Positions 1 through 64,000 of a stretch of DNA of 64,000 nucleotides are shown in pieces. How positions within the stretch are numbered: position 1 is the first letter of the stretch; each line of letters starts with the position of its first letter. This stretch comes from Vermamoeba vermiformis (lineage: Eukaryota): assembly GCA_045837725.1 (NCBI GenBank), contig JBEWZL010000076.1, forward strand, positions 434,001 through 498,000, read 5' to 3'. The notes under the pieces were generated by a model. That model saw only the letters and a list, made by a program, of their open reading frames with translations. It was not told where the DNA came from and made no database searches. Made by a program: the position numbers and the translations under genes.

Positions 1-1735
1 ACGTGCGCAAGTCCCACACTTTCAACTTGCGATCAGCGCCGGCAGTGACCATTGTACTAATTAGGAAATAAGTTAGTCAAGTGCTTCATGCGCGCAATAA
101 AATGGTCGAAACAAGAGCGATCAGTGGAGGGTCAGCAGGTCATTAACATCATTCAGTCAGAAATAGAACAACGCATTTTGACACAATTTCATCATTCACT
201 GAATATCTCTATCCAAATAAGGCAAGTCAAATCGTATGACTTACTATCCAGTGGGATCGACAGCGAGTGCATTGACAGGGCCTTTGTGGCACAACATCTT
301 GACGAGTGGTGTGCCCATGTTGGGACTCCACAGCGTTACAACGCCTGAGCAGCAGATTAGACGAGGATAGCCTAATAAGGAATAACTATGACGTACCTGT
401 GTGGTGACCGAGGTGCAGAATAGCATTGCGCGGGTTCTGTCGCATCACGTGACACGCGCCCATATGCGTGCGGAAATCAGCGACGATGGCACCCGTGGAT
501 GTGTCTTGGTAGTGCAAACTGCCGCTCTTGTCCTAATTAGGAAGTGTCAGAAACTATTGCAAAGCTACCGCGAGGCATTGAATAAGTGACGTACAGTGCT
601 GGCCAACAAGAAGTGATAGGGCAAGAATTCGAGTCGCAAGGGCTCAGGGTGGTTTTTGAGTCGATGGATCTCGACACCTTGCTTGTCATATATATACACA
701 AACCGCTTCTGAGCTACGGCGAACATTGTCTCGTTATGTAACATGCTGCAGTAATGTTAGTATTAATTCATTCCGAGAAAAACAAGTCTAGATCTGACGC
801 ACCAAACATCTCGGACGGTTTCGTTCAAATGCATCTCAGTCATTAATTTGCTCTTGGTGCAGTCCATCAGTGCCACGTGACCTTTTTCGCCGCCCAACAC
901 CATGTAACGGCCTGATCGCGCGTAGTCGAATGAATAGGGACCAAATTTATCGAGTGTCAAGTCGAAGATCTGGTTGTAACGATCGAGCAGTTAGCTTCAA
1001 GCAGATAAATAGTATTTAATATTAATATTGATAATTTTTACCTTGCTAGCAGCTTGCTGATCCACCGCCTCTTTAATGTCGCGTTGTTTGAATTTGTATG
1101 TGTCTTCGATCGGGCCGTCAGCTTCCAAATAACTGCGAGACAATTTTCATTAATAAGGATTTGTATATTTGTATATTTTTGAGACTTACCCAACCTCATC
1201 GGGCAACAAGATCTCCGCTCTGGCAGCTTTATCTCTCGACTCTTTATAAACCTTTTCTGCCTCTGTCAATCTCCTCTTCAATTTTTTATCTTCAATGTCC
1301 TATTAAAATTGCGGAAATTAGAGGGTATTATCATTTTGAAAACAGATCGTGATCGTGATCTGATCAGATTTACGCTCAATTTAATACTTTTCGGACGTTA
1401 ACATAATAATAAATGTATTATAACCTGTTATGCCGATCATTAAAGTTAGCCGTTATTATAATTCATTTCAAGATCGCATCGCATAAAATTATTAAAAAAA
1501 GTTAGTAAAAAGTTGTAATTAATACCTGCATCCCGGGACCACTGCCACGCGAATATTTCTTTGATTTAGCATATATTTGTTTGTTATGCTCGATTTCTGC
1601 TTTCGTCTTTGGTCGTTTCTTTTTCTTCGTCTCGTGCGAATCCTCCAATCCTCCACCAAGTTCATCGCGCTTTCGTTTCTTATTCTCATTCTTATGGGCT
1701 ACCTCAGCCATATGGCCGTTTTGTTTAGCGGACAT
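1..1735 (-). CDS. WDR46: WD-repeat protein WDR46/Utp7 (SSU processome), multi-exon, 3' end runs off the window
   Basis: Exons encode [63 protein letters not shown] and [22 protein letters not shown], which are typical of Utp7/BING4. Confidence 0.9.
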
Positions 1736-2407
1736 GATTGGTGCTTGGTTCAAGGTCAACAATTAAAATAAGATTTACTACAGAGAACAACACAGCAACT
1801 CATTGTTTACCCAATTAATTTGTTATTAATAACATTTGACGTATTCGAGGGAGCTAATCTCCTTACAGACAGCAAGGAAAGGCAAGATTTTTGTTATTGG
1901 CGATCCGTCGTCTTTTGAATTGGTTCTGTAGCTTCCATGTAATATTATTCACGTAATCAGAATAACCCTGCAATGAAGTGCGTAAATTCCCTTTTTTAAA
2001 CTCAATTTTTTAAATTGTTTACGATCCAACTGATGATTCTTTGTCCAACCAGCATGGATAATGATAAATATAGTATCTTATTCTTCGAATCATATAGCGG
2101 GAATTATCCTGGAGTTGCTTGCGCGAAAAAATCTGCGCAAAGCTTCCCTCTAAGCAGATTTACAATTGATGGTGTCGGTTGATCAAGAAGCAGCAATAAA
2201 ATATCCTACACGTGCCATATGATTAATTGATGTGTAGTGTACCTCGCCAGCACGATTTGATTTCGAGTTGTGGACCCAACGTGTCACGCGTCATATTTTG
2301 ACATGCACGCAAAACCAATGTTTTATTTGCCTTCCTGCCGCGATAGAGACCAATAGGTGGAGATATATAATGAACTGGAGGAATAATATATTATGCAAAT
2401 ATTGACC

Positions 2408-5400
2408 ATGGAGCCTGAAAAGAAAGAACAACACGAAGGCGATAAAACGGCAGACGAAGATCCAGCACCAGCTGGCCACCGCTTTGAAAAGAAAGCTATT
2501 GCATTCCCCACTTCATGTGCTTATTGCGATCACACTATTTGGACAGGATTAAAACGCTCAGCATTCCAGTGTACAAGTATGGAACGCGAATCTCAGACGA
2601 CATAATTTATACTGCAATAATTAGCGATGCTAATTGATATTGAATTATATAATCAACGTTATAATAGAGTTCATATAAGCTTTTTGGAATTTTAGAATGA
2701 AAATCCGCGTTATTGACAAGAAGGCTAATTTTTACTTTACAATTAACTATAGAATGCTTCAACGTATGGCACAAGAAATGCCTTCAATTAGGACCACTTC
2801 ATTGGGGCCCTTGCAAGGTGCCTGATTCTACGTAAGTAAATCCACACCGCAAAATACCACAGATTTACCAACGATTTTATTTTTAACCACTTGATGACCT
2901 TTAATTATTTTCCGTCATGATTTTAACAATGTACCCGTGGCAGTATTACAATTTTTCTTTCTATTTTCCGCTTGGATCGTCAGTTCGCAGCAGGGTATTA
3001 ATGACAAATATTCTTTTCAAAGCACCCCAAGCAAATCGCGCAAGAGTAACTCGAAAAAATCAGTGGCAGTAGTGAATAATAACAATATCAACTCGCTATT
3101 TGAAGCTGTAGTTAATGACGACTTAGAACAAGGTAAGATTTTATGAAGATCCACCGAGCGATTTCTCATGCATTAAAACTGCAGTTGAAACCTTATTGCG
3201 CACTGCCACCGAAGCGCACTTCAATGTCAAAGGCAAACATGGCATGACAGTGCTGCATTACGCCGTACAAAGTCCAAACGGCAAGATCTTGATGATGTTA
3301 TTAGCGGTACGTGCAACTAAGCGATGGAATTATATAATTACGCGGTAGTTAGCAATAGTTGAATACTTTAATGAAATACTCCGTCAGAATTCTAATTTAT
3401 TGAACTTGAATTTTGAAAACAAATCGCGATCTGACGGAGCTAAACGAAAAACGACGTGGTTAAAAGGGAACAGCCTCCATCAACTGCTAATATACCGCTT
3501 TATTTATTACCTATACGCACGCTGTCAGCTTTTATTGATTTTTTGATAAATACTCCGTCTTAAGTAATTCATATTAATTGCGTTTCTATTTTTAGAGGAA
3601 AGAAGCGAATGTTACCGCGACGAATGACAACTTGGACACTCCGTTGCACTATTTCTGCCAGGTATTTGCGATTTTAGACCATGGATCCATTGAAAAATTC
3701 TAATTTCCTAATTTAGAAATACACTGCACCGAACTGTACCAAACCATTCAGATTCTTCGTAGCGCGAGGAGCAAATGTTAATGCAGCCAATGGTACGTTA
3801 ATATTGTAATTTACTTGATCACAAATTCAATCGCGGTCTAAAATTGCTTTATTTGGGAATTATTAAATTCTCGCAGTAGAATTTGAGGTAATGACGCGTA
3901 CTAATACTTATTCATCAATAGTTCACGGCGAGACCCCGCTATTTAAAGCAATATTCAATGAATCAGGTAAAATCGCTTTTGAACAAAAATTATCGAGTAC
4001 ATTAGATCTGACGATAGAAAACTAATTATATTACAATAATATGCTCCTTGAATAGTCGTATTAATATTATTATCTTTAGTACGCTTACTGATGGTTCAAA
4101 TGTTGCTGGACAATGGCGCTAATGTCAACGAAATTAATATTAATGGCGACACTGCGCTGCACTACGCAGTCAGACTAGGCAGAGAAGATCTCGTCAAGGT
4201 ACCTACGTTTCATATTTATTTATTTTAAGGATTTGTTTATGGGTACATTCCCAGCTCCAGGAGCCTTTTCAACGAAAACAAAAATTTCATTCAGATCTCG
4301 GGATCATGACACTTTTGCACTGAAATTAACATACATATGCAATATAATATATTCTCAGTGCTAATATGACTCTAGGTGCTGCTGTCGTACGGAGCAGATC
4401 CAAATGTCAAAGGTCAAAACAACCAAACAGCGAGCGACATTGCCGAGGAACAAGCAGATATGTTCTTATTGGGCTATATTAAGGGCATTAGAGGTATATA
4501 TCCGTCAATGCAATGACCTTTTCATTCATTCGAGACTGGATATTCATCCACTCAATCGATTTTCAATTAAGATTGTTTTTATAATGCTGATTTAGCATGC
4601 CTATTATTACGCACTATCGTACTGCGATACTAATGTTTTTGCACGACAGATCTGGTCGTTTGGCTGAAGGCTATTGGAATGTTGAAATATCGCCGGCTAT
4701 TTATCCTGCAAGATTTAAATAAGGCAAAAATTGTGCAGATGGACGAAAAGGTCTTAATAGAACGATTCAACGTGTTGGAACAAGACGATCGTGTCGCCCT
4801 CGTGCGAGCAGTGCGCAAGTTGAAGAATCAAAAAGAAAAACTGCAGCGCGCTGACTCGTACAAAGAGATACAAAAGCTGCGACGCGGCAGCATGAGCAGT
4901 ACGTACTCGGTGATGACGATGTTTGTGCTCGTGTCGGACTAACACTGTGCATTGTAGTGGGCAGTCGCGAGAGCAATGCGGTGCAAGTGCTGCGAGATCA
5001 AATCACGGAAAAAGATATTATTCCACACGAAGAGATCGAGTACACGCGATTTGTGGCCAAAGGAGCGAGTGCCAAGGTCTACGAAGGAATTTACAGCGGT
5101 CAATTTGTCGCCATAAAAGTACTGCGTGGACGTGTGGACGAACAAAAAGTTGAAAGTTTTAGAAAAGAATTCGCCATCATGAGGTACCATGCGTTCACTT
5201 ATCATGTTAATACCTAGTAGCCGAGACCTTTTGTCAACATTATTCAACTATGTCTCTATATACTAACCCCTATTGTAGTAAAATCAACTCAGAGTTCGTG
5301 GTGAAGCTCTATGGTCTGTGTCTGGAGCCCAAACTGACCCTCGTCATGGAATTCTGTTCGCGCGGCAGTCTTTACGACATTTTGAATGACGAACTGTTTC

Positions 5401-6614
5401 CTAGTACGTACCAATGAATCAATCATTATGAGTTAATACTGACTGCATACTAGTGGGGTGGGATCTGATGTTCAAGTTTGCAATTGACATGACTCAGGGC
5501 CTCAAATCACTACATCAACACGAGCCCAAGATCTTGCATCGTGATTGGAAGTCACTGAACTTACTTGTACGTGCGAATCTTTGTTTGACACTTTGACACT
5601 TACCTACTCCTTTAGGTCACGGAAGATTGGCGCATTAAAATCTGTGACTTTGGACTGTCGCGACCCGACACGAATAGCAACAAAGACACCCTCGCCAAGC
5701 TGCGCGGCACCATGGCGTATTGCAGTCCCGAAGTGTACAACGGCGCACTGTTCAACGAGAAGTCAGACATTTACGCTATCGGCGTTGTGCTGTGGGAACT
5801 CGTCAACAGATGTGTCAAGGGCGTGTATCAGCGACCTTATTCTGAGTACCCGTTCATCGTCTACGAGTACCAAATCGTGCTCCAAGCGGCCAAAGCAGGC
5901 CTCAGACCCACCATTCCACAGTGCCCTGAGCCCTTGGCCGAGCTACTGGCCCAGTGCTGGTCACACGAGCCGAACAACCGACCTGATGCCAGTCAACTGA
6001 TTGGCTCTTTGGAGAGTTTGAAGGCCGATTATGAACTGCACACCGAAGAGTGGAACAAGTGCCTCGTGTCCAAGTCACCGCGCTCTACAATTGAGTACTT
6101 GTCCCTCAGCGACTCATCGCCTGACACTGGTGTTTCATCGTCTTCAGCCACTGCCACGACCTCGTCCAACACCACGTCAATCACGGCCTCAATCAACGGT
6201 CATTCGACTAACACCCGAGATACGGGCAGTGCTCCAGGTAGTGCCAATCACTCGCGCCAGAACAGCATTGTTTTCAAACATCGGCGGAACAACAGCAGCT
6301 CGGTGACATTTGGTAGCACCACGACCACGACTGTGCCCAACACAACGAACAACAACATCAACAGCAGCAGTTACAGCACTGCGAATACTGAGTCTCCTCG
6401 CGAGGCGTTAAATGGACGGTCATCGATCAACAGCAATTACAGCAGCATATTGAACAACAATAGCCCGCAGTACTACGCGACACCAGTGGTCGAACAAGAT
6501 CACACGATCAACACTATCATTAATACGAGTCCTGCGCGACGAAAGAAGAGTAATTCGACGATAGGTGATTACGATGAGCGGAAATTAGACAAATTGACGC
6601 TGTCGAATTCATAA
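2408..6614 (+). CDS. Tyrosine-kinase-like kinase with C1 domain, ankyrin repeats, SAM-like region and S/T/N-rich tail (ARCK-1/ArkA-like), multi-exon
   Basis: C1: HRF..PTSCAYCDHTIW..FQC..C..WHKKC. Ankyrin repeats: GMTVLHYA, LDTPLHY, GETPLFKA, GDTALHYA. Kinase: KGASAKVY, VAIK, HRDWKSLN, CDFGLSR, YCSPE, SDIYAIG. The start codon is uncertain. Confidence 0.88.
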
Positions 6615-6813
6615 CCACAACCTTCTATTTATTTGTAACTAGCTGACTCCATTGTAAAGTAAAGTAAACTCGAATTCTAAAACACACTCAACCACTGGTC
6701 AGATCTTGTCTCGAGACCACCAACTGTTTGATTCGAATTAAATATTTTACTGAATGTCAAACGAGACTATAGATACAAGAGCAACAAAAAATGAGACATT
6801 TGACATTTGGATC

Positions 6814-7808
6814 TTATTTCCTGTACCAGCTCAAAAGATTCTGTTCGCGACCGATCTTCTTTTGGAGTTGTAACAGACCGTAGAGCAGAGCTTCAGCGGT
6901 GGGTGGGCAGCCAGGGACATAGATATCGACGGGCACGATACGATCGCAACCGCGGACAACTGAATATGAGTAGTGGTAGTAACCTAAGATTGCACCAAGT
7001 TAGTGACACGATCCAGATGCGAAATTTAGGGAACAAGAAAGGACTTTTACGTCCGGTCACGCTACTTTGACTATTGTAACATGATAATTGCCAATATAAT
7101 GCTTACCTCCTCCGTTGGCGCAACTACCCATAGAAAGCACGTAACGAGGTTCAGGCATCTGATCGTAAACTTTGCGCAAAGCGGGAGCCATCTTGTTCGT
7201 CAAAGTACCGGCAACTAATTGTAATTATTTCAGTTAATATTTGTATAGTGGCGTATTGTTTGTCAGTAACAGCCAAATCTGATAATTTATTGCGCAACAA
7301 AAAAATATTATAATTTCCATATTTAATTTATATGAACGCCAATAAATTATTAATTATTACAATAATGAGAATATTGTTAAAATAAATGCTTACCAATCAT
7401 AACGTCGGATTGACGAGGGCTAGCTCTAAATACAATACCAAATCTATCCAAATCGTATTTAGCTGCAGCGCTGTGCATCATTTCTACGGCGCAGCAAGCC
7501 AAACCGAAAGTCATAGGCCACAATGAGCCCTTTCTGGCCCAGTTAACAACTGTATCTACTTTTGAGATGACATATTCAGGGACGTTAGCGACTTGATTGC
7601 GCTTCAAAAAATCGTCCAACTTTGTTAAATCAGTCTTGAGGAATGAAGGCTTCATTACAGTGCCTGCTTCTTGGCTCACTGGGGAACCAGGTTGCACGTA
7701 CGATCTGCGTTGTTGCTTTTGAGCAAACAAAGTAGCGCTTGATTTAACGAGCGTAGGCTTGTTGATGCTGAATACTGCTCGCTTAGCGACTTTAGTGACT
7801 GATTGCAT
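6814..7808 (-). CDS. NDUFS7: NADH dehydrogenase Fe-S protein 7 (PSST/Nad10) with mitochondrial presequence
   Basis: [54 protein letters not shown]. Confidence 0.96.
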
Positions 7809-8001
7809 TGTGTCCAGTTCAATTACAAAATTAAATAACTGTTTCGCGAGGGAATTTTTCTTTTTTGTTACGGAACACGTGGTGCACCTCGCGACCTGAG
7901 AAGAACAATATGATATTTGTAAGAATAATAAGGGTCAAATGTATAGTGAATAAACAAGAGTATTTACATTTGTACAAGGTAATTCAAGCCCGATCTCGAT
8001 C

Positions 8002-10170
8002 TCACTTGATGTGTCCGTTGGTGCCATTGTTCTGCGCATTAGCATCACCATCTGAATGGTTCTCTGAGTTCTCGTGGCCGTTCTCGACTTCCATCTCTTC
8101 ACGACGTCGCTTAACAGCCTTTCTCTCGCGTCCCCACACGCGGATACTGCCGTCATCCGAGCCCGAGACAAACAACTGCGGATCTGCTGGACTCCACGCC
8201 ACACAGTTCACGCAGCCAGTGTGACCACTCAACTTGGTCAGTAGTGCGCCACTCTGTCGGTGCCACAAGTAGATCAACGAGTCTAGAGTAGGGTTAGTCA
8301 CGACGCCTAGTACACATATTCACTGCTCTAAACTCACCTTCAGACCCGGACACGATGAAGTTCTCGCCGACACCACCGAAGCACGCGCGAATGACGTAAG
8401 TGGTCTGTGCGAGTCCACTCACTTTGCGAATCAATTTCTGCGTGCGCGTGTCGTAGAGGTGCACACTCTGCACTTGATTGATGCCGACAAAGGGCACCGT
8501 GGTCGATGAGAACATGACCAACAGCGCAGTGTTGTCGCGTGACAGAGCGAGGGAGGTGATGGGCTTGTTCTCTTGAATCGTGTGCTGCACCCACCGCTCG
8601 TCACTCGTGCCCTCCACATCCATCGCTTGCTCTTCGCTCACCATCGCCTTCAAGTCCCAGAACTGCACGCACTTGTTCTGCGTGGCTGTCACAAGTGTGC
8701 TGTCGTCTGCTGTCACCAACAGATCGTTGATGCGCGAAGTAGTCCATTGCCGCAACAACGTGCCACTCAGAGACTGAAAAGGAAATTAAGACGTTGATGA
8801 TGTCTGAATAAGAAATACGTACATATAAGGAAATCTTGCCGTCCAGTCCTCCAATCAGGAAGCGTTGTGTCGAGTCATTGAGCCAGGCACAGCACGTGAA
8901 GGCATCTTTGCTGCTGTTCTTGATTGACACGTGACACTCACCGCTCTGCACGGACCACACTTTGACACTCGTGTCACTGCATGTCAACAAGTGCGTGTCA
9001 CTCGGACTCCACGCCACGTAGCTGATTGGCTGGTGATGATTCAACACACGTGCTGGTTTTTCTTCGTTCAGTGAATTGATTTCCCAAATAAGGCAACGTC
9101 CATCTTTGCCAGCTGACGCGAAGTGCTTTCCTTTTTTAGAAAACTGCAAATACCACACTTCATCGCGCTGATCGAGCACGTGCAATGCATGCGAAGGCAG
9201 TTCGTGTCGGTCACAGAAATGATCTTCGAAGAGATAGAGCTGCGCACTGGCCGTGTTGTGATAGACGCACTTCTTGGTCTGCAGCTCTGCGGCCTGTTTG
9301 ATCAATTGGTGCAAGCGACGGTGCGGGATCATCATCGAGGGTGGAATGTGCGCTAAATATGGCAAGTCAGTCTTTGCGATAAATGCTTGCAATGATTGAT
9401 CACGTGACTTACTGCGCAGATCGTACAGCAGTGCAGTGCGTGCTTGAGCGACGCTGCCAGGCCAATTACAGCGCCGTGCGAGTTCTTCAGTCGATCGCGT
9501 GAGTGGCAGCAGTGCTAGGGCGTGCAGTGCGTGGTGATCGGCGGCGAGTGGCGTGAGTTCTGTGCGCAGTACGTGCAGTGCGGGGGACAGCTGACTGGCC
9601 ATTAAGTGTTCGAGGTACTTTTGACGGCGCAGCAAGAAGAGCACCGCAGGTGTCGTGGAGGAGGGCAAGGAGAGCTCTTTGACGAGTGCTTCGGCCTATT
9701 AATAATACAAGTGCTGTCAGTGACGTGCTCGATCTGCACCTCTTCGCGTAACAATTTGCAATTGTTGTACGTCTTGATATTACAGATGAATAACTGGATG
9801 ATTTGTAGTAAAAAAAATGTTTTGTTCAAATTGAATAGTAATTGATAAGCGAGTTTGCAGTGTTTTGAAGGAAATTTACCGAATCCCATTTGCCTTGCAA
9901 AATTGCTTCTTTTAATTTAGTCACAATCGGCTGCTCTAATAAAATTCCACTTTCTTCTTCTAATGTCTTGGCTGCGTTTCTAATAATCAAATAAAATGAA
10001 TATTTTGAAAATAATAATATTATTTTTCAAATTGAATGCTTGACCATCACTTACGCGTATCCTAATTGCTGCAAAGAGTCGATGACGAGACGTATATAAT
10101 CTTGTTTGGGAATATTGCCGTCAATCAGCTCTTCTTCCCCGTTAATAAAATGATTTTTGGATGCACTCAT
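8002..10170 (-). CDS. WDR26: WDR26/Gid7-like LisH-CTLH-WD40 protein of the CTLH E3 complex; start approximate
   Basis: LisH YIRLVIDSLQQLGYA, CTLH LFLLRRQKYLEHL, MIPHRRLHQLIKQA..CVYHN, DEVWYLQFS, YVIRACFGG..FIVSGSED, final WD repeat GHTGCVNCVAW. Confidence 0.88.
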
Positions 10171-10391
10171 GTTGGTCTCGTCTGTCGACCCTAGCTTTGG
10201 TTTCTTTCTAGGTGGCTCTGCTATTTTGAATATATTATACGATTATTCAAAATTAAATATGGCGTCGCGGCTATTTGTTGCGATCCGCGTGAAATTGCAA
10301 AACAAACAGACAAATTTTTACTTCAGTCATTTTATTCGTCCTCAGATCCACCTCAGCTCACTCAACAGCATAATATATTAGTAAATACATT

Positions 10392-11131
10392 ATGGCGTCT
10401 ACATTTGTATTCGGACAGTGGCGCCCAACAGTCACCCAACTGTTTTTCAGATCTAAATTGTCACTAGGATTCGTCAATTTAAAGCCTGTAGTTCCTGGTA
10501 ATTATCAACTCAATTAAATGCGAAATACAAAGAATAGTTGCCTCTTGAATTTAATATTATTGATTTTTTTAATTCTGCAGATCTATCACCAATTTTCTAG
10601 CTGCATATGCTTCTGACATATTAAAATGCAATAATTACATTCGATAAAATTCTAAAGTGTATATTTAGGCCATGTACTCATTATCCCCAAGAGATTGTCA
10701 CTTCGCTACGCAGATCTGCGTCCCGATGAAGTTGCAGATCTGTGGCTCTCCGCTCAAACGTAAATCACATCGAACACATATATATGAATGCTAATATATA
10801 CAAATCAGCATTGGCAAGCGATTAGAGGCACATTACAAGTGCTCCTCGTTGACATTTGTGATCCAAGACGGACACGAGGCCGGTCAGACAGTCAATCACG
10901 TGCACGTGCATGTTATGCCGCGTAGAAAGGGCGATTTTGAGCGCAATGATGATATATATCGCGAGGTATGCACTGAATTAACTCGGATCTTGAACTTTGC
11001 GTTGCTGACCTTTTAACTAGATCGAAAAAGAACGACCTCCGCGCAGTGAATTAGAGATGGCTAAAGACGCAGCTGAATTAGCAGCATTATTTCCTGATTA
11101 TCAAAGCGAAGGTGTTGAAGAACCAAAATAA
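10392..11131 (+). CDS. FHIT: FHIT-like diadenosine triphosphate hydrolase (HIT family), multi-exon, absent from the ORF track
   Basis: Spliced product contains [18 protein letters not shown] and [33 protein letters not shown]. Confidence 0.92.
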
Positions 11132-11260
11132 AGACGAATTCGAACTTGAATCTGCTTGTACAATACAATTCTTGGTTTATTTACAAAACAAAAGACTCTT
11201 TGCTGCGATCTGACCTCGATATTCTCCTATTATATGTCTCTAGAGACATCTTTCATGCTC

Positions 11261-11878
11261 TTATTGACGTCTGTAAGGTCGGATGTGAAGTTCATCGATC
11301 TGCTGCGAGACTTGACTAGGCAAAATACCCTTGACTGTGACTGCATAACAACCCGGCACTGCTGCTTTGCCAATGTGTTGCCATTTAGCGACCCAACTGC
11401 CATTAGGGTTCATCATGGCGATCAGTCTAACGAAAACTTTTGTCAGATCTCTTTGCGGTGTAATTATTTGTTTAATGCACAAATAATCGCATATATTATT
11501 AATCGCTAAGAATGAAGAGGAGCTCGTTGAAGTTGTACAGAAAATTATTCAAAAGTGAAAAATACCAAAAAATTCAAAATTAATTATTCAACGGCTCTTG
11601 TAATATTATTCGCCTATGATTCCATCACGCAATATTATCTTCTATATTATAATAATTATTTGGCTCTACAACGACGCTTACCCTTCAAAATTCGGTGTGG
11701 TGCAGAGATCGACTTGATCCCCGTCGCCGTTCATATTCAAGAAGGTGCAATTGTCGCACCCAGCGTCCAAAAACTGGCCTTTGTCTTTGACCAGCCCACA
11801 CACCAGACACGCGCGCAGAGAACGAGTGCTCTTGGGCACTACGCTACCCTGGCCTTCACCACCGAGGTCATCCATCAT
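11261..11878 (-). CDS. SPT4: Transcription elongation factor Spt4
   Basis: LRACLVCGLVK..F...GCDNC..L, CTTPNFEGLIAMMNP..SWVAKWQ, PGCYAVTVKG. Confidence 0.95.
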
Positions 11879-12104
11879 TGTCGTGCGTGGTAATGTGTTC
11901 AACAAATAATAGAATAATAACGGGCTGTATTTGCGCGCTCGTAGAATGTGATGAAAGAGCCCTGGTGGATCTGACACAAAAAAATAAACGACAAAAAATC
12001 ATTTTAATCACAATTTAACGTCCTAATGGTCATATAAATAGAAATTATATTGTAAATTAGTAAATATTATATTATTGTCTCGAAGCGGAGCATAATCGCA
12101 GACC

Positions 12105-15100
12105 ATGGACAAGAAAATTCATGAGGAAATTGATCCTCGTGAACTAGCTCACCGAGAGGCGCAAAAAAAGCACAAAAATACACCCGTAATTATATTCAAT
12201 AACGTGCTTAGCTCGATTATCAATGATCCAAAGGTAACGTTGATATTTTCTATTTTGTCATTTCAACAACTTTGCTCAATTAATATTGCTGCACAAACCT
12301 ATTAGCTCATTGTATATTATTTTATAATTGCCCTTATTAGTACTACAAACGAAAATACGCAATTTTATCTGACATTTTCAAATAATCACAAATAAACTCG
12401 CAGCTGTTACATTTACTCCAAAGGCTGCATTAATTACATTAATAATACATTGTATTAATATTCTTCGTACACAGGCCCCTCAAACACAACCTGAAAAGAA
12501 TCCGGAAACAATTCCAGATGCCGGTCTTCCCAATATCACTTTTGAGTCGTTCAATCAATATTTAACGTCGATCAAAGAGGTAAATATGACGAAGTGCATC
12601 TAAATGCGACATGTAATAATAACAATGCCCCTATTCAGCCCTATCGACGGTTCATGCAACATCGCATTGAGTCTGAGAACGAAGCGCTGAAGAAACGCGA
12701 AGAAGAAAAGAAAGAAAAACAAGCTGGTACGTGCATAATAGGAGTGGTTATATGATATTAATGGAACTGCAACAGACATGAAAGTCAGTCAAACAATACA
12801 GACCTTGAATGAAATCCCCGAAATATTTTTGTCCGAACGATTTGACCTGCACGACCCCGCGACCTTTGAAGCGATTTTGAACACCTCTAACTCCTCGTTC
12901 AGTGAATTGCACGAGAAGGTACGTCGCACTTGACATGACGAGATCGTACCCTGACTGACAGTCTACTTGCAGCTCTTGTCGTACAAAGACAATGTTGAAA
13001 GTGCACTCGTCAAGCACGTGACACGACGCTCCACAGAAGTCTTCACCACCCTCGCGGATGTGCGGCGATTGCACGCTGAAGTCGGCACTGTCACTGAAGC
13101 TGCTGGCGGACTCAACGCGCGACTGCAAACGTGGCCTGGGAACTGGGCCCTGCAAGCCCTGGGACTGCTGCAAATGAAAGCTAGACGAGAGAAGTTGCGC
13201 CTCGTGATCGAGAAGGTAAGTGACATATAAAGCTTATTGTAACTGTTAATTTAACTCGGTGCCAGTACCAACTGATGTCGATGGTCATTCAAGCACGGCC
13301 CATGCTCGAAACACTGTTGAACAGCGGAGATTTCACGACAGCCCTGGACTTGGCAGTGACAACACGTGACTTGATTCAGACTGAACTGCGCGGCATTGAA
13401 GCAATGAACGAGTCACTGGCGCACTTGCAGAAGATGGTTAAATCCATCGCGCGCAAGATGACCGACGAGTTCGTGCACGTGTCACTCACTGCGCCATATC
13501 ACCGCGCAGCAGGTCAGACTGGTCTGCCTGACAAGCTCGAACAGAATCAGTTGACGGTCGTGCATTATTTCTTGGAACTATTGGCCATGCGCAAGGCTCC
13601 TAAAGCACTCTCTAAATATCGTGAAGCTGCGTTGAAACACGTCAAAGAGTTGATCCGCACTGTAAGTCCAATATCAATAGTATTTTCTCATTCCTGACAT
13701 CACCTAGACGATGGTCGAAGTGACAGTCACAACGAAACAATTCAACGAGCACGTGAAACAAATGGACATTGAGAAGTTCACGGTCAAGCTCGATGAACTC
13801 TATCAAAAGCTCATTGAACTCGTGCGTCGCTTAGTGGACAATCACGCGATCATTGCCCTCGCTCTGAGTGACATGTTGCACGGCCAGTACGAGAAGCCAC
13901 AAAAAGAGGCGTCATTGCCCGGTGACCTCGTTGAAAATGTCGATCAGTTGCTGCACCGATGTCGCGAGGGAGTGACAGACATCAATGACGTGGCTCCTGA
14001 GCCTGCCAGCTCGCGTCAACAACAACTGGACGAGCTCAAAGTCAAACAAAAACACATCTACAAACGATTCAGACACCAACAACATCGTGAATTCAAGCGC
14101 AAGACACGCGAGAGCAAGTCAAGCACGCCTGCTGCGCCTGGCACACCAACATTCAAGAGAAATCCTGCCAAGAAATTGGCCACGACACCTGACCCCGCCA
14201 CACCACCGACCACTCGGCGACGTCGAAAAGATGGCACAGTGGAGCCAGTGATTGTCACTGAAGAGGAACAGCGCTACTTGAGCGAACAATATCACACCAC
14301 ACGCATGACCTCGCTGATTGAAAACGACGAAGTGCTGTAAGTAACGCGACTCGAGATATGTTGGTGACGGTATTAACGATCAGCTAGCAATGCAATCATT
14401 GACACGATGGAGAAGTTATTGCAAGACATGTTGTTGTTGCGCGCTGATTCGCTGCGACGAGTGGGCGTCGATTTCATCGCCAATGTCTTCGTCAAATGCG
14501 ACACAGTAGTCACCACACTCGACGGCATGTTAGCGACCTGTCAGCCCGCTGAACCCTCACGGCCCAAACCCCGCACCAAGATGATACGCGCGACAGTGTT
14601 GTCCATTGGCAAAGGGTTCTTGGAAATGTTTCACACGAACAAAGTGTCACAGATGTCACTCATCCTCGACAACGAGCAGTGGACGCAAGCTGAAGTCGCA
14701 GCAGAGTTCAAAGACATTGTGCTCAGTCTGCTGCACCCCTCGCTGCTGCAACACACGGATCCGAATGCACCAATCAGTCCACGAGGGGCCAAGGACAACC
14801 AACAAGAGCTGGTCATTGACGGCGAGAAGTTCGTGGTGCTCAACAGCGAGTTGATGTTCTTCAAGCTGATCGGTGACTACCTCACCTGCTTCAGAAAAAT
14901 TCCGCTGATCCGACCTGACGTCATCATTCGCATTGTAGAGATGTTCAAGGTAATTTGTAATATAATACCAATTCATAGGTCTAATGTCGTGTTTGTATAG
15001 CTCTTCAATCTCAAAACACATTCGTTAGTGCTGCATCAAGGAGCCATGCAAGCAGCGAGCAATCTCAAATCCATTACCGCCAAGAACTTAGGTATGTAGT

Positions 15101-15649
15101 GTTTGTATAAGTGATAAGTACGGTACTAATGATCTCAAAGCCGTTACATCCCAATGTTTAAGTCTGCAGATCAAGCTGATCCCGCACGTTAGAGAGAACT
15201 TGAAGGATTTATTGACTGAAAAGCAGATGCCACTATTGAATGAAATGAATACAGTACTACAAGATTACAAGGACCATCGACAGCAGATCTTCGACAAGTT
15301 TGTTGCGCTGATGCGAGAACGAGCAGATCAGTTCTTCAAGAACTTCAAAGTCGACGTCAATGCGCCGAAACCCTCCAACAATTTTGCTGAGCTCGTCAAG
15401 AAGACATTAGTGTTGCATAAAGTGCTCTATCCGATCCTGCCGCTCGATCAGTTCCAAAGCGTATTCAAAGGCGTAGTTCACGCTTATTATGAACGCATTA
15501 AGAAGGCAGCTGAAGGTCAAACGTTGGATGCTAATCAAAAGAAACGCTTGGCTGGCGACATTCAATACTTGTTGGACTACATTAAGGGATTAGAAGGAAT
15601 TGCTGATCCAGGTGAAGAGTTGGTGGCTTTTATTAAAACTTTGCAATAA
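12105..15649 (+). CDS. VPS54: GARP complex subunit Vps54-like, multi-exon
   Basis: IPEIFLSERFDL, KLLSYKDNVESALVKHVTRRSTEVF, LILDNEQWTQAEV, F.VLNSELM, LKSITAKNLAVTSQCL, DYKDHRQQIFDKFVALMRER. Confidence 0.85.
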
Positions 15650-15841
15650 AGGCGCATGGCGCTTACTTAAGTCTCGTATTATCTCAATTTCCGGTCAAAC
15701 CTTTTTCTTCCGGATCACACAGCTGACATCAGTGTGCTGACCAAGTACTAACACATCTATTCGGTTAAATTATATTTATAACATTGACAATTCGTTTTTT
15801 ACAAGGTTAAATAACACGCACACCGCTGATCCCGCTCAAAG

Positions 15842-17134
15842 TTAGCAGGCGCAGTCGGAATTTTTCTCGGGCTGCACGTCCAATCGAGTGCCGCTAATAA
15901 CAGTCGTCGGCGTGATGGGCTGACCACCACCGCTGTTGATCATTCGGTTCTTAATCTCGCGCGCCATCATCACGAAAGCCTTTTCAATATTTGTCGAGTT
16001 TTTCGCACTTGTTTCAATGAAAGGAATGCCAAGACTGTCCGCGTATTCCTGCAATATAAACACGTGAGTACTCAGTGCGCGGTATATTAACGTATCACAT
16101 CGCTATTCGTGCAATACATCGCTAACTTGTCATGCAAGTCAAGGCGTACCTTGGCAGTGTTCGTGTCCACGGCGCGTTTGGACGTCAAATCAGCCTTGTT
16201 GCCGACGAGCAGCTTGTTTACATTTTCACAGGCATAGCGCTCAATCTCTTGCAGCCACTGTTTGACATTGAACCACGAGACCTGATCTGTCACATCGTAC
16301 ACGATAATAATGCCGTGCGCACCTCTGTAATAACTGCTCGTAATTGTTCTGCAAATACAACGTGATTAATAACAGACATTAGGGGGTTGTTGGGGAGTGT
16401 CATGTACCTGAATCGTTCTTGGCCTGCTGTGTCCCACTGTAACACAAGGGAAATTAAGAAAAGTAACTTGAACTGTTATGTGCCGCGTGTTGGGCGACAA
16501 AAGATATTTGCGCAAAAACTGTTTGCAATTTTGCGATTTTTCAGCCGAATTATTTCAAAAATTCCGATTTTTCAAACAGTGCTAGTGGATCGCTTTGCGA
16601 AACTAGTTCTGAAAAGCAAAATTGTAATTATAGGTGAGTAGGATACAATCTGGAGTTTTACTGTTTTGCCATCCAAGTCAATTGTTTTGATTTTCTGCAA
16701 TAGTCAATTAATAACCGTGCTATGGATATTTTAATATAATTGTTATAATAGTACTTACAAAATCAACACCAATAGTGCTGATGTAGCTGTCTGTATACGT
16801 GTCGTCCTAAAATAATTTTTTAATATTCGACGCGGCTAGTTGTAATTATAATAATTGGTCGTGATAGTATCTGATTATTGGTTATTAATATTACATCATT
16901 AAATTTAAATTATCAGGCCTAAGAGAAAAAATATCATTTGAGTAACACGTGTAACGAATAGATTCTTACCGCAAAGCGAAGTAATATACAAGATTTACCG
17001 ACACCAGAGTCGCCAATAAGCAACAATTTGAATAAATAGTCGCTATAATTAATGAAATGTTTTAGTAAAGTGCTGCATATTTTGACTTGCCATCTGAAAA
17101 ATTTTCGTTCTTACTATTCAGGTTGGCTATTCAT
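15842..17134 (-). CDS. RAB1: Rab1/Ypt1 small GTPase, multi-exon
   Basis: [72 protein letters not shown]-terminal CAC. Confidence 0.96.
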
Positions 17135-17609
17135 TGTCCTTTGTTATGTTTCAATTCAATATTAGTTCAATTTAGTATGAAACAGTTTTACGCACATTTT
17201 CAAATAAAATAGTCGTGACTTAATGGGTGCAGTTAAGTCAGGGTAGTCCCAGACGAAATTTCAAATGAGGCGGATCGCCGAGTTGCGTAGCTGTTTACAC
17301 CGTTTAACTTACTTAGTAAATAACTTATTAGTGACGTGTTTAAACATTTTATCTCTTTAAGCTCCTGCTGTTTCGACCCTTATGCACGTATGTATCTCTG
17401 GTGCCTACTAATTGTTTAGAACGTAGTTATATGTTAACACTCCTTCTGAACTCGATCGAGCGGTGTAACAGGTTCGGGACTGAGAAGCGGGCACCCGAAG
17501 TGAAAAACTGCCCGCGACGACAGAAATAGCACGGAAAAAGAAATTGCGTTTGTTGGTCATCGATTACAGTACGAGCACTAGCCACATTAATATTAATATC
17601 ACAAGCATA

Positions 17610-19312
17610 ATGGCCGAATTTAAGCGAAAAGGTTCGTGCAGCGCTTAGACAACAATGATGGGATTTAGACCAGATCGCGTCTTAGTTTGAACGAAACAAT
17701 GCGACACGGTCAAAACAATTACGTTTATTAACAAGGACAATATAATAATCTATTTTTTGCTTTAACAGTTGACAATCCCGATGCGGCTGATTTCGAAACC
17801 AGCGCTGAGGTCAAAGTTTACACAACTTTCGAGCAAATGAAATTGAAAGAAGATTTATTGCGCGGTATTTATGGCTATGGTATGTTAATATGGACCTTTG
17901 TATCGATTTAAAATATTTATTATAATAATGCAAATAATTCTTACTGCCGTTGTAATTTAATAATCCATACTTTGTCAATAATAATGCGGATGACGTATAT
18001 GAAATATAGATAATAATAACGCTAAATAATTTCTCAATTGCGGTTGAAATTTTTTCCGTTTTAAGAACCTGCATCTCACTCCAATACACTATTGAATGCT
18101 CGTCGAGCTGCAATTTAATATCATTTTTGCCATCAAGGTTTCGAGAAGCCTTCAGCCATTCAACAGCGCGCTATTGTGCCCATTATGAGCGGACGGGATG
18201 TGATCGCGCAAGCACAGTCCGGTACAGGCAAGACCGCGACCTTCAGCATTGGTGTGCTGCAGAACATCGACACCTCGACCACGGAGACACAAGCACTCGT
18301 GCTCTCACCCACGCGCGAATTGGCGCAACAGACGCAGAAGGTGATGCTCTCGCTCGGTGATTTCCTCAACGTCGAAGTGCACAGCTGCATTGGTGGCAAG
18401 TCGATGGGCGAGGACATTCGCAAGCTCGAGGCCGGTGTGCAGGTGGTGAGTGGCACGCCTGGTCGTGTGTACGACATGCTCAAGCGCAAGGCCCTGCGCA
18501 CGAACAACATCAAGATGCTGGTGCTGGACGAGGCAGACGAGATGTTGAGCAAGGGCTTCAAAGAACAGATCTACGACATCTACCGCTACCTGCCGCACAG
18601 CACGCAAGTAGTGCTCGTCTCGGCCACACTGCCCCGCGAAGTGCTCGAAATGACGCGCAAGTTCATGACAGATCCGATGCGCATTCTCGTGAAGCGTGAC
18701 GAGTTGACGCTCGAAGGCATCAAACAGTTCTTCGTGGCAGTCGAGAAAGAGGACTGGAAGTTCGACACGTTGTGCGATCTGTACGACACATTGACCATCA
18801 CACAAGCGGTCATCTTCTGCAACACGCGCAGCAAGGTCGAGTGGCTCACTGAAAAGATGCGCAAAGCTAACTTCACAGTGGTGGCCATGCACGGTGAGAT
18901 GGACCAGAAGGAGCGTGAAGAAATCATGAAGAGCTTCAGATCTGGTGAATAGTACGTGACACTAGGACAATTGATGTATATAGAGCACATGACTAACAAT
19001 GCACTAGCCGTGTGATGATTGTGACAGACCTCTGGGCCCGTGGTATTGACGTGTCACAAGTGTCACTCGTCATCAACTACGACTTGCCCACCAATCGTGA
19101 GAACTACTTGCACCGCATTGGTCGATCAGGTCGATTTGGTCGCAAAGGTGTGGCCATCAATTTTGTGCGAAAAGAAGACATTGGTCTGTTGCGAGATATT
19201 GAACAGTTTTATGCCACGCAAATTGACGGTATGTCATTAGTCTTCACATATGACAAGTGCTGTTACTAACCCTGTTATAGAAATGCCCATGGGTGTTGCA
19301 GATTTGATCTAA
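17610..19312 (+). CDS. EIF4A3: DEAD-box helicase eIF4A-III (exon junction complex)
   Basis: [25 protein letters not shown]; eIF4A3-type [46 protein letters not shown]. Confidence 0.93.
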
Positions 19313-19454
19313 ATCAATTCAAAGTGTAACTTGTAGCAGTGTTTGGTAGAGTAAAAAGCGAAAAATTAACAAAAAAGGAAATACGAGGCAGATGTCGCGT
19401 AGATTATTTACAACGAGAATAGGACCGGAGAATATATACAATCATGATGTGCTG

Positions 19455-21281
19455 TTAATAGTTACTGTACAAATCATCGCTGCGCCACAATTTGATGGAT
19501 TTGTCGCCAGATCCAGTGAACAGCGTGCCCTTGTCAATAGCGAGGGCGTGAATATAGCCGTTGTGTCCTGCCAAGGTCTTCACGCAGGTCCAGGTCTTCT
19601 CTTCCCACACGCGCACGGTGTGATCGAATGAGCCGCTGAACAGATAGCCCTCGCTGTAGCCGAGCTGCCACACCTCCCAATTGTGTCCCGTCAGTGTGGT
19701 CACGTGCTCGTACTTGCGCATGTCGAACACGCGTATCTTGCAGTCATCGCTGCCCACGTAGATGTATCCACCACTCACTGCCACACTCAGCGCACGGGCT
19801 GACTCGTGTTCGTGCGGCTCTTTGTTGCTGATGCGCTTGACGAGGCTGTGATGGCGCTTGTCCCACACGGCCACACTGCGGTCCTCTGACGCGGTCACAA
19901 AGGTGTCGGGCCCGATCGATTTGATGCCCCAAATGCAGTCTTGGTGCGCGGACCACGTGTGCACTGCGGCGTGTGAAGAGACGTCCCAGAGCTTGAGTGT
20001 CTGATAGGCCCCTGAATAGAGCAGCGATTGGCGACCCTGATCTGACTGGCCCCCTGTCCATAATAGGCAATAGACCTGCAGGGAGAGCGAGTGAGTTCAT
20101 AGGCCTCACATAGACTGCTCGTCGTACCTTGCCGTCACCGTGCTGCAGCGTGGCCTCACACCGCGGCGTGTCGTCAATGCGCCACACTTTGATGTAGCCG
20201 TCCCCTGCCCCGCTAAACACGGTGGGTGAGTGCGGATCTGACTCGATCGACCACACTGTCACGCGATGTCCTGCGAGTGATCAGTCGTTGAATGTGACAC
20301 GTGGCTGTTACCTTCGAGTTGCGCGACACATTTGCAGTCACGTGACAGGTCCCAGAGTCTAATTTTAGTGTCGTGACTGCCACTCAGCAGCACGGTCGAG
20401 TTGTGCAGGGCCAGAGCTGTCACGCCGCGCACGTGACCCCACAAGCTGCGCACGCACTTCATGTCCTGCACCTTCCATCGACCAGGGCTCTCGAGCTCTG
20501 TCACGTGACTCGTGTTTGACCGCTCTTGACCGGACACTGCTTTGATCACGTGACGCTCTTCTTCGCTATCACTGTGACGCTGTATTTGACACGTGTCAGA
20601 ATGTCACCAGCGCAGTACTTTCCAAATTTGGTAATTCACTCACCTCGTGCACCAATCGCTTCAATTTGTTAATCTCTTGCGTCTGCTGTTCAATGGTGTG
20701 TTTGAAGAGCGAGATCTGCTGTTCAGTCTTGAGCAGGTACTCTTTGAGCTGTTCGAATACGCAGCTCTTCATATGCGCACTCAACTCGCGCGCGGCACCT
20801 TTCCAAGCACATCCAAAACTGTGGTGCGGACACTGCACTGGATGATACGCGCAACTGCTCATGTGCGCGGTGAGATCGCTGTAGGGCACTATAGTCTCGC
20901 AGCCGCAGTGTTTGTAGCCGCAGTGCACTGGCAGCTCACCAATCAGCGCATTTACCACCAGATTTGGATGCACCAGCGTTGGATCAATCGCGTGACGACA
21001 GAGCGGACATTGAGGTTTGTCATTGCCTGTGATCGCTCTATTTAGACACTCTTTGCAGAATGTGTGGCCGCACTCGCTGTAGTATTCAGAGTTAATAGGC
21101 GAAATTTAATGGGCAAATTGAAAAAATATCAAAAAATGTATTTATATAAATAAATTAATATAAAATCAACGATCATAGTAAATGACATGTACCTCGTAAT
21201 AATAGCCTCTTTGAATACGTCCTGACAAATAGGACACGATAAACTCTTTGATGGAGCAGTCACAAAAGGTGGATCTTCCAT
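19455..21281 (-). CDS. RING - TRAF zinc finger - coiled coil - WD40 protein (TRAF7-like E3 ligase architecture)
   Basis: RING LSCPICQDVF..CGHTFCKEC..CPLCR; TRAF-type C..H.FGC.W.G..L..H..C; coiled coil; GH...WD repeats including LTGHNWEVW and LFSGSFDHTVRVW. Confidence 0.82.
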
Positions 21282-21476
21282 CTGACTTCTAGAAGGTAGT
21301 GGTTCCCTTAGCGATTGTGGACATCAATATAGTGCTCGTGCGAGGTAAATGATTTGCAATGCAGTTGTAAATATCAACAATGGCGTGGCTGTGGCGTCAC
21401 TCGCATGTCACTGAATGGTCATTTATTTGCAACGAGCACGAGGTCCACAATAGTGTACACCGGACTATAGCGCACA

Positions 21477-22072
21477 ATGACTATCAAGTACTTCTTATTG
21501 GTCAACAAACAGGGTCAAACACGACTCAGCAAGTACTACGACTATCTGCCCATTGATGAGCGGATCTCACTCGAAGGTGAAGTGGTGCGCAAATGTCTCT
21601 CGCGCAGTGACTCGCAGGTAATTAATATAGTGCATAACGTGGCATGATGTTATGCGTTATTGTGCAGTGTACATAATTATACCGAATATTATTTGAATTA
21701 TTCGTATTTTTCGTAATTTAATTAGCCTCAACACCCCTCCTAATTATCCACTACTTACACTGCATATAGTGCGCATTCATCGAGTACAAAGATCACAAGC
21801 TCGTATATAGACGCTACGCTAGTCTCTATTTCATCGTGGGTGTCGATCAACTCGAAAATGAACTCGGCGTGCTAGAACTGATCCACATGATAGTCGAGAC
21901 ATATGACGCTTATTTCTCTAATGTCTGCGAGCTCGACATTATGTTCAATCTCGAAAAGGCGCACATGCTCGTGGATGAGGTGCTGAACCGCGGCAACATT
22001 GCAGAGACTTGTCGCCGCAACATCTTGGAGCCGATTGTGCTGCTCGATCAGACCTCGAAGGAGAAGAACTGA
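21477..22072 (+). CDS. AP4S1: AP-4 adaptor complex sigma subunit
   Basis: [56 protein letters not shown]. Confidence 0.93.
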
Positions 22073-22605
22073 TAGCTGCATATTCAGCGAGTATAAGGGC
22101 TTGTAATATATAACAATAAAACCCCTCTGTGAATAATCAGCGGATCTGTCATTTCACTGAACACGCCATTCAGTGAACTGCTGTCAAACGCTACACACTA
22201 ACGCGATGTCATACCTATACTAGGCACTAGTAATTAGAGTCGATGCACCGCTGAGTTTCCCTCAACAGCGTTGCTAGATCTGCCGGTACAAAAAAATGAC
22301 TTTTAATGCGCTACATGACTGTGCTTAGAGGTCTGTAGAGTGCATGATACGACTTTCTAGAATATAGTGCTATATACATCGATAATAGGAGTGCCAGCAG
22401 CGTGTTAGGTTAGAGATTGGCCTTGGACCTGCATCCAAAGAAAAAACAATAATTAACGACACTAACGGCTTATAATGCATTAAATATATAAGTATGATAA
22501 TTGTTCGTTGAATTACACTCTCTAATTGAAGTGTATTTGTTTATTCAAAAAAGAAAACTTCTTGCGATCAGATCGACGCAAAAAAGAATAGTAATTATAA
22601 GAGCA

Positions 22606-23382
22606 TTACTTAAGGTTGGCAGAGGCGAACTCCCAATTGACGAGGTGCCAGAAAGCTTCGAGGTACTTGGCGCGGTCGTTGCGGTAGTCGATGTAGTAAG
22701 CGTGTTCTGAGATGGAACAAAAGTAAATCCGAGGTGTTCTCAAAGCGAGCTAATAAATGCGTAGAATATTATAGTACATACCCCAAACGTCGCAAGTCAA
22801 AACGGGGGTCTTGCCTTGAGTGAGAGGGTTGCCTGCATCGTGAGCACCAACAATTTCGAGCTTGTTGTTGTCGTCGCGAACCAACCAAACCCAACCAGAT
22901 CCGAAGTGGTTGATGGCCTCTTCTTGGAACTTCTTCTTGAACTCATCGAAGGAGCCGAAAGAAGCATTGATCGCATCAGCAATCTTGCCAGAAGGAGCAT
23001 TGCCACCCTTAGGGCTCAATGACTTCCAGTAGAAAGTGTGGTTCCAGATCTGTGGTGGTGTATTTGTAAGTACAATATTCAATAGGAGAGATTTCTATTG
23101 ATATTTAATTTTTTTGTCGCGTAATAATTATTTTTAGATCTGCACTCAAAGATACGCAGACTAAGTACATACTTGAGCAGCATTGTTGAACACCTTGCCA
23201 GACTCAGTCTTGACGAGCTCTTCAAGCGACTTTTGAGCGAGAGGAGTGTCAGCCACGAGACCATTGAGCTTGGTGACGTAGCCTTGGTGGTGCTTGCCGT
23301 AGTGGAATTCGAGCGTCTCTTGGCTGATGTGAGGGGCGAGCGCGTTCTTTTCGTAGGGGAGAGGTTCCAACTTGAAAGCCAT
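22606..23382 (-). CDS. Iron superoxide dismutase without a targeting peptide
   Basis: [64 protein letters not shown] is the Fe-type signature. Confidence 0.93.
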
Positions 23383-23693
23383 TTGTGTTTGCGTGTTTGG
23401 TAAGATAAAAAATGAATGAAAAACTTTTTGACCAAGACGAAGATATCTCGGAGAATTTTTTGTGGCCCTGGTCGATGGAGAGCAGCAAGTGTGCGTGTTC
23501 AAGCACGATCGAGGGCTTATTCGGTGGTGTCGGGAAGCATAGGATAATATTTCAGCCAAAAATCGAGCCCACAAATAAGTCCGATCGAAGGTTCTAGATG
23601 CACTCACGAGACACGGCGCAGTGCTTCGAGTCAATGGCACTAGAGGCAAGGAGTATCTACAAGCAGCAGTGTTTACTAATAATACAAGCTATG

Positions 23694-26600
23694 CTACAGA
23701 CTGCTGTGCCAGGCGCGATAACTCTCTGTGACTGCACGTGTCGCGTCACGTGTCAGTTCTTCCAGGGCAGTGACACGTGTCTGCAGCGCACTCGTCACTT
23801 CGTTGGTCTCCGAGGCTGAATTGATCACTGTGCAAGAGGGATGAGATACACGATCATTACCAAATAAGGCAAGTGACTTACATTGTTTCATGGAAAAGTA
23901 GATCTGATCGCACTCCTCGCGCAACATGCGACGCAGTTCATAGTGCAGCTCGAGCAACACGAGTGCAGTTCTGACACGTGTCAACTAGCGGTACACACGA
24001 TCAGTCACGTGACTACAAACAGCTGCAAACAAGTACGTACCTCATCGCGCGTGAGTCCGCAGCTGGGACAGAGCCAGTGGTGCGTGCTGAGGGGCAGCTG
24101 TGACATGGCCGGCACGACACAGTGCGTGTGGTACTGCTCTTGACACGCGTGACACTTGAGCAACTCTTGGGGGAAGCTCACTGGGCCTGTCACGTGCTGC
24201 ACTTGAACACTTGTGGCACGTGATCTGCAAATGACGCATGCCACCGCAGGATCTACATCATTCTCAATGGACTGCGTGGTGTCCAAGGACTGCGTGATAG
24301 GTGTCAACTCCGCACTCGCAGTGACAGGAGCCTCTTTGACAGGTGTCTCTTTGACAGGTGTCTCTTTGACAGGTGTCTTGGTGTCAGTAACGGGAGCCTC
24401 TTTGACAGGTGTCTCTTTGACAGGAGCCTCTTTGACAGGTGTCTCTTTGACAAGTCCCTCCAAGTCGCGCATCATCTCTTCAGTGAATGCCTCGTCAGGC
24501 AAGAAGTCATCGTCGTTGAACACGCGCCGTTGAGTGGCAGCACGTGGCAGGGTGCGACGTCGTTTGTTGGGCGAGATGTCCTCTGCTGTCACCTCGTGCT
24601 GTCTCTTGCGCGAGGGACTGCTGCTATTATTAGCTCCATCCTCCACGTTGTTGTTGCGCGGGGGACTGTTGTTGATGTTGACGTTGTTATTACTATATTT
24701 GGTGTTGCTGTCACTCTCCATCGGCTGATTGAGATCGATCATGTGTGACACGTCATCGGTCATCTCTTCTCGTGCAGACTCGTGTTTGACAGGTGTCACT
24801 TTCTCTTCTTTGTCCTTCATCACCACATCTGCAGTGCTATTGAGTGTGCTCGGAGCTATTTTTAGTCGCAGTGCTGGCCACGACATTGGTGTTGTTCTCT
24901 GCGTGGGTGGTGTTTGCATGGTTGTTCGTGTGGTTGTTGTTATTCTCTTCATTCATCGGTCCATTGCTGTTGTTGTTGTGAGTGCGCTCCTCCTTCGTCT
25001 CCGCGTCCTGGTCGCTGCTGTGATCGTACAGCGGCTTGAACTCCCCGCCACTGCTCGCCAGCACCAACTTCTCCAAGTGGTACGCCTGATCGCGCGTGAT
25101 TCGGAAGTTGGTGCCGATCGGTGCGCGCAGAATGGTGATCTGTGCCAGGGCGGGGTTGGCGCGCACTGTGGCCTTGTCAATGCGTGTCGGCAGCACATAG
25201 TCCACGTGCACGTGACAGCGCAGCTCTTTCTTGGCACCGAGATTGGTGTCGTGCGTGTACTTGGCCATGGCAGCCAGCTCGTCAATCTCTGCGGGCTCAC
25301 TGGTGACACTGCCCACAGCGAGCACACCAGCCTGCTTGCCCGACTCCCAGATGAACACCTTGTCGCCGAGGTGTATCTTGCCCGTCTGCTGCTTGACCAG
25401 CCACGTCATGTCACTCAGCTCTTTGAGACTCGTTTCAATGTCGTAGTACTCGGGATTGGCTTGGAACACCCAGTACCGCGCTGCTCCTGCCTCGTACCCG
25501 TCGTTGACACTCCCCTGCACGGGTGGCACTTTGACACGCACGCGAGTGGCACTGGGCGAGGGCAGTTCAGTGGGCTCATCGAGCAGCGCGCGCTTCTTCT
25601 TATGCGCGTATTCTTTCTTGTACGCATCGCCTTCACTCTTGCGGCGCTTCAGTGCTGGTGCTGGTTTGACAGGTGTCACGGGTGTTGACAGCTCTTCATC
25701 TGCAAAGCTGACACGGCGCTGTTTTTTGCTCAGTTTTTTCTGTGAGTGAGTTTTGGGTGTCTTTTTCACTGAATCACGCTGCACTCGGTCCACGGCAGCG
25801 ACGCACGCGTGAATGTGGTGCGTGAAGTGTGCGCGCAGTGCGTCGAGAGTGCGTTCAGTGGGCCGAATGCGCTGTGTGAATATCGATCGATCGGGCACAG
25901 GAATGCGCGACAAATCTACGCTGGCACCTGGCAACAACTCAACTGCTGCGTGCAAGAGACACGTGACGCAGTACTGTTGCAAGTGTCGCAGCTGTGAGTA
26001 GGTGACGCGCGCAGAGTGCAGCAGTTGCGTGGCAGACTCGTGCAGTGCGAGCACAGGGGGCTGTTTGAGCGGCATCCAGGGCTGCAAGGAGTGCGGTGTG
26101 CTGTGCTGACGACAGAGCGGCACTGAGGCAGCGAGCAGCGAGAACTGTGCCAGCACCCAGTGCTTGTGTATCACACTGCGCGGTGCGGTGCTGCGCTGCG
26201 TGGAGTTGAGCACAAAGGTGAGGGGAATGAGCGGCACCACGCGCGCCTCGGTGCTGTCACTGGTGTCAGCGGATGAGGGCGCGACAGTGTTGGACTCGGC
26301 ACGTGACGCGGCGTTGGTGCTGTTCGGTGCCACCAGACCACGTGACTGCGCGCACGAGGGACAGAACCAGTCGCCCTCAGGCACTGCAGTGAGTGGCGTG
26401 GGCAAGCAGTACATGTGATAGCCACCATCGCAGCCATCGCACAGCAACATCTTGTCGTCATCTGAGGCACTGTCGCACAGCTCGCACTTCATCTTGATCA
26501 CCGAGGCACACATGGGCGAGCAGAACCACTCGTTGGGGATGCGTGACATGGGAGGATCGAGGCACTTGAGGTGATAGGCGCGGTCACAGCACGTGCAGAA

Positions 26601-28113
26601 CACCATGCGCTTGTTGTCACGTGGCTGCTGGCACAGACCACAGATCACTTCCATCGACTGCACTGTCACGTGATGTTCGTCCAGCACACCGCCGCTGCGC
26701 ACATAAGCGGACTGCAGGGCTGGGGGCAGTTTGGCGCGACACATGAGCTGCAGCACAGGTCAGTCACGCACTATGGCTAGCCATGCACAGCACTTACCTT
26801 GGAGATCACGGGCCACTCTGCACCGTACACCGCGAGCAGTGCGCGCACCCAATCGAGTTCGATCTTGCTCCAGCGGTGCGGGTGGAAGAACTTGCTGACA
26901 CGTGTCACTTTGTCACTCGGCAACACCCCGGCACTGTTGGCGCGGCGCAGCGAGGGCTCAGCGTGCTTGCGGCGCGGCATTTTGTCTTGAAAGAGCGGCG
27001 GCTCCACCTCCATCTCAATCGGATCCGTGTCGTACACAATGTACTCGGCTTGGTAGGCGCTCCAGTACAGATCTGTCTGCACGGGGTCGTAGCCGAGGTA
27101 CGAGTCCGGGTACTTGCAGCTAATGTCGCGGTACGAGGGCACTGCGAGCTCGTCGTTGCGGTGCGGTGCAAACTTGTTGTCGAAGGTGACGAGCTGCTCC
27201 TCGTCTTCGAGCGTCAGGGCGCGCAGTGCTTCGGCGTGCAGGGCCTTGTCTGTCACGTCGTAGTCCACCAAGTGCTTCTCGTCCACCACGTACTCGCGCG
27301 GGGGATTGAAGAGATTGGCGCTGATGAGGTGCTGCATCTTGATGTGCTTGGCTTGTTGTTCGGGCGTGCGGCGCGTGGACAGGAAGAAGCGGCGATTGAT
27401 CCGCGCTTGTTCGATCTTCTCGCGCAACTCGCGTGTGGCCTTGCGCTCAAACTCCTCGAGGGTGACGCGCTCTCTGATGCTGCGAATGTAACTGCGCGGG
27501 CACGAGTCAGATCTCGATCTGGTTGTAGCGGGGGACTTACCTTCGCTCTTCATCACTGTCGGCACTGTCGTCGCTGTCGATCACTTCTTGACGTTGAAAT
27601 GGTCGCCACTGAATACGAGCAATGTGTTAGTAATGGCTCTGTAACCTGCATCTGAGTGCCCGCCAAAATGACAGCAGCGGATGTGCCTTGCAACGCACTG
27701 ATCGCTCTCAGCGCCTTTGATTATAATGCACATACCTTGCCAAAGCTTCTTTTATGTTTCTTTTTCTTCTTGCGCTCTTGTTCGCTCTGATCGTGCGTGC
27801 CATTGCCGAGTGGATGGGCCGTGGTGTTGCTGGTGGCAGTCGCGTGGAGACTAGTGCTCGTACTTGCTATGGAGGTCTGCTTTGATGAGCTGCTCGTTGA
27901 GACCTCGTCGCTGCTCTCTTCAATTTTCTTGGGCGATCTATTTTTATTTTTGTTTTTACTCGCAGCGCTCTTATTATTCGCAGTCGTATTCTCGTTATCA
28001 GCGACATAGCCACTAGTCTCTATATTATTTTTATTATTCTTCTTGTCCGCTGATGGCTTCTTATGCATCTGCGCTTTCTTCGCGTTGGCTTGCTTCTTCT
28101 TGCTGTCCGACAT
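23694..28113 (-). CDS. Large chromatin-reader protein: SANT-like - PHD - PHD - EVE - TPVK repeats - PHD; multi-exon, with a frame break near 24860
   Basis: SANT-like RWSKIELDWVRALLAVYGAEWPVISK; two C4HC3 PHDs (~26355-26645); EVE-like YWVFQANPEYYD...W......IHLGDKVFIWESG..GVLAVG.V...GTNF (~25063-25475); third PHD (~24058-24240). GT-AG introns join the other ORF pieces. Confidence 0.8.
24322..24453. repeat. 15-bp coding tandem repeat (VKETP/VKEAP) inside the PHD-EVE gene
   Basis: Repeated unit tttgacaggwgyctc, about 7-8 copies in two blocks. Confidence 0.9.
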
Positions 28114-28293
28114 GCTGCCGTGCGTGTGATTCAGACAGCAGTATATTTAACTAACACTACTAGGTGCGTGCAGTGCTCATGTCCTCACGCACAAATCAAC
28201 GACTGCGCAGATCTAGCTCGTTATTCGCATTTGGCTCCTTGCAAGCACACAGGAGCGCTCTATACATACACTGGTCCTAGTCTCACGCACACT

Positions 28294-31200
28294 ATGACTG
28301 CAGTGCAAGAGCAGGTCGTGGCGCTGATTAACGACGCCAAGCTGTCCACGGACAAAGAGCTCATCCAATCCAACTTGCAACAGGCCTTTGAGCTCGTATT
28401 CAACAAAGACAAGTCACTGCTCGATGAATATTATCCTATATTTCTAGAATTTCAAACCGACAAGCACGGTGGCGTGCGCAAGTGGCTCATTGGCATGATC
28501 GAGTCTGTGTGCAAATCCTCGACCAATTCTGAACGTATCCTGCTCGCTCTATTTTTTAAAATTACTCTCATCTGTATCGTGTTGTTATGACCGATAATCA
28601 GAATGATTTGATCACTAATTTATTTATCAAAATAATTTTTTTCTTTGACTCTCGATCCAGACCTCATTCAAGCCCTGCAAGCACTGTGGTATTTATCTAC
28701 CGATGAAAGCATCAATGTTATTAAGAAGATCATATCAGCCAGCACCATGTTGTTTCCCAAGTGGCTAGAAGTATTGTAAGTCCCTCGCTACATCTGCACT
28801 GCGTACTGACGCGTTGAATAGCGCGCAACTCGATGAGAATAGGACCAAAGAATTATGGGCCCGCAGCATTGAACTGCGCGACAAGATCACCGCGCTGATC
28901 CACTCTGACAACAATGTCGTGTCGATGAGTGCCATCAAATTCACTGAAACAGTGCTCAGGAGTTATTCCGACGAAAAACTCCGCATCCCCCACGTGGCAG
29001 ATCACGTGATCAAGAACGAGTGCGACGCCCTGCTCGAACTGCTCATCGACTCGCTCGGCACTCGACTGTAAGTAACTTGCCAAATATAGTAATAGCGACT
29101 GACAGGTGTCAAATCAGCACTCCGACCAATCTCGTGGTGCTGATCAATGCCCTGGGCACCATCGCCAAACAGCGCACACAGTTCACTGAACGCGTGAGTG
29201 TGGCCCTGGTCGAGTTCCACGCCCAGCCCAACGAGAGCGTGGCCAAGAGTCACGTGAAGAGCATTCAGCACTCGCTCAAGGTCAATCTGCTGCACATTGC
29301 CAAGTAAGGACACAATGCATTTGACACGTGTCAATCAGCGACTGACAGGTGTCACGTGACAGGGTGAAAGGAGTGCCAGCAGGGCCGTGGACTGAGCGCG
29401 TGCAAGAGACGCTGCACTCCCTCGGTGTGCGCAGTGCAGAGCTGTCACAGCAACACGTGCTGCCGGCTGTCGATGTCTTCTCTGACGCACCCAATGCCAG
29501 CACCAAGCGCAAGTACAACGAGATTGCGGACGAGGAGGACGGGCCCAACAAACGCGCGCGCACGAGTGACGAGGACCGCGCCAGTGCCACCACAGCGGTG
29601 AACACTCTCACGCAACTGTTGCCACCACCTGTCATCGTGTCACTCGTCATTGACACTTTTCAACGAAATCTCGCGCCATTCATGCCTGCTCGTGCCACTC
29701 AGCCAGCCAATCCGAATGCCTTATTAGTACGTCACTGGTTCTATATTTAGCCCACTCACCAATCTTTGCAGCAATTCTTCAACACTTTGCAGCCATTGCG
29801 CAGTCTGCCACGTGCCCCAGCGACAGCCACCTCGGCGCACTTGGTGAGTGTGCTGTCCTCACTCGCCACACAGCGCCGTGTCACCGCGGAGACACCTGTC
29901 ACCGAGGCACCCGCACCACGGGCAGTCCCTGTGAGCGAGAGCAAGCCCAGTGCGGAACATGCTCCGAGTGCAGTGCCAGCAGCGAGTCAAAAAGTGTCGC
30001 TCGAACTGACTGCGCCCGTGTTGAGTGCAGAAGAGCTCAAGAGACTCGCGGAGGGCTGTTTCATGCGCCTGATCAGAACCAGCACCGATGTTACACATGT
30101 CACACGCCGCACTGCACCCAAGACACGCTCGTCGCTGCTGTCATTCTTGGCCACGCAGCGTGACGTCGACTCGGCCGAGGTCACTGCGCTCTTGGCTGAC
30201 ATTGCTGCGAAATTTCCTGCTTCACTGAACACCACAGTCACGTGGCTGTACTTTGAGTACAACAACGCACTGACCGCGCAACACGTGACTGGCCAACTGA
30301 CCCTCACGCGCTACTCGCAAGTGCTGGGCCGTGTGTTGCAGAGCATTGCCCCGCGCTTGGACGGCAAGGACAAGACCGTCGCCACGCTGCTGACACAACT
30401 GCCGCACGTGACTGTCGAGTGCACGCAGTTCATTGAACAGCTCGCCGCACAGCCGCACACACTCAAACTCGCACTCTCGCTGCTCAAAGACCTCACGCTG
30501 CTGCGACCGCGCGCACGTGATCAAGCATTGCAACTGTTGCTGCGCTACGCCACGCACGAAGACGACACGGTGCGCACACTGGCCATCCGACTGGTCTCGA
30601 GCAAGCTGTTCACGGTGAAAGATCTCGCTCCCGTGATTGAGAAGTACGCGAGCGATCAGATGCAGGCCCTGGTGGAGAAATATCCAGCCTCGCAACAGCA
30701 AGAGGTGATGACGGAGATTGACGAGCAGAGCACGCACCCCAGCGCGAGTGTGCAGGAGAGCGAGATCAAAGCGCAGCTCTTGTTGTACTTTGCACTCTGT
30801 TCCAAGCGACACGAGCTCTTGCAGTCCCTGATGCAGTACTACACGCAACTCAGCACCCCTGTGCGACGCATCATTCACACGCAGTCGCAGGGACTCATCA
30901 AATCGATTGGCATGCACTCGCTGCACTTGCTCGCACTCATCACCAAGCCCGTGCCCGGATCTGAGCTCTTCTTGCTGTACATTCTCAACATCCTCACTGA
31001 CACGGGTAACGATCACCCTTTATTATAATTATAATATTATTATTATCGCTCACTGCTCCGCTATTCAGTCACACCCTCCTCGCAGCTCGTGGCCAGTGTG
31101 CGCGATGCCTACGAGTCCACCGCAGACGCGCGCTTCTTGATCCCCGTGGCGACAGGTCTCGACAAGGCTGAGCTGCTGCAACACGTGCCGCGCTTGCTGG

Positions 31201-31886
31201 TGCTGTCCTCGAGTGCCGTCAAGTCGCTGATCCACAAGCTCGTCAATGCCAAGCCCACGCCCCTCACCCCCGCTGAGCTGCTGATCACGCTGCACCTCAC
31301 TGACAGCGCTGTGGTGCCACTCAAGCGCGTGATTGAAGGTACTGCGCGATGTCTCTGTAATAGTAGTACTAACCTCACACCCTCGCAGCCATCCAATACT
31401 GCTTCGAACAGAAAGCCGTGCTGAAACAAGAGGTGCTGGCCGTGGTGTTTCAGCAGCTGATGGATGTCACGCCCATTCCACCGCTCTTCATGCGCTCGGT
31501 GAGTGTCGCGGTGCACCGCTGAGGGGGGCAGCACTAACCACTTATTAGGTCATACAAACAATCAGCAGAACGAAAGCTATAGTGCCCTTCATATTGTCCA
31601 ATGTTCTCTCGCGGCTGATTGCCAAGCAGATCTGGAACGACAAGTTGTTGTGGGAGGGTTTCGTGCGTTGTTGCAAGGTATGCTGTGAACACCCCCTCTA
31701 GTGTCGCAATTAATAACAGCGCTGCAGATGTTGTTGCCCCAATCGGTGCCCGTGTTGTTACAACTCCCCGCAGCACAACTGAAAGAGAGTTTCAACATTG
31801 CACCAGAGATCAAAGAGAGCATCAATCACTACCTGAAGAAGAACAACAAAACTGCGCCCACTGCTCTTGTTGATGTGCTGGCCTAG
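28294..31886 (+). CDS. SYMPK: Symplekin/Pta1-like scaffold of the 3'-end processing complex, multi-exon
   Basis: HEAT-like N-terminus (EFQTDK..VRKWL), DN.VV...AIKF.E, and symplekin C-domain LYFALC, DARFLIPV, LTPAELLITLH, PPLFMRSVIQ, KQIW..KLLWEGFVRC. Confidence 0.9.
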
Positions 31887-32396
31887 TGTACATAATCAGC
31901 CAGTACTAAAAACTGTCAGCCCGGGCACAAAGGTCATAGCGCTTGGTTGTATAATATTTGACTCCGTTACGAGAACAAGTGACGACCTGAATAAAAACGC
32001 CTTCTTGTAGTAATGATTAAAAGATGCTCCCAACTAACAAACAATGATTTGAACACAACTTGGAGATCGTGGATCTGGCTAGATTTCGGATCCTCAAGTA
32101 TGCGGTAGATCGTGCCACCACCTCTTCTAAAGAATCAAATCTCTTTAGAAAGACCACTTACCGATTCCCGACTCGCGAATGGGTGGCTAGGGCAAAGTTG
32201 GTTCTCGAAATTTCGATAAAATAATTTTGATAAAAATTGACCAATCACAGAGCTTTCATGCCAACCGTCTTTTTTTTCCCCTTCCTTTATTCTTTCGCTC
32301 CTAGCGTGTAAAGAACGAGAGTGGTATGCACCAAGCTCTATAATTAATATCGCGCGATATTAACATAGATATTTTAGCTATATAAAAACCAACACA

Positions 32397-33271
32397 ATGC
32401 CTCCTAAGTTAGATCCCAACCAAGTCGTCGAAAGTAAGTTCTCAGCATCCCTTATTTTATTATTATTACAAGCTAATTCACCACTGCACGCCGAGAAAAT
32501 ATGAATAATAATTAAAATGGAGGTCAATGAATATTCAATTATACGATAATAATGATCGAATTTTGTTTTGTTAATAATCGAAGAATAAGTTTACGTTGCA
32601 GTACTTGTTTGCTATGCATTTAGGTGTATAATAATTATATTAAATAACCACATTTATTTAGTCACTCTCAGAGTTGTCGGTGGTGAAGCCGGTAACCCTT
32701 CATCTTTGGCCCCTAAAGTCGGTCCTTTGGGTCTCGTAAGTTGTAATAAATATATATTTGACTAATTCTGTAAAATATACACGCATTGAAAATTAGAACC
32801 AACTAGGAGTTAATTACGATCGATCTGAATTATTTTTGGATGTTGAAGTTCGATCGTGTACTGACTGCGTTTAATTATCAATAGTCCCCCAAGAAGATTG
32901 GTGACGATATCGCCAAGGCCACTACTGACTGGAAGGGTCTGCGTGTTACCGTCAAGTTGACCATCAAGGGTCGTGATGCTCAAGTCAGCGTCATTCCCTC
33001 TGCTGCTTCCCTCGTTATTAAGGCACTCAAAGAACCTGCTCGTGATCACAAGAAGGGTGAGCCTTGCCCCCATCACGGTGACTTGAAGATGAACGACATT
33101 TTCCACATTGCTCGCGTTATGAGACCTCGCTCTATGGCCAAGTCATTCGCTGGTACTGTTAAAGAAGTGTTGGGCACAGTGAAGAGTGTTGGTGTTACTG
33201 TTGAGGGTCAAGATCCCGTCGACCTTACTAGACAAGTCGATGAGGGTGCCATTGAAGTCCCTGATGCGTAA
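32397..33271 (+). CDS. RPL12: 60S ribosomal protein L12 (uL11)
   Basis: [55 protein letters not shown]. Confidence 0.97.
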
Positions 33272-33381
33272 ATATAATAAAAAACTCTCACAAAATGTTT
33301 AAAAATTAAATTGGTCTTGCACGAATCGCGAATAATCATTTTATTTACAAAAAGGATTGAACTAATAATACAAGTTGATGC

Positions 33382-33980
33382 TCAGTCTGATTGGTGAAAA
33401 CTACGCACGTTTAATTCTTGTTCGAATGTACTAGTTAAAACGGTGTTAGCTTTGGCGGTAGGAACGGATGTAACTTACCTGGCTGAAAATTCAAATATTT
33501 CTTTTAGTCGCTTGTTGGAATTTATTAATTGCTGAAGGTTGTTTATATTGCCGATATTTTCTCTATCAATTTCTAGCGTTAGTAATTTTTTTTATTTTAG
33601 AACTATTGGACGCACCTGATCTGTGGCAGATCCATGTACTCCCCCGTCGAATTAATGTCCGAAAATAATCCTAAATTATTTAATTCTGTACAGGAGTTTG
33701 TGATTTGTCGCACTAAGCCAATCGCTTTCTCAAGATTGGGTTTCAAAAGAGATCTTCCTTCTGCGCCAATTACTTAATTTAAATAATTGCTGGTCAAAGT
33801 GTATCTTACTCGTAGCATCGACGTCATTGCTCTGCACGATGGAGGCATAAGTATCAAAGATATGTTGCATAGTGGCGCGCAGATGGGTGATCTATTCTGA
33901 CGTCAGTCTTTGCATTTCAACAATCAGCCTTAAACACTAACCATCTGCAACAAATTAGTGAATTTATCTACATTTTCCAT
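33382..33980 (-). CDS. Five-exon gene for a 132-aa helical protein of unknown function, absent from the ORF track
   Basis: Exons 33980-33942, 33891-33810, 33760-33616, 33562-33479 and 33430-33382 join via GT-AG introns into one open frame from ATG to TGA. Confidence 0.7.
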
Positions 33981-34128
33981 TATTGCTCGTATTCAATCCA
34001 CTTGTCGTGTATCTCAGGCCTCGTGTCAAAAATAAACGCGCTAACAAAAAAATGACGAAAAATTTTTCAACAACAAATTTGAATTTGAATTGCATCAGAC
34101 CACAGCTCACTAGTCCCAAGTATACAAT

Positions 34129-35799
34129 ATGGCTGATAAAAAGGATACTAAGCCCGAAAATACTAAACCAGAAGAAAATAAAGACAACAAAGATGAGAAG
34201 AAGGATCAAACCATCCGTGCTTTAGACGAGGGTGATATTCATATCTTACGCACCTACGTATGTATAAAGCATTTTGGTATTTTATTATTGCTTAGAAATT
34301 TATTTGGCGCATTATATTGAATTATAATTATTTTTTAGGGTCAAGGTCCGTACGACGCTGAAATAAAAACACTCGACGAAGACATTAAGAACATTGTCAA
34401 GCGCGTGAATGAGAGTTGCGGTAGGTGCTTGAAGTAGTGCTCTCAGTTCTCAAATTAACCATAATGCAGGCATCAAGGAATCAGATACTGGTCTTGCTCC
34501 ACCCAGCCAGTGGGACTTGGTAGCGGACAAACAAATGTTGCAAGAAGAACAACCTTTGCAAGTACGTATTTGTTGCTGGTTGGATGCACCACGAACAGTT
34601 TTGCAATTTGATTAAATTTCGCTGCTCGTTAGATGCACGCTTCATTTCAACTAGCACTCACCCTGATTATGACAATAGGTCGCACGTTGCACTAAGATCA
34701 TCAATCCAGGCCAAGAAGACGCCAAGTACATCATCAATGTCAAACAAATCGCCAAGTTTGTGGTTGGTCTCGGCGAGAAAGTGTCGCCCACTGACGTCGA
34801 AGAGGGCATGCGTGTCGGGTACGTAGCGCTGCTTAGCACGATTATAGGCGTATGAGATTAACAGAGCATCAGTGTGGACCGCAACAAGTATCAGATCCAG
34901 ATCCCCTTGCCACCGAAGATAGATCCAACAGTGACGATGATGACAGTCGAAGAGAAGCCAGACGTCACTTACGAACACTTGGGTGGTGTCAAAGAACAGC
35001 TCGAACGACTCCGCGAAGTCGTGGAACTGCCGCTGCTCGATGTACGTGTGCTGTGCTGTGTCTGACTGTCGACTAACCCGTTGTGCAGCCCGAGAGATTT
35101 GTGCGCTTAGGCATTGACCCCCCAAAGGGTGTCTTGCTCTACGGTCCTCCGGGCACGGGCAAGACTCTCGCTGCTCGTGCTGTTGCGAACAGAACTGATG
35201 CGACTTTCATTCGTGTGATCGGCAGTGAACTCGTGCAGAAGTACGTTGGTGAAGGTGCGCGCATGGTGCGTGAATTGTTCCAAATGGCGCGACAAAAGAA
35301 GGCTTGCGTCATCTTCTTCGATGAAGTCGACGCGATTGGTGGTGCGCGCTTTGACGACGGTGCTGGCGGTGACAACGAAGTGCAGCGTACGATGTTAGAA
35401 CTCATCAATCAATTGGACGGTTTTGACGCGAGAGGCAACATCAAAGTGCTGATGGCCACCAACAGACCTGACACACTCGATCCTGCACTCTTGCGTCCTG
35501 GTCGTCTTGATCGCAAGATTGAATTTGGCTTGCCTGATCTTGAAGGCCGCGCACACATCTTCAAGATTCACGCACAGACCATGAACGTTGCCCCTGGCAT
35601 TCGATTCGAGCTGTTAAGTCGCTTGTGTCCCAATGCCACTGGTGCCGATATCAGATCTGTTTGCACAGAGGCAGGTATGTTCGCCATTCGCGCAAGGAGG
35701 AAGACTGTGACCGAGAAGGACTACTTGGAAGCTATCAACAAGGTCATCAAGGCCTACGCCAAGTTCTCTGCCACTCCCAAATACATGGTCTACAACTAA
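34129..35799 (+). CDS. PSMC2: 26S proteasome AAA-ATPase Rpt1
   Basis: [32 protein letters not shown]-terminus [10 protein letters not shown]. Confidence 0.97.
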
Positions 35800-35887
35800 A
35801 CTCTTCTTGTAAATGTTAACTCTTGCAACACGCATTAAATCAACACTGTTTATTGATTGTAAACAACTCTGTATAGTCACTACTCTA

Positions 35888-37174
35888 TTACACGGATGAC
35901 AAGTCACTGCAACAAACAACGGATTAGCAAGTAGATGTAAGAGAGCAAGTTATGCACATCGTACCTTGAGTGCAGTGCGCTGCCAAATGTTCTGCGCTTC
36001 AGCAAGAGGGGTGTTTCAGGACGCACGAGTCGCGCGTCAGGTGTGAGCAGTGTGGGCAGACGAGGTTTACCTAGTTGAGGCATATAGGGCGATGGATTGC
36101 TGTTCGCTGCTGGGAATGGCAATCGAGCTCTGTGCTGCAAGCCAGTGATGCTGGGTCTCTGCGCCAACAATGAATTCGGCGATGCACTGCCCAATGCACT
36201 GTTCGGGGGACTGGCAGCGGACAGTCTCTTGCGCCGCAACAGCGAGAACTCTGTGTCAGTGGTGAGTGCCGAGCTGCAGTGCGACGTGTTACTTGCTGTC
36301 TAGCGCATCGGATTGCGCGCCTGGCACTGACGGTAGTGTGAGAGGAGCGCGCGGTGGCTCAGCACGCTGCACATTGTTCAATGGCGCTCTGTTGCTCAGT
36401 TGCGGTGAGGACACGCGTGCCTTGGTGTTCAGTGGCGATGTTGCGCGCTTAGCTGCGTCACCGGCTTGTTTGAGTGTCGTGTACAACTCTTCGAGCTTGC
36501 GTTTTTGTCTTACGGACCTCATGTTAGGCGAGTTAATAGCTTATTATTGCCTTACCGTGCTTTAGACGTGTATTTTTCAGTGAGATCTGCTATCTCGCGC
36601 TGATTTTTGTCACGTTCTTGACGCAGAGCTTCGAGTTGATCGTTGAGCAGTCGTTGTTGCGACTGCAACGATTGAATTTTCTCTTCTGCAGCGCGCTCTG
36701 CTTGCTGATATTTGAAGCGCAGTTCTTTGGCCTCTTTCTGCACCAGACTCACTTCTAACTCTTTTTGGAAATTCCAAAATTCAATGGCGCGAGAACTGGC
36801 CTCCAGCACTTTCAATTGTCAGCTCGTACTTCGTACAGTGTAATTATATATTGATAGCTTACCAAAGCGTGGCTCCATGCCGCATAAAGCAATCATCTTG
36901 TCCGTACTCGGCGCTAGTTCAACACCAGACACTCCGTTGCTGGAGCGGTAAACATCAATAATCAAACATCCGTATTAAGACTCGTACCTGCTAAGCACTT
37001 GATCGCATATTGGGCATTGTACAGAGTTGCTGAATTTTACTTGCGCGCATTCTTGACCTTGAAGTTCAAAATTAGGATTTCTTTAATTTGGACCTGCTTA
37101 CAAAAAATATGAGAGCATTGCGTTATATAGGCTAATCGCGCTCCCACGGCCGACCAGCATACGTTGCACTTCAT
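35888..37174 (-). CDS. HEI10: HEI10/CCNB1IP1 meiotic RING E3 ligase, multi-exon
   Basis: MKCNVCW...AYITQCSHIFC.ECA......CPICDQVLS, ELAPS...ALCGMEP, SSRAIEFWNFQ, coiled coil KYTSKAR|QKRKLEELY, S/P-rich tail. Confidence 0.88.
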
Positions 37175-37332
37175 TGATTGTAGCAACAAACAACAAAAAA
37201 ATTCTTTGTCGTGTACTGGAAACTGAATGCGTCACGTGACTGGAAATTTCGCAAGGAAAACTCGTAGAGCCAGCAAGGTCAACAAGACAAGAACACATAT
37301 TCCAATTGGCAATAACTACGTTCATCAGACAC

Positions 37333-38328
37333 TTAAGTGCAGTCGCCCAGCACCTTGAAGCGCTCCTTGATCTGCACGAGTGTCCTATCATGCAGTGCAT
37401 TGTACCACTCGTCAGTCGTGTCCTCGCTGCACTCTGACTCGTCGCACAGTTCATCGTCGCGTATCAGTCGCCAGCTCGGGGTGTGAATCACAGTGCGCGG
37501 CGTGTCTTCAGTCACCATCAGATCTGTCAGCTTCTGCTCCTGCGCGTTAGACTCGTGTACGTGAGAGGTCAGCGGTACTCACTTCAAATGCTTGCGTGAA
37601 CTCCCAGAGTGCCTTGCCGAGTGTGTGGACAAAGTGCGCGTGGTGCTGTTTGAGGAGCGCGAGATTGAGCCACGCTGAGCGCTTCTTGTTCCACGCACTG
37701 AACTGCAGCGGCGTGCTCGTGGCGCAGAGGAAGGCGTAGAGGGCTTGAAAGTCATTCGCGCTCACTGCAGACTCGTGTACGTGCAGCGAGTAGTGGGACA
37801 GTTGCGTCTTGTGGTGCGTCTTCATCAGCTGGATCTTGTCTTGCAGTTTGAGGCGCGAGGTGTGGTACATCTGACTCTCAGAGCTCTGTCCTCGCGACAT
37901 GTACTGAGCTTTGCTGACCACTTGTTTTTTATCGACAATATTCGCTAGTAAATCCTCTTCTGCCTCGCTGCATGTCACAAGCTCCTTTACATCTGCATCT
38001 CGATTAGGCGGCGGTAGCGTTAATTTAAATTTAATATTACCAGATGTATTCAGTCCTTTATATAACCGAGCAGGTGTTAATCTCCAAAAGCTGACATATT
38101 TTGTAGTAGATTTTTCATAAAATATTTTTATGCGCCCAAGGGTAGCTGATTGCGAGTCATCTTTGGCTTTAAATAGCACGCAGTCCCCTATTAATTTTAT
38201 TGGTAATTATTCATTAAAAGCTTTCGCTGGTATTACGCACCAATACGCAGGAGCGTGGTGTTGTTCAATTGAACCGATGCGTAATAAGCTTGATCGTTCA
38301 CTGTCTCCAAACAAGGACCGTGCCACAT
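37333..38328 (-). CDS. Protein with N-terminal BAH-like and C-terminal PEHE-like domains, 3 exons
   Basis: Spliced YYASVQL..LRIGDCVLF...LGRIKIFYE...VSFW...KELVTC.....NIVDKKQVVS (BAH-like); IHTPSWR...EDTTDEWYNALH......KER (PEHE-like). Confidence 0.65.
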
Positions 38329-38555
38329 GGTTGAATGCTCTTACTTTGTGTGCGCGACTACTTCCGATCCATTTCCTTCACAGGGAGTTTTCGATTGATC
38401 ACGTGTCGGACCAAAAATAGCAATTTGTTCAGGGAAAAAATAACAACAAGCCTTGTGTGGGACTACTCAACCACACAAATTTTGCTTGTTAATGGAAACA
38501 CCAACGAACGCGAATTAATCGAATTAAAAGAAAATGAACAGAAATTCAGCGAAAA

Positions 38556-39509
38556 ATGAACGCCGAGCAGATTCAGGACGAGTTCGAGACGTTAAATAAA
38601 TTGCATCGTCATCACTCCTTCGATACATCAACTGCTTTCAAATACATGACTAGAAACAGGTAATGACTCAGGTGACATGTCTATTAGCCCCACTAACCGT
38701 TCTGGTCTAGATACAAAGATGTGCTTGCAGTAGAACACAGTCGCGTCAAGTTGAACAAGACCAAAAGAGATTATATCAATGCTAATTGGGTCCCAATGAT
38801 GACCTGCACGACCAACAATGCCGTGCCACTCAGTTGCGACGAGAGTGCGTACTTTATCAACACGCAAGCCCCAACACCCCACAGCACCAAGCACTTCTGG
38901 TCCATGGTCTGGGAGCAGCGCATTGCACTGGTCGTGATGCTCACGCAAGAGACTGAAGATGGACGCAAGAAAGCCGATCGGTACTGGCCCGCGCACACTG
39001 GTCTCGAAGAACACTACGGGGACTACACAGTGCACCTCACGCACCAGTACTCTGCGCTCAATGCCGCGTGTGTCATCAGAGTGCTCACACTGCGCAGTGT
39101 TCAGCACACCGAGTCGCGCACCATCTATCACATCCAGTACGTGGCGTGGCCAGATCGCGGAGTGCCGAGTGATGTGCTGTCGTTCATGCGACTGCTCGAT
39201 ATGACGCGCGTGTTGCACCACAAGCTGCGCGGTCCTCTGTGCGTGATGTGCAGTGCGGGCATTGGTCGCACCGGTACCTTCACTGCGCTGTACAGTCTCA
39301 TGCTGCATCTGCTCACTGCACGACACTGCTGCAGCATTGCCAAGCTCGTGCATCACTTGCGACTGTATCGACCAGGCTCTGTGCAGACACTCGCGCAGTA
39401 TCAGTTCATCTATCAAGCTGCGCATTGGTTGCAGCAGATCTACTCGCCAGTACGCGCCACGGATAAGCCTGCAGAGCACATCGCTGAACACGCCACGCTA
39501 GTGCGCTAA
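38556..39509 (+). CDS. Classical protein tyrosine phosphatase
   Basis: RNRYKDV, DYINANWV, FWSMVWEQ, WPDRGVP, VMCSAGIGRTG, VQTLAQY. Confidence 0.92.
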
Positions 39510-39697
39510 CATTGTAATAATAGAGACATCACCAATTTTGTCAGTTGTGGTGATAGTATTGTAAATACTTGTACAATTAAATCAAATTCTTTGCGGCAGA
39601 TCTGTGTTCGTTTGCAAATTTTTGTTTATTTATAAAGCTTGAGAATACATGTCCATTCTGGATAAATAACACCCTCGTTAGGCACTACCATTCACGC

Positions 39698-41395
39698 TTA
39701 GACATTGAGCAACAATCGTTGCGGATCTTCGATCAAGAACTTGATGCGACGCAAGAACGACACAGCCTCGAGACCATCGACCAAGCGGTGATCGTAGGTG
39801 AGTGCGAGGTACATGATGGGTCGAATGGCAATCTGATCGTGTCCGTCCTTGTCCGTGATGACCACAGGGCGCTTGTTGATGGCGTGCATGCCCAGGATGG
39901 CACTCTGCGGCGGATTGATGATCGGTGTGCCGAACAGCGAGCCATAGACACCGCCGTTGGAGATGGTGAAGGTACCGCCAGTGGTGTCCTCGACCTTGAT
40001 CTTGAACTCACGTGCCTTGACAGCGAGTTCTCCGAGTGTCTTTTCAATCTGCGCGAAGGAGAGCAGATGTGCATTGCGAATCACGGGCACCACCAGCCCA
40101 TTGGGTGTCGCGACTGCCACTGATATGTCCACGTAGTCGCGGTACACGATGTGATCACCGTCGATCACTGCATTCACCACGGGCCACTCGGTCAATGCAA
40201 TCGCTGCAGCCTTGACGAATGCACTCATGAAGCCGAGCTTGACGCCGTGTCGCTTGGCAAAGTCGTCCTTGTACTTGTCGCGCAGGGCCATGATCGCACC
40301 CATGTCGCACTCTTGGAATGTGGTCAGCATCGCGTAGGTGTTCTGCGAGGCCTTCAAGCGCTGTGCAATGCGTTCACGAATCATGCGCATCTTCTCGCGT
40401 CGTTCGCTGCGCGTGACACCCATCGCGGGGGCGGATGTGGCGGGCTTGGACTCTTCTTTCTTGGGCTTGGCGACCTCTTTGGGGGCCTCTTTGGGGCTCT
40501 CTTTGGGCACCTCCTTGCTCTCTTTGGGTGCAGCTGCTGCGGGCTTGGGCGCGCTCTTGGTGACGGCGCCGAGCTTGAGCTTGTACAAGTTCTGTCCCAC
40601 ACGCACCGTGTCGCCGACATTGAGGCCGAACAGATCGAGCAGCACGCCACTCTCTTTGGCGGGCAAGTCAATTGAGGTCTTGTCGGTCTCCAGCGTCAGC
40701 ACCACGTCGTCAACTGCGATCTGATCGCCCACATTCTTGCGCCACTCCAAGATGCGACCTTCCACCACACTGTCGGCGAGAGGAGGCACGACTACAATCT
40801 TTTCACCTATAATGCGAGTCAGTAGCTGCGTTGTGTCGGCTGTACGCTGTATATTTGCACTGCAGATCGAGAATGAATTCATTGCTGAAAATGGCTTCAT
40901 TGTGCTCAATTAATATAGGCATAATATTGTTGATAATTATGGTGGTCAGTTATAGCAGTAAGACAGCATATACGCCGAGCTAACTCCGAAAATTATCCGC
41001 GCGAGAAAATTAATAAAAAAAAAATAAACAATTATTGTAGTCGTGTACTATTAGTCATATACCTTCAGTGCTGTACAATCTGACTTGGGATTTGTTTAAC
41101 AGAGGAAATGCACTGAGTTGGTGGTGAGTGTTCAGGGAGACAGATGTGCCCCAAGTCGTACGCGCGAGTTGCCGTGAACGACGCAGTGCGAAGAGTGATT
41201 GCGCGGCTGTGTCGTGTGGCACATTGACACTGACTGGCGCCACACTGCCGTGCGACTTGCTCTTGCTCAGCGTCTGCGAGGTGATGACCTGACAGATGTG
41301 ACTTCAATACGTGCACGCGCGACTACTACGACACGTACCTGTATGGGACGCGTGCTGATCCAACCAGCAATAGCACTGACTTGCTTGGACAACAT
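39698..41395 (-). CDS. DLST: Dihydrolipoamide succinyltransferase (E2 of 2-oxoglutarate dehydrogenase)
   Basis: Lipoyl motif [35 protein letters not shown]; mitochondrial presequence exons upstream. Confidence 0.94.
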
Positions 41396-41647
41396 GTTGT
41401 GGATGTGTTCCTGTCAGGAGTTAATAAACGAACTGATGATTGTAAATTCACTCCAAGTCGAGCAGAACACAACTGACTGCAAACACTAGGGCCTAGTTGT
41501 ATATATATATAGAGTGTTCATCAGCTGCATATTTAGAGTATTTAATTACTGCAATCATTTCAAGGTATCGCAAAAGAGATCGCGATCAGAATTAATAATC
41601 TAAAATTCAAGGGATTTATAATTAACACGCACACTATATATATCAGC

Positions 41648-42527
41648 ATGCAGACAGTAGATCGCACTCGCTTTCACGCCGAACAGACCACGATCGCACC
41701 CAAACTGAAGGCAGTGCGCGTCACCGACAAACGGCGTGATGACCGCGCAGCGAATCAATTTCGACCGATATGTAAGTGCCTAGTCGTGGTTATTATGCTA
41801 GTACTCGTATTGATCGCCATGCTAGTCACACGCACAGGGGTGGTCAGTCACGCAGCTGGATCTGCTTATTTAGAAGTGAACCACACCAAGCTCATCTGTT
41901 CCATGTACGCACCAATAGATAACAATACAAGACTAGCATTATTAATATTATATATGCAGCTATGGTCCTCGGCCAGCCACAGGACTCGACTACGCAGATC
42001 GAGGTCTGTTGCACTGCGAAGTCAAGTACGCGAGCTGGGCCAGTGCGCAGCGCGGTCAAGCACGTCAATACGAGAAAGAGGAGCGCGCACTGGCCTCTAC
42101 ACTCGAGAAGTGCTTTCACATGGCCATTGATCTGGATCGCTATCCCAAGTCCATCATCGACATCAATCTCTTGGTGCTTGAAGATGACGGTGCAGTACTC
42201 GCGCATGCCATCAATGCGACCAGCTTGGCGCTAGTTGATGCCACCATTCACTTGTTCGATCTGGTCACTGCCTCGTCTGTAGGCTATTTACACAACAAAT
42301 TGCTGTTGGATCCAGACCACGAAGAAGAGAGTCAACTGAGCGGCAGTCTGACACTCGCCTACATGACTGCAGTACAACGTGTTGCGCAAGTCGAGCAGAG
42401 TGGAGAGCTTCAGATTGATGTAGTTGTTCAAGGAACCAAGTTATGCATTGATGGCGCTATTCAAGCCCACGCATTGTTTTCAAAACACTTAAAAGAGCAC
42501 ATCAAAAATAAACGGCCAGCAAGCTAA
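41648..42527 (+). CDS. EXOSC6: Exosome RNase PH-like subunit, most like Mtr3
   Basis: RRDDR....FRP, GSAYLE, KLICS.YGP, YPKSIIDINLLVLEDDG, INATSLAL. Confidence 0.75.
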
Positions 42528-42649
42528 TTGTAGAGTTTTTGGCTTTTAATCAGTCTTGTTGTTGAGAAGGATTTAGTTACAGACAGATCTTGGGTATTTT
42601 TGATAATCCTATCATAAACTACGCAGTAATAACATTAATTTTCAACCAA

Positions 42650-44590
42650 TGGCACTGCTTTAGAACTAAAACGATAGCCCAATTTACACCAAGTCTTGTC
42701 TTTTTTTGGTCACATCCTTCCAACAAGTTAGGGGTTTTTTGCTGATTAGAGATGGATTTGTACATTGTTGAAACCTTTCAAAGGGCTCTGGCTTGAATAG
42801 ATTATCATATTTGCCCCCTGAGAGCTGGCCCTGCGTAGTAGAATTCAGAGAAAAGAGAGTTCTACACAGATCAATGCCTGCTTTTGAGGTCAACCTGTCC
42901 TAAGATGTAGTGGTCCATGGCATTCGTTTGGGGTAGGTGACAGCAGAATCGCCTTGGAGGTCGACCTGTCCTATTAAGACATGGTGTCCGTCCAGGGACG
43001 AGGAGTCTGCTGACGTTAGTAATTGATGAAATTTAATTCTGCTGCTGCAGTAGGCAGAGCATATACAGAATACTAGTAGGTACGAGCTTTGCATCTGTAT
43101 CAGCTTCTGGCCACTGGAGATTGAGAAAGAATTGTAATCACCATACATTGGAAAGTTGGATATTTCAGCGTAATGGTAGCATCTGTAGAGCAAATAACAT
43201 CTTCGCAACCAGGATATGTATGCTGCCAAAAGAACAGTTAACATCCTACCCAAAAATCGTCTCCCATTTAAGCCTGGTAAATATGCACTTCTGCAACTAT
43301 ACCAGAAATGGAATATTGTGAATGAGAGTATCTCATAATAAAGTGCAAATGTAGACTCTTTCTATTGAACTCTGACATGTCCACTACATTGTAAACGATT
43401 TCATATGTCATGCCAAGCTGCAGTTATCAAAATCTTTGTTACTCGAGACTTTTGGAAGGAGATTTGAAATACTAAGGAACTTTCCTCAACTCAATTCCTA
43501 GAGGTTGGCTAGCAAGGAAACCAACTCATTAAAATATTTGCATCCACTACAATTTGGTGCTATTGGCTTTTTATTCCATGAGAACCTAGTGACGGCAGAC
43601 GCTGTCCAGTCCGGACACCCTGTCCAAATTGGACACCCTGCTCAACTTGTGCAGGACAACCTCCCTAGGCAAAGAATCCCTGTCACAAGGTTCATGGAGG
43701 CCAGACCAAACGGACAGATAGACGAGAAATTTTTTAGTGCTGGACATTTGTCCATCCAGGGTTGCTGCATCCGCTGATGTTAGTAATTGACCAACTTCTA
43801 CCAAACTCTGCCATTAGCATCAGTGGACCCAAGAAGCACTACTATTGGCATCAGGAGGCTTTGGGCTAAACGCCAGAGGCTGAAAATGGCAATGTTCTGC
43901 AAAGAACTTAAGTACTAGAATTTTGTTCTATTGGCTGCAATATCATTTAAAGTTTGGAATTACCTAGACCTATCACTGTATAACAAGAAAATATAAGTAA
44001 TCATCAAAGATATTGTAGTGACAGCAATTTGTAAATTTTCAGCATTAAGTATGAACCCACCCACCAGCACATATTTGGTACAACACAACTATACGTATTT
44101 TATGCAACACTGAACTTTGGCTACAATACATTGTCACCTAGCTATGCAAAAATTTTTGAATCATCCATACTTTTTTATGTTGTAACTTTGTCCAGCTGGT
44201 GGCAGACCTTGTTATAATGAAGGGATATGCTTAATCATATGGTGGCAAACCTTTTTATAATGAAGGGATTAGGTTAATCTTACATTGCATAAAGATACCT
44301 TGTGAAAATCTTCATACTGTATGATATATGGTTGGTGGACGTGCCGTCATGGTGGATGTCCAAGGAGGTGTTGGGGTCTGCCAGGCCAAAAAGCAGCTGC
44401 TGGCATTCACAACGGAATAAGATTGGCAGTGTGGGCAGTCATCCACCTACATGGCCTAGCAAACCTCCATTTCCTAACAGCCTCCACCAGAGTACTGCCC
44501 AGTGTCCATAGAGCAAAACGTATTTTCGAGAGACAATGATTCATTAACTATTCTTTGTTGCTTTAAGGTGACCCCGACTTTAACCTGCCA
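42650..44590. other. Gene-free, CpG-depleted island with short internal repeats (probable transposon or foreign DNA relic)
   Basis: About 28 CpG in 42661-44580 by hand count; no recognisable protein; diverged duplicate at 42886/42957, GGACA/TGTCC cluster at 43604-43760, 43-bp tandem at 44197-44279. Confidence 0.6.
44197..44279. repeat. Two-copy 43-bp tandem duplication
   Basis: tggtggcagaccttgttataatgaagggat... followed by tggtggcaaacctttttataatgaagggat... Confidence 0.85.
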
Positions 44591-44748
44591 AAATAAGTAG
44601 TAAGTGCACGAGGCAATAAACCATGAATTTACTTACTTATCGTTTGTCATTTTAAATGATTAAGTGATAAATCGTTGCTTAGCCTGTTGTTTTGATCATT
44701 CATGAGCCAGTTCAGTCACTCTCACCGAAGCATTGAACACCACGCGTC

Positions 44749-46086
44749 ATGGAGAACAGCGCTAATAATACACTCGCACAACTGCCTGACACCCCTCGTG
44801 ATCGCTATTTACTCGCCACCAAGAAGTTTGTCACGCAACAGCTCGTCGAACAGTATCCGTGTCAGATCAGCAATGCAAACAAAGCTCTGTTGTATTCGAT
44901 TGCCTGCCCTGAGGGTAAATAATTACTGCTCCGTTGTATATCATCTACTGCCCCAATACTCATTGTATTCATGTTAAGGCACGCAGCACGGCGGCGAATT
45001 AATTTTCTCGCGCTGGCGCAGCATGGATGTGCCCGAGAAGTGCTTCACCACGCACAATACAGCGCACTATAGTCATCAAGATGCCTATCCGTACCATCCG
45101 AATGAAGATCCACTCAAAGACGTGAGTATTGAGGCAGGTGTGTGTGCCGTACTCACGTGTCAGCAGGAGTGGTGGGTCAACTTTGCAGATCCGCATCTGT
45201 TCGTAGCATATGGCTCGAGTCTATTCGCGCAGGATGAGATACAAGTCGCAGAGCATCCGAGCTTGGGACACTTGCGCGAGGCCCTCTATGCGTGTAAGTA
45301 CTCAGCCTCGCTAGTCACTGGCTCTAACACGCAGCAGTGTCGCACCGAGTGAGTGAGCGCTACACACCCAAGACGCGCGAGCACAACAAAGCCACGCCCA
45401 TCTTGATCCGCGGTGCTGAACGACGCGTGGCCGTGGATGTGACTGCAGCGGAGGGCAGACCGCGCGGCCTGTACGGCAACGAGTTCGGTCGTGCCTCCAG
45501 CGATGCAGTGCGTGCAGCGAGCAGGGTCCTCGCGCCGTGCAGTGTGTCGCATCTGATCTGCATCGCGGCACTCAACGGCGGATTCGGTCGCTACACCCTC
45601 GCGCAGATCACCGACCTGTTCACCACCGCGTACACAGGGTGAGTGTTTGCAGCGGTCAGTGCGTAGCTCACAGCTGTTTGACAGATTCAGCGCGGCCAGG
45701 TTGGAGAGTGCCACCTGCCAGCCCGGGGCACGTGTCGTGGTGCACACCGGCAATTGGGGCACCGGGGCCTATGGGGGCCACAAAGGTATGGTGGTGTATA
45801 GGAGTGGTGTATTGCACGAGTGGTGACTAATGCTAGTCCTATTCTAGTGCTGATGGCGCTCATTCAGTTGTTCGCGGCAGATCTGGCGCAGATCGACGAG
45901 CTGCACTACCACACCTTCAACAGCGAGGGCACGCGCGCCTACAAAGAAGCACGCGCAGTGTATCAGCAGCTGGTGGAGCGGTACCGCACTGCTACTGAGA
46001 CCACATCCGCGCAGCTCAGTGTCGCGTCCTTGTGCGAGCTGTTGTATCAGCGCAAGTATCAGTGGGGCATGTCCGACGGCAATTAA
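44749..46086 (+). CDS. PARG-like (poly-ADP-ribose glycohydrolase) macrodomain protein, multi-exon
   Basis: WWVNFADPHLFVAYGSSLFAQDEIQVAEHP, TAYTGF, VVHTGNWGTGAYGG, matching the PARG NFA..QEE and GNWGCGAFGG motifs. Confidence 0.75.
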
Positions 46087-46200
46087 CAGCCCCTATTACT
46101 ATGCTTGTACATATCTATAGCTATCTTCTGTCAGACGTAAATAGCTTCAGAGCTGTAAATTGAGTCATTCTCGTTCTGAATCTGGCCGCAAACACCACAC

Positions 46201-48552
46201 ATGAGCTCGAAACAGACCCCGCCTGCTGGTGGCAAGCGCACCAAGACCACTGAAAAGCGCTTGAAAATGTACGCCACGCGTGCCAAGCGCGACAAGCGCG
46301 GCAAAGTGGTGTGGGAGGCCTACAAATCCAAATCCACCGATCACATCGCGCGCATTCAGCCCGACAGACGCTGGTTTGGTCCCTCGAGAACTGCGACACC
46401 TGAGGCTATTGATAAGTTCCGCGAACAAGTCAAAAATGTCGTCGATCCCTACCACGAGTCCAAGGGTGCAGATCCATCCGACACCAATCCTGCGCCACTC
46501 ACGCCAGGCAGTACTGTAGCTCGTCATACTTATCTGCTCAAACAGGCCAAGATTCCCTATTCTCTGCTGCACACTAGAGACCACTTCCCAAATGCGATCA
46601 ACAATCGGATCTTAGATGTGGAGAGCTACGCCTCGACATTTGGACCTAAAAATACGCGCAAGAGACCTAAGATAGCCGCGAGTGATTATAGCGAGCTGTT
46701 GAAACGAGTGGAGACCACGCAAGGTAAGTCGAATCTCAATTATTTCTTCGGTCTAAGGGTGACACAATGTGCTTGATTATGCGTGCAATTAATTATAATA
46801 TTATTTATGTTAATTATTGCTGGCACTAGCAGCGCTGTTTGCACTCAGATCGCACCATCAGATCGCGATCAACTAACGAACTTATTTTTTAATTCAGAAA
46901 CTTACAAAGAAGACGCAGATCGCAACATCAAAGTCGAACAAGAATACAAAGAACAACAAGGTGATGCGGTGCTCACGGCAGGTCAATCCAACCGCATCCA
47001 CAACGAACTGCACAAAGTGATCGACGCGTCAGATGTGCTCATTCAAGTGCTCGATGCGCGCGATCCTGAAGGCACGCGCTCACGGTGGCTAGAGAAGTAC
47101 CTGCGCAAAGAACATCCGCACAAACATCTGGTGCTGCTGCTGAACAAGTGCGATCTGGTGCCGCAGAAGGTGACCAAGCAGTGGCTGAGTCTATTCTCGC
47201 GCGAATATCCCTGTCTCGCCTTCCACGCCTCGCTGCAGCGTCCCTTCGGCAAGGGCGCGCTGATTCAGATCCTGCGCCAGTTCCAACAGCTGCACGCCAA
47301 GGACAAGCAGCAGATCTCAGTCGGCTTCGTGGGCTATCCGAATGTGGGCAAGTCGAGTGTGATCAACACGCTGCGCCACAAGAAGGTGTGCAATGTCGCG
47401 CCCCTGCCCGGCGAGACCAAAGTGTGGCAGTACATCACGCTGTTCAAGCGCGTGTTTCTCATCGACTGCCCGGGTGTGGTCACGGCCGTCGATGTCGCCA
47501 AGCACAATCACGTGCTCGAAGATCAGTACCAGCAGCAGCAGCAGGAGCAGAGTGCAGACCCAGCACGTGATCAGCCCGGCAGCAATGTGGTCTCGGAGAA
47601 AGAGGCCGCGCTGGTGCTCAAGGGCGTGGTGCGCATTGAGAACTTGACCGATCCCGTCTCGTACATTGGTCCGCTCTTGACACGTGTCAATCTCGAGTAC
47701 ATGCAGCGTGTCTATCAGTGCGAGGTCAGCACCAATCACGTGACGTTCTTGGAGACGCTGGCCAAGAAGATGGGCAAGCTCTTGAAGGGCGGGCACCCTG
47801 ACATCACACGTGTCGCGCGCATCGTGCTCAATGATTGGCTGCGCGGAAAAATTCCGTTCTACACCAAACCTACGGGCACACGTGACAGCACCGCGCGTAG
47901 CAGTGATGCGGAACAACTCCGCGCACCGAGTCAGCTGATCGAGAACATCCCCGTGAAGGAGGACTTCAAAGAGCTGTTTCATGAAGAGTTTGAAGACGAG
48001 GCCCTGGTGGATGGCGCGCAGCAGGCTACACGTGACGAAGATGTCGCGAGCGAGGAGGAGGCAGAGCACGATGAAGACGAAGATGATGAGGACGAGGCCC
48101 CGATTGACTGGGACGCGGTGTACGCTTCAGTGAATCCCGAGCAAGATTTCAACACGATCCACCAGCACGAGCACAAAGACGCTAAAAATAGCAGCGTCGG
48201 ACTGCCCAAGACTGCTGACTTGCCTAAATTGGAACTGCAATCACCGCTCATGGACGACGACGGACCAGCACGTGGCCGAGCACGTGGTCAGGGAACAGTT
48301 CCCAAAGTCCAAAAAGAGAAAAAACAGCGCGGCAAAATTAAAAAGAAATCGCAAGTGAAATCTGAAGACGAGATGAAGGACCTGCTCCGCACACTGGAGA
48401 CCATAGAAGGCAAGTCTAATAATAGCAGCAAACAGTACAAAAATAGAAACAACCAAAATAAGAAGAAGCGTGCGCGCTCCGAGCAGACGGAAGATTTTGA
48501 AATTGTTCCGCAGGACTCACGCGCCAAGCGACGCAAGTTGACACCGCAATAG
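46201..48552 (+). CDS. GNL2: Nucleolar GTPase Nog2/GNL2
   Basis: ARIQPDRRWFG, GQSNRI..EL.KVIDASD, NKCD, GYPNVGKSS, GETKVWQYITL, DCPG. Confidence 0.95.
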
Positions 48553-48834
48553 AATTAGTGCAAACACTCGGCGAAAATACTTGCAATGTACTATTAATAG
48601 TCGCGTCTTTTTTGTAAATTGAACTTCGATTAAATAGCCTTATTTGAACGTGTCTTTGCACAAGTTCATTACGTGTCATCGAGTATTTATAATTACACCT
48701 AGTCTCATGCATCAGAGTGCCAGCGAGGGGATGTCAAGTACATCCGATGTGTAAGATTAATTGTAATTGTTAGGAGACACCTTTAATATTGCAAAGTACA
48801 AATACCGGTCAACACAGCTCTACTATCACATCAC

Positions 48835-49020
48835 CTACTTGCGCTGCTTGCTCTCCTTCACGCACGCGTTGTAAGTCTCGATCTGCACGCTACATCTGCG
48901 CTCTTGATAATTGTTCTGCTGCAGACAGCTCTGAATCTCGCATGCTAGACGATGGCAGGGGTCTGTGGCACTCTGTTTAGTACTGCTTTGTGCACTGTTC
49001 TTCGCTGTTGTGTCGCTCAT
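48835..49020 (-). CDS. CMC4: Twin CX9C mitochondrial intermembrane-space protein, Cmc4/MTCP1-like
   Basis: DPCHRLACEIQSCLQQNNYQERRC.........C. Confidence 0.8.
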   Translation of the reverse strand: MSDTTAKNSAQSSTKQSATDPCHRLACEIQSCLQQNNYQERRCSVQIETYNACVKESKQRK

Positions 49021-49114
49021 CGTGTTCTATTCAAGCAATTAAAATAAGGTGCGCAGATGTGACTTTTTCAACTTAATTTCTGTTGTTGTAACAACACGAC
49101 CGCACTGTACAGCT

Positions 49115-50431
49115 ATGGCGAACACATCACATGCTCAAAAGCCACGTTCAGTGCGCATTGAACCACTCTTCGTGCCTGAATTGAAAGATCTCGCGCAGAC
49201 TTTTGAATCTGCATTGAAAGCTAATTTTAAGCTTGTAAGTGCGGCATATATTGCACAAATATTATATGCACGATATTGTGTGGCACCAGGATGAAAGTAG
49301 CCAGTACAAGATTTAATTTTAATTGATACGTTTCCTACAAATAATAATATGCCATATAAGGCAATAGCAGTGACTCTCACGACCAGGCTGCACTTCCTAA
49401 TTTAGCAACTAACCATGTGCAGGTGGAGGTAGAAACAGTCACGTGTCCAGATCTGCGTCAGTGGGGGCTCGCTTCCGAGGGTTTGACTTCCCAATTAGGA
49501 AAGAGCGGTCAAGGCACGCAGAACGATGCGCATCTAAAAATAGGCACCAATCAGGTGGCAAGTGGCACGCACGAGAATGCGCAGTACGTGGTGGACATTG
49601 GTGGCGTGGACAACATGCACTACACGGCCAATCACAGCTATTTTTGGAACTTTGAGGACATTGCCGCTGCTGTCAACTGCAAAGATGCCTTTTTTGTCGG
49701 GGCAGGTGCCAGCAGCAAGCACGTGACCGGTGACAACTGCGAACTGATGCCCAACACGCACGTGCACCACACTTGTGCCAGCAAATCTGCGGAGGTCGAT
49801 CCGAACTCTGGCCGCTGTGTGCTGGTACGCACTTGCCTTATTTGGTAACGCATCTTCGCTGACTTTCCATATTTAGAAAGAGTACCAGAGCAACGAGTTC
49901 GGCACGCTGTGCAATGTGTACGGGTCACAGGGTCTACCAGGGCCTGTCATTCGTGTCAGCTGTCACGTGCGCACTGGCGCGGACAATCCGATCACGTGTC
50001 TGCGCAAAGCACTCATTGCCCAATATGGTACTGAGCGCATGATCGGTATCGGCGGAGTATTTCAGATTCAAGAAGGCACGATCAAAAGTCACGTGATGCC
50101 CAATTTTCCTAATAAGGATCTGTTGGACATGACGCAGGTCAATGAGTGGCTCAAGTTCTATCACGTGCCTCTCACGCCGTCCAATCCAGCCACGTGCCTG
50201 AGTGTGTTCGTGAATGCCGATCCACTCAATCTCGGCTTGAGATTGGACCACACACACTTCTACCAGGGCCTCAGTGCAGATCCGAGTGCGGGCCTGGACG
50301 GACACGGCACAGGGCACGGCGGACACTATCACTACGACACCTCGCCCGAGATTGTCAAGTACGTTGGGTACTTCTCACCCGCGCAGTACTTGGCGCGTGT
50401 GGATCCTGCAGTGGCACCTGGCACCCATTGA
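49115..50431 (+). CDS. DUF1907 / C11orf54-like Zn ester hydrolase
   Basis: CPDLRQ.GLASEGL, VDIGG, GAGA, NCELMPN, HVMPNF, LRLDHTHF, GGHYHYDT. Confidence 0.88.
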
Positions 50432-50518
50432 ACACGCAATCGATTAACGGTGTTTATAATTACTAAAAAAGGAAGTCCTATTTACAAAGTGTCACGTTGG
50501 TAATATTTCCAAAATTGT

Positions 50519-52544
50519 TTAACTGTTGCGCTGCGAGGCACGGTTGAAAGTGGTCATGGAGACAGCATTGCCATCTTTGGCAGTGCTATTATTAGCGCTC
50601 TGTTTACTCGCAGTCTTGTTGTTGTTGGCATTGGACTGCGCTGCATTGCTGGCACTCTGATCGTCGATGAACTGCGCATTGAGCCAGTCATTCCACTTGC
50701 GGTAGTGGATCTGCTTGGCGCGGTCCCACAGCGCGTGTGCATCGAGATTGCAGGGCTGTCCTTGCAGCGTGCGATTGAGCTTGATGCCGACGGTGAGCGT
50801 GAAGAAGAACTCGCGCTTCATGTCCTCAATCTCGGCCAAGAACTCCTCTTTGACGCCACTCACCTCGTGCAGCAGCAGTCGACGGCGCAGCTGTTGTGCT
50901 TCAGTGCGCAGCTGATCGAGTTCGCGCTGATAGTACTCGAAGGTCTTCTTCTTAGCCTTGCTCTCCGTCGTCTTCTCTTGCAGCAGTCGTTGCAACTAGT
51001 GTCAAAGGCGTCAGTCAGTGCTACACCACACCTAGATATTAGATAACACTACGCACAGTCTGTGAGAGGAATGAGTTCTGTGTCTGGTGCGCTTGATTCG
51101 CCACGCGTGCATTCTCCAATTCTTCGACCAGACGTCGGATCTGCTCCTTGCTGCTCGGTGGCTTGGTGCCACTCGTGCCAGCAGTGCTCGTGTCCTCCGT
51201 GTAGCCCGTGGAGCGACGAATCTCTTTGAGCTGATGTCCGAGCTTGGCGAACTGTTCGTTCTTGGACTCAATCTCTTGCTTGAGGAAGTCGAGTTCGTTC
51301 TCGAGCGCCACTTGTCTGTTCTGCAAGATGTCGTTCATCTCCTCACTGCGGTGCAGCTCGTCACTCGCGCGATAGAACTCGTGCTCCACCGCACTCAGCT
51401 TGGCCTCCAACTCGCGCACCACCGCACTGTCCACGTGACTCGTGCTGTGCTGATCGGTCACGTGCTCCTCGCTGATCACGTGCTGCGGCTGCGTCTCCAG
51501 GGCCACACGCTTGCGTTCGAGTGCAGTCTCTCGCTCGCGCAGTGCTCGACTGGTCTCGTCGAGGTCACGCTCGCGCTCCACCACTGCACTCTCGCGCCGC
51601 TTGAGGGCCTCTTCTTGCTGATGAATGAACTCGTGGCGTTGTGCCAGCACTGTCTCGCGCTCATTGAGCTGCTGACTCTGCACTTTGAAGTGTTCTTGCT
51701 GCAGTTCAAACATCTTGTGCGTCTGTTCGTACTGGCGCACTTTGAACGACAGCTCCTCGCTCTGTTCGCGCACACTCTCGCGCTGATCTTGCGCACGTGA
51801 CTCGAGTTCTTCCACCTCTTTGACACGTCGCTCCATGTCACCCTCTGACACGCGCAGTTGTTCGTCACGTGATTTGAGATCTGATTCTTTGCGTTGCAGT
51901 TCTTCGCGCAATTCTTCAATTCTTTTCTCCTCGCTCTTCAGTCGCTCGTTCATTGTCTCCAAGTCACGTGCTCTGTCCTCGAGATCACGTGTCTGTTGTT
52001 CCAATTGTTCCGCGCGTCGTCTGAGATCCGCGTCGAGTGCAGCCACTTGACTCTGCTGCTGCTTGAGGTCACTCGTCGACTTGCTCACTGCACGCGTCTC
52101 TTCGACCAAGCGCGCCTCGACTCTGCGCACTGCTGACAGCGCGAGCAACAGCTTGGTCACATCAATGTCACGTGCTTGCATCACCGCTGCAGTGCCTAAT
52201 TTGTCCACGTCATCAATCGTGTCTTCCAGCTCTAAAAATAGCTCCAGTCAGATCTGCGTCAGCGAGTGCATGCAGCACGTACCTATGAGCTGCGGTATAG
52301 TCTTGAACAACGAGTCTTCGCCGCTCTTCAGCTGCGATTGTGATTTGGTGCGCAATAGACTCGGCGCACTGCCGTTCAGTGCCGCTACATCTGCTGCGTC
52401 GAAAGAAGGACGAGGACTCGTACGACTACTGCGCACTGCTACTATATGAGGGCGTACTGGCAGCTCTTGGGGCTCAATGTCTGTTTCTTTGCCGCTATCA
52501 ATAAATTCGCTCAAGTCTGCTGTCTGATCTGGTTGATCTGTCAT
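50519..52544 (-). CDS. Long coiled-coil protein with a small C-terminal helical domain, 3 exons
   Basis: Over 350 aa rich in E/Q/R/L heptads; C-terminal KREFFFTLTVGIKL...LWD.......WNDWL. Confidence 0.75.
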
Positions 52545-52844
52545 TCTAATTTAAACTTGGCCGTAAATATATTACAAAATTATTGGCTATTATTTGGTAT
52601 TATTTTAATTTTATAGATAATTCTTTGTGAAGCTGAAATTTTGTTCCTATAATTCCTCTGGATCTCACTGCGATAAATGTTCAGCTGCAATATATTAATA
52701 TCCAATACGGTGTTCTTATGCATACAAATCACACAATCGGGTCGTGTTCTATTTCCCGAATTTGCTAACTCTAATCGCGACTTAATGCGCATTTAAGTCA
52801 CCCAATTTTTCGCACGAACTTTCCTGTCCATCGATAAGCGCAGT

Positions 52845-54894
52845 TTATTTACAGAATATATTTACAATACGCGCTTCACTGCCTAAAGGGGCACCGCATA
52901 TGATATCGTTCTTCGGCGATGCATTCGAGGGTTTTAAAGTCAGATGTGCCGTGGTATACCCTTGCTGTTCAGCATACACATTACGATCATAATTGATGAG
53001 GCTACGAGAGCAAAGGATGTGTTATTATACGATGGTTTGGAAATGACCGCTACACATACCCCATGGCGTGCTTGCCTAGCCAGTACGCAGTGGACTCCAC
53101 CTGACAGGCAGTCTGATCGGCACGTGACGCCAACAGTAGATAGTCCTCGAATGTTAGACCACACGTACTACCAAATAAGGAAGAGCGGGGATAGTGTATG
53201 CCAGCTCCACCGTGCCAGTTAGCGATGGCACCGAGACAGCAAGGCACGAGACAGTACGCTGCGCTGTGCTTGAGACAGTAGTCGAGCACGAGATCTGACA
53301 GCGCGCCACACGCGTGGAGTGCCAGACCGAGCGTGCACGTGACTGGCACTCTGCCATCGAGCACTGCTTGCACGTCGGCCAAGACGACTTGAATATTTTG
53401 CAATCCAAGGGCACGAATTCTTTTCTGTGCGAGACTGACACTGACCTGTGAAAAATACCGCTGAGTGACATGTGACACATTGATACTTTGGATGGTGACG
53501 TACATCATTCTTGTCGAGCAGTACGAATTGATTGTGCGGGAACAAGTACGCAAGCACGAGTGTCAGGTGACCGCTGCCCGCACAGAAATCTACCACGACA
53601 TCCCCTGGCTGACACGTGTCAATCGCGCTGTGGTGATGCATGTATAACGTACCTGAATCATACTGCCAATCACGTGCACGAGTCCAGCTACTTGATCTCG
53701 CTTGCGATCCAATCGTTGCTTCTGTTCGCCCAGACCACGTGATGGATCCAACTCGGCGGGACTGCGCGACCAGTCCACGTGATATTTGCAGGCCAATGAT
53801 CTATTTTTAGCATCAACGCGCACTCCTGCATCAATACCCCGCGTGTCGTCATCGTACGGCACGACAACATTGCCTAATTTGGCTATGACAGATTGCCAGG
53901 TGACAGCATTGCTGAGTGCGTGGTGATGCCGCCTGTCACTCACTGCGAGCTGCAGTTCAGGACCAGACGTGTAGCGCTGCGTGAACTGATGCCACTCCAT
54001 GTGGAACTGAACAGAGTGGTCAGTTGAGGTAATTCTAGCGCAGTATCAATTGATTGGTCGTACTGTGGTGTGCACGAGACTCGCCACATCCAACACCGAT
54101 AACTCTTTGTGCACTGTTCTGAATTGTACGACCTCTACTCTGTTCTGAATATACTCGAGCCATATTAATATGTTGACTGTCAGCTCCGCGAGGTGTGGAT
54201 GTAGTGCAGGCAGTGAGTACAAGACACGCTGGAAGCAGATCAGCCGTGCATAACTACGTGTAGAGCGACTAACTTACTATTACATGCTGCAAGAAAGGCA
54301 ACAAGATGAAGTCGATGATGGAGATGTAGCTCCACCCAATGTGAGTTCTACTCCTCAGCACGCGATTCAAGCGCAGTAACTCAGCCGGCACGTCACTGAT
54401 GCTCGGCACTTGATCGCCAACGATTTGTGCTTCAAAAACACGCCACTGAGCTAATATTTCTTCGTACCACTCGAACCATGGTGGCACCTAAGATAAAATT
54501 ATGAATTAGTCTCGTTGTATATTCACACTAAACTAGTGGATCGCGATCCAAAACGATAATTTTGTAATTTAGCGCCAAAAATATGCTTATATCTTACCAA
54601 CTTTTTTCCTGATTTTTTGAAGCCTAAATAATAACATTTTGGAATATTGTCCCACTTGCGATCTCGCGTTAATTCTGATTTGCCGGACCGTTGGTAATAA
54701 GTATTAAATAGCGCTGTTACTATGTCTCTAATACCCGTGTAACTGATGTTGCTCTCCACATTGATGAGCACTGGTCGGATCTGGTCTGTCAGTTGCAGCG
54801 GTGTCTCAGTCTCGAACACATGTCTGGCGAGCAACACTGACGCATTCAACACTGGATCTGCACTCAGCGCGAGAGTGAAGGGTGTGTGGTGCAT
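52845..54894 (-). CDS. GSTCD: GSTCD-like protein (GST C-terminal domain plus class I methyltransferase), multi-exon
   Basis: VDWSRSPAELDP, RLDRKRDQV, VVDFCAGSGHL, LALHACGALSD, VPCC.G, YPRS, SPKND. Confidence 0.85.
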
Positions 54895-55000
54895 GTCATT
54901 GAGCTTTACAACAAGTGCGTCATTTAAGGCAGAACACAGCTGACAATTTATTCGTGCCTCATTGGAGTACTATATACAACATGTCCTAGTCTACACGTGA

Positions 55001-56361
55001 CTAGTTCTTAGAGCCATCTTTTTCCAACTGCGCAGCTAACAGATTGTAGTGTTCGAGCACTGCTAGGTATACAAAAGTATATTGTTCCTGTGCAGCGCTC
55101 CATTAGTCATCGTGGTGGTGCATGATCAACAGCTTACCTTAGTCTGCACCATGCCATGTCGCTGTTGGCGCATGTCCAGCACGGTCTGTACAATGTTGAT
55201 GGTGGGCAGTGAATTGTGTTGTGTCACGTGATCGTTCATTTCATGAATGATGCGATGCACTGCGCAGAATGTGCCTGAACGACCAATCCCCGCACTGCAA
55301 TGCACGCAGATAGGTCCCTGCAGTGACAGTTATTCAGAGGTCTATCACGACTGGACGTATATAAATGTACGGTCAATTGCGCACGTACCCCACCAGTGTT
55401 GTAACTGTCCACCAAGTACAGCAGATTCAAGAACGAGCTCTGCACGGGCAGTCCATGATCAGCCCAGGCTGTGTACTGAAACTGCGTCAGTTCGCGCGTC
55501 ACTTCAGGACTCTGCGCATTGGTGACGGTGAATGTGCGCACAATCAACTGCGGCTCTTCTTGGCGCTTGACAAAAGTCACGGTGATGTTGTCGAAGGTGA
55601 GGGTGTTCTCTTCGGGCCAGTATCTGTTGCACTTGATCTGCAAGTACGCGTCAGTATGCGGTGACTGTCAGTAACATCGTGTTCAATGTCGCACCTTGCC
55701 GTTCTCAACCTCTTTGGTGAGCATGACAATCACGGAGACGTGTTGTTCCCTGTCAACTCAATTCGTCAGTCGCGAGTCACGTAACTGCGCTAGCTACACA
55801 CGCACCATATCATGCGCCAGAAGTCTGTTATAGTGTGCGCGAGAGGTCCTTGTGTGGATATATAGCGCTTCTTGTTGTTTTTCTCGCCCTGAACAGGATG
55901 ATTCAGATCAGCTAGAATTGGCGTAAGGTCGTACAACTAACCGTTATAAAATTCGCGTTGATATAATCAGAGCCAGGGTCGTTCGGAATTTCTTGTAAAA
56001 CAACGCGCGTCTCTTCGTCTGGAATTGTGTTGTCAGTTAAAGATCCGCTGTCATAAATAATATTAAGACTCACTAGGCAACACATTGTTATATCTATTTT
56101 TAAATCTATTTTCTATTTTGTTGGCAATATCGTAGTTGTTTTTAGTGTCTTGTTCTGCTGAAACCTTCTCCAAGTGCTTGGTTGTTTGAAATAATAATTA
56201 ATTTTTATTATTGTTAAGCGAATGATTTGCGTATCAATACTCACTTTAAATTCTGCCTCAAATCCATTGGCTTGTCCAGAATCGGGCAAACGTTCAAAAA
56301 GCTTTGTAACGTGCGTTGGAAGATCGGTGATCGGTTTTCCGAATTCTACAGGAGCAGCCAT
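55001..56361 (-). CDS. Classical protein tyrosine phosphatase, multi-exon
   Basis: KNRYNNVLP, SDYINAN, YISTQGPL, DFWRMIW, KCNRYWP, WADHGLP, HCSAGIGRSG, MVQTKEQY. Confidence 0.93.
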
Positions 56362-56691
56362 AGTGAGGGCACAAGCGAATAATAACCAATATTAAAGTGC
56401 GGCTCGATTGCAGTCAATGAGTTCTGGTCGCGAAGGGTGCTCAGTGCCGCAACAAGTCAATTCTAAACTTGACTTCGAATTTTTTGCGGACGCGCACAGC
56501 ACACAAACCTTTGGTCCCTCATTTTGACACCAACAAGCCCTTACTAATTTACTGTAAAGAAGAAGCTCGACATATCAAAGGCTATAGGCATTGTATGGGG
56601 GGGTAGAAAAAAGATCTTTAAAAAAACTAACTAATTACACTACACATCTTTTTTTGTTTAACGGTTTTTGTATTATTAAGGTTTAACAAGC

Positions 56692-58041
56692 TTATTCATC
56701 GTGAGCAGCCTTTTCAGCAGCAGCAAGCTTGGCTTTAATGTTCTGTTTGCGTTGCTCAAGGGTCAGCTTCTTGTGGTTGTAGGCCTTGGGTTTCTTGTCC
56801 TTGGGGTAAGCCTTCTTGGTGCTTTGGAAGGCGGGGTTGGCGCGGATGGCGGCGTGGGCTTTCTTGTACATGGCCTCGACCTTATCAGCGTCGATGCCAG
56901 CGGCGATGAAGCGAGCGAATTGCTTCTTGTATCTTTCTTCGTCCTCTTCCTTCAATGAGCGCATGTAGTCGGCAACATGACCACCCAAAATGTATTTGCG
57001 GAGAGTAGCAGCGTCGAACTTGTCGCTCTCAGCATCATAACCAGGGAATCTCTTGGTCTTGTGAGGGACCTTCAAGCCACCATCAACGGCACCCTTCAAG
57101 ACAGCAAAGACACGAGCACCAGTGGAGGTACGGGCCAAACCAACATCGAGCAAGACGTTGAATGGTCGAGGACCGTCGGCGTTGTCTTCAACGAGGTAGA
57201 ACTCACCGTTGGGATCCTTGACACCAACATACTTGTCGGCCAAGTTGAGCTTAGTAAGCACTCTTCTGGCAATCAGCAAACCAGTGGCGTAGGCTATAGT
57301 TTAAATAAGAAGGAGTTAGTACGATGTGAGTTCAACAAATTTTACGACTTTCAGAAAATTTAAAATTGTTCCACAACGGTTATTTCAAAAAAGCGGGAAA
57401 AATTGCGCGACATCGATGAAAGGTCACAAAATGGCCAAGTCTCCAAAGCGATTACGAAACACTTACCAGCAGCGTAGTTAGTAAGACCGAGAGGGATTCC
57501 GTAACGAGGAAGCTCGTGAGCGTAAGCAGCAGAGAGAACAACGTCGTGATCAATGGTGGCGTAGACGATTTGAGCAATAATATCGGTGTTGGTCTATATC
57601 GATTAATTTAATTAGTTACCCATCTTTGTTACTATTAACTTCGCGACATGTCAATAGTTTATGGTTGGATCGCGAATCTTCAACGAAACTTACAATGCGA
57701 ACAACGAGTCTGTATTTGTGGGTGTTGTATTTGTTCTTGTCTTGAGTGATCAATCTCTTACGGGCATAGTAGTCGGTCTTACCCTCTGTAATTATTTATT
57801 AAAATAATATTCTTCTTCGCTAATTATTATTATTTTAATTACCTCTTCTTCTTCTGTATTTAACTTGGAAGCGCTTGAAGTAAGCCTTGTTCTTAACAAC
57901 CTTAACGAATGGCTAAAATAATAATATTAATTATAATTATGTCGAGTAAAATATTAAGTAGGTCGAATAATCGCGTATTAATAAGCCATAATAATTGGTA
58001 TTTAATATATTTTAGTATTGGTAGGTGGTTAAACATACCAT
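56692..58041 (-). CDS. RPL5: 60S ribosomal protein L5 (uL18); first intron directly after the ATG
   Basis: [51 protein letters not shown]. Confidence 0.97.
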
Positions 58042-58139
58042 TGCTGATGATTGGACCTTTGTGTCTGATAGAAGGAGAACGGACAGATACAATAAACTTT
58101 TTTCAGACGAAAAAGATTGAAACCGTGAGAGGGGGGTGG

Positions 58140-58190
58140 TTAAGTCACGGTTTTTTTTTATCAATTTTATTTTTCGAACCGGTTAAGTCA
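58140..58190. promoter_or_regulatory. Two TTAAGTCA motifs in the RPL5/MMAA divergent promoter
   Basis: Copies at 58140 and 58183; the same motif occurs as inverted pairs at 17216-17240 and 52779-52800, both also upstream of genes. Confidence 0.45.
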
Positions 58191-58221
58191 TGACAAACAA
58201 CTCGCACAGCACCAAGTTAAA

Positions 58222-59641
58222 ATGCTTCGCCTTGGCTTTAGATCACTACGAAAGTGTATTTCTTCGCCACTTCGTACACACAGACTACCCGAATCGGTTG
58301 GTCAGTTCATCCGAAGATCATCAACATCCGCTGAAGTCTGTGATATTGATTCTCCTCAGTTGACCAATGAAAGCAAAAAAATATTAGAGCAACTGAGAGG
58401 GGGAAACAGGTGGGCCCTTGCTCGTGCTATAACTTTAGGTAAGTGATCTAGATTGCAACTTGTAGACCCTGTAATCCTTTTTGGGTCGTTTACTAATTAA
58501 TTAAGAGCGAATTTTATTAACTGAAAACATGTTTAGTTGAATCTACCAAATGGGAGCACCAACAACAAGCCCACGCGTTGATTAATGAGATACTCAAAAA
58601 TAAAAGTAAACTCGAAGCCGCAAATCAAATTGACGTAAGACCTGGGAGAACAATATTTATAGTGACTTTCGACTAATGTATACTTTATCATGATCCAGAC
58701 TTTTCGTGTTGGCATTTCAGGCTCGCCAGGAGTTGGCAAATCAACCTTTATCGATACTTTTGGTGTCTATTTGTCCAAACACCTCAACTATCCTGTTGCG
58801 GTACTGGTAAGTGCCAGTGAGGGCATAAACGCGTGAACTCACCTCCTCTTCTCAAGGCAGTAGATCCGAGTTCTACGGTGACAGGCGGGTCTATATTAGG
58901 CGACAGAACACGTATGCCCAATCTAACGCAGCAAGACAACGTGTTTGTGCGCCCTTCGCCGAGTCGAGGCACATTGGGCGGTGTGACCAAGAGCACCAAC
59001 GAGTCTATTCTGCTCTGCGAAGGTCGGTACTGTTGATAGTCTTTTGCGAGCGGTGCACTGACCGAGTGCTTATAGAGGCAGGATACAAAGTGGTGCTCGT
59101 TGAGACGGTGGGTGTGGGTCAGAGTGAGATCGCCGTCGCAGAGATGGTCGACTTCTTCCTCATGCTCGCACAACCAGCCTCAGGAGATGAACTGCAGGGC
59201 ATGAAGAAGGGCATTGTAGAGTCTGCAGATATGATTGTAGTGACTAAAGCGGACGGGGATCTGGTCAAGAAAGCAATGGAGACGCAATACGAGTACATGG
59301 CAGCAGTCAAGCTGATGAGACCCAAGTACCACGATCTCTGGCGACCAAAAGTCACGCGCTGTTCGGCAGTCACGGGCGAGAACATTGACAAGGTGTGGGA
59401 GACCATGCACAACTTCTGGGAATTGATGCGCAAGAACGGCGGCATTGCGGCCAGACGTGGTCAGCAGCGACAGGCGTGGATGTGGAAGTTGTTCGACGAC
59501 GAGTTGGAGCGACGATTCCGCAACAACACGACGATCAAAGAGCAACTGCCGCACATTGAGCAAGAGGTCAAACTCGGCACATTGAGCCCCACCCTCGCCG
59601 CGCATCAACTCGTGATTCAAATGTTTCAGAGCAAGAAGTGA
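58222..59641 (+). CDS. MMAA: MMAA/MeaB GTPase chaperone of methylmalonyl-CoA mutase, mitochondrial
   Basis: [55 protein letters not shown]. Confidence 0.94.
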
Positions 59642-59869
59642 AGTCACTGCGAGGAGCGAATGACTAGTCACACGATGAGGGCAGAGGAGGTGTTCATAGC
59701 ACAGGCGTGTCTTTACAAAAACAGGGTTATATTCAGTTTATATTACAAATTTCACAGACGAAGTGACACAGCACCTCACGCACAAGCACTGCTCACCTTG
59801 CTCGCTGTCTCACTCGCTCAAAAAATAAAACAGCAAGAGCATATTATCAGCACCGAGCTTAATCAGCGT

Positions 59870-61634
59870 TCAATCTTTCTTGTCTTCGAGTTCGCTGCAC
59901 TTGAACACGAGCACAGTGGTGTGGTCCATCTTGCCAGGGAACTTGTGCCACTCCAAGTCCATTTTGGTGGTGGGATTCTCTTCCATAAATGTCCGCGACT
60001 TGTGTGTCAGGTGCGTGCAGTACTCGAGCAGTCGTTGCGTCAGTTGCACGGGTGTTGGATTCTCTTGCGCCATTTGACCCAGCAAGTCCGCAGCATATTT
60101 CCGCTTCAATCGTCGCAAGTCATCTTCAGGCAGTCCTTCCCACGCCGAGAGATCATTCGCCAGCTGAGCCTTGCGATTGATCGTGCTAGCCACGCCATCG
60201 CTGCTGGAGAGATTGGTGTTGGAGCTCTTGCTGAGGGCACTGCTCTGATCGGGACTCGACGCTGATTTGACTGCCGTGTCGCGCGGCAGAGCAGAGGACT
60301 TGGACAGCTTGATGTGGCCCTTGCTCTCCAGCGCACTCTTGCTGCGCCGTCGACTGTCCTTGTCCTTGTTGTTCGGTGTGTTCGGTGTGCTCTTGCTCTT
60401 GGTCGTGTTGTTGTTGTTCTTGGTCGAGTGCTCGTCCTCGGACACTGACACTTCAAAGTCCCAGTTGAGTTCATTCGGCAGTTTGCCAGCAATCTGGGGA
60501 TCGAGATTGTCGTGACAGCCGTCCGTCATCAGAATCAGCGTGTCATTGGGCTCGCAGAAACAGTACACAAATTTGAGATTGCGCAGATCTGGATTGCCCT
60601 GTTCATCAGCAGGGCCGATGCGTCCTCCAGGGTCGGAGAGGTCTGTATTGAAGCGGTGATTGTTCGTCACATCGAATGCGCGGCGCAATTGGTGCGAATA
60701 ACGATAGGCAGCGCAGTCTCCGACTGATATGGCGACAAATATCCAGCCTGCTTCGTCTTTCTCTTTGGTGTCTATTTGCAGCACTAAGCCACCGAGAAAT
60801 GTTGTGGAGCCTAAGGGGCGAGTGGTCAGTACACTGTATGGCGGGATATTGGATCTGACTGCAATAATCGCGTGTGAAGGTGATCACGAGCTCTTAAATA
60901 GCATGGTGTATTTAAATATAGCACTACTTACCGGCCATAATTCCTTCGTCTTCGTTTTGATCTTCCAAAATTGTATTGTGTGCTGTATTCAAAGCGTTGA
61001 CAAGAACCGGGCCTAGAATAGCAACAATTATTTAACATGATCGTTGTATAATTAAATTTCAAAATTTTATTTTATCGAAGATACGAATGTATCTTGGTAA
61101 TTAATAATATAAAATGGTTGCAATTAATTACCTGCATCTCGAACAGTTTTGATTGTCTTCAGAGCAGTTTTATCCAAAAAGGACACAAATGTATCTTTCG
61201 CCACGTTGCTGGCTTTTTTTGGACGTGCGCCCCAATTACATCCGTCTGCTATGCACGCAACCGCCCCATTGACAAATGTCCTTACTCTAAAACTATCGCA
61301 AATAGGATCGCCATCGCGAGCATCGGGTGTGCGCATAGGATATGTCGAATGTGAGAGGCCGTAGCAGGTTGTTAGTGGAAAATTAGCTTGGTCAGATGGG
61401 GCATCAAACGGCCCACTCAGATTAAAACTGTTAAATAATATAATCGTTAATAATTGGAAATTTGCATAGTGTATCGATTATGCAATATATTATGCACCTT
61501 TTTTCATTATATTGAATTTTTTTGACTTTGATCTTGGGCAGAGTTTCATAGAGCTGGTTCTCCTCTGCAAAAACGTGGAACGGATTCACTCCTTTCCTCT
61601 TCAGCGGGGCTGAATTCGCCCTATTTTTGGACAT
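59870..61634 (-). CDS. PP2C-like domain protein (CG9801-like), multi-exon; start approximate
   Basis: STYP, GDPICD, IADGCNWG, GSTTFLGG, SVGDC, DPGGRIGP...PDLRNL, LMTDGCHDNLDP, GKMDHTT. Confidence 0.8.
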
Positions 61635-61940
61635 AGTAATCAGCTCCCAGTGTGTTTCATTCAAGGGCGATTCAGAAGCTTTGATAATTAACCGTGAAAA
61701 TATATGTTTTATTCGCCGCACAATCTCGCAGCAATCTCATTGCCCTAATTAGGCAAGTACCGATCGACAGTCTTGGAGGTACCCATTGTGGTATGCAATA
61801 TCGCACGATAAGCAGGATCAGATATTGAGAGTGATTCAATCATTGATAGACATTGCCAGCTGCTAATTAGGTGCAGCAAGCAGTGCTAATATCGATACAG
61901 GCACGTGATGAACAACTATTTACAAGCAATGTACAAGCCT

Positions 61941-63234
61941 CTAACAACAGGTCGGGTCCTCAGGCTTCGGGCTGGGGTCGCTAGTCTTGCACTCTTCGAA
62001 CCACGGCAAACAGGTCGCAGCGTGACACCACGAGCAGACGAAGTGACTCCACAACGCCACACTGAGCAGCACGAGGGCAGTCACAATGACACTCACGCCC
62101 AGTAGCGCTCTGACACGTGTCTTGTGACGTGCGGCACGCTCCCACTGCGCAGCGACACTCCACTGCCGCGGCACACAGACCAGCGAGGCCAGCACGCCGA
62201 ACACCAGTCCACCCACGTGCGCAAAGTTCTAAGAATAGTGTCAATAAATATAACACACGTTCAAAACTACTTGCATCGATGTGCGGTGCAATGCCCACGA
62301 GCAGCGAGAGCAGTGTCGAGGCCACGATTTGAATCACTTTCACGCGTCGATGTGTGTGCACGCACCAGTTCACGGCCAGATCCACTGCAAAGATGCCGAA
62401 CAGACCGAAGATGGCGGAACTCGCACCGACTTGCAGTGTCTCGGGCAAGAAGACAGCACTCGCCATGTTGCCGCCAATCCCAGATAGGAAATAAATCAGT
62501 GCCAGGCGCCACCAGCCCAAGAAGCGCTCAGTCTGCATGCCGAGCCACAGCTGCGAGAACATGTTGAGCAACAGGTGCACGAATCCCGAGTGCAAGAACA
62601 GCGCAGTGAATAGGCGCCACACTTGTCCCTGCAAGATGAGCGGGGTGAATTTGGCGCCCAGCTGGATCAAGCTGTCGAGCGAGACATTGAGCCACCAGCC
62701 CTTGGTGACGCCTTGATTGACGACGAGCTGCACGATGAACATGATCATATCGATGGCAGTGATGGTGAAGGTGAAGTACGCGCGACGGTGCAGCTTCAAA
62801 TTGAGAAACGGACGCGGCTTGTGGCGCCTCTGCTGCACTGCTCCATCTGACTCGAGCTGCGACATGATAAACTTGTCCTGCAGTGTGTCTGTGTCTGTGC
62901 TTTGAAGCATTTCTAGCAGTTGTTCGTCTTTGAATTCTGGCTTGATCAACTCTAATTTTCGTGGCGCAGAATCTGCATAAAAATGTAAATTGGAAATTTA
63001 AGGCAGTATGACCCATATAGTATTTATTGGCACTATAATATGTTTTATAACAAATGATAATTTTAGAAGCGATAATTGATGATTTCTAATTGTCTGCAAA
63101 GTCATACCACCGCGTAGACTGATGAATCTGTTTTCGTCGTCAGAGTCGATGTAGTCTTGATCATCGTCGTCCTAGTATCATCGTCTCTGTTAGCATGGCT
63201 GTTGGTGCATTCGCGTATCACTTACATAATTCAT
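61941..63234 (-). CDS. Rhomboid intramembrane serine protease
   Basis: GQVWRLFT..FLHSGFVHLLLN, catalytic VGASSAIFG, HIDNFAHVGG after splicing. Confidence 0.9.
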
Positions 63235-63610
63235 CGTGGTGTTCGTGTCAGTCTAAGTTAAATTAGTGCAAGGCTTCGGAAACACTGCACGACACCGCAC
63301 ATGACACGTGTCAACTGCCTTGCTGCACCGCGGCATTGAACTGAGTGTCATGCACCTCTCCTTGCTGGGAAAGAGGTCCCCAATCTTTGAGTCCCTGCAT
63401 GGGGTTTGTCTTAAGGACGAGTGGCACTACAACCCTACCATGCCCTGACGATTAGATTATCGAGTGCATGAGCGGATCCGATACTCCGAGCGATCACGTG
63501 GTTTTATTTATCCGCGAAATGTCCTTTGCTCCCGTCCGTTCATTAAAACATTTAATTCTGAACGCACGACCACACACCAAGTATTCAATCAGATAGATAA
63601 TCAATTAGTA

Positions 63611-64000
63611 ATGTTGACTCGCTTCGGATTCGCTCTTACAAAGCAGTGCGCTAGATCTGCGCTCAAGTCACGCGCCTCAGCAAGATTATTTGCTCGATCA
63701 TATTCGCAGGTAATAGGCAAATATTTCAGTAACGAAGGTTATCATAATTGCCACTAATATTATTTGTGGAAATTTGATATTTTTTTTTCCTCGTGTGGTT
63801 CATGATCCGAGCTCTAAACACCTCACCTAACACCTTGTTACAGGAAGCATCGCGACCAGCACTGACGATGTGGTCCGAAGAAGAGAGCATGTTGCGCGAC
63901 AGTGTGGCTCGATTCGCGAATGAGACCATCAAACCACGTGTGCGCGCCATGGACGAGTCGAGCACGCTGGATCACGAAGTGCTCAAGGGGTGCTTCGATC
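63611..64000 (+). CDS. ACADSB: Mitochondrial acyl-CoA dehydrogenase (short/branched-chain-like), 5' part only
   Basis: Presequence, one intron, then PALTMWSEEESMLRDSVARFA...IKPRVRAMDE. Confidence 0.7.

Follow-up and report, generated by a model that had tools for sequence, protein, structure and literature searches.

Why does one 12-bp palindrome recur through exons, introns and intergenic DNA of the same gene-dense stretch of genome? The original prediction had noted many copies of TGACA-[CG]G-TGTCA in the 64-kb stretch analysed here (the window), and had proposed a genome-wide binding or modification signal, or a biased mutational process. Its observation is confirmed and its interpretation partly supported. 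All seven copies of TGACACGTGTCA, all four of TGACAGGTGTCA and the three 11/12 matches at 23771, 29890 and 62111 were recovered where it had placed them. All counts given below cover this one 64-kb window, and those for exons, introns and intergenic DNA follow gene models from an unvalidated predictor, with doubtful calls such as 23694-24820 and 53492-53647. The copies and near-copies are as follows (strand given where assigned).

20587..20598: exact TGACACGTGTCA in a minus-strand RING/Sina-TRAF/WD40 gene, within the 64-nt intron 20580-20643
23771..23782: TGACACGTGTCT, 11/12 match, in the same SOD-upstream stretch as the 23972 copy
23972..23983: exact TGACACGTGTCA between the PHD-EVE stop (ORF ends 24008) and the Fe/Mn-SOD gene
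24322..24460, minus strand: tandem 15/30-nt coding repeat (KETPVKEAPV...) with five TGACAGGTGTCT, each one base off the motif
24787..24798, plus strand: TGACAGGTGTCA, antisense to the PHD-EVE gene, whose sense strand reads K-V-T-P-V-K
25667..25678, plus strand: TGACAGGTGTCA, antisense to the PHD-EVE gene, sense strand P-V-T-P-V-K
26896..26907: exact TGACACGTGTCA in the PHD-EVE gene (minus strand), predicted coding exon, K-V-T-R-V-S
29100..29111, plus strand: TGACAGGTGTCA in the context CGACTGACAGGTGTCAAATCAG, in a 50-nt symplekin intron (29068-29117)
29322..29333: exact TGACACGTGTCA in the 14-mer TTGACACGTGTCAA, first of two copies in a 59-nt symplekin intron (29304-29362)
29343..29354, plus strand: TGACAGGTGTCA, second copy in symplekin intron 29304-29362, with a 21/22-nt block in common with intron 29068-29117
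29890: AGACACCTGTCA, differing by one base from the reverse-complemented GG form
47678..47689: exact TGACACGTGTCA in the 14-mer TTGACACGTGTCAA, in a coding exon of an NGP1/GNL2-type GTPase, L-L-T-R-V-N
53610..53621: exact TGACACGTGTCA at the 3' end of a 44-nt intron (53609-53652) predicted in a minus-strand methyltransferase gene
62111..62122: TGACACGTGTCT, 11/12 match, in a rhomboid coding exon, K-T-R-V-R
63302..63313: exact TGACACGTGTCA, intergenic, about 70 nt upstream of the predicted minus-strand rhomboid start

The contexts agreed with the original description: coding copies read x-T-R-V-x or x-T-P-V-x, four intron copies occupied the branch-point position and one copy was predicted to be intergenic. 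The predicted intergenic share was 1 of 11 exact 12-mers, with the 23972 copy probably another, and 11 of 98 CACGTG cores. This 23972 copy most likely lies upstream of SOD or in its 5' leader; the gene model calls it exon, but a stop codon interrupts the reading frame shortly before it. The GG variant stood in part: all four copies exist, but two of them (24787 and 25667) are accounted for by the repeated TPVK peptide that they encode in one gene.

The palindrome exceeded every oligonucleotide model that was run. Across 100 dinucleotide-preserving shuffles, 0.02 copies of TGACACGTGTCA and 0.01 of TGACAGGTGTCA were expected, and no shuffle matched the observed seven and four (the latter all on the plus strand). 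A hexamer-preserving Markov model gave about 0.2 12-mer sites. Counted on both strands, the seven TGACACGTGTCA sites yield 14 occurrences, while Markov orders 0-6 predict 0.007, 0.021, 0.026, 0.061, 0.18, 0.37 and 0.77, orders of at least 7 being overfitted for a 64-kb window. Bias at the di- to hexanucleotide level therefore does not account for the count.

The CACGTG core, earlier described as very frequent, occurred at 98 sites in the window and was the top hexamer by both count and z-score. Its enrichment of about 2.4-4x was alike across predicted exons (78 vs 22-25 expected), introns (9 vs 1.8-2.5) and intergenic DNA (11 vs 4.2-4.7). Half-sites favoured G at -2 (99 of 196) and T at -1 (79 of 196), giving the preferred extension G[T/A]CACGTG[A/T]C; the extended forms GTCACGTGAC and GACACGTGTC were present five and nine times, respectively.

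Arm geometry was strict. TGACA and TGTCA stood 2 bp apart 11 times in the window, as compared with 0-4 times for each other spacing from 0 to 12. The spacer was always CG (seven copies) or GG (four copies), never GC in any of the 11, and four of the eleven 12-mers have no CACGTG core. Among the 98 CACGTG sites, a TGA flank was symmetrically paired seven times (1.1 expected); the other frequent flanks AGT, TGT and GAT showed no symmetrical pairing. The outward flank was T or A in 8 of 14 positions (background 0.26; P = 0.014). Relative to the genes, two GG copies were sense and two antisense.

Within coding sequence, the motif overrode codon preference, in line with the HIP1-like invasion of codons that had been suggested. 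CACGTG was present 79 times, which exceeded every codon-preserving null: 29.2 with synonymous shuffling (z = 12.6), 33.7 with junction dinucleotides kept and 48 with the whole previous codon kept (a codon-pair-preserving null). His-Val pairs were written CACGTG in 35 of 42 cases, and Thr-Arg-Val triplets ACACGTGTC in 7 of 9. For His and Val, CAC and GTG are preferred; ACA, CGT and GTC are minority codons, yet they are used in ACACGTGTC. Amino-acid usage was itself shifted (HVT 12 vs 1.8 expected, HV 42 vs 26.9, TRV 9 vs 3.2), and the oriented extensions GTCACGTG and CACGTGAC were about equally frequent in sense and antisense (19 and 20). These data point to a constraint on DNA, not on RNA or protein. 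That certain genes, and not others, carry copies in exons, short introns and spacers alike likewise suggests a force that acts on the DNA itself and not on the proteins.

Sites were also patchy. Of the 27 genes 400 nt or longer, 13 lacked a site, where 3.4 would be expected and 2000 random placements never left more than 8 (chi-square P = 1e-4), while carrier genes held about one core per 270 bp of coding sequence, and some up to about 7 per kb. Non-exonic DNA followed its neighbours, with 16 sites in 15.1 kb nearest site-rich genes against 4 in the 16.3 kb close to site-poor ones (P = 0.004). A biased mutational process, taken as uniform and genome-wide, fits poorly because the signal is limited to certain genes and their flanks. 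Eight islands of CACGTG could be delimited.

19701..20595: 8 sites, WD40 portion of the TRAF-like gene and two of its introns
23735..24546: 8 sites
25203..26904: 9 sites, PHD-EVE gene
28991..31187: 12 sites, symplekin gene
47509..48286: 9 sites, 3' half of the GNL2-type gene, whose preceding coding sequence (46201-47508) has no CACGTG
49440..50196: 8 sites, DUF1907 gene
51432..52174: 8 sites, coiled-coil gene
53121..53781: 6 sites, methyltransferase gene

Our best explanation, held tentatively, is that the 12-mer and its CACGTG core form a DNA-level recognition palindrome for a putative dimeric protein, concentrated in gene-body islands. A symmetric protein would read both on double-stranded DNA, and the sites would be retained or amplified at the DNA level, forming islands about 0.7-2 kb long within or beside a subset of genes. 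The first layer may be a generic E-box-type core with the G[T/A]CACGTG[A/T]C extension, at the density given above for carrier genes. The second would be a specially favoured exact TGACA-[CG]G-TGTCA, frequently flanked by an outward T or A, which would combine the arm geometry of a TALE-homeodomain dimer with an E-box at the centre. Because the constraint would lie on DNA, the motif could enter any tolerant reading frame (His-Val, x-Arg-x, Thr-Arg-Val), non-preferred codons included; in short introns it may coincide with the branch point CTGAC, which already demands one half of the motif. An excess that survives shuffles and Markov orders up to 6, and a spacing of 2 only, support a dimer. From the non-random excess, strict spacing, symmetry, codon override and a patchiness that includes non-coding DNA, all of them observed, we infer protein binding, a possible identity for the binder, and a possible role in regulation or chromatin organisation of the carrier genes. 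Set against a dimer are the mostly genic placement, unusual for transcription-factor sites, the disuse of the known TALE centre GC, and the predominance of exact copies over one-off variants.

This last property bears on a less likely, still appreciable alternative, a neutral or selfish drive at the DNA level of the HIP1 or very-short-patch-repair kind. Here, a sequence-specific repair, modification or gene-conversion activity would turn near-matches into the exact palindrome, so that copies build up where selection on protein or expression permits and highly expressed or strongly constrained genes remain site-free. Exact CG-centred 12-mers indeed exceed one-off variants 7 to 3, a ratio sharper than most transcription-factor sites allow and more suggestive of an enzyme target or a drive-spread sequence. 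Outer-position neighbours of CACGTG are depleted (AACGTG to 0.5-0.59, GACGTG to 0.59-0.64 and CATGTG to 0.56-0.73 of expectation), and the shifted usage of HV, HVT and TRV and the enrichment in all compartments are likewise consistent with drive. Site-poor genes are mostly housekeeping (ribosomal L5, proteasome-type AAA ATPase, E2 acyltransferase, SOD, DEAD-box helicase, AP sigma chain) and richer in T-ending codons (GTT 0.12 vs 0.03). HIP1 itself is a precedent. However, the least constrained DNA is not the densest: intergenic DNA (0.45 sites per kb) and introns (1.3 per kb) fall below the exons of site-rich genes, though both are also AT-richer. Non-coding DNA beside site-poor genes is poor as well, which purifying selection on proteins cannot account for. 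The GC difference expected from biased gene conversion is absent (0.55 in site-rich vs 0.54 in site-free exonic windows). The cytosine-deamination neighbour is no more depleted than others, and CpG stands at expectation in genes, hence no sign of methylation there.

Descent from a short mobile or duplicated element, such as an introner-like intron family, a MITE end or a local duplication, is improbable. Some sequence is indeed repeated: symplekin introns 29068-29117 and 29304-29362 have a common AAT(C)AGCGACTGACAGGTGTCA block (21/22 nt), two unrelated introns carry the identical 18-nt block ACTTGCCTTATTTGGTAA, and one tandem coding repeat contributes five one-off copies as its units. Moreover, 9 of 1431 intron pairs scored above the 99.9th percentile of shuffled scores (1.4 expected). 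However, similarity between introns was limited to blocks of 11-22 nt and never covered a whole intron, and the flanks of the seven CG-centred copies were unrelated past one or two bases. The coding copy at 47678 aligned without insertion with homologues from other species, over an Arg invariant among the eight sequences and a Val present in 7/8. Palindromic 12-mers overall were just mildly in excess (43 vs 27 expected), 9 of the 43 coming from this motif family.

We give similarly little credence to an RNA-level splicing element of short introns, in which the branch point, CTGAC(A), would come from the 5' half and part of the 3' splice-site region from the 3' half, or in which a hairpin would regulate splicing, leaving exonic and intergenic copies incidental. 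Predicted introns cover 10.7% of the window and hold five of the 11 exact copies (P = 0.004). In four of these five, 10-17 nt separate the A of TGAC from the intron 3' end (16 nt for the 20587 copy, where C precedes to give CTGAC, and 15 nt for the 29100 copy), as is usual for CTRAC introns (median 14.5 nt, interquartile range 11-17). The two copies in intron 29304-29362 can pair as a hairpin (-19.9 kcal/mol; z = -2.4), although single-copy introns are no more stably folded than shuffled sequence (z = 0.34, 0.04 and 1.52). Against this reading, the 12-mer is present in just 4 of 70 predicted introns, and three of the five intronic copies occupy the two symplekin introns with the common block, such that P becomes 0.06 if there were about 3 independent events among 9. 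An RNA signal should not be a perfect palindrome used equally in both orientations, and 6 of the 11 copies fall outside introns.

A by-product of base composition, codon usage, amino-acid content or chance is scarcely credible, and is refuted within the 64-kb window: CAC and GTG are preferred codons and pentamers predict 149 of 196 both-strand CACGTG (trivially, because the words overlap), but counts exceed every null run, from dinucleotide shuffles and Markov orders 0-6 to the synonymous, junction-dinucleotide and codon-pair models, and neither the enrichment of introns and intergenic DNA nor the 2-bp arm spacing is expected.

Among known signals, the motif resembles splice signals in part: its TGAC lies at the usual distance of a spliceosomal branch point (CTRAC) in four introns, as CTGAC in three, and the predicted methyltransferase intron uses the TGTCAG of the 53610 copy as its 3' splice site. 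However, the other eight bases match no splice signal in the remaining 66 predicted introns, and the same 12-mer is found in exons and spacers.

CACGTG is also the E-box or G-box, bound by bHLH and bZIP dimers; among its extended forms, GTCACGTGAC is of the USF, TFE and Cbf1 type, and GACACGTGTC is Hairy/HEY-type and ABRE-like. The window shares this core with preferred symmetric flanks. Unlike E-boxes, 78 of its 98 sites are in predicted exons, with some genes reaching the high densities noted above, and 4 of 11 12-mers are coreless. Literature searches found no precedent for one core per approximately 270 bp of coding sequence.

Excerpts of PMC6158717 describe two TGIF1 homeodomains co-crystallised on palindromic ATTGACAGCTGTCAAT, on opposite faces of the DNA. 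The TALE-homeodomain geometry of the original prediction holds for the arms and spacing of this TGIF1/MEIS-type site: inverted TGACA arms, exactly 2 bp apart, with T/A outside, as in the TTGACACGTGTCAAT found at 29321 and 47677. It fails at the centre, which is CG or GG in the window and GC in the TALE site; as the centre is never GC, the half-site here is TGACAC, not TGACAG. Most window copies also lie within gene bodies, not upstream.

HIP1 (GCGATCGC), the highly iterated palindrome of cyanobacteria, is described in excerpts of PMC5861425 and PMC4390886 as 15- to 300-fold over-represented, with a proposed link to orphan DNA methyltransferases; its function or driving force is debated. Like HIP1, the window motif is a perfect palindrome far above oligonucleotide expectation, within and between genes, and it too beats codon preference. 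It differs in its host, a eukaryote with spliceosomal introns, in being patchy gene by gene, and in having two nested layers, a 6-mer and a 12-mer.

The seven copies of the CG-centered palindrome TGACACGTGTCA and four of the GG-centered variant TGACAGGTGTCA located by the original prediction were all exact, and the three 11/12 matches it had named were likewise found. In 100 dinucleotide-preserving shuffles, 0.02 copies of TGACACGTGTCA and 0.01 of TGACAGGTGTCA were expected, and none of the 100 reached the observed 7 or 4. Counted on both strands, the palindrome occurred 14 times, compared with 0.007 expected under a Markov model of order 0, 0.37 at order 5 (the hexamer-preserving null), and 0.77 at order 6; models above order 6 merely memorize a 64-kb sequence. 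Given these counts at orders 5 and 6, di- to hexanucleotide bias, the explanation that would have undone the original prediction, does not account for the 12-mer. As for HIP1, the highly iterated palindrome of cyanobacteria, a perfect palindrome thus stands far above its higher-order Markov expectation. Exact copies of the CG-centered form also outnumbered variants one base away (7 versus 3). A general excess of palindromes was rejected, as 12-nt palindromes of any sequence were only mildly over expectation (43 versus 27.1 in order-3 simulations); with 9 of the 43 belonging to the 12-mer family, the effect is therefore sequence-specific. Composition and chance are excluded as the cause of the 12-mer and CACGTG excess. 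Within the open-access papers and preprints, the exact 12-mer appeared in two papers, both about Ebola virus and unrelated as judged by title and abstract.

The 12-mer is a discrete entity. Its arms, TGACA and TGTCA, are each present in about 130 copies on the plus strand of the window. The inverted pair was present 11 times at a spacing of 2 and 0-4 times at each other spacing from 0 to 12, while everted and direct arrangements gave 0-7 copies. The spacer was CG in seven of the eleven and GG in four, with no others. The base outside the arms was T/A (read outward) at 8 of 14 positions, a small sample, against a background of 0.26 (P = 0.014), and TTGACACGTGTCAA, the 12-mer with its outward flanks, occurred twice.

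The window is part of a eukaryotic nuclear genome and carries about 25-33 genes, distributed over both strands. Among the Pfam domains identified were SAM plus kinase, WD40, Spt4, Vps54, DEAD-box helicase, RING/Sina-TRAF plus WD40, AP sigma, Fe/Mn-SOD, PHD plus EVE, symplekin, ribosomal L11 and L5, AAA ATPase, tyrosine phosphatases, 2-oxoacid dehydrogenase E2, RNase PH, NGP1/GNL2 GTPase, DUF1907, Methyltransf_32, MeaB, and rhomboid. The Methyltransf_32 protein was the sole methyltransferase in the window, no homeodomain was present among the Pfam domains of predicted reading frames, and no Rfam family matched at gathering scores. Two proteins had best named relatives that were about 48-59% identical and came from animals, chytrids, Capsaspora, oomycetes, and dictyostelids; this scatter singles out no lineage for a eukaryote with short spliceosomal introns, possibly one related to opisthokonts. 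Proteins of a close relative were 86-90% identical, whereas a scan of prokaryotic contigs with the GNL2-type exon gave no DNA of this or a related organism. The gene at 19455-21400 (-) encodes a RING finger, a Sina/TRAF-type zinc finger, a coiled coil, and WD40 repeats, with introns of 64, 56, and 82 nt; we take this architecture to be like that of animal TRAF7. A separate 2-kb non-coding stretch (42501-44500), without a Pfam-supported reading frame, had a CpG observed/expected ratio of 0.19-0.43 compared with about 1.0 elsewhere in the window and contained a 43-nt tandem duplication (44197-44282). This stretch is possibly a repeat that has decayed or been methylated.

Gene models came from a purpose-written hidden Markov model trained on Pfam-supported reading frames, which predicted 33 genes with 32.7 kb of exons and 70 introns (median 59.5 nt) of the form GTA(A/C)GT ... 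CT(G/A)AC ... YAG. All exon, intron, and intergenic counts rest on these unvalidated predictions from one window. Two models were doubtful. The one at 23694-24820 has probably fused PHD-EVE 3' sequence with DNA upstream of the SOD gene, and that at 53492-53647 is probably spurious. The key introns count as independently supported because of frame or Pfam-profile evidence at their borders. At intron 20580-20643, the TRAF-type reading frame is set apart from the WD40 one by an in-frame stop and a shift of frame. The exons adjoining intron 29068-29117 lie in different frames and correspond to consecutive stretches of the symplekin N-terminal profile, and the exon below intron 53609-53652 shows a weak match to the beginning of the methyltransferase profile. 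On these models, five of the eleven 12-mers fell in short introns, five in predicted coding sequence (four of them convincing), and one in intergenic DNA.

Location of the eleven 12-mers
20587, 29100, 29322, 29343, 53610: short introns
26896: predicted coding sequence, reading V-T-R-V-S
47678: predicted coding sequence, reading L-T-R-V-N
24787, 25667: predicted coding sequence, reading V-T-P-V-K on the sense strand
23972: doubtful exon, probably SOD upstream DNA
63302: intergenic, ~70 nt upstream of the predicted rhomboid start

Every coding 12-mer reads T-R-V or T-P-V. At 47678, an alignment including animals, fungi, and Capsaspora showed the arginine to be invariant and the valine present in seven of eight sequences, with no insertion; the motif was therefore written by substitutions rather than inserted. 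The two GG copies of the PHD-EVE gene (24787 and 25667) are part of a TPVK peptide-motif family. The same protein, with three PHD fingers and an EVE domain, carries a tandem coding repeat of KETPVKEAPV units (24322-24460, minus strand) that includes five one-off copies of the 12-mer. These GG copies are the most readily understood of all, and tandem repeats were rejected as a general cause, accounting for the TPVK array only. Antisense to the PHD-EVE gene run long reading frames free of stops, such as 24729-25688 (+) of 319 aa.

The E-box core of the CG-centered 12-mer, CACGTG, formed a layer of its own. The original prediction had described such cores as very frequent, and CACGTG proved to be the commonest hexamer in the window and the one with the top z-score, its 98 sites giving 196 both-strand counts versus 97 expected at order 3. 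ACGTG words were preceded by C in 72% of cases. Sites exceeded expectation from local composition in exons (78 versus 22-25), introns (9 versus 1.8-2.5), and intergenic DNA (11 versus 4.2-4.7). At seven of the 98 sites the flank TGA was self-paired, compared with 1.1 expected from half-site frequencies; the common flanks AGT, TGT, and GAT showed no self-pairing.

This excess overrode codon choice. The original prediction had called for a codon-preserving null, and in this window the 79 coding sites exceeded all three that were applied: 29.2 with synonymous codons shuffled within genes (z = 12.6), 33.7 with the junction dinucleotide kept, and 48 with codon choice conditioned on the whole previous codon. 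By frame (0, 1, 2), coding sites numbered 35, 34, and 10. The encoded peptides were enriched as well. His-Val pairs numbered 42 (26.9 expected), 35 of them encoded by CACGTG, and the tripeptide HVT occurred 12 times versus 1.8 expected. Nine TRV tripeptides were present (3.2 expected), seven of which were encoded by ACACGTGTC, even though its codons ACA, CGT, and GTC are minority codons. Relative to transcription, oriented extensions of CACGTG were as frequent on one strand as on the other; what is constrained is therefore the DNA duplex rather than the protein or the RNA. Among the titles and abstracts listed from open-access papers and preprints, none described CACGTG as over-represented in the coding sequence of eukaryotes.

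Two other hexamers, AGATCT (45 sites among the matches listed, 14 of them as CAGATCTG) and TGCGCA (57 sites), were also enriched and spread over the whole window (e.g. 10712, 10736, 23046, 27069, 49449, and 52250). Coding counts were 19 versus 5.9 for AGATCT and 44 versus 17.8 for TGCGCA under synonymous shuffling, and intergenic AGATCT reached 21 versus 6-10 expected. Unlike CACGTG, AGATCT was not limited to site-rich genes, where sites are counted as CACGTG.

The distribution of CACGTG was patchy. Eight islands totaling about 8.6 kb held 68 of the 98 sites. Of the 27 genes whose coding sequence reached at least 400 nt, 13 had no site, compared with 3.4 expected; in 2000 random placements the number of such genes never exceeded 8 (chi-square P = 1e-4). 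Site-rich and site-poor genes were clustered along the window (11 runs versus 17.5 expected, z = -2.3), and all eleven 12-mers lay within or adjoining site-rich genes. The GNL2-type gene has no site in coding sequence before 47509 and nine in the next 0.8 kb. Patchiness extended beyond exons, as non-exonic sites numbered 16 where the nearest gene was rich and 4 where it was poor, a fourfold difference in density (P = 0.004). The two classes had the same GC and broadly similar codon usage, with T-ending codons commoner in site-poor genes. The hexamers separating them were CACGTG itself and words that overlap either CACGTG or the arms of the 12-mer, a comparison that is partly circular because the classes were set by CACGTG count. 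Site-poor genes such as 4739-6614, 18185-18952, 34129-35799, 38799-39509, 56692-57623, and 58914-59641 more commonly used GTT, TCT, and GCT. Genes without CACGTG had 2 His-Val pairs, neither encoded by CACGTG, compared with 6.9 expected; this scarcity may reflect avoidance in highly expressed genes, or chance.

Our data are best read, if tentatively and at less than even confidence, as a recognition site for a dimeric DNA-binding protein, concentrated in gene-body islands. The spacing is strict, the sequence is symmetric, it is used alike on either strand and in every compartment, and it overrides the genetic code, all of which suggests that a symmetric protein would read it on the DNA. The targeting of sites to particular genes and their flanks favors a function linked to these loci, or at any rate some activity there. 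This reading ranks first because of these four features together with that targeting. The CG-centered 12-mer combines an E-box center with arms like those of a TALE site.

The main rival, which we consider unlikely, is a repair or conversion drive like that proposed for HIP1. It would explain why exact copies dominate one-off variants and why several neighbors of CACGTG are depleted, but patchiness that reaches non-coding DNA and the lack of a GC or CpG signature both speak against it. GC-biased conversion tracts were rejected, with a GC content of 0.55 in exonic 500-nt windows with at least 3 sites versus 0.54 in those with 0 (r = 0.19). CpG methylation of genes was rejected on a CpG observed/expected ratio of about 1 in genes, and a deamination-neighbor sink was rejected as CATGTG/CACATG was depleted no more than other neighbors of CACGTG.

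A role in splicing would explain at most four copies. Introns make up 10.7% of the DNA and hold 5 of the 11 12-mers (nominal P = 0.004), three of them in two introns of one gene that have a 21/22-nt block in common. In four of the five, the A of TGAC lies 10, 15, 16, or 17 nt from the intron 3' end, the usual distance for the branch point in CTRAC introns (median 14.5 nt), and in three of these four the preceding base gives CTGAC. However, palindromy weakens this explanation, and introns with a single copy fold normally. Only in the 59-nt symplekin intron 29304-29362 (+) do two 12-mers pair, forming a hairpin (-19.9 kcal/mol, z = -2.4) that encloses the likely branch point and that 3 of 200 shuffles match in folding. 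RNA structure was rejected as a general basis, with unusual folding confined to this two-copy intron.

Descent from a mobile element, dispersed repeat, or MITE is not supported beyond the one same-gene intron pair sharing 21/22 nt, as the flanks of the seven CG copies are unrelated and the best intron-to-intron matches are short blocks (11-22 nt) rather than whole elements. An introner family was rejected on finding no full-length similarity among the 54 predicted introns of at most 130 nt (of 70). Separately, two unrelated introns carry an identical 18-nt sequence, ACTTGCCTTATTTGGTAA, immediately following their 5' splice sites (49831-49848, plus strand; 23857-23874, minus strand). Related copies lie near 225 (-), 9096 (-), 20634 (-), 29078 (+), 53183 (-), and 61756 (-), and the 13-mer TTGCCTTATTTGG has four exact occurrences. 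ACTTGCCTTATTTGGTAA belongs to a family TT(G/A)CC-(A/T)6-GG(T)AA, which appears to resemble a CArG/MADS-box (SRF/Mcm1-type) site.

A more far-reaching and rather doubtful reading is a eukaryotic counterpart of HIP1: a 12-bp palindrome and its 6-bp core, multiplied by DNA-level drive or selection, that would dictate codons and even tripeptides. Confined to islands in a subset of genes, it would perhaps mark chromatin, recombination, or expression domains through a TALE-like or E-box-binding dimer. If the pattern holds genome-wide, it would mean that a short DNA word can be imposed on eukaryotic exons, introns, and spacers strongly enough to alter codon usage and protein sequence. To our knowledge, the documented cases of such imposed words are so far mostly bacterial, HIP1 and DNA uptake sequences among them. 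The pattern would also bias gene finding and the analysis of codon usage in this organism. Its gene-by-gene patchiness offers a handle on cause, as regulatory function and repair or conversion drive are separable through expression, chromatin, recombination, or methylation maps. The four overlaps with branch points are ready-made tests of how a single sequence can serve two codes.

The 12-mer resembles a TALE-homeodomain dimer site in its inverted TGACA arms exactly 2 bp apart (11 such in the window), but the TALE center is GC (half-site TGACAG) and none of the 11 copies has it. The TALE site has A/T flanks of the form ATTGACAG...CTGTCAAT, which the 12-mer may share (outward T/A at 8 of 14 positions, a small sample). 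The DNA reported as co-crystallized with two TGIF1 homeodomains, ATTGACAGCTGTCAAT (PMC6158717), equals the 12-mer in arms and spacing, may match it in flanks, and differs in the center. Seven of the eleven 12-mers contain the E-box/G-box core CACGTG and the four GG copies read CAGGTG. The concentration of E-box/G-box sites in promoters or other non-coding DNA is absent here, with 78 of 98 CACGTG sites in predicted exons (9 in introns, 11 intergenic). As in a branch-point or 3' splice-site signal, TGAC lies at a CTRAC-like distance (10-17 nt), but the whole 12-mer is found in only 4 of 70 predicted introns. HIP1 is abundant genome-wide; in this single window, 13 of 27 genes lack CACGTG. Like HIP1, the 12-mer and its core sit in coding sequence against codon preference and in restricted frames.

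Follow-up and report, generated by a model that had tools for sequence, protein, structure and literature searches.

In Vermamoeba vermiformis a single-copy gene with a housekeeping neighbourhood, located on the minus strand of the 64,000-nucleotide stretch of DNA under analysis (hereafter the window), encodes a protein of ~1359 amino acids in which an EVE domain of the bacterial McrB-associated subfamily lies between PHD fingers. This PHD-EVE gene is spliced and expressed, and the alignment of its orthologues shows that the domain order is conserved across Amoebozoa. The explanation that we favour, and to which we give about an even chance, is that the product is a non-catalytic reader with a UHRF1-like logic, which recognises the H3 tail together with a modified base in DNA, the latter probably being 5mC or 5hmC; we infer both ligands, as we do the output of the protein. 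No description of a PHD-EVE architecture was found in the literature searched, in keeping with the original prediction, made from the sequence alone, which knew of none.

The gene, all features of which are given here in minus-strand coordinates of the window, comprises six exons as defined from spliced contigs. Exon 1 (27736..28113, start codon 28113-28111) encodes an N-terminus rich in Lys, Ser and Asn and identical to that of the full-length orthologue P0158. It is followed by exon 2 (27541..27608, 68 nt), which encodes an acidic stretch, its flanking introns being absent from the X5 contig and its frame continuous in the spliced translation, and by exon 3 (26798..27491), whose joints are seen in contigs and which aligns with the N-terminal regions of orthologues, and which takes in a conserved N-terminal region along with the start of a SANT/Myb-like segment. 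The large exon 4 (24041..26747) encodes PHD1, PHD2, a helical middle region, the EVE domain, a low-complexity region and PHD3, and the last exons (23694..23984) encode a C-terminal helical tail ending at the stop codon 23694-23696. The X5 contigs lack four GT..AG introns, at 27609-27735 (127 nt), 27492-27540, 26748-26797 (50 nt, splitting the SANT/Myb-like segment) and 23985-24040 (56 nt), the last of which is also spliced out in RNA reads of X21 (6 reads) and X23 (5 reads). A further intron of 54 nt, 23828-23881, is predicted on the grounds that it has GT..AG ends and that the junction sequence of P0158 agrees with it. The spliced translation matches this 1347-aa orthologue end to end.

The original prediction had placed two PHD fingers and an EVE domain in one ORF, with a third PHD finger downstream. 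The stop-to-stop ORF 24837..26759(-), of 640 aa, which contains the sequence quoted in that prediction, indeed matches the Pfam PHD family PF00628 in two stretches (E 5.3e-21, 74.8 bits) and, over positions 1-144 of the 145 in the profile, the EVE family PF01878 (E 1.8e-12; 47.9 bits, cut-off 23). The third finger was likewise recovered, in the ORF 24005..24952(-), where it scores 27.7 bits against a cut-off of 24 (E 2.9e-6), and it stands in a different frame from the EVE domain only because the window has 4 extra nucleotides at 24841. This window-specific insertion (24841-24844; the affected segment is 24837..24844) puts the TAG at 24837-24839 in frame. The 4 nt are missing from the X1 DNA contig at a depth of 374.7/374.7 and from the X5 spliced contig at a depth of 20.2/20.2, and the relatives P0001, P0002 and P0158 read straight through the site. 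Once they are removed, exon 4 is a single frame that joins EVE and PHD3, and the spliced ORF runs for 1377 codons without a stop. A GT..AG intron spanning the stop at 24837 was also considered as a means of joining PHD3 and was rejected, because the 56-nt candidate has the wrong phase and the reads show the 4-nt difference instead. Since contigs and reads cover the region and no splice joint occurs inside 24041-26747, the EVE domain is not spliced out. The linker before PHD3 contains a 15-nt tandem repeat of about nine copies (24322..24460), encoding a five-residue unit of Pro, Val, Lys and Glu; its copy number differs in P0001, and the X1 depth spikes at the repeat.

The EVE domain itself (25068..25478, ORF residues 428-564) exceeds the Pfam threshold in the orthologues as well, and the PUA-like fold that had been proposed for it is borne out by structure prediction. 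The AF2 model of the domain is confident (pLDDT 91.6, pTM 0.88), and in a Foldseek comparison with the PDB ranks 1-10 are all of EVE type, with TM values of 0.53-0.70 (2ar1, 2gbs, 2eve, 5j3e, 1zce, 2g2x, 2p5d, 3eop and 1wmm), among them THYN1 with 5mC DNA (5j3e). The EVE-HNH enzyme VcaM4I follows at rank 11 and YTH entries appear from rank 16. Sequence comparison reaches less far: a PDB search with the single EVE sequence gave only a chance match at E 1.2, a profile built from 3 sequences (A1) gave no matches to PDB sequences, and one built from 21 sequences (A2) reached canonical EVEs weakly (2ar1 at 1.5e-5). Neither profile reached human THYN1 or VcaM4I in the PDB at E<=10, which agrees with the earlier view that the domain is not of THYN1 type. 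The McrB-type EVE subfamily is not known to include a solved structure or a characterised enzyme, so that the base preference of the window's EVE is extrapolated. For the EVE segment PADLOC and NCBIfam returned no families.

The bacterial affinity of the domain is pronounced. A word-indexed homologue search had yielded 3 proteins; it is superseded by an exhaustive profile search with the EVE, which gave 2608 matches at E<=1e-3, the top ones being of McrB type. The W-I/V-F-Q-x-N-P start is common to the best 150 of these 2608, bar a few N-terminally truncated fragments such as P0079 and P0118. Among the 127 matches scanned, 63 carry MrcB_N and/or AAA_5, 46 carry EVE only, eight carry PHD, one carries none, and nine have other partners, mostly of restriction type (HNH in two cases, SAD_SRA, Mrr_N, GmrSD_N, NOV_C, MTaX1, nSTAND3 and AAA_16). 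P0013 has an AAA_5 part that matches E. coli McrB (E 1.2e-44). P0004 (E 8.8e-76) seemed at first an unusually close bacterial-type relative, but its score sums two EVE copies, and it was therefore not treated as a special case. Bacterial-type EVEs reach up to 44% identity to the window's EVE, and the distant amoebozoan orthologues 38-45%. Three Trp, a Phe, a Gln and two Gly are kept in 91-100% of the 139 bacterial-type rows and in 12-13 of the 13 eukaryotic rows. Eukaryote-specific substitutions occur at four positions that are conserved in the other rows (24, 55, 78 and 95 of the fragment).

In quick, unrooted trees with SH-aLRT support the PHD-EVE rows form one clade with moderate support (92 with 152 rows; 83 with 52 rows under C20), which lies inside the bacterial-type set and adjoins the McrB-type rows P0014 and P0016. 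Because the tree is unrooted, the direction of transfer rests on the distribution of the architecture. The named PHD-EVE members are all amoebozoan and are spread over Amoebozoa; three of them, which we take to be Variosea, group together in the tree, and among the named matches there is no member from Acanthamoeba. The suggestion that the WxFQxNP start is of a bacterial, restriction-associated type is therefore strongly borne out by the motif in the best 150 matches, by the 63 of 127 that are McrB-type and by the tree, whereas the suggestion that the protein is lineage-specific holds at the level of Amoebozoa and not at that of the organism. Nothing close to the domain was present in the viral structure library, where identity reached 20% at most and giant viruses offered no counterpart of the subfamily; there was likewise no sign in this library of a viral vector for the EVE domain.

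On the histone-facing side of the protein, PHD finger 1 (26508..26642, ORF residues 40-84, with PHDvar_NSD over residues 40-77) and PHD finger 2 (26352..26486, residues 92-136, covering Pfam profile positions 1-47 of 47) show the Cys4-His-Cys3 pattern, the Cys and His columns of which are invariant in 11 of 11 sequences; PHD finger 3 (24059..24244, PHD_4 over residues 237-298 of its ORF) is atypical and has an insert. In the PDB sequence comparison the best match of PHD2 is BAZ2B (E 5.4e-16), other best matches being KDM5B PHD1, Lid, KDM5A PHD1, ATXR5, BAZ2A, UHRF1 (~1e-12), CHD4, AIRE and PHF21A. The fingers of BAZ2, KDM5 PHD1, ATXR5, UHRF1, CHD4, AIRE and PHF21A are readers of unmodified H3K4/R2, and PHD2, judged by these nearest solved relatives, would resemble the readers of unmethylated H3K4.

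The remaining segments are less sharply defined. The upstream ORF 26777..27580(-), which the original prediction took for a SANT-like exon, has no Pfam match of its own at E<=0.1, but it does align with the Myb-like segment of the orthologues; the candidate SANT/Myb-like segment of the window (26688..26884), split by the 50-nt intron, is accordingly so called by its homologous position. Among the orthologues, P0008 (26.0 bits) and P0167 (25.1 bits) exceed the Myb_DNA-binding cut-off of 24.4 bits, P0170 (22.3 bits) and P0003 (16.9 bits) fall below it, and P0158 gives no Myb_DNA-binding match at E<=0.05. The middle region (25560..26312), recognised by conserved blocks in alignment A3 and predicted to be helical, matches no Pfam family. 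In an AF2 model of the 546-aa stretch from PHD1 to EVE the PHD and EVE parts are confident; since the middle-region helices have pLDDT <50 and the model pTM is 0.36, we make no claim on domain packing or on the fold of this region. No catalytic family, AAA_5 and HNH included, came up in the Pfam searches of the 640-aa exon and of the orthologues, and the window protein gave no match to SRA, UBL, Tudor or RING.

Comparison with known systems places the protein between bacterial defence and eukaryotic chromatin. The EVE-McrB proteins, McrB-like GTPases of bacterial and archaeal type IV restriction, share the W-I/V-F-Q-x-N-P start, up to 44% identity and the Trp/Phe/Gln/Gly core, and score 105-150 bits with a profile of the window-type EVE; the window protein differs in having no AAA+ GTPase, MrcB_N or nuclease, its EVE being flanked by PHD fingers and encoded by a eukaryotic gene with introns. 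EVE-HNH enzymes (TspA15I, VcaM4I, CmeDI) likewise use EVE as a sensor of DNA modification, and the EVE-HNH proteins P0061 and P0100 fall within the window's subfamily. VcaM4I is structurally a remote match (rank 11, 16% identity), and PMC6765204 shows the 5hmC/5mC preference for the EVE-HNH group, not for that of the window. THYN1/Thy28 shares the Pfam family and the fold (5j3e and 3eop are in the structural top ten) but is a stand-alone protein of the Y-W-L-x-K-S-E-P type, a motif seen in 2ar1 and 2g2x, whereas the window protein is multidomain; in the structural alignment the identity of THYN1 to the window's EVE is 12%. BAZ2A/BAZ2B and KDM5 PHD1, the best sequence matches of PHD2 (E 5e-16 to 4e-15), belong to proteins that pair PHD with TAM/MBD-bromo or JmjC, and the window protein pairs it with EVE. 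UHRF1 combines SRA, PHD, tandem Tudor and RING, and also UBL. The likeness to it consists in a base reader of PUA-like fold and a PHD finger in one chain, PHD2 matching the UHRF1 PHD at ~1e-12; the base reader of the window is EVE and not SRA, the assembly is independent, and the resemblance is thus one of logic only. As no UBL, Tudor or RING was detected, the window protein has no known enzymatic output.

On the reading that we favour, the EVE would derive from the bacterial subfamily from which McrB-type modification-dependent restriction enzymes draw their specificity module, and its fusion to a PHD-finger protein would have taken place in an ancestral amoebozoan. The product would be a nuclear, non-catalytic chromatin reader of ~1359 aa with the order SANT/Myb-like segment, tandem PHD pair, helical middle region, EVE, PHD3 and C-terminal helix. 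A flipped-out modified base, most probably 5mC or 5hmC, would be held in the conserved Trp-rich core of the EVE, while the PHD pair would bind an H3 N-terminal tail unmethylated at K4, in the same nucleosome or in an adjacent one. With the EVE reading the base and the PHD pair the tail, the protein would dwell only where both marks coincide, and partners could be recruited via the SANT-like and coiled-coil parts. MrcB_N itself reads 5mC; since many bacterial relatives carry MrcB_N beside EVE, the EVE could read something else, which counts against the reading of 5mC or 5hmC. A preference of EVE-HNH enzymes for 5hmC/5mC DNA and a conserved EVE pocket for the flipped base are described in PMC6765204, and PMC7641849 gives EVE-McrB as the commonest EVE defence architecture. 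For an amoebozoan, PMC12695648 reports both 5mC and 6mA and regards finding the readers as the main step still to be taken. In the window, the CpG depletion to which the original prediction appealed is local: one non-coding island at ~42.5-44.6 kb has a CpG o/e of 0.35 and TpG/CpA of 1.28-1.29, whereas the whole 64 kb, with an o/e of 1.06, is not CpG-depleted. This single 2-kb island provides a hint of 5mC.

Other ligands have to be weighed against 5mC and 5hmC. The same architecture could serve an amoebozoan reader of N6-methyladenine in DNA (the AMT1-type ApT mark), which we think unlikely. The PUA-like fold also reads m6A, the YTH entries being found from Foldseek rank 16, and two papers describe a PUA-superfamily HNH enzyme of another clade that is stimulated by 6mA (PMC6765204) and robust 6mA in Acanthamoeba castellanii, the readers of which are stated to be unknown (PMC12695648). 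Yet the latter paper has 6mA co-localising with H3K4me3, whereas PHD2 is like the readers of unmethylated H3K4; EVE structures outrank YTH structures, and Acanthamoeba is absent among the named matches. Also unlikely is a broader proposal, in which a restriction-type EVE would have been domesticated once in early Amoebozoa as a nuclear reader of a mark without a known eukaryotic reader (AMT1-type 6mA, or the DNA methylation of invading giant viruses or bacteria), tied to the state of the histone tail via the three PHD fingers. Recognition of a modified RNA base (m5C, m6A or a tRNA-type base), linking nascent or chromatin-associated RNA to histone state, seems distinctly unlikely: the nearest sequence relatives are specificity modules of DNA restriction (McrB-type, HNH, GmrSD, Mrr_N) rather than stand-alone housekeeping EVEs, even though YTH domains are structural neighbours and, according to PMC6765204 and PMC7641849, EVE and PUA domains were at first considered to bind RNA and a role in binding m5C in tRNA is proposed for proteobacterial EVEs.

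It is very unlikely, in our estimation, that the EVE no longer discriminates modified bases and persists in a PHD scaffold either as a binder of nucleic acid in general or as a module with a purely structural role. The eukaryote-specific substitutions at fragment positions 24, 55, 78 and 95 would suit such a loss, but 12-13 of the 13 eukaryotic rows retain the residues most conserved in bacteria, and the domain shows equal conservation whether distant amoebozoans are compared with one another or with bacteria, a pattern that argues for a retained specific function. Amoebae host giant viruses with methylated DNA, and with an EVE of restriction-derived origin the protein might have kept the non-self logic of type IV systems, detecting the modified DNA of giant viruses or of ingested bacteria and directing silencing instead of reading the epigenome of the host. 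This we regard as remote, given that Pfam finds no attached nuclease or NTPase, that the gene has a single copy, set in a housekeeping neighbourhood, that the viral structure library contains no close counterpart, and that a phylogeny which looks vertical and the conservation of the order are in keeping with a core role in chromatin.

Epigenetic inheritance depends centrally on readers of both base and histone, UHRF1 being an example, and to our knowledge few joint readers of a DNA base and a histone mark are known outside animals and plants. On the favoured reading of 5mC or 5hmC together with the H3 tail, a different PUA-like module, of bacterial restriction type, would occupy the base-reading role between PHD fingers, an arrangement kept across several amoebozoan classes. 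The PHD-EVE protein can be cloned and offers a concrete candidate for a reader of DNA methylation in Amoebozoa; it would represent a case in which the specificity domain of a defence system has been recruited into eukaryotic chromatin, and it would provide ligand studies with a first tractable and non-toxic member of the uncharacterised McrB-type EVE subfamily.

The stretch of sequence quoted in the original prediction lies in a stop-to-stop ORF of 640 aa on the minus strand (24837..26759), which carries both two PHD fingers (Pfam PF00628, E 5.3e-21, 74.8 bits) and an EVE domain (PF01878, E 1.8e-12, 47.9 bits where 23 is the cut-off), scores that are far beyond chance. The EVE match is full-length (window 25068-25478), with ORF residues 428-564 aligned to positions 1-144 of the 145 in the profile, and a third PHD finger (E 2.9e-6) is encoded within the downstream minus-strand ORF 24005..24952, so that both the fusion in a single ORF and the further PHD finger proposed beyond the EVE are borne out. 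The proposed upstream exon is SANT-like by position: Pfam gave no match at E<=0.1 for its ORF, 26777..27580, and 11 aligned sequences share the order SANT-like, PHD, PHD, middle, EVE, PHD(s) and C-terminal helix. Pfam found no catalytic domain in the protein. For the PHD1-PHD2 segment the top solved matches are the BAZ2B PHD (5.4e-16), KDM5B PHD1 (6.6e-16) and Lid PHD1; others include the MLL3 and KMT2D PHD pairs, KDM5A PHD1, ATXR5, BAZ2A and the DPF3 double PHD, the UHRF1 PHD (about 1e-12), CHD4, AIRE and PHF21A. Matched fingers of the BAZ2, KDM5, ATXR5, UHRF1, CHD4, AIRE and PHF21A type recognise an H3 tail whose K4 or R2 is unmethylated.

For the gene model, reads and contigs were placed on 23900-28250 from two RNA-seq runs under one species label (X21 and X23), from the best DNA source (X1) and from a run with spliced contigs (X5). 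Four GT..AG introns are absent from the X5 contigs, at 27609-27735 (127 nt), 27492-27540 (49 nt), 26748-26797 (50 nt) and 23985-24040 (56 nt), the last also being skipped in six X21 and five X23 reads. No splice joint was seen within 24041-26747 in the X1 and X5 contigs or the X21 and X23 reads, and the EVE is therefore not spliced out but retained in the transcript, within a large, joint-free exon. Raw RNA reads are sparse (22 placed from X21 and 49 from X23) and indicate low-level expression only; mostly 90-95% alike to the window, they probably derive from a diverged strain. The species label common to both RNA-seq runs and the best DNA source seems to span diverged strains or species.

Four nucleotides of the window at 24841 are missing from the contigs of both X1 (depth 374.7 of 374.7) and X5 (20.2 of 20.2). 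This insertion (24841-24844) gives a premature TAG (24837-24839, minus strand), which would end the protein after the EVE and cut off PHD3. Minus these 4 nt the spliced frame is open for 1377 codons, from an ATG at 28113 to a stop at 23694, and the full-length orthologue P0158 (1347 aa) agrees with the gene model from its first residues through the C-terminal helix; because the frame stays open and this orthologue matches end to end, the stop at 24837 is an oddity of the assembly or strain, the insertion probably reflecting an error in assembly or polishing, or variation between strains. One more GT..AG intron (54 nt, 23828-23881) is predicted from a junction in P0158, and its removal would yield a protein of ~1359 aa. 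An Fe/Mn superoxide dismutase gene (22750-23688, minus strand) lies directly downstream, tail to head, so the spacer past the stop is very short. The public protein P0001 of a near-identical strain (906 aa, 99% identical) is modelled from PHD1, and hence without the three upstream exons, and runs into the intron 23985-24040, and hence is without the C-terminal helix. The linker before PHD3 contains a 15-nt tandem repeat (24322-24460) of ~9 copies, each translating to a Pro/Val/Lys/Glu unit of five residues; its copy number differs in P0001, and X1 contig depth peaks there.

The structural assignment of the EVE agrees with the Pfam match. An AF2 model of the segment from a 21-sequence alignment (pLDDT 91.6, pTM 0.88) has EVE-type entries as its top Foldseek matches in the PDB (2ar1, 2gbs, 2eve, 5j3e, 1zce, 2g2x, 2p5d, 3eop and 1wmm), of which 5j3e is human THYN1 with 5mC DNA; the EVE-HNH enzyme VcaM4I stands at rank 11, with ASCH and YTH domains after that, and identity in these alignments is low (12-20%). 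The subfamily was sought with profile A1, made from the EVE regions of the window and of two relatives, P0002 (81%) and P0003 (53%), among 1.84 billion representatives; 2608 proteins were matched at E<=1e-3, of which 1185 reached E<=1e-10. The W-I/V-F-Q-x-N-P start is common to the best 150 of these 2608, barring a few N-terminally truncated fragments, P0079 and P0118 among them. A Pfam scan took in 127 of the 150 listed matches (P0004-P0130, with P0131-P0151 outside it), finding MrcB_N and/or AAA_5 in 63, other, mostly restriction-type partners in nine (HNH twice, SAD_SRA, Mrr_N, GmrSD_N with Mrr_N, NOV_C, MTaX1, nSTAND3 and AAA_16), PHD fingers in eight, EVE alone in 46 and no family in one. 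In the bacterial-type protein P0013, the AAA_5 part resembles E. coli McrB (E 1.2e-44). Canonical Y-W-L-x-K-S-E-P EVEs were weakly reached, and only by A2, a broader 21-sequence profile (2ar1 1.5e-5, 2g2x 8e-4, 2gbs 1.2e-3); human THYN1 was unreached by either profile at E<=10. The bacterial, restriction-associated look first ascribed to the WxFQxNP start is thus upheld, and in a language-model atlas the nearest clusters are bacterial stand-alone EVEs. One match, P0004 (1735 aa, from a run assembly), holds two MrcB_N and two EVE domains of this subfamily in a single chain, two different base readers duplicated jointly.

PHD-EVE proteins occur in five named species, Echinamoeba exundans, Thecamoeba quadrilineata, Nematostelium gracile, Soliformovum irregulare and Phalansterium solitarium, the longer isoform of the last (P0168) having the EVE and then two PHD fingers. 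All five are Amoebozoa, from Tubulinea, Discosea and Variosea; the remaining members are metagenome or run-assembly proteins. Two unrooted trees were computed, with SH-aLRT support: a quick LG+G4 tree of 152 rows and an LG+C20 tree of 52 rows. The former unites 11 PHD-EVE rows, a Phalansterium fragment and a 192-aa fragment in a single clade (92) adjoining P0014 (Mrr_N/AAA-type) and P0016 (MrcB_N+EVE+AAA_5); the latter again places its 12 eukaryotic rows in a single clade (83), with P0014 and P0016 as sister (90) and the three Variosea members clustered. Support for the PHD-EVE group is moderate. According to PMC7641849, EVE-McrB is known from nearly 300 prokaryotic genera. Since a small eukaryotic clade lies inside a large set of prokaryotic-defence type, and given this prokaryotic breadth, one bacterium-to-amoebozoan transfer of the EVE followed by vertical descent would be the most economical history. 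Contamination is excluded by the surroundings of the gene in the window, where all neighbours are of an ordinary eukaryotic, housekeeping kind: a kinase, WD40 proteins, Vps54, a DEAD helicase, Fe/Mn-SOD, an E2 acyltransferase, RNase PH, RPL5 and a rhomboid. The evolutionary part of the original prediction is accordingly confirmed, and widened to a conserved amoebozoan family.

The window-type EVE is as similar to bacterial-type EVEs (up to 44% identity with P0021, P0019 and P0013) as to distant amoebozoan orthologues (38-45%). Three Trp (ORF residues 430, 453 and 471), a Phe, a Gln and two Gly, each conserved across 91-100% of 139 bacterial-type rows, are also present in 12-13 of 13 eukaryotic rows, which argues that the putative original ligand site is still used; a rival reading is that specificity was lost. 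It is plausible that the protein binds bivalently, to a modified base and to an H3 tail lacking K4 methylation, which would coincide at silent, cytosine-methylated chromatin, and the SANT-like segment and C-terminal helix may bind partners. The logic would be like that of UHRF1, with EVE in place of SRA as the base reader. In the experiments of PMC6765204, EVE-HNH enzymes prefer 5hmC/5mC and have a conserved pocket, but they form a different EVE subgroup; EVE is named only as a 5hmC binder in the relevant part of PMC4738411.

As to substrate, the CpG depletion noticed earlier holds for one locus: a non-coding 2.1-kb island (42.5-44.6 kb) has a CpG o/e of 0.35 with TpG/CpA at 1.28/1.29, but the whole window stands at 1.06 and four other AT-rich stretches at 1.09-1.39. 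That single locus fits local 5mC deamination. The island (42500-44600) lacks long ORFs, its repeats are all short and imperfect, and it may be a methylated repeat relic. Reading of 6mA by the EVE is an attractive alternative, because, according to PMC12695648, 6mA is present in an amoebozoan and its readers are unknown; the same source has 6mA following H3K4me3, however. Further rivals are that the EVE reads modified RNA, or that the protein senses foreign DNA.

The literature searched contained no description of a PHD-EVE protein: a term search of the main EVE-domain survey (PMC7641849) did not find the word PHD, and its sections on eukaryotes describe EVE proteins as THYN1-like, with some fungal fusions. 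The observation of the architecture itself is real. A base reader from enzymes that distinguish modified from unmodified DNA would here be joined with histone-tail readers in a non-catalytic protein, and both combined readers of DNA and histone marks and domesticated restriction modules are already-known kinds of system.
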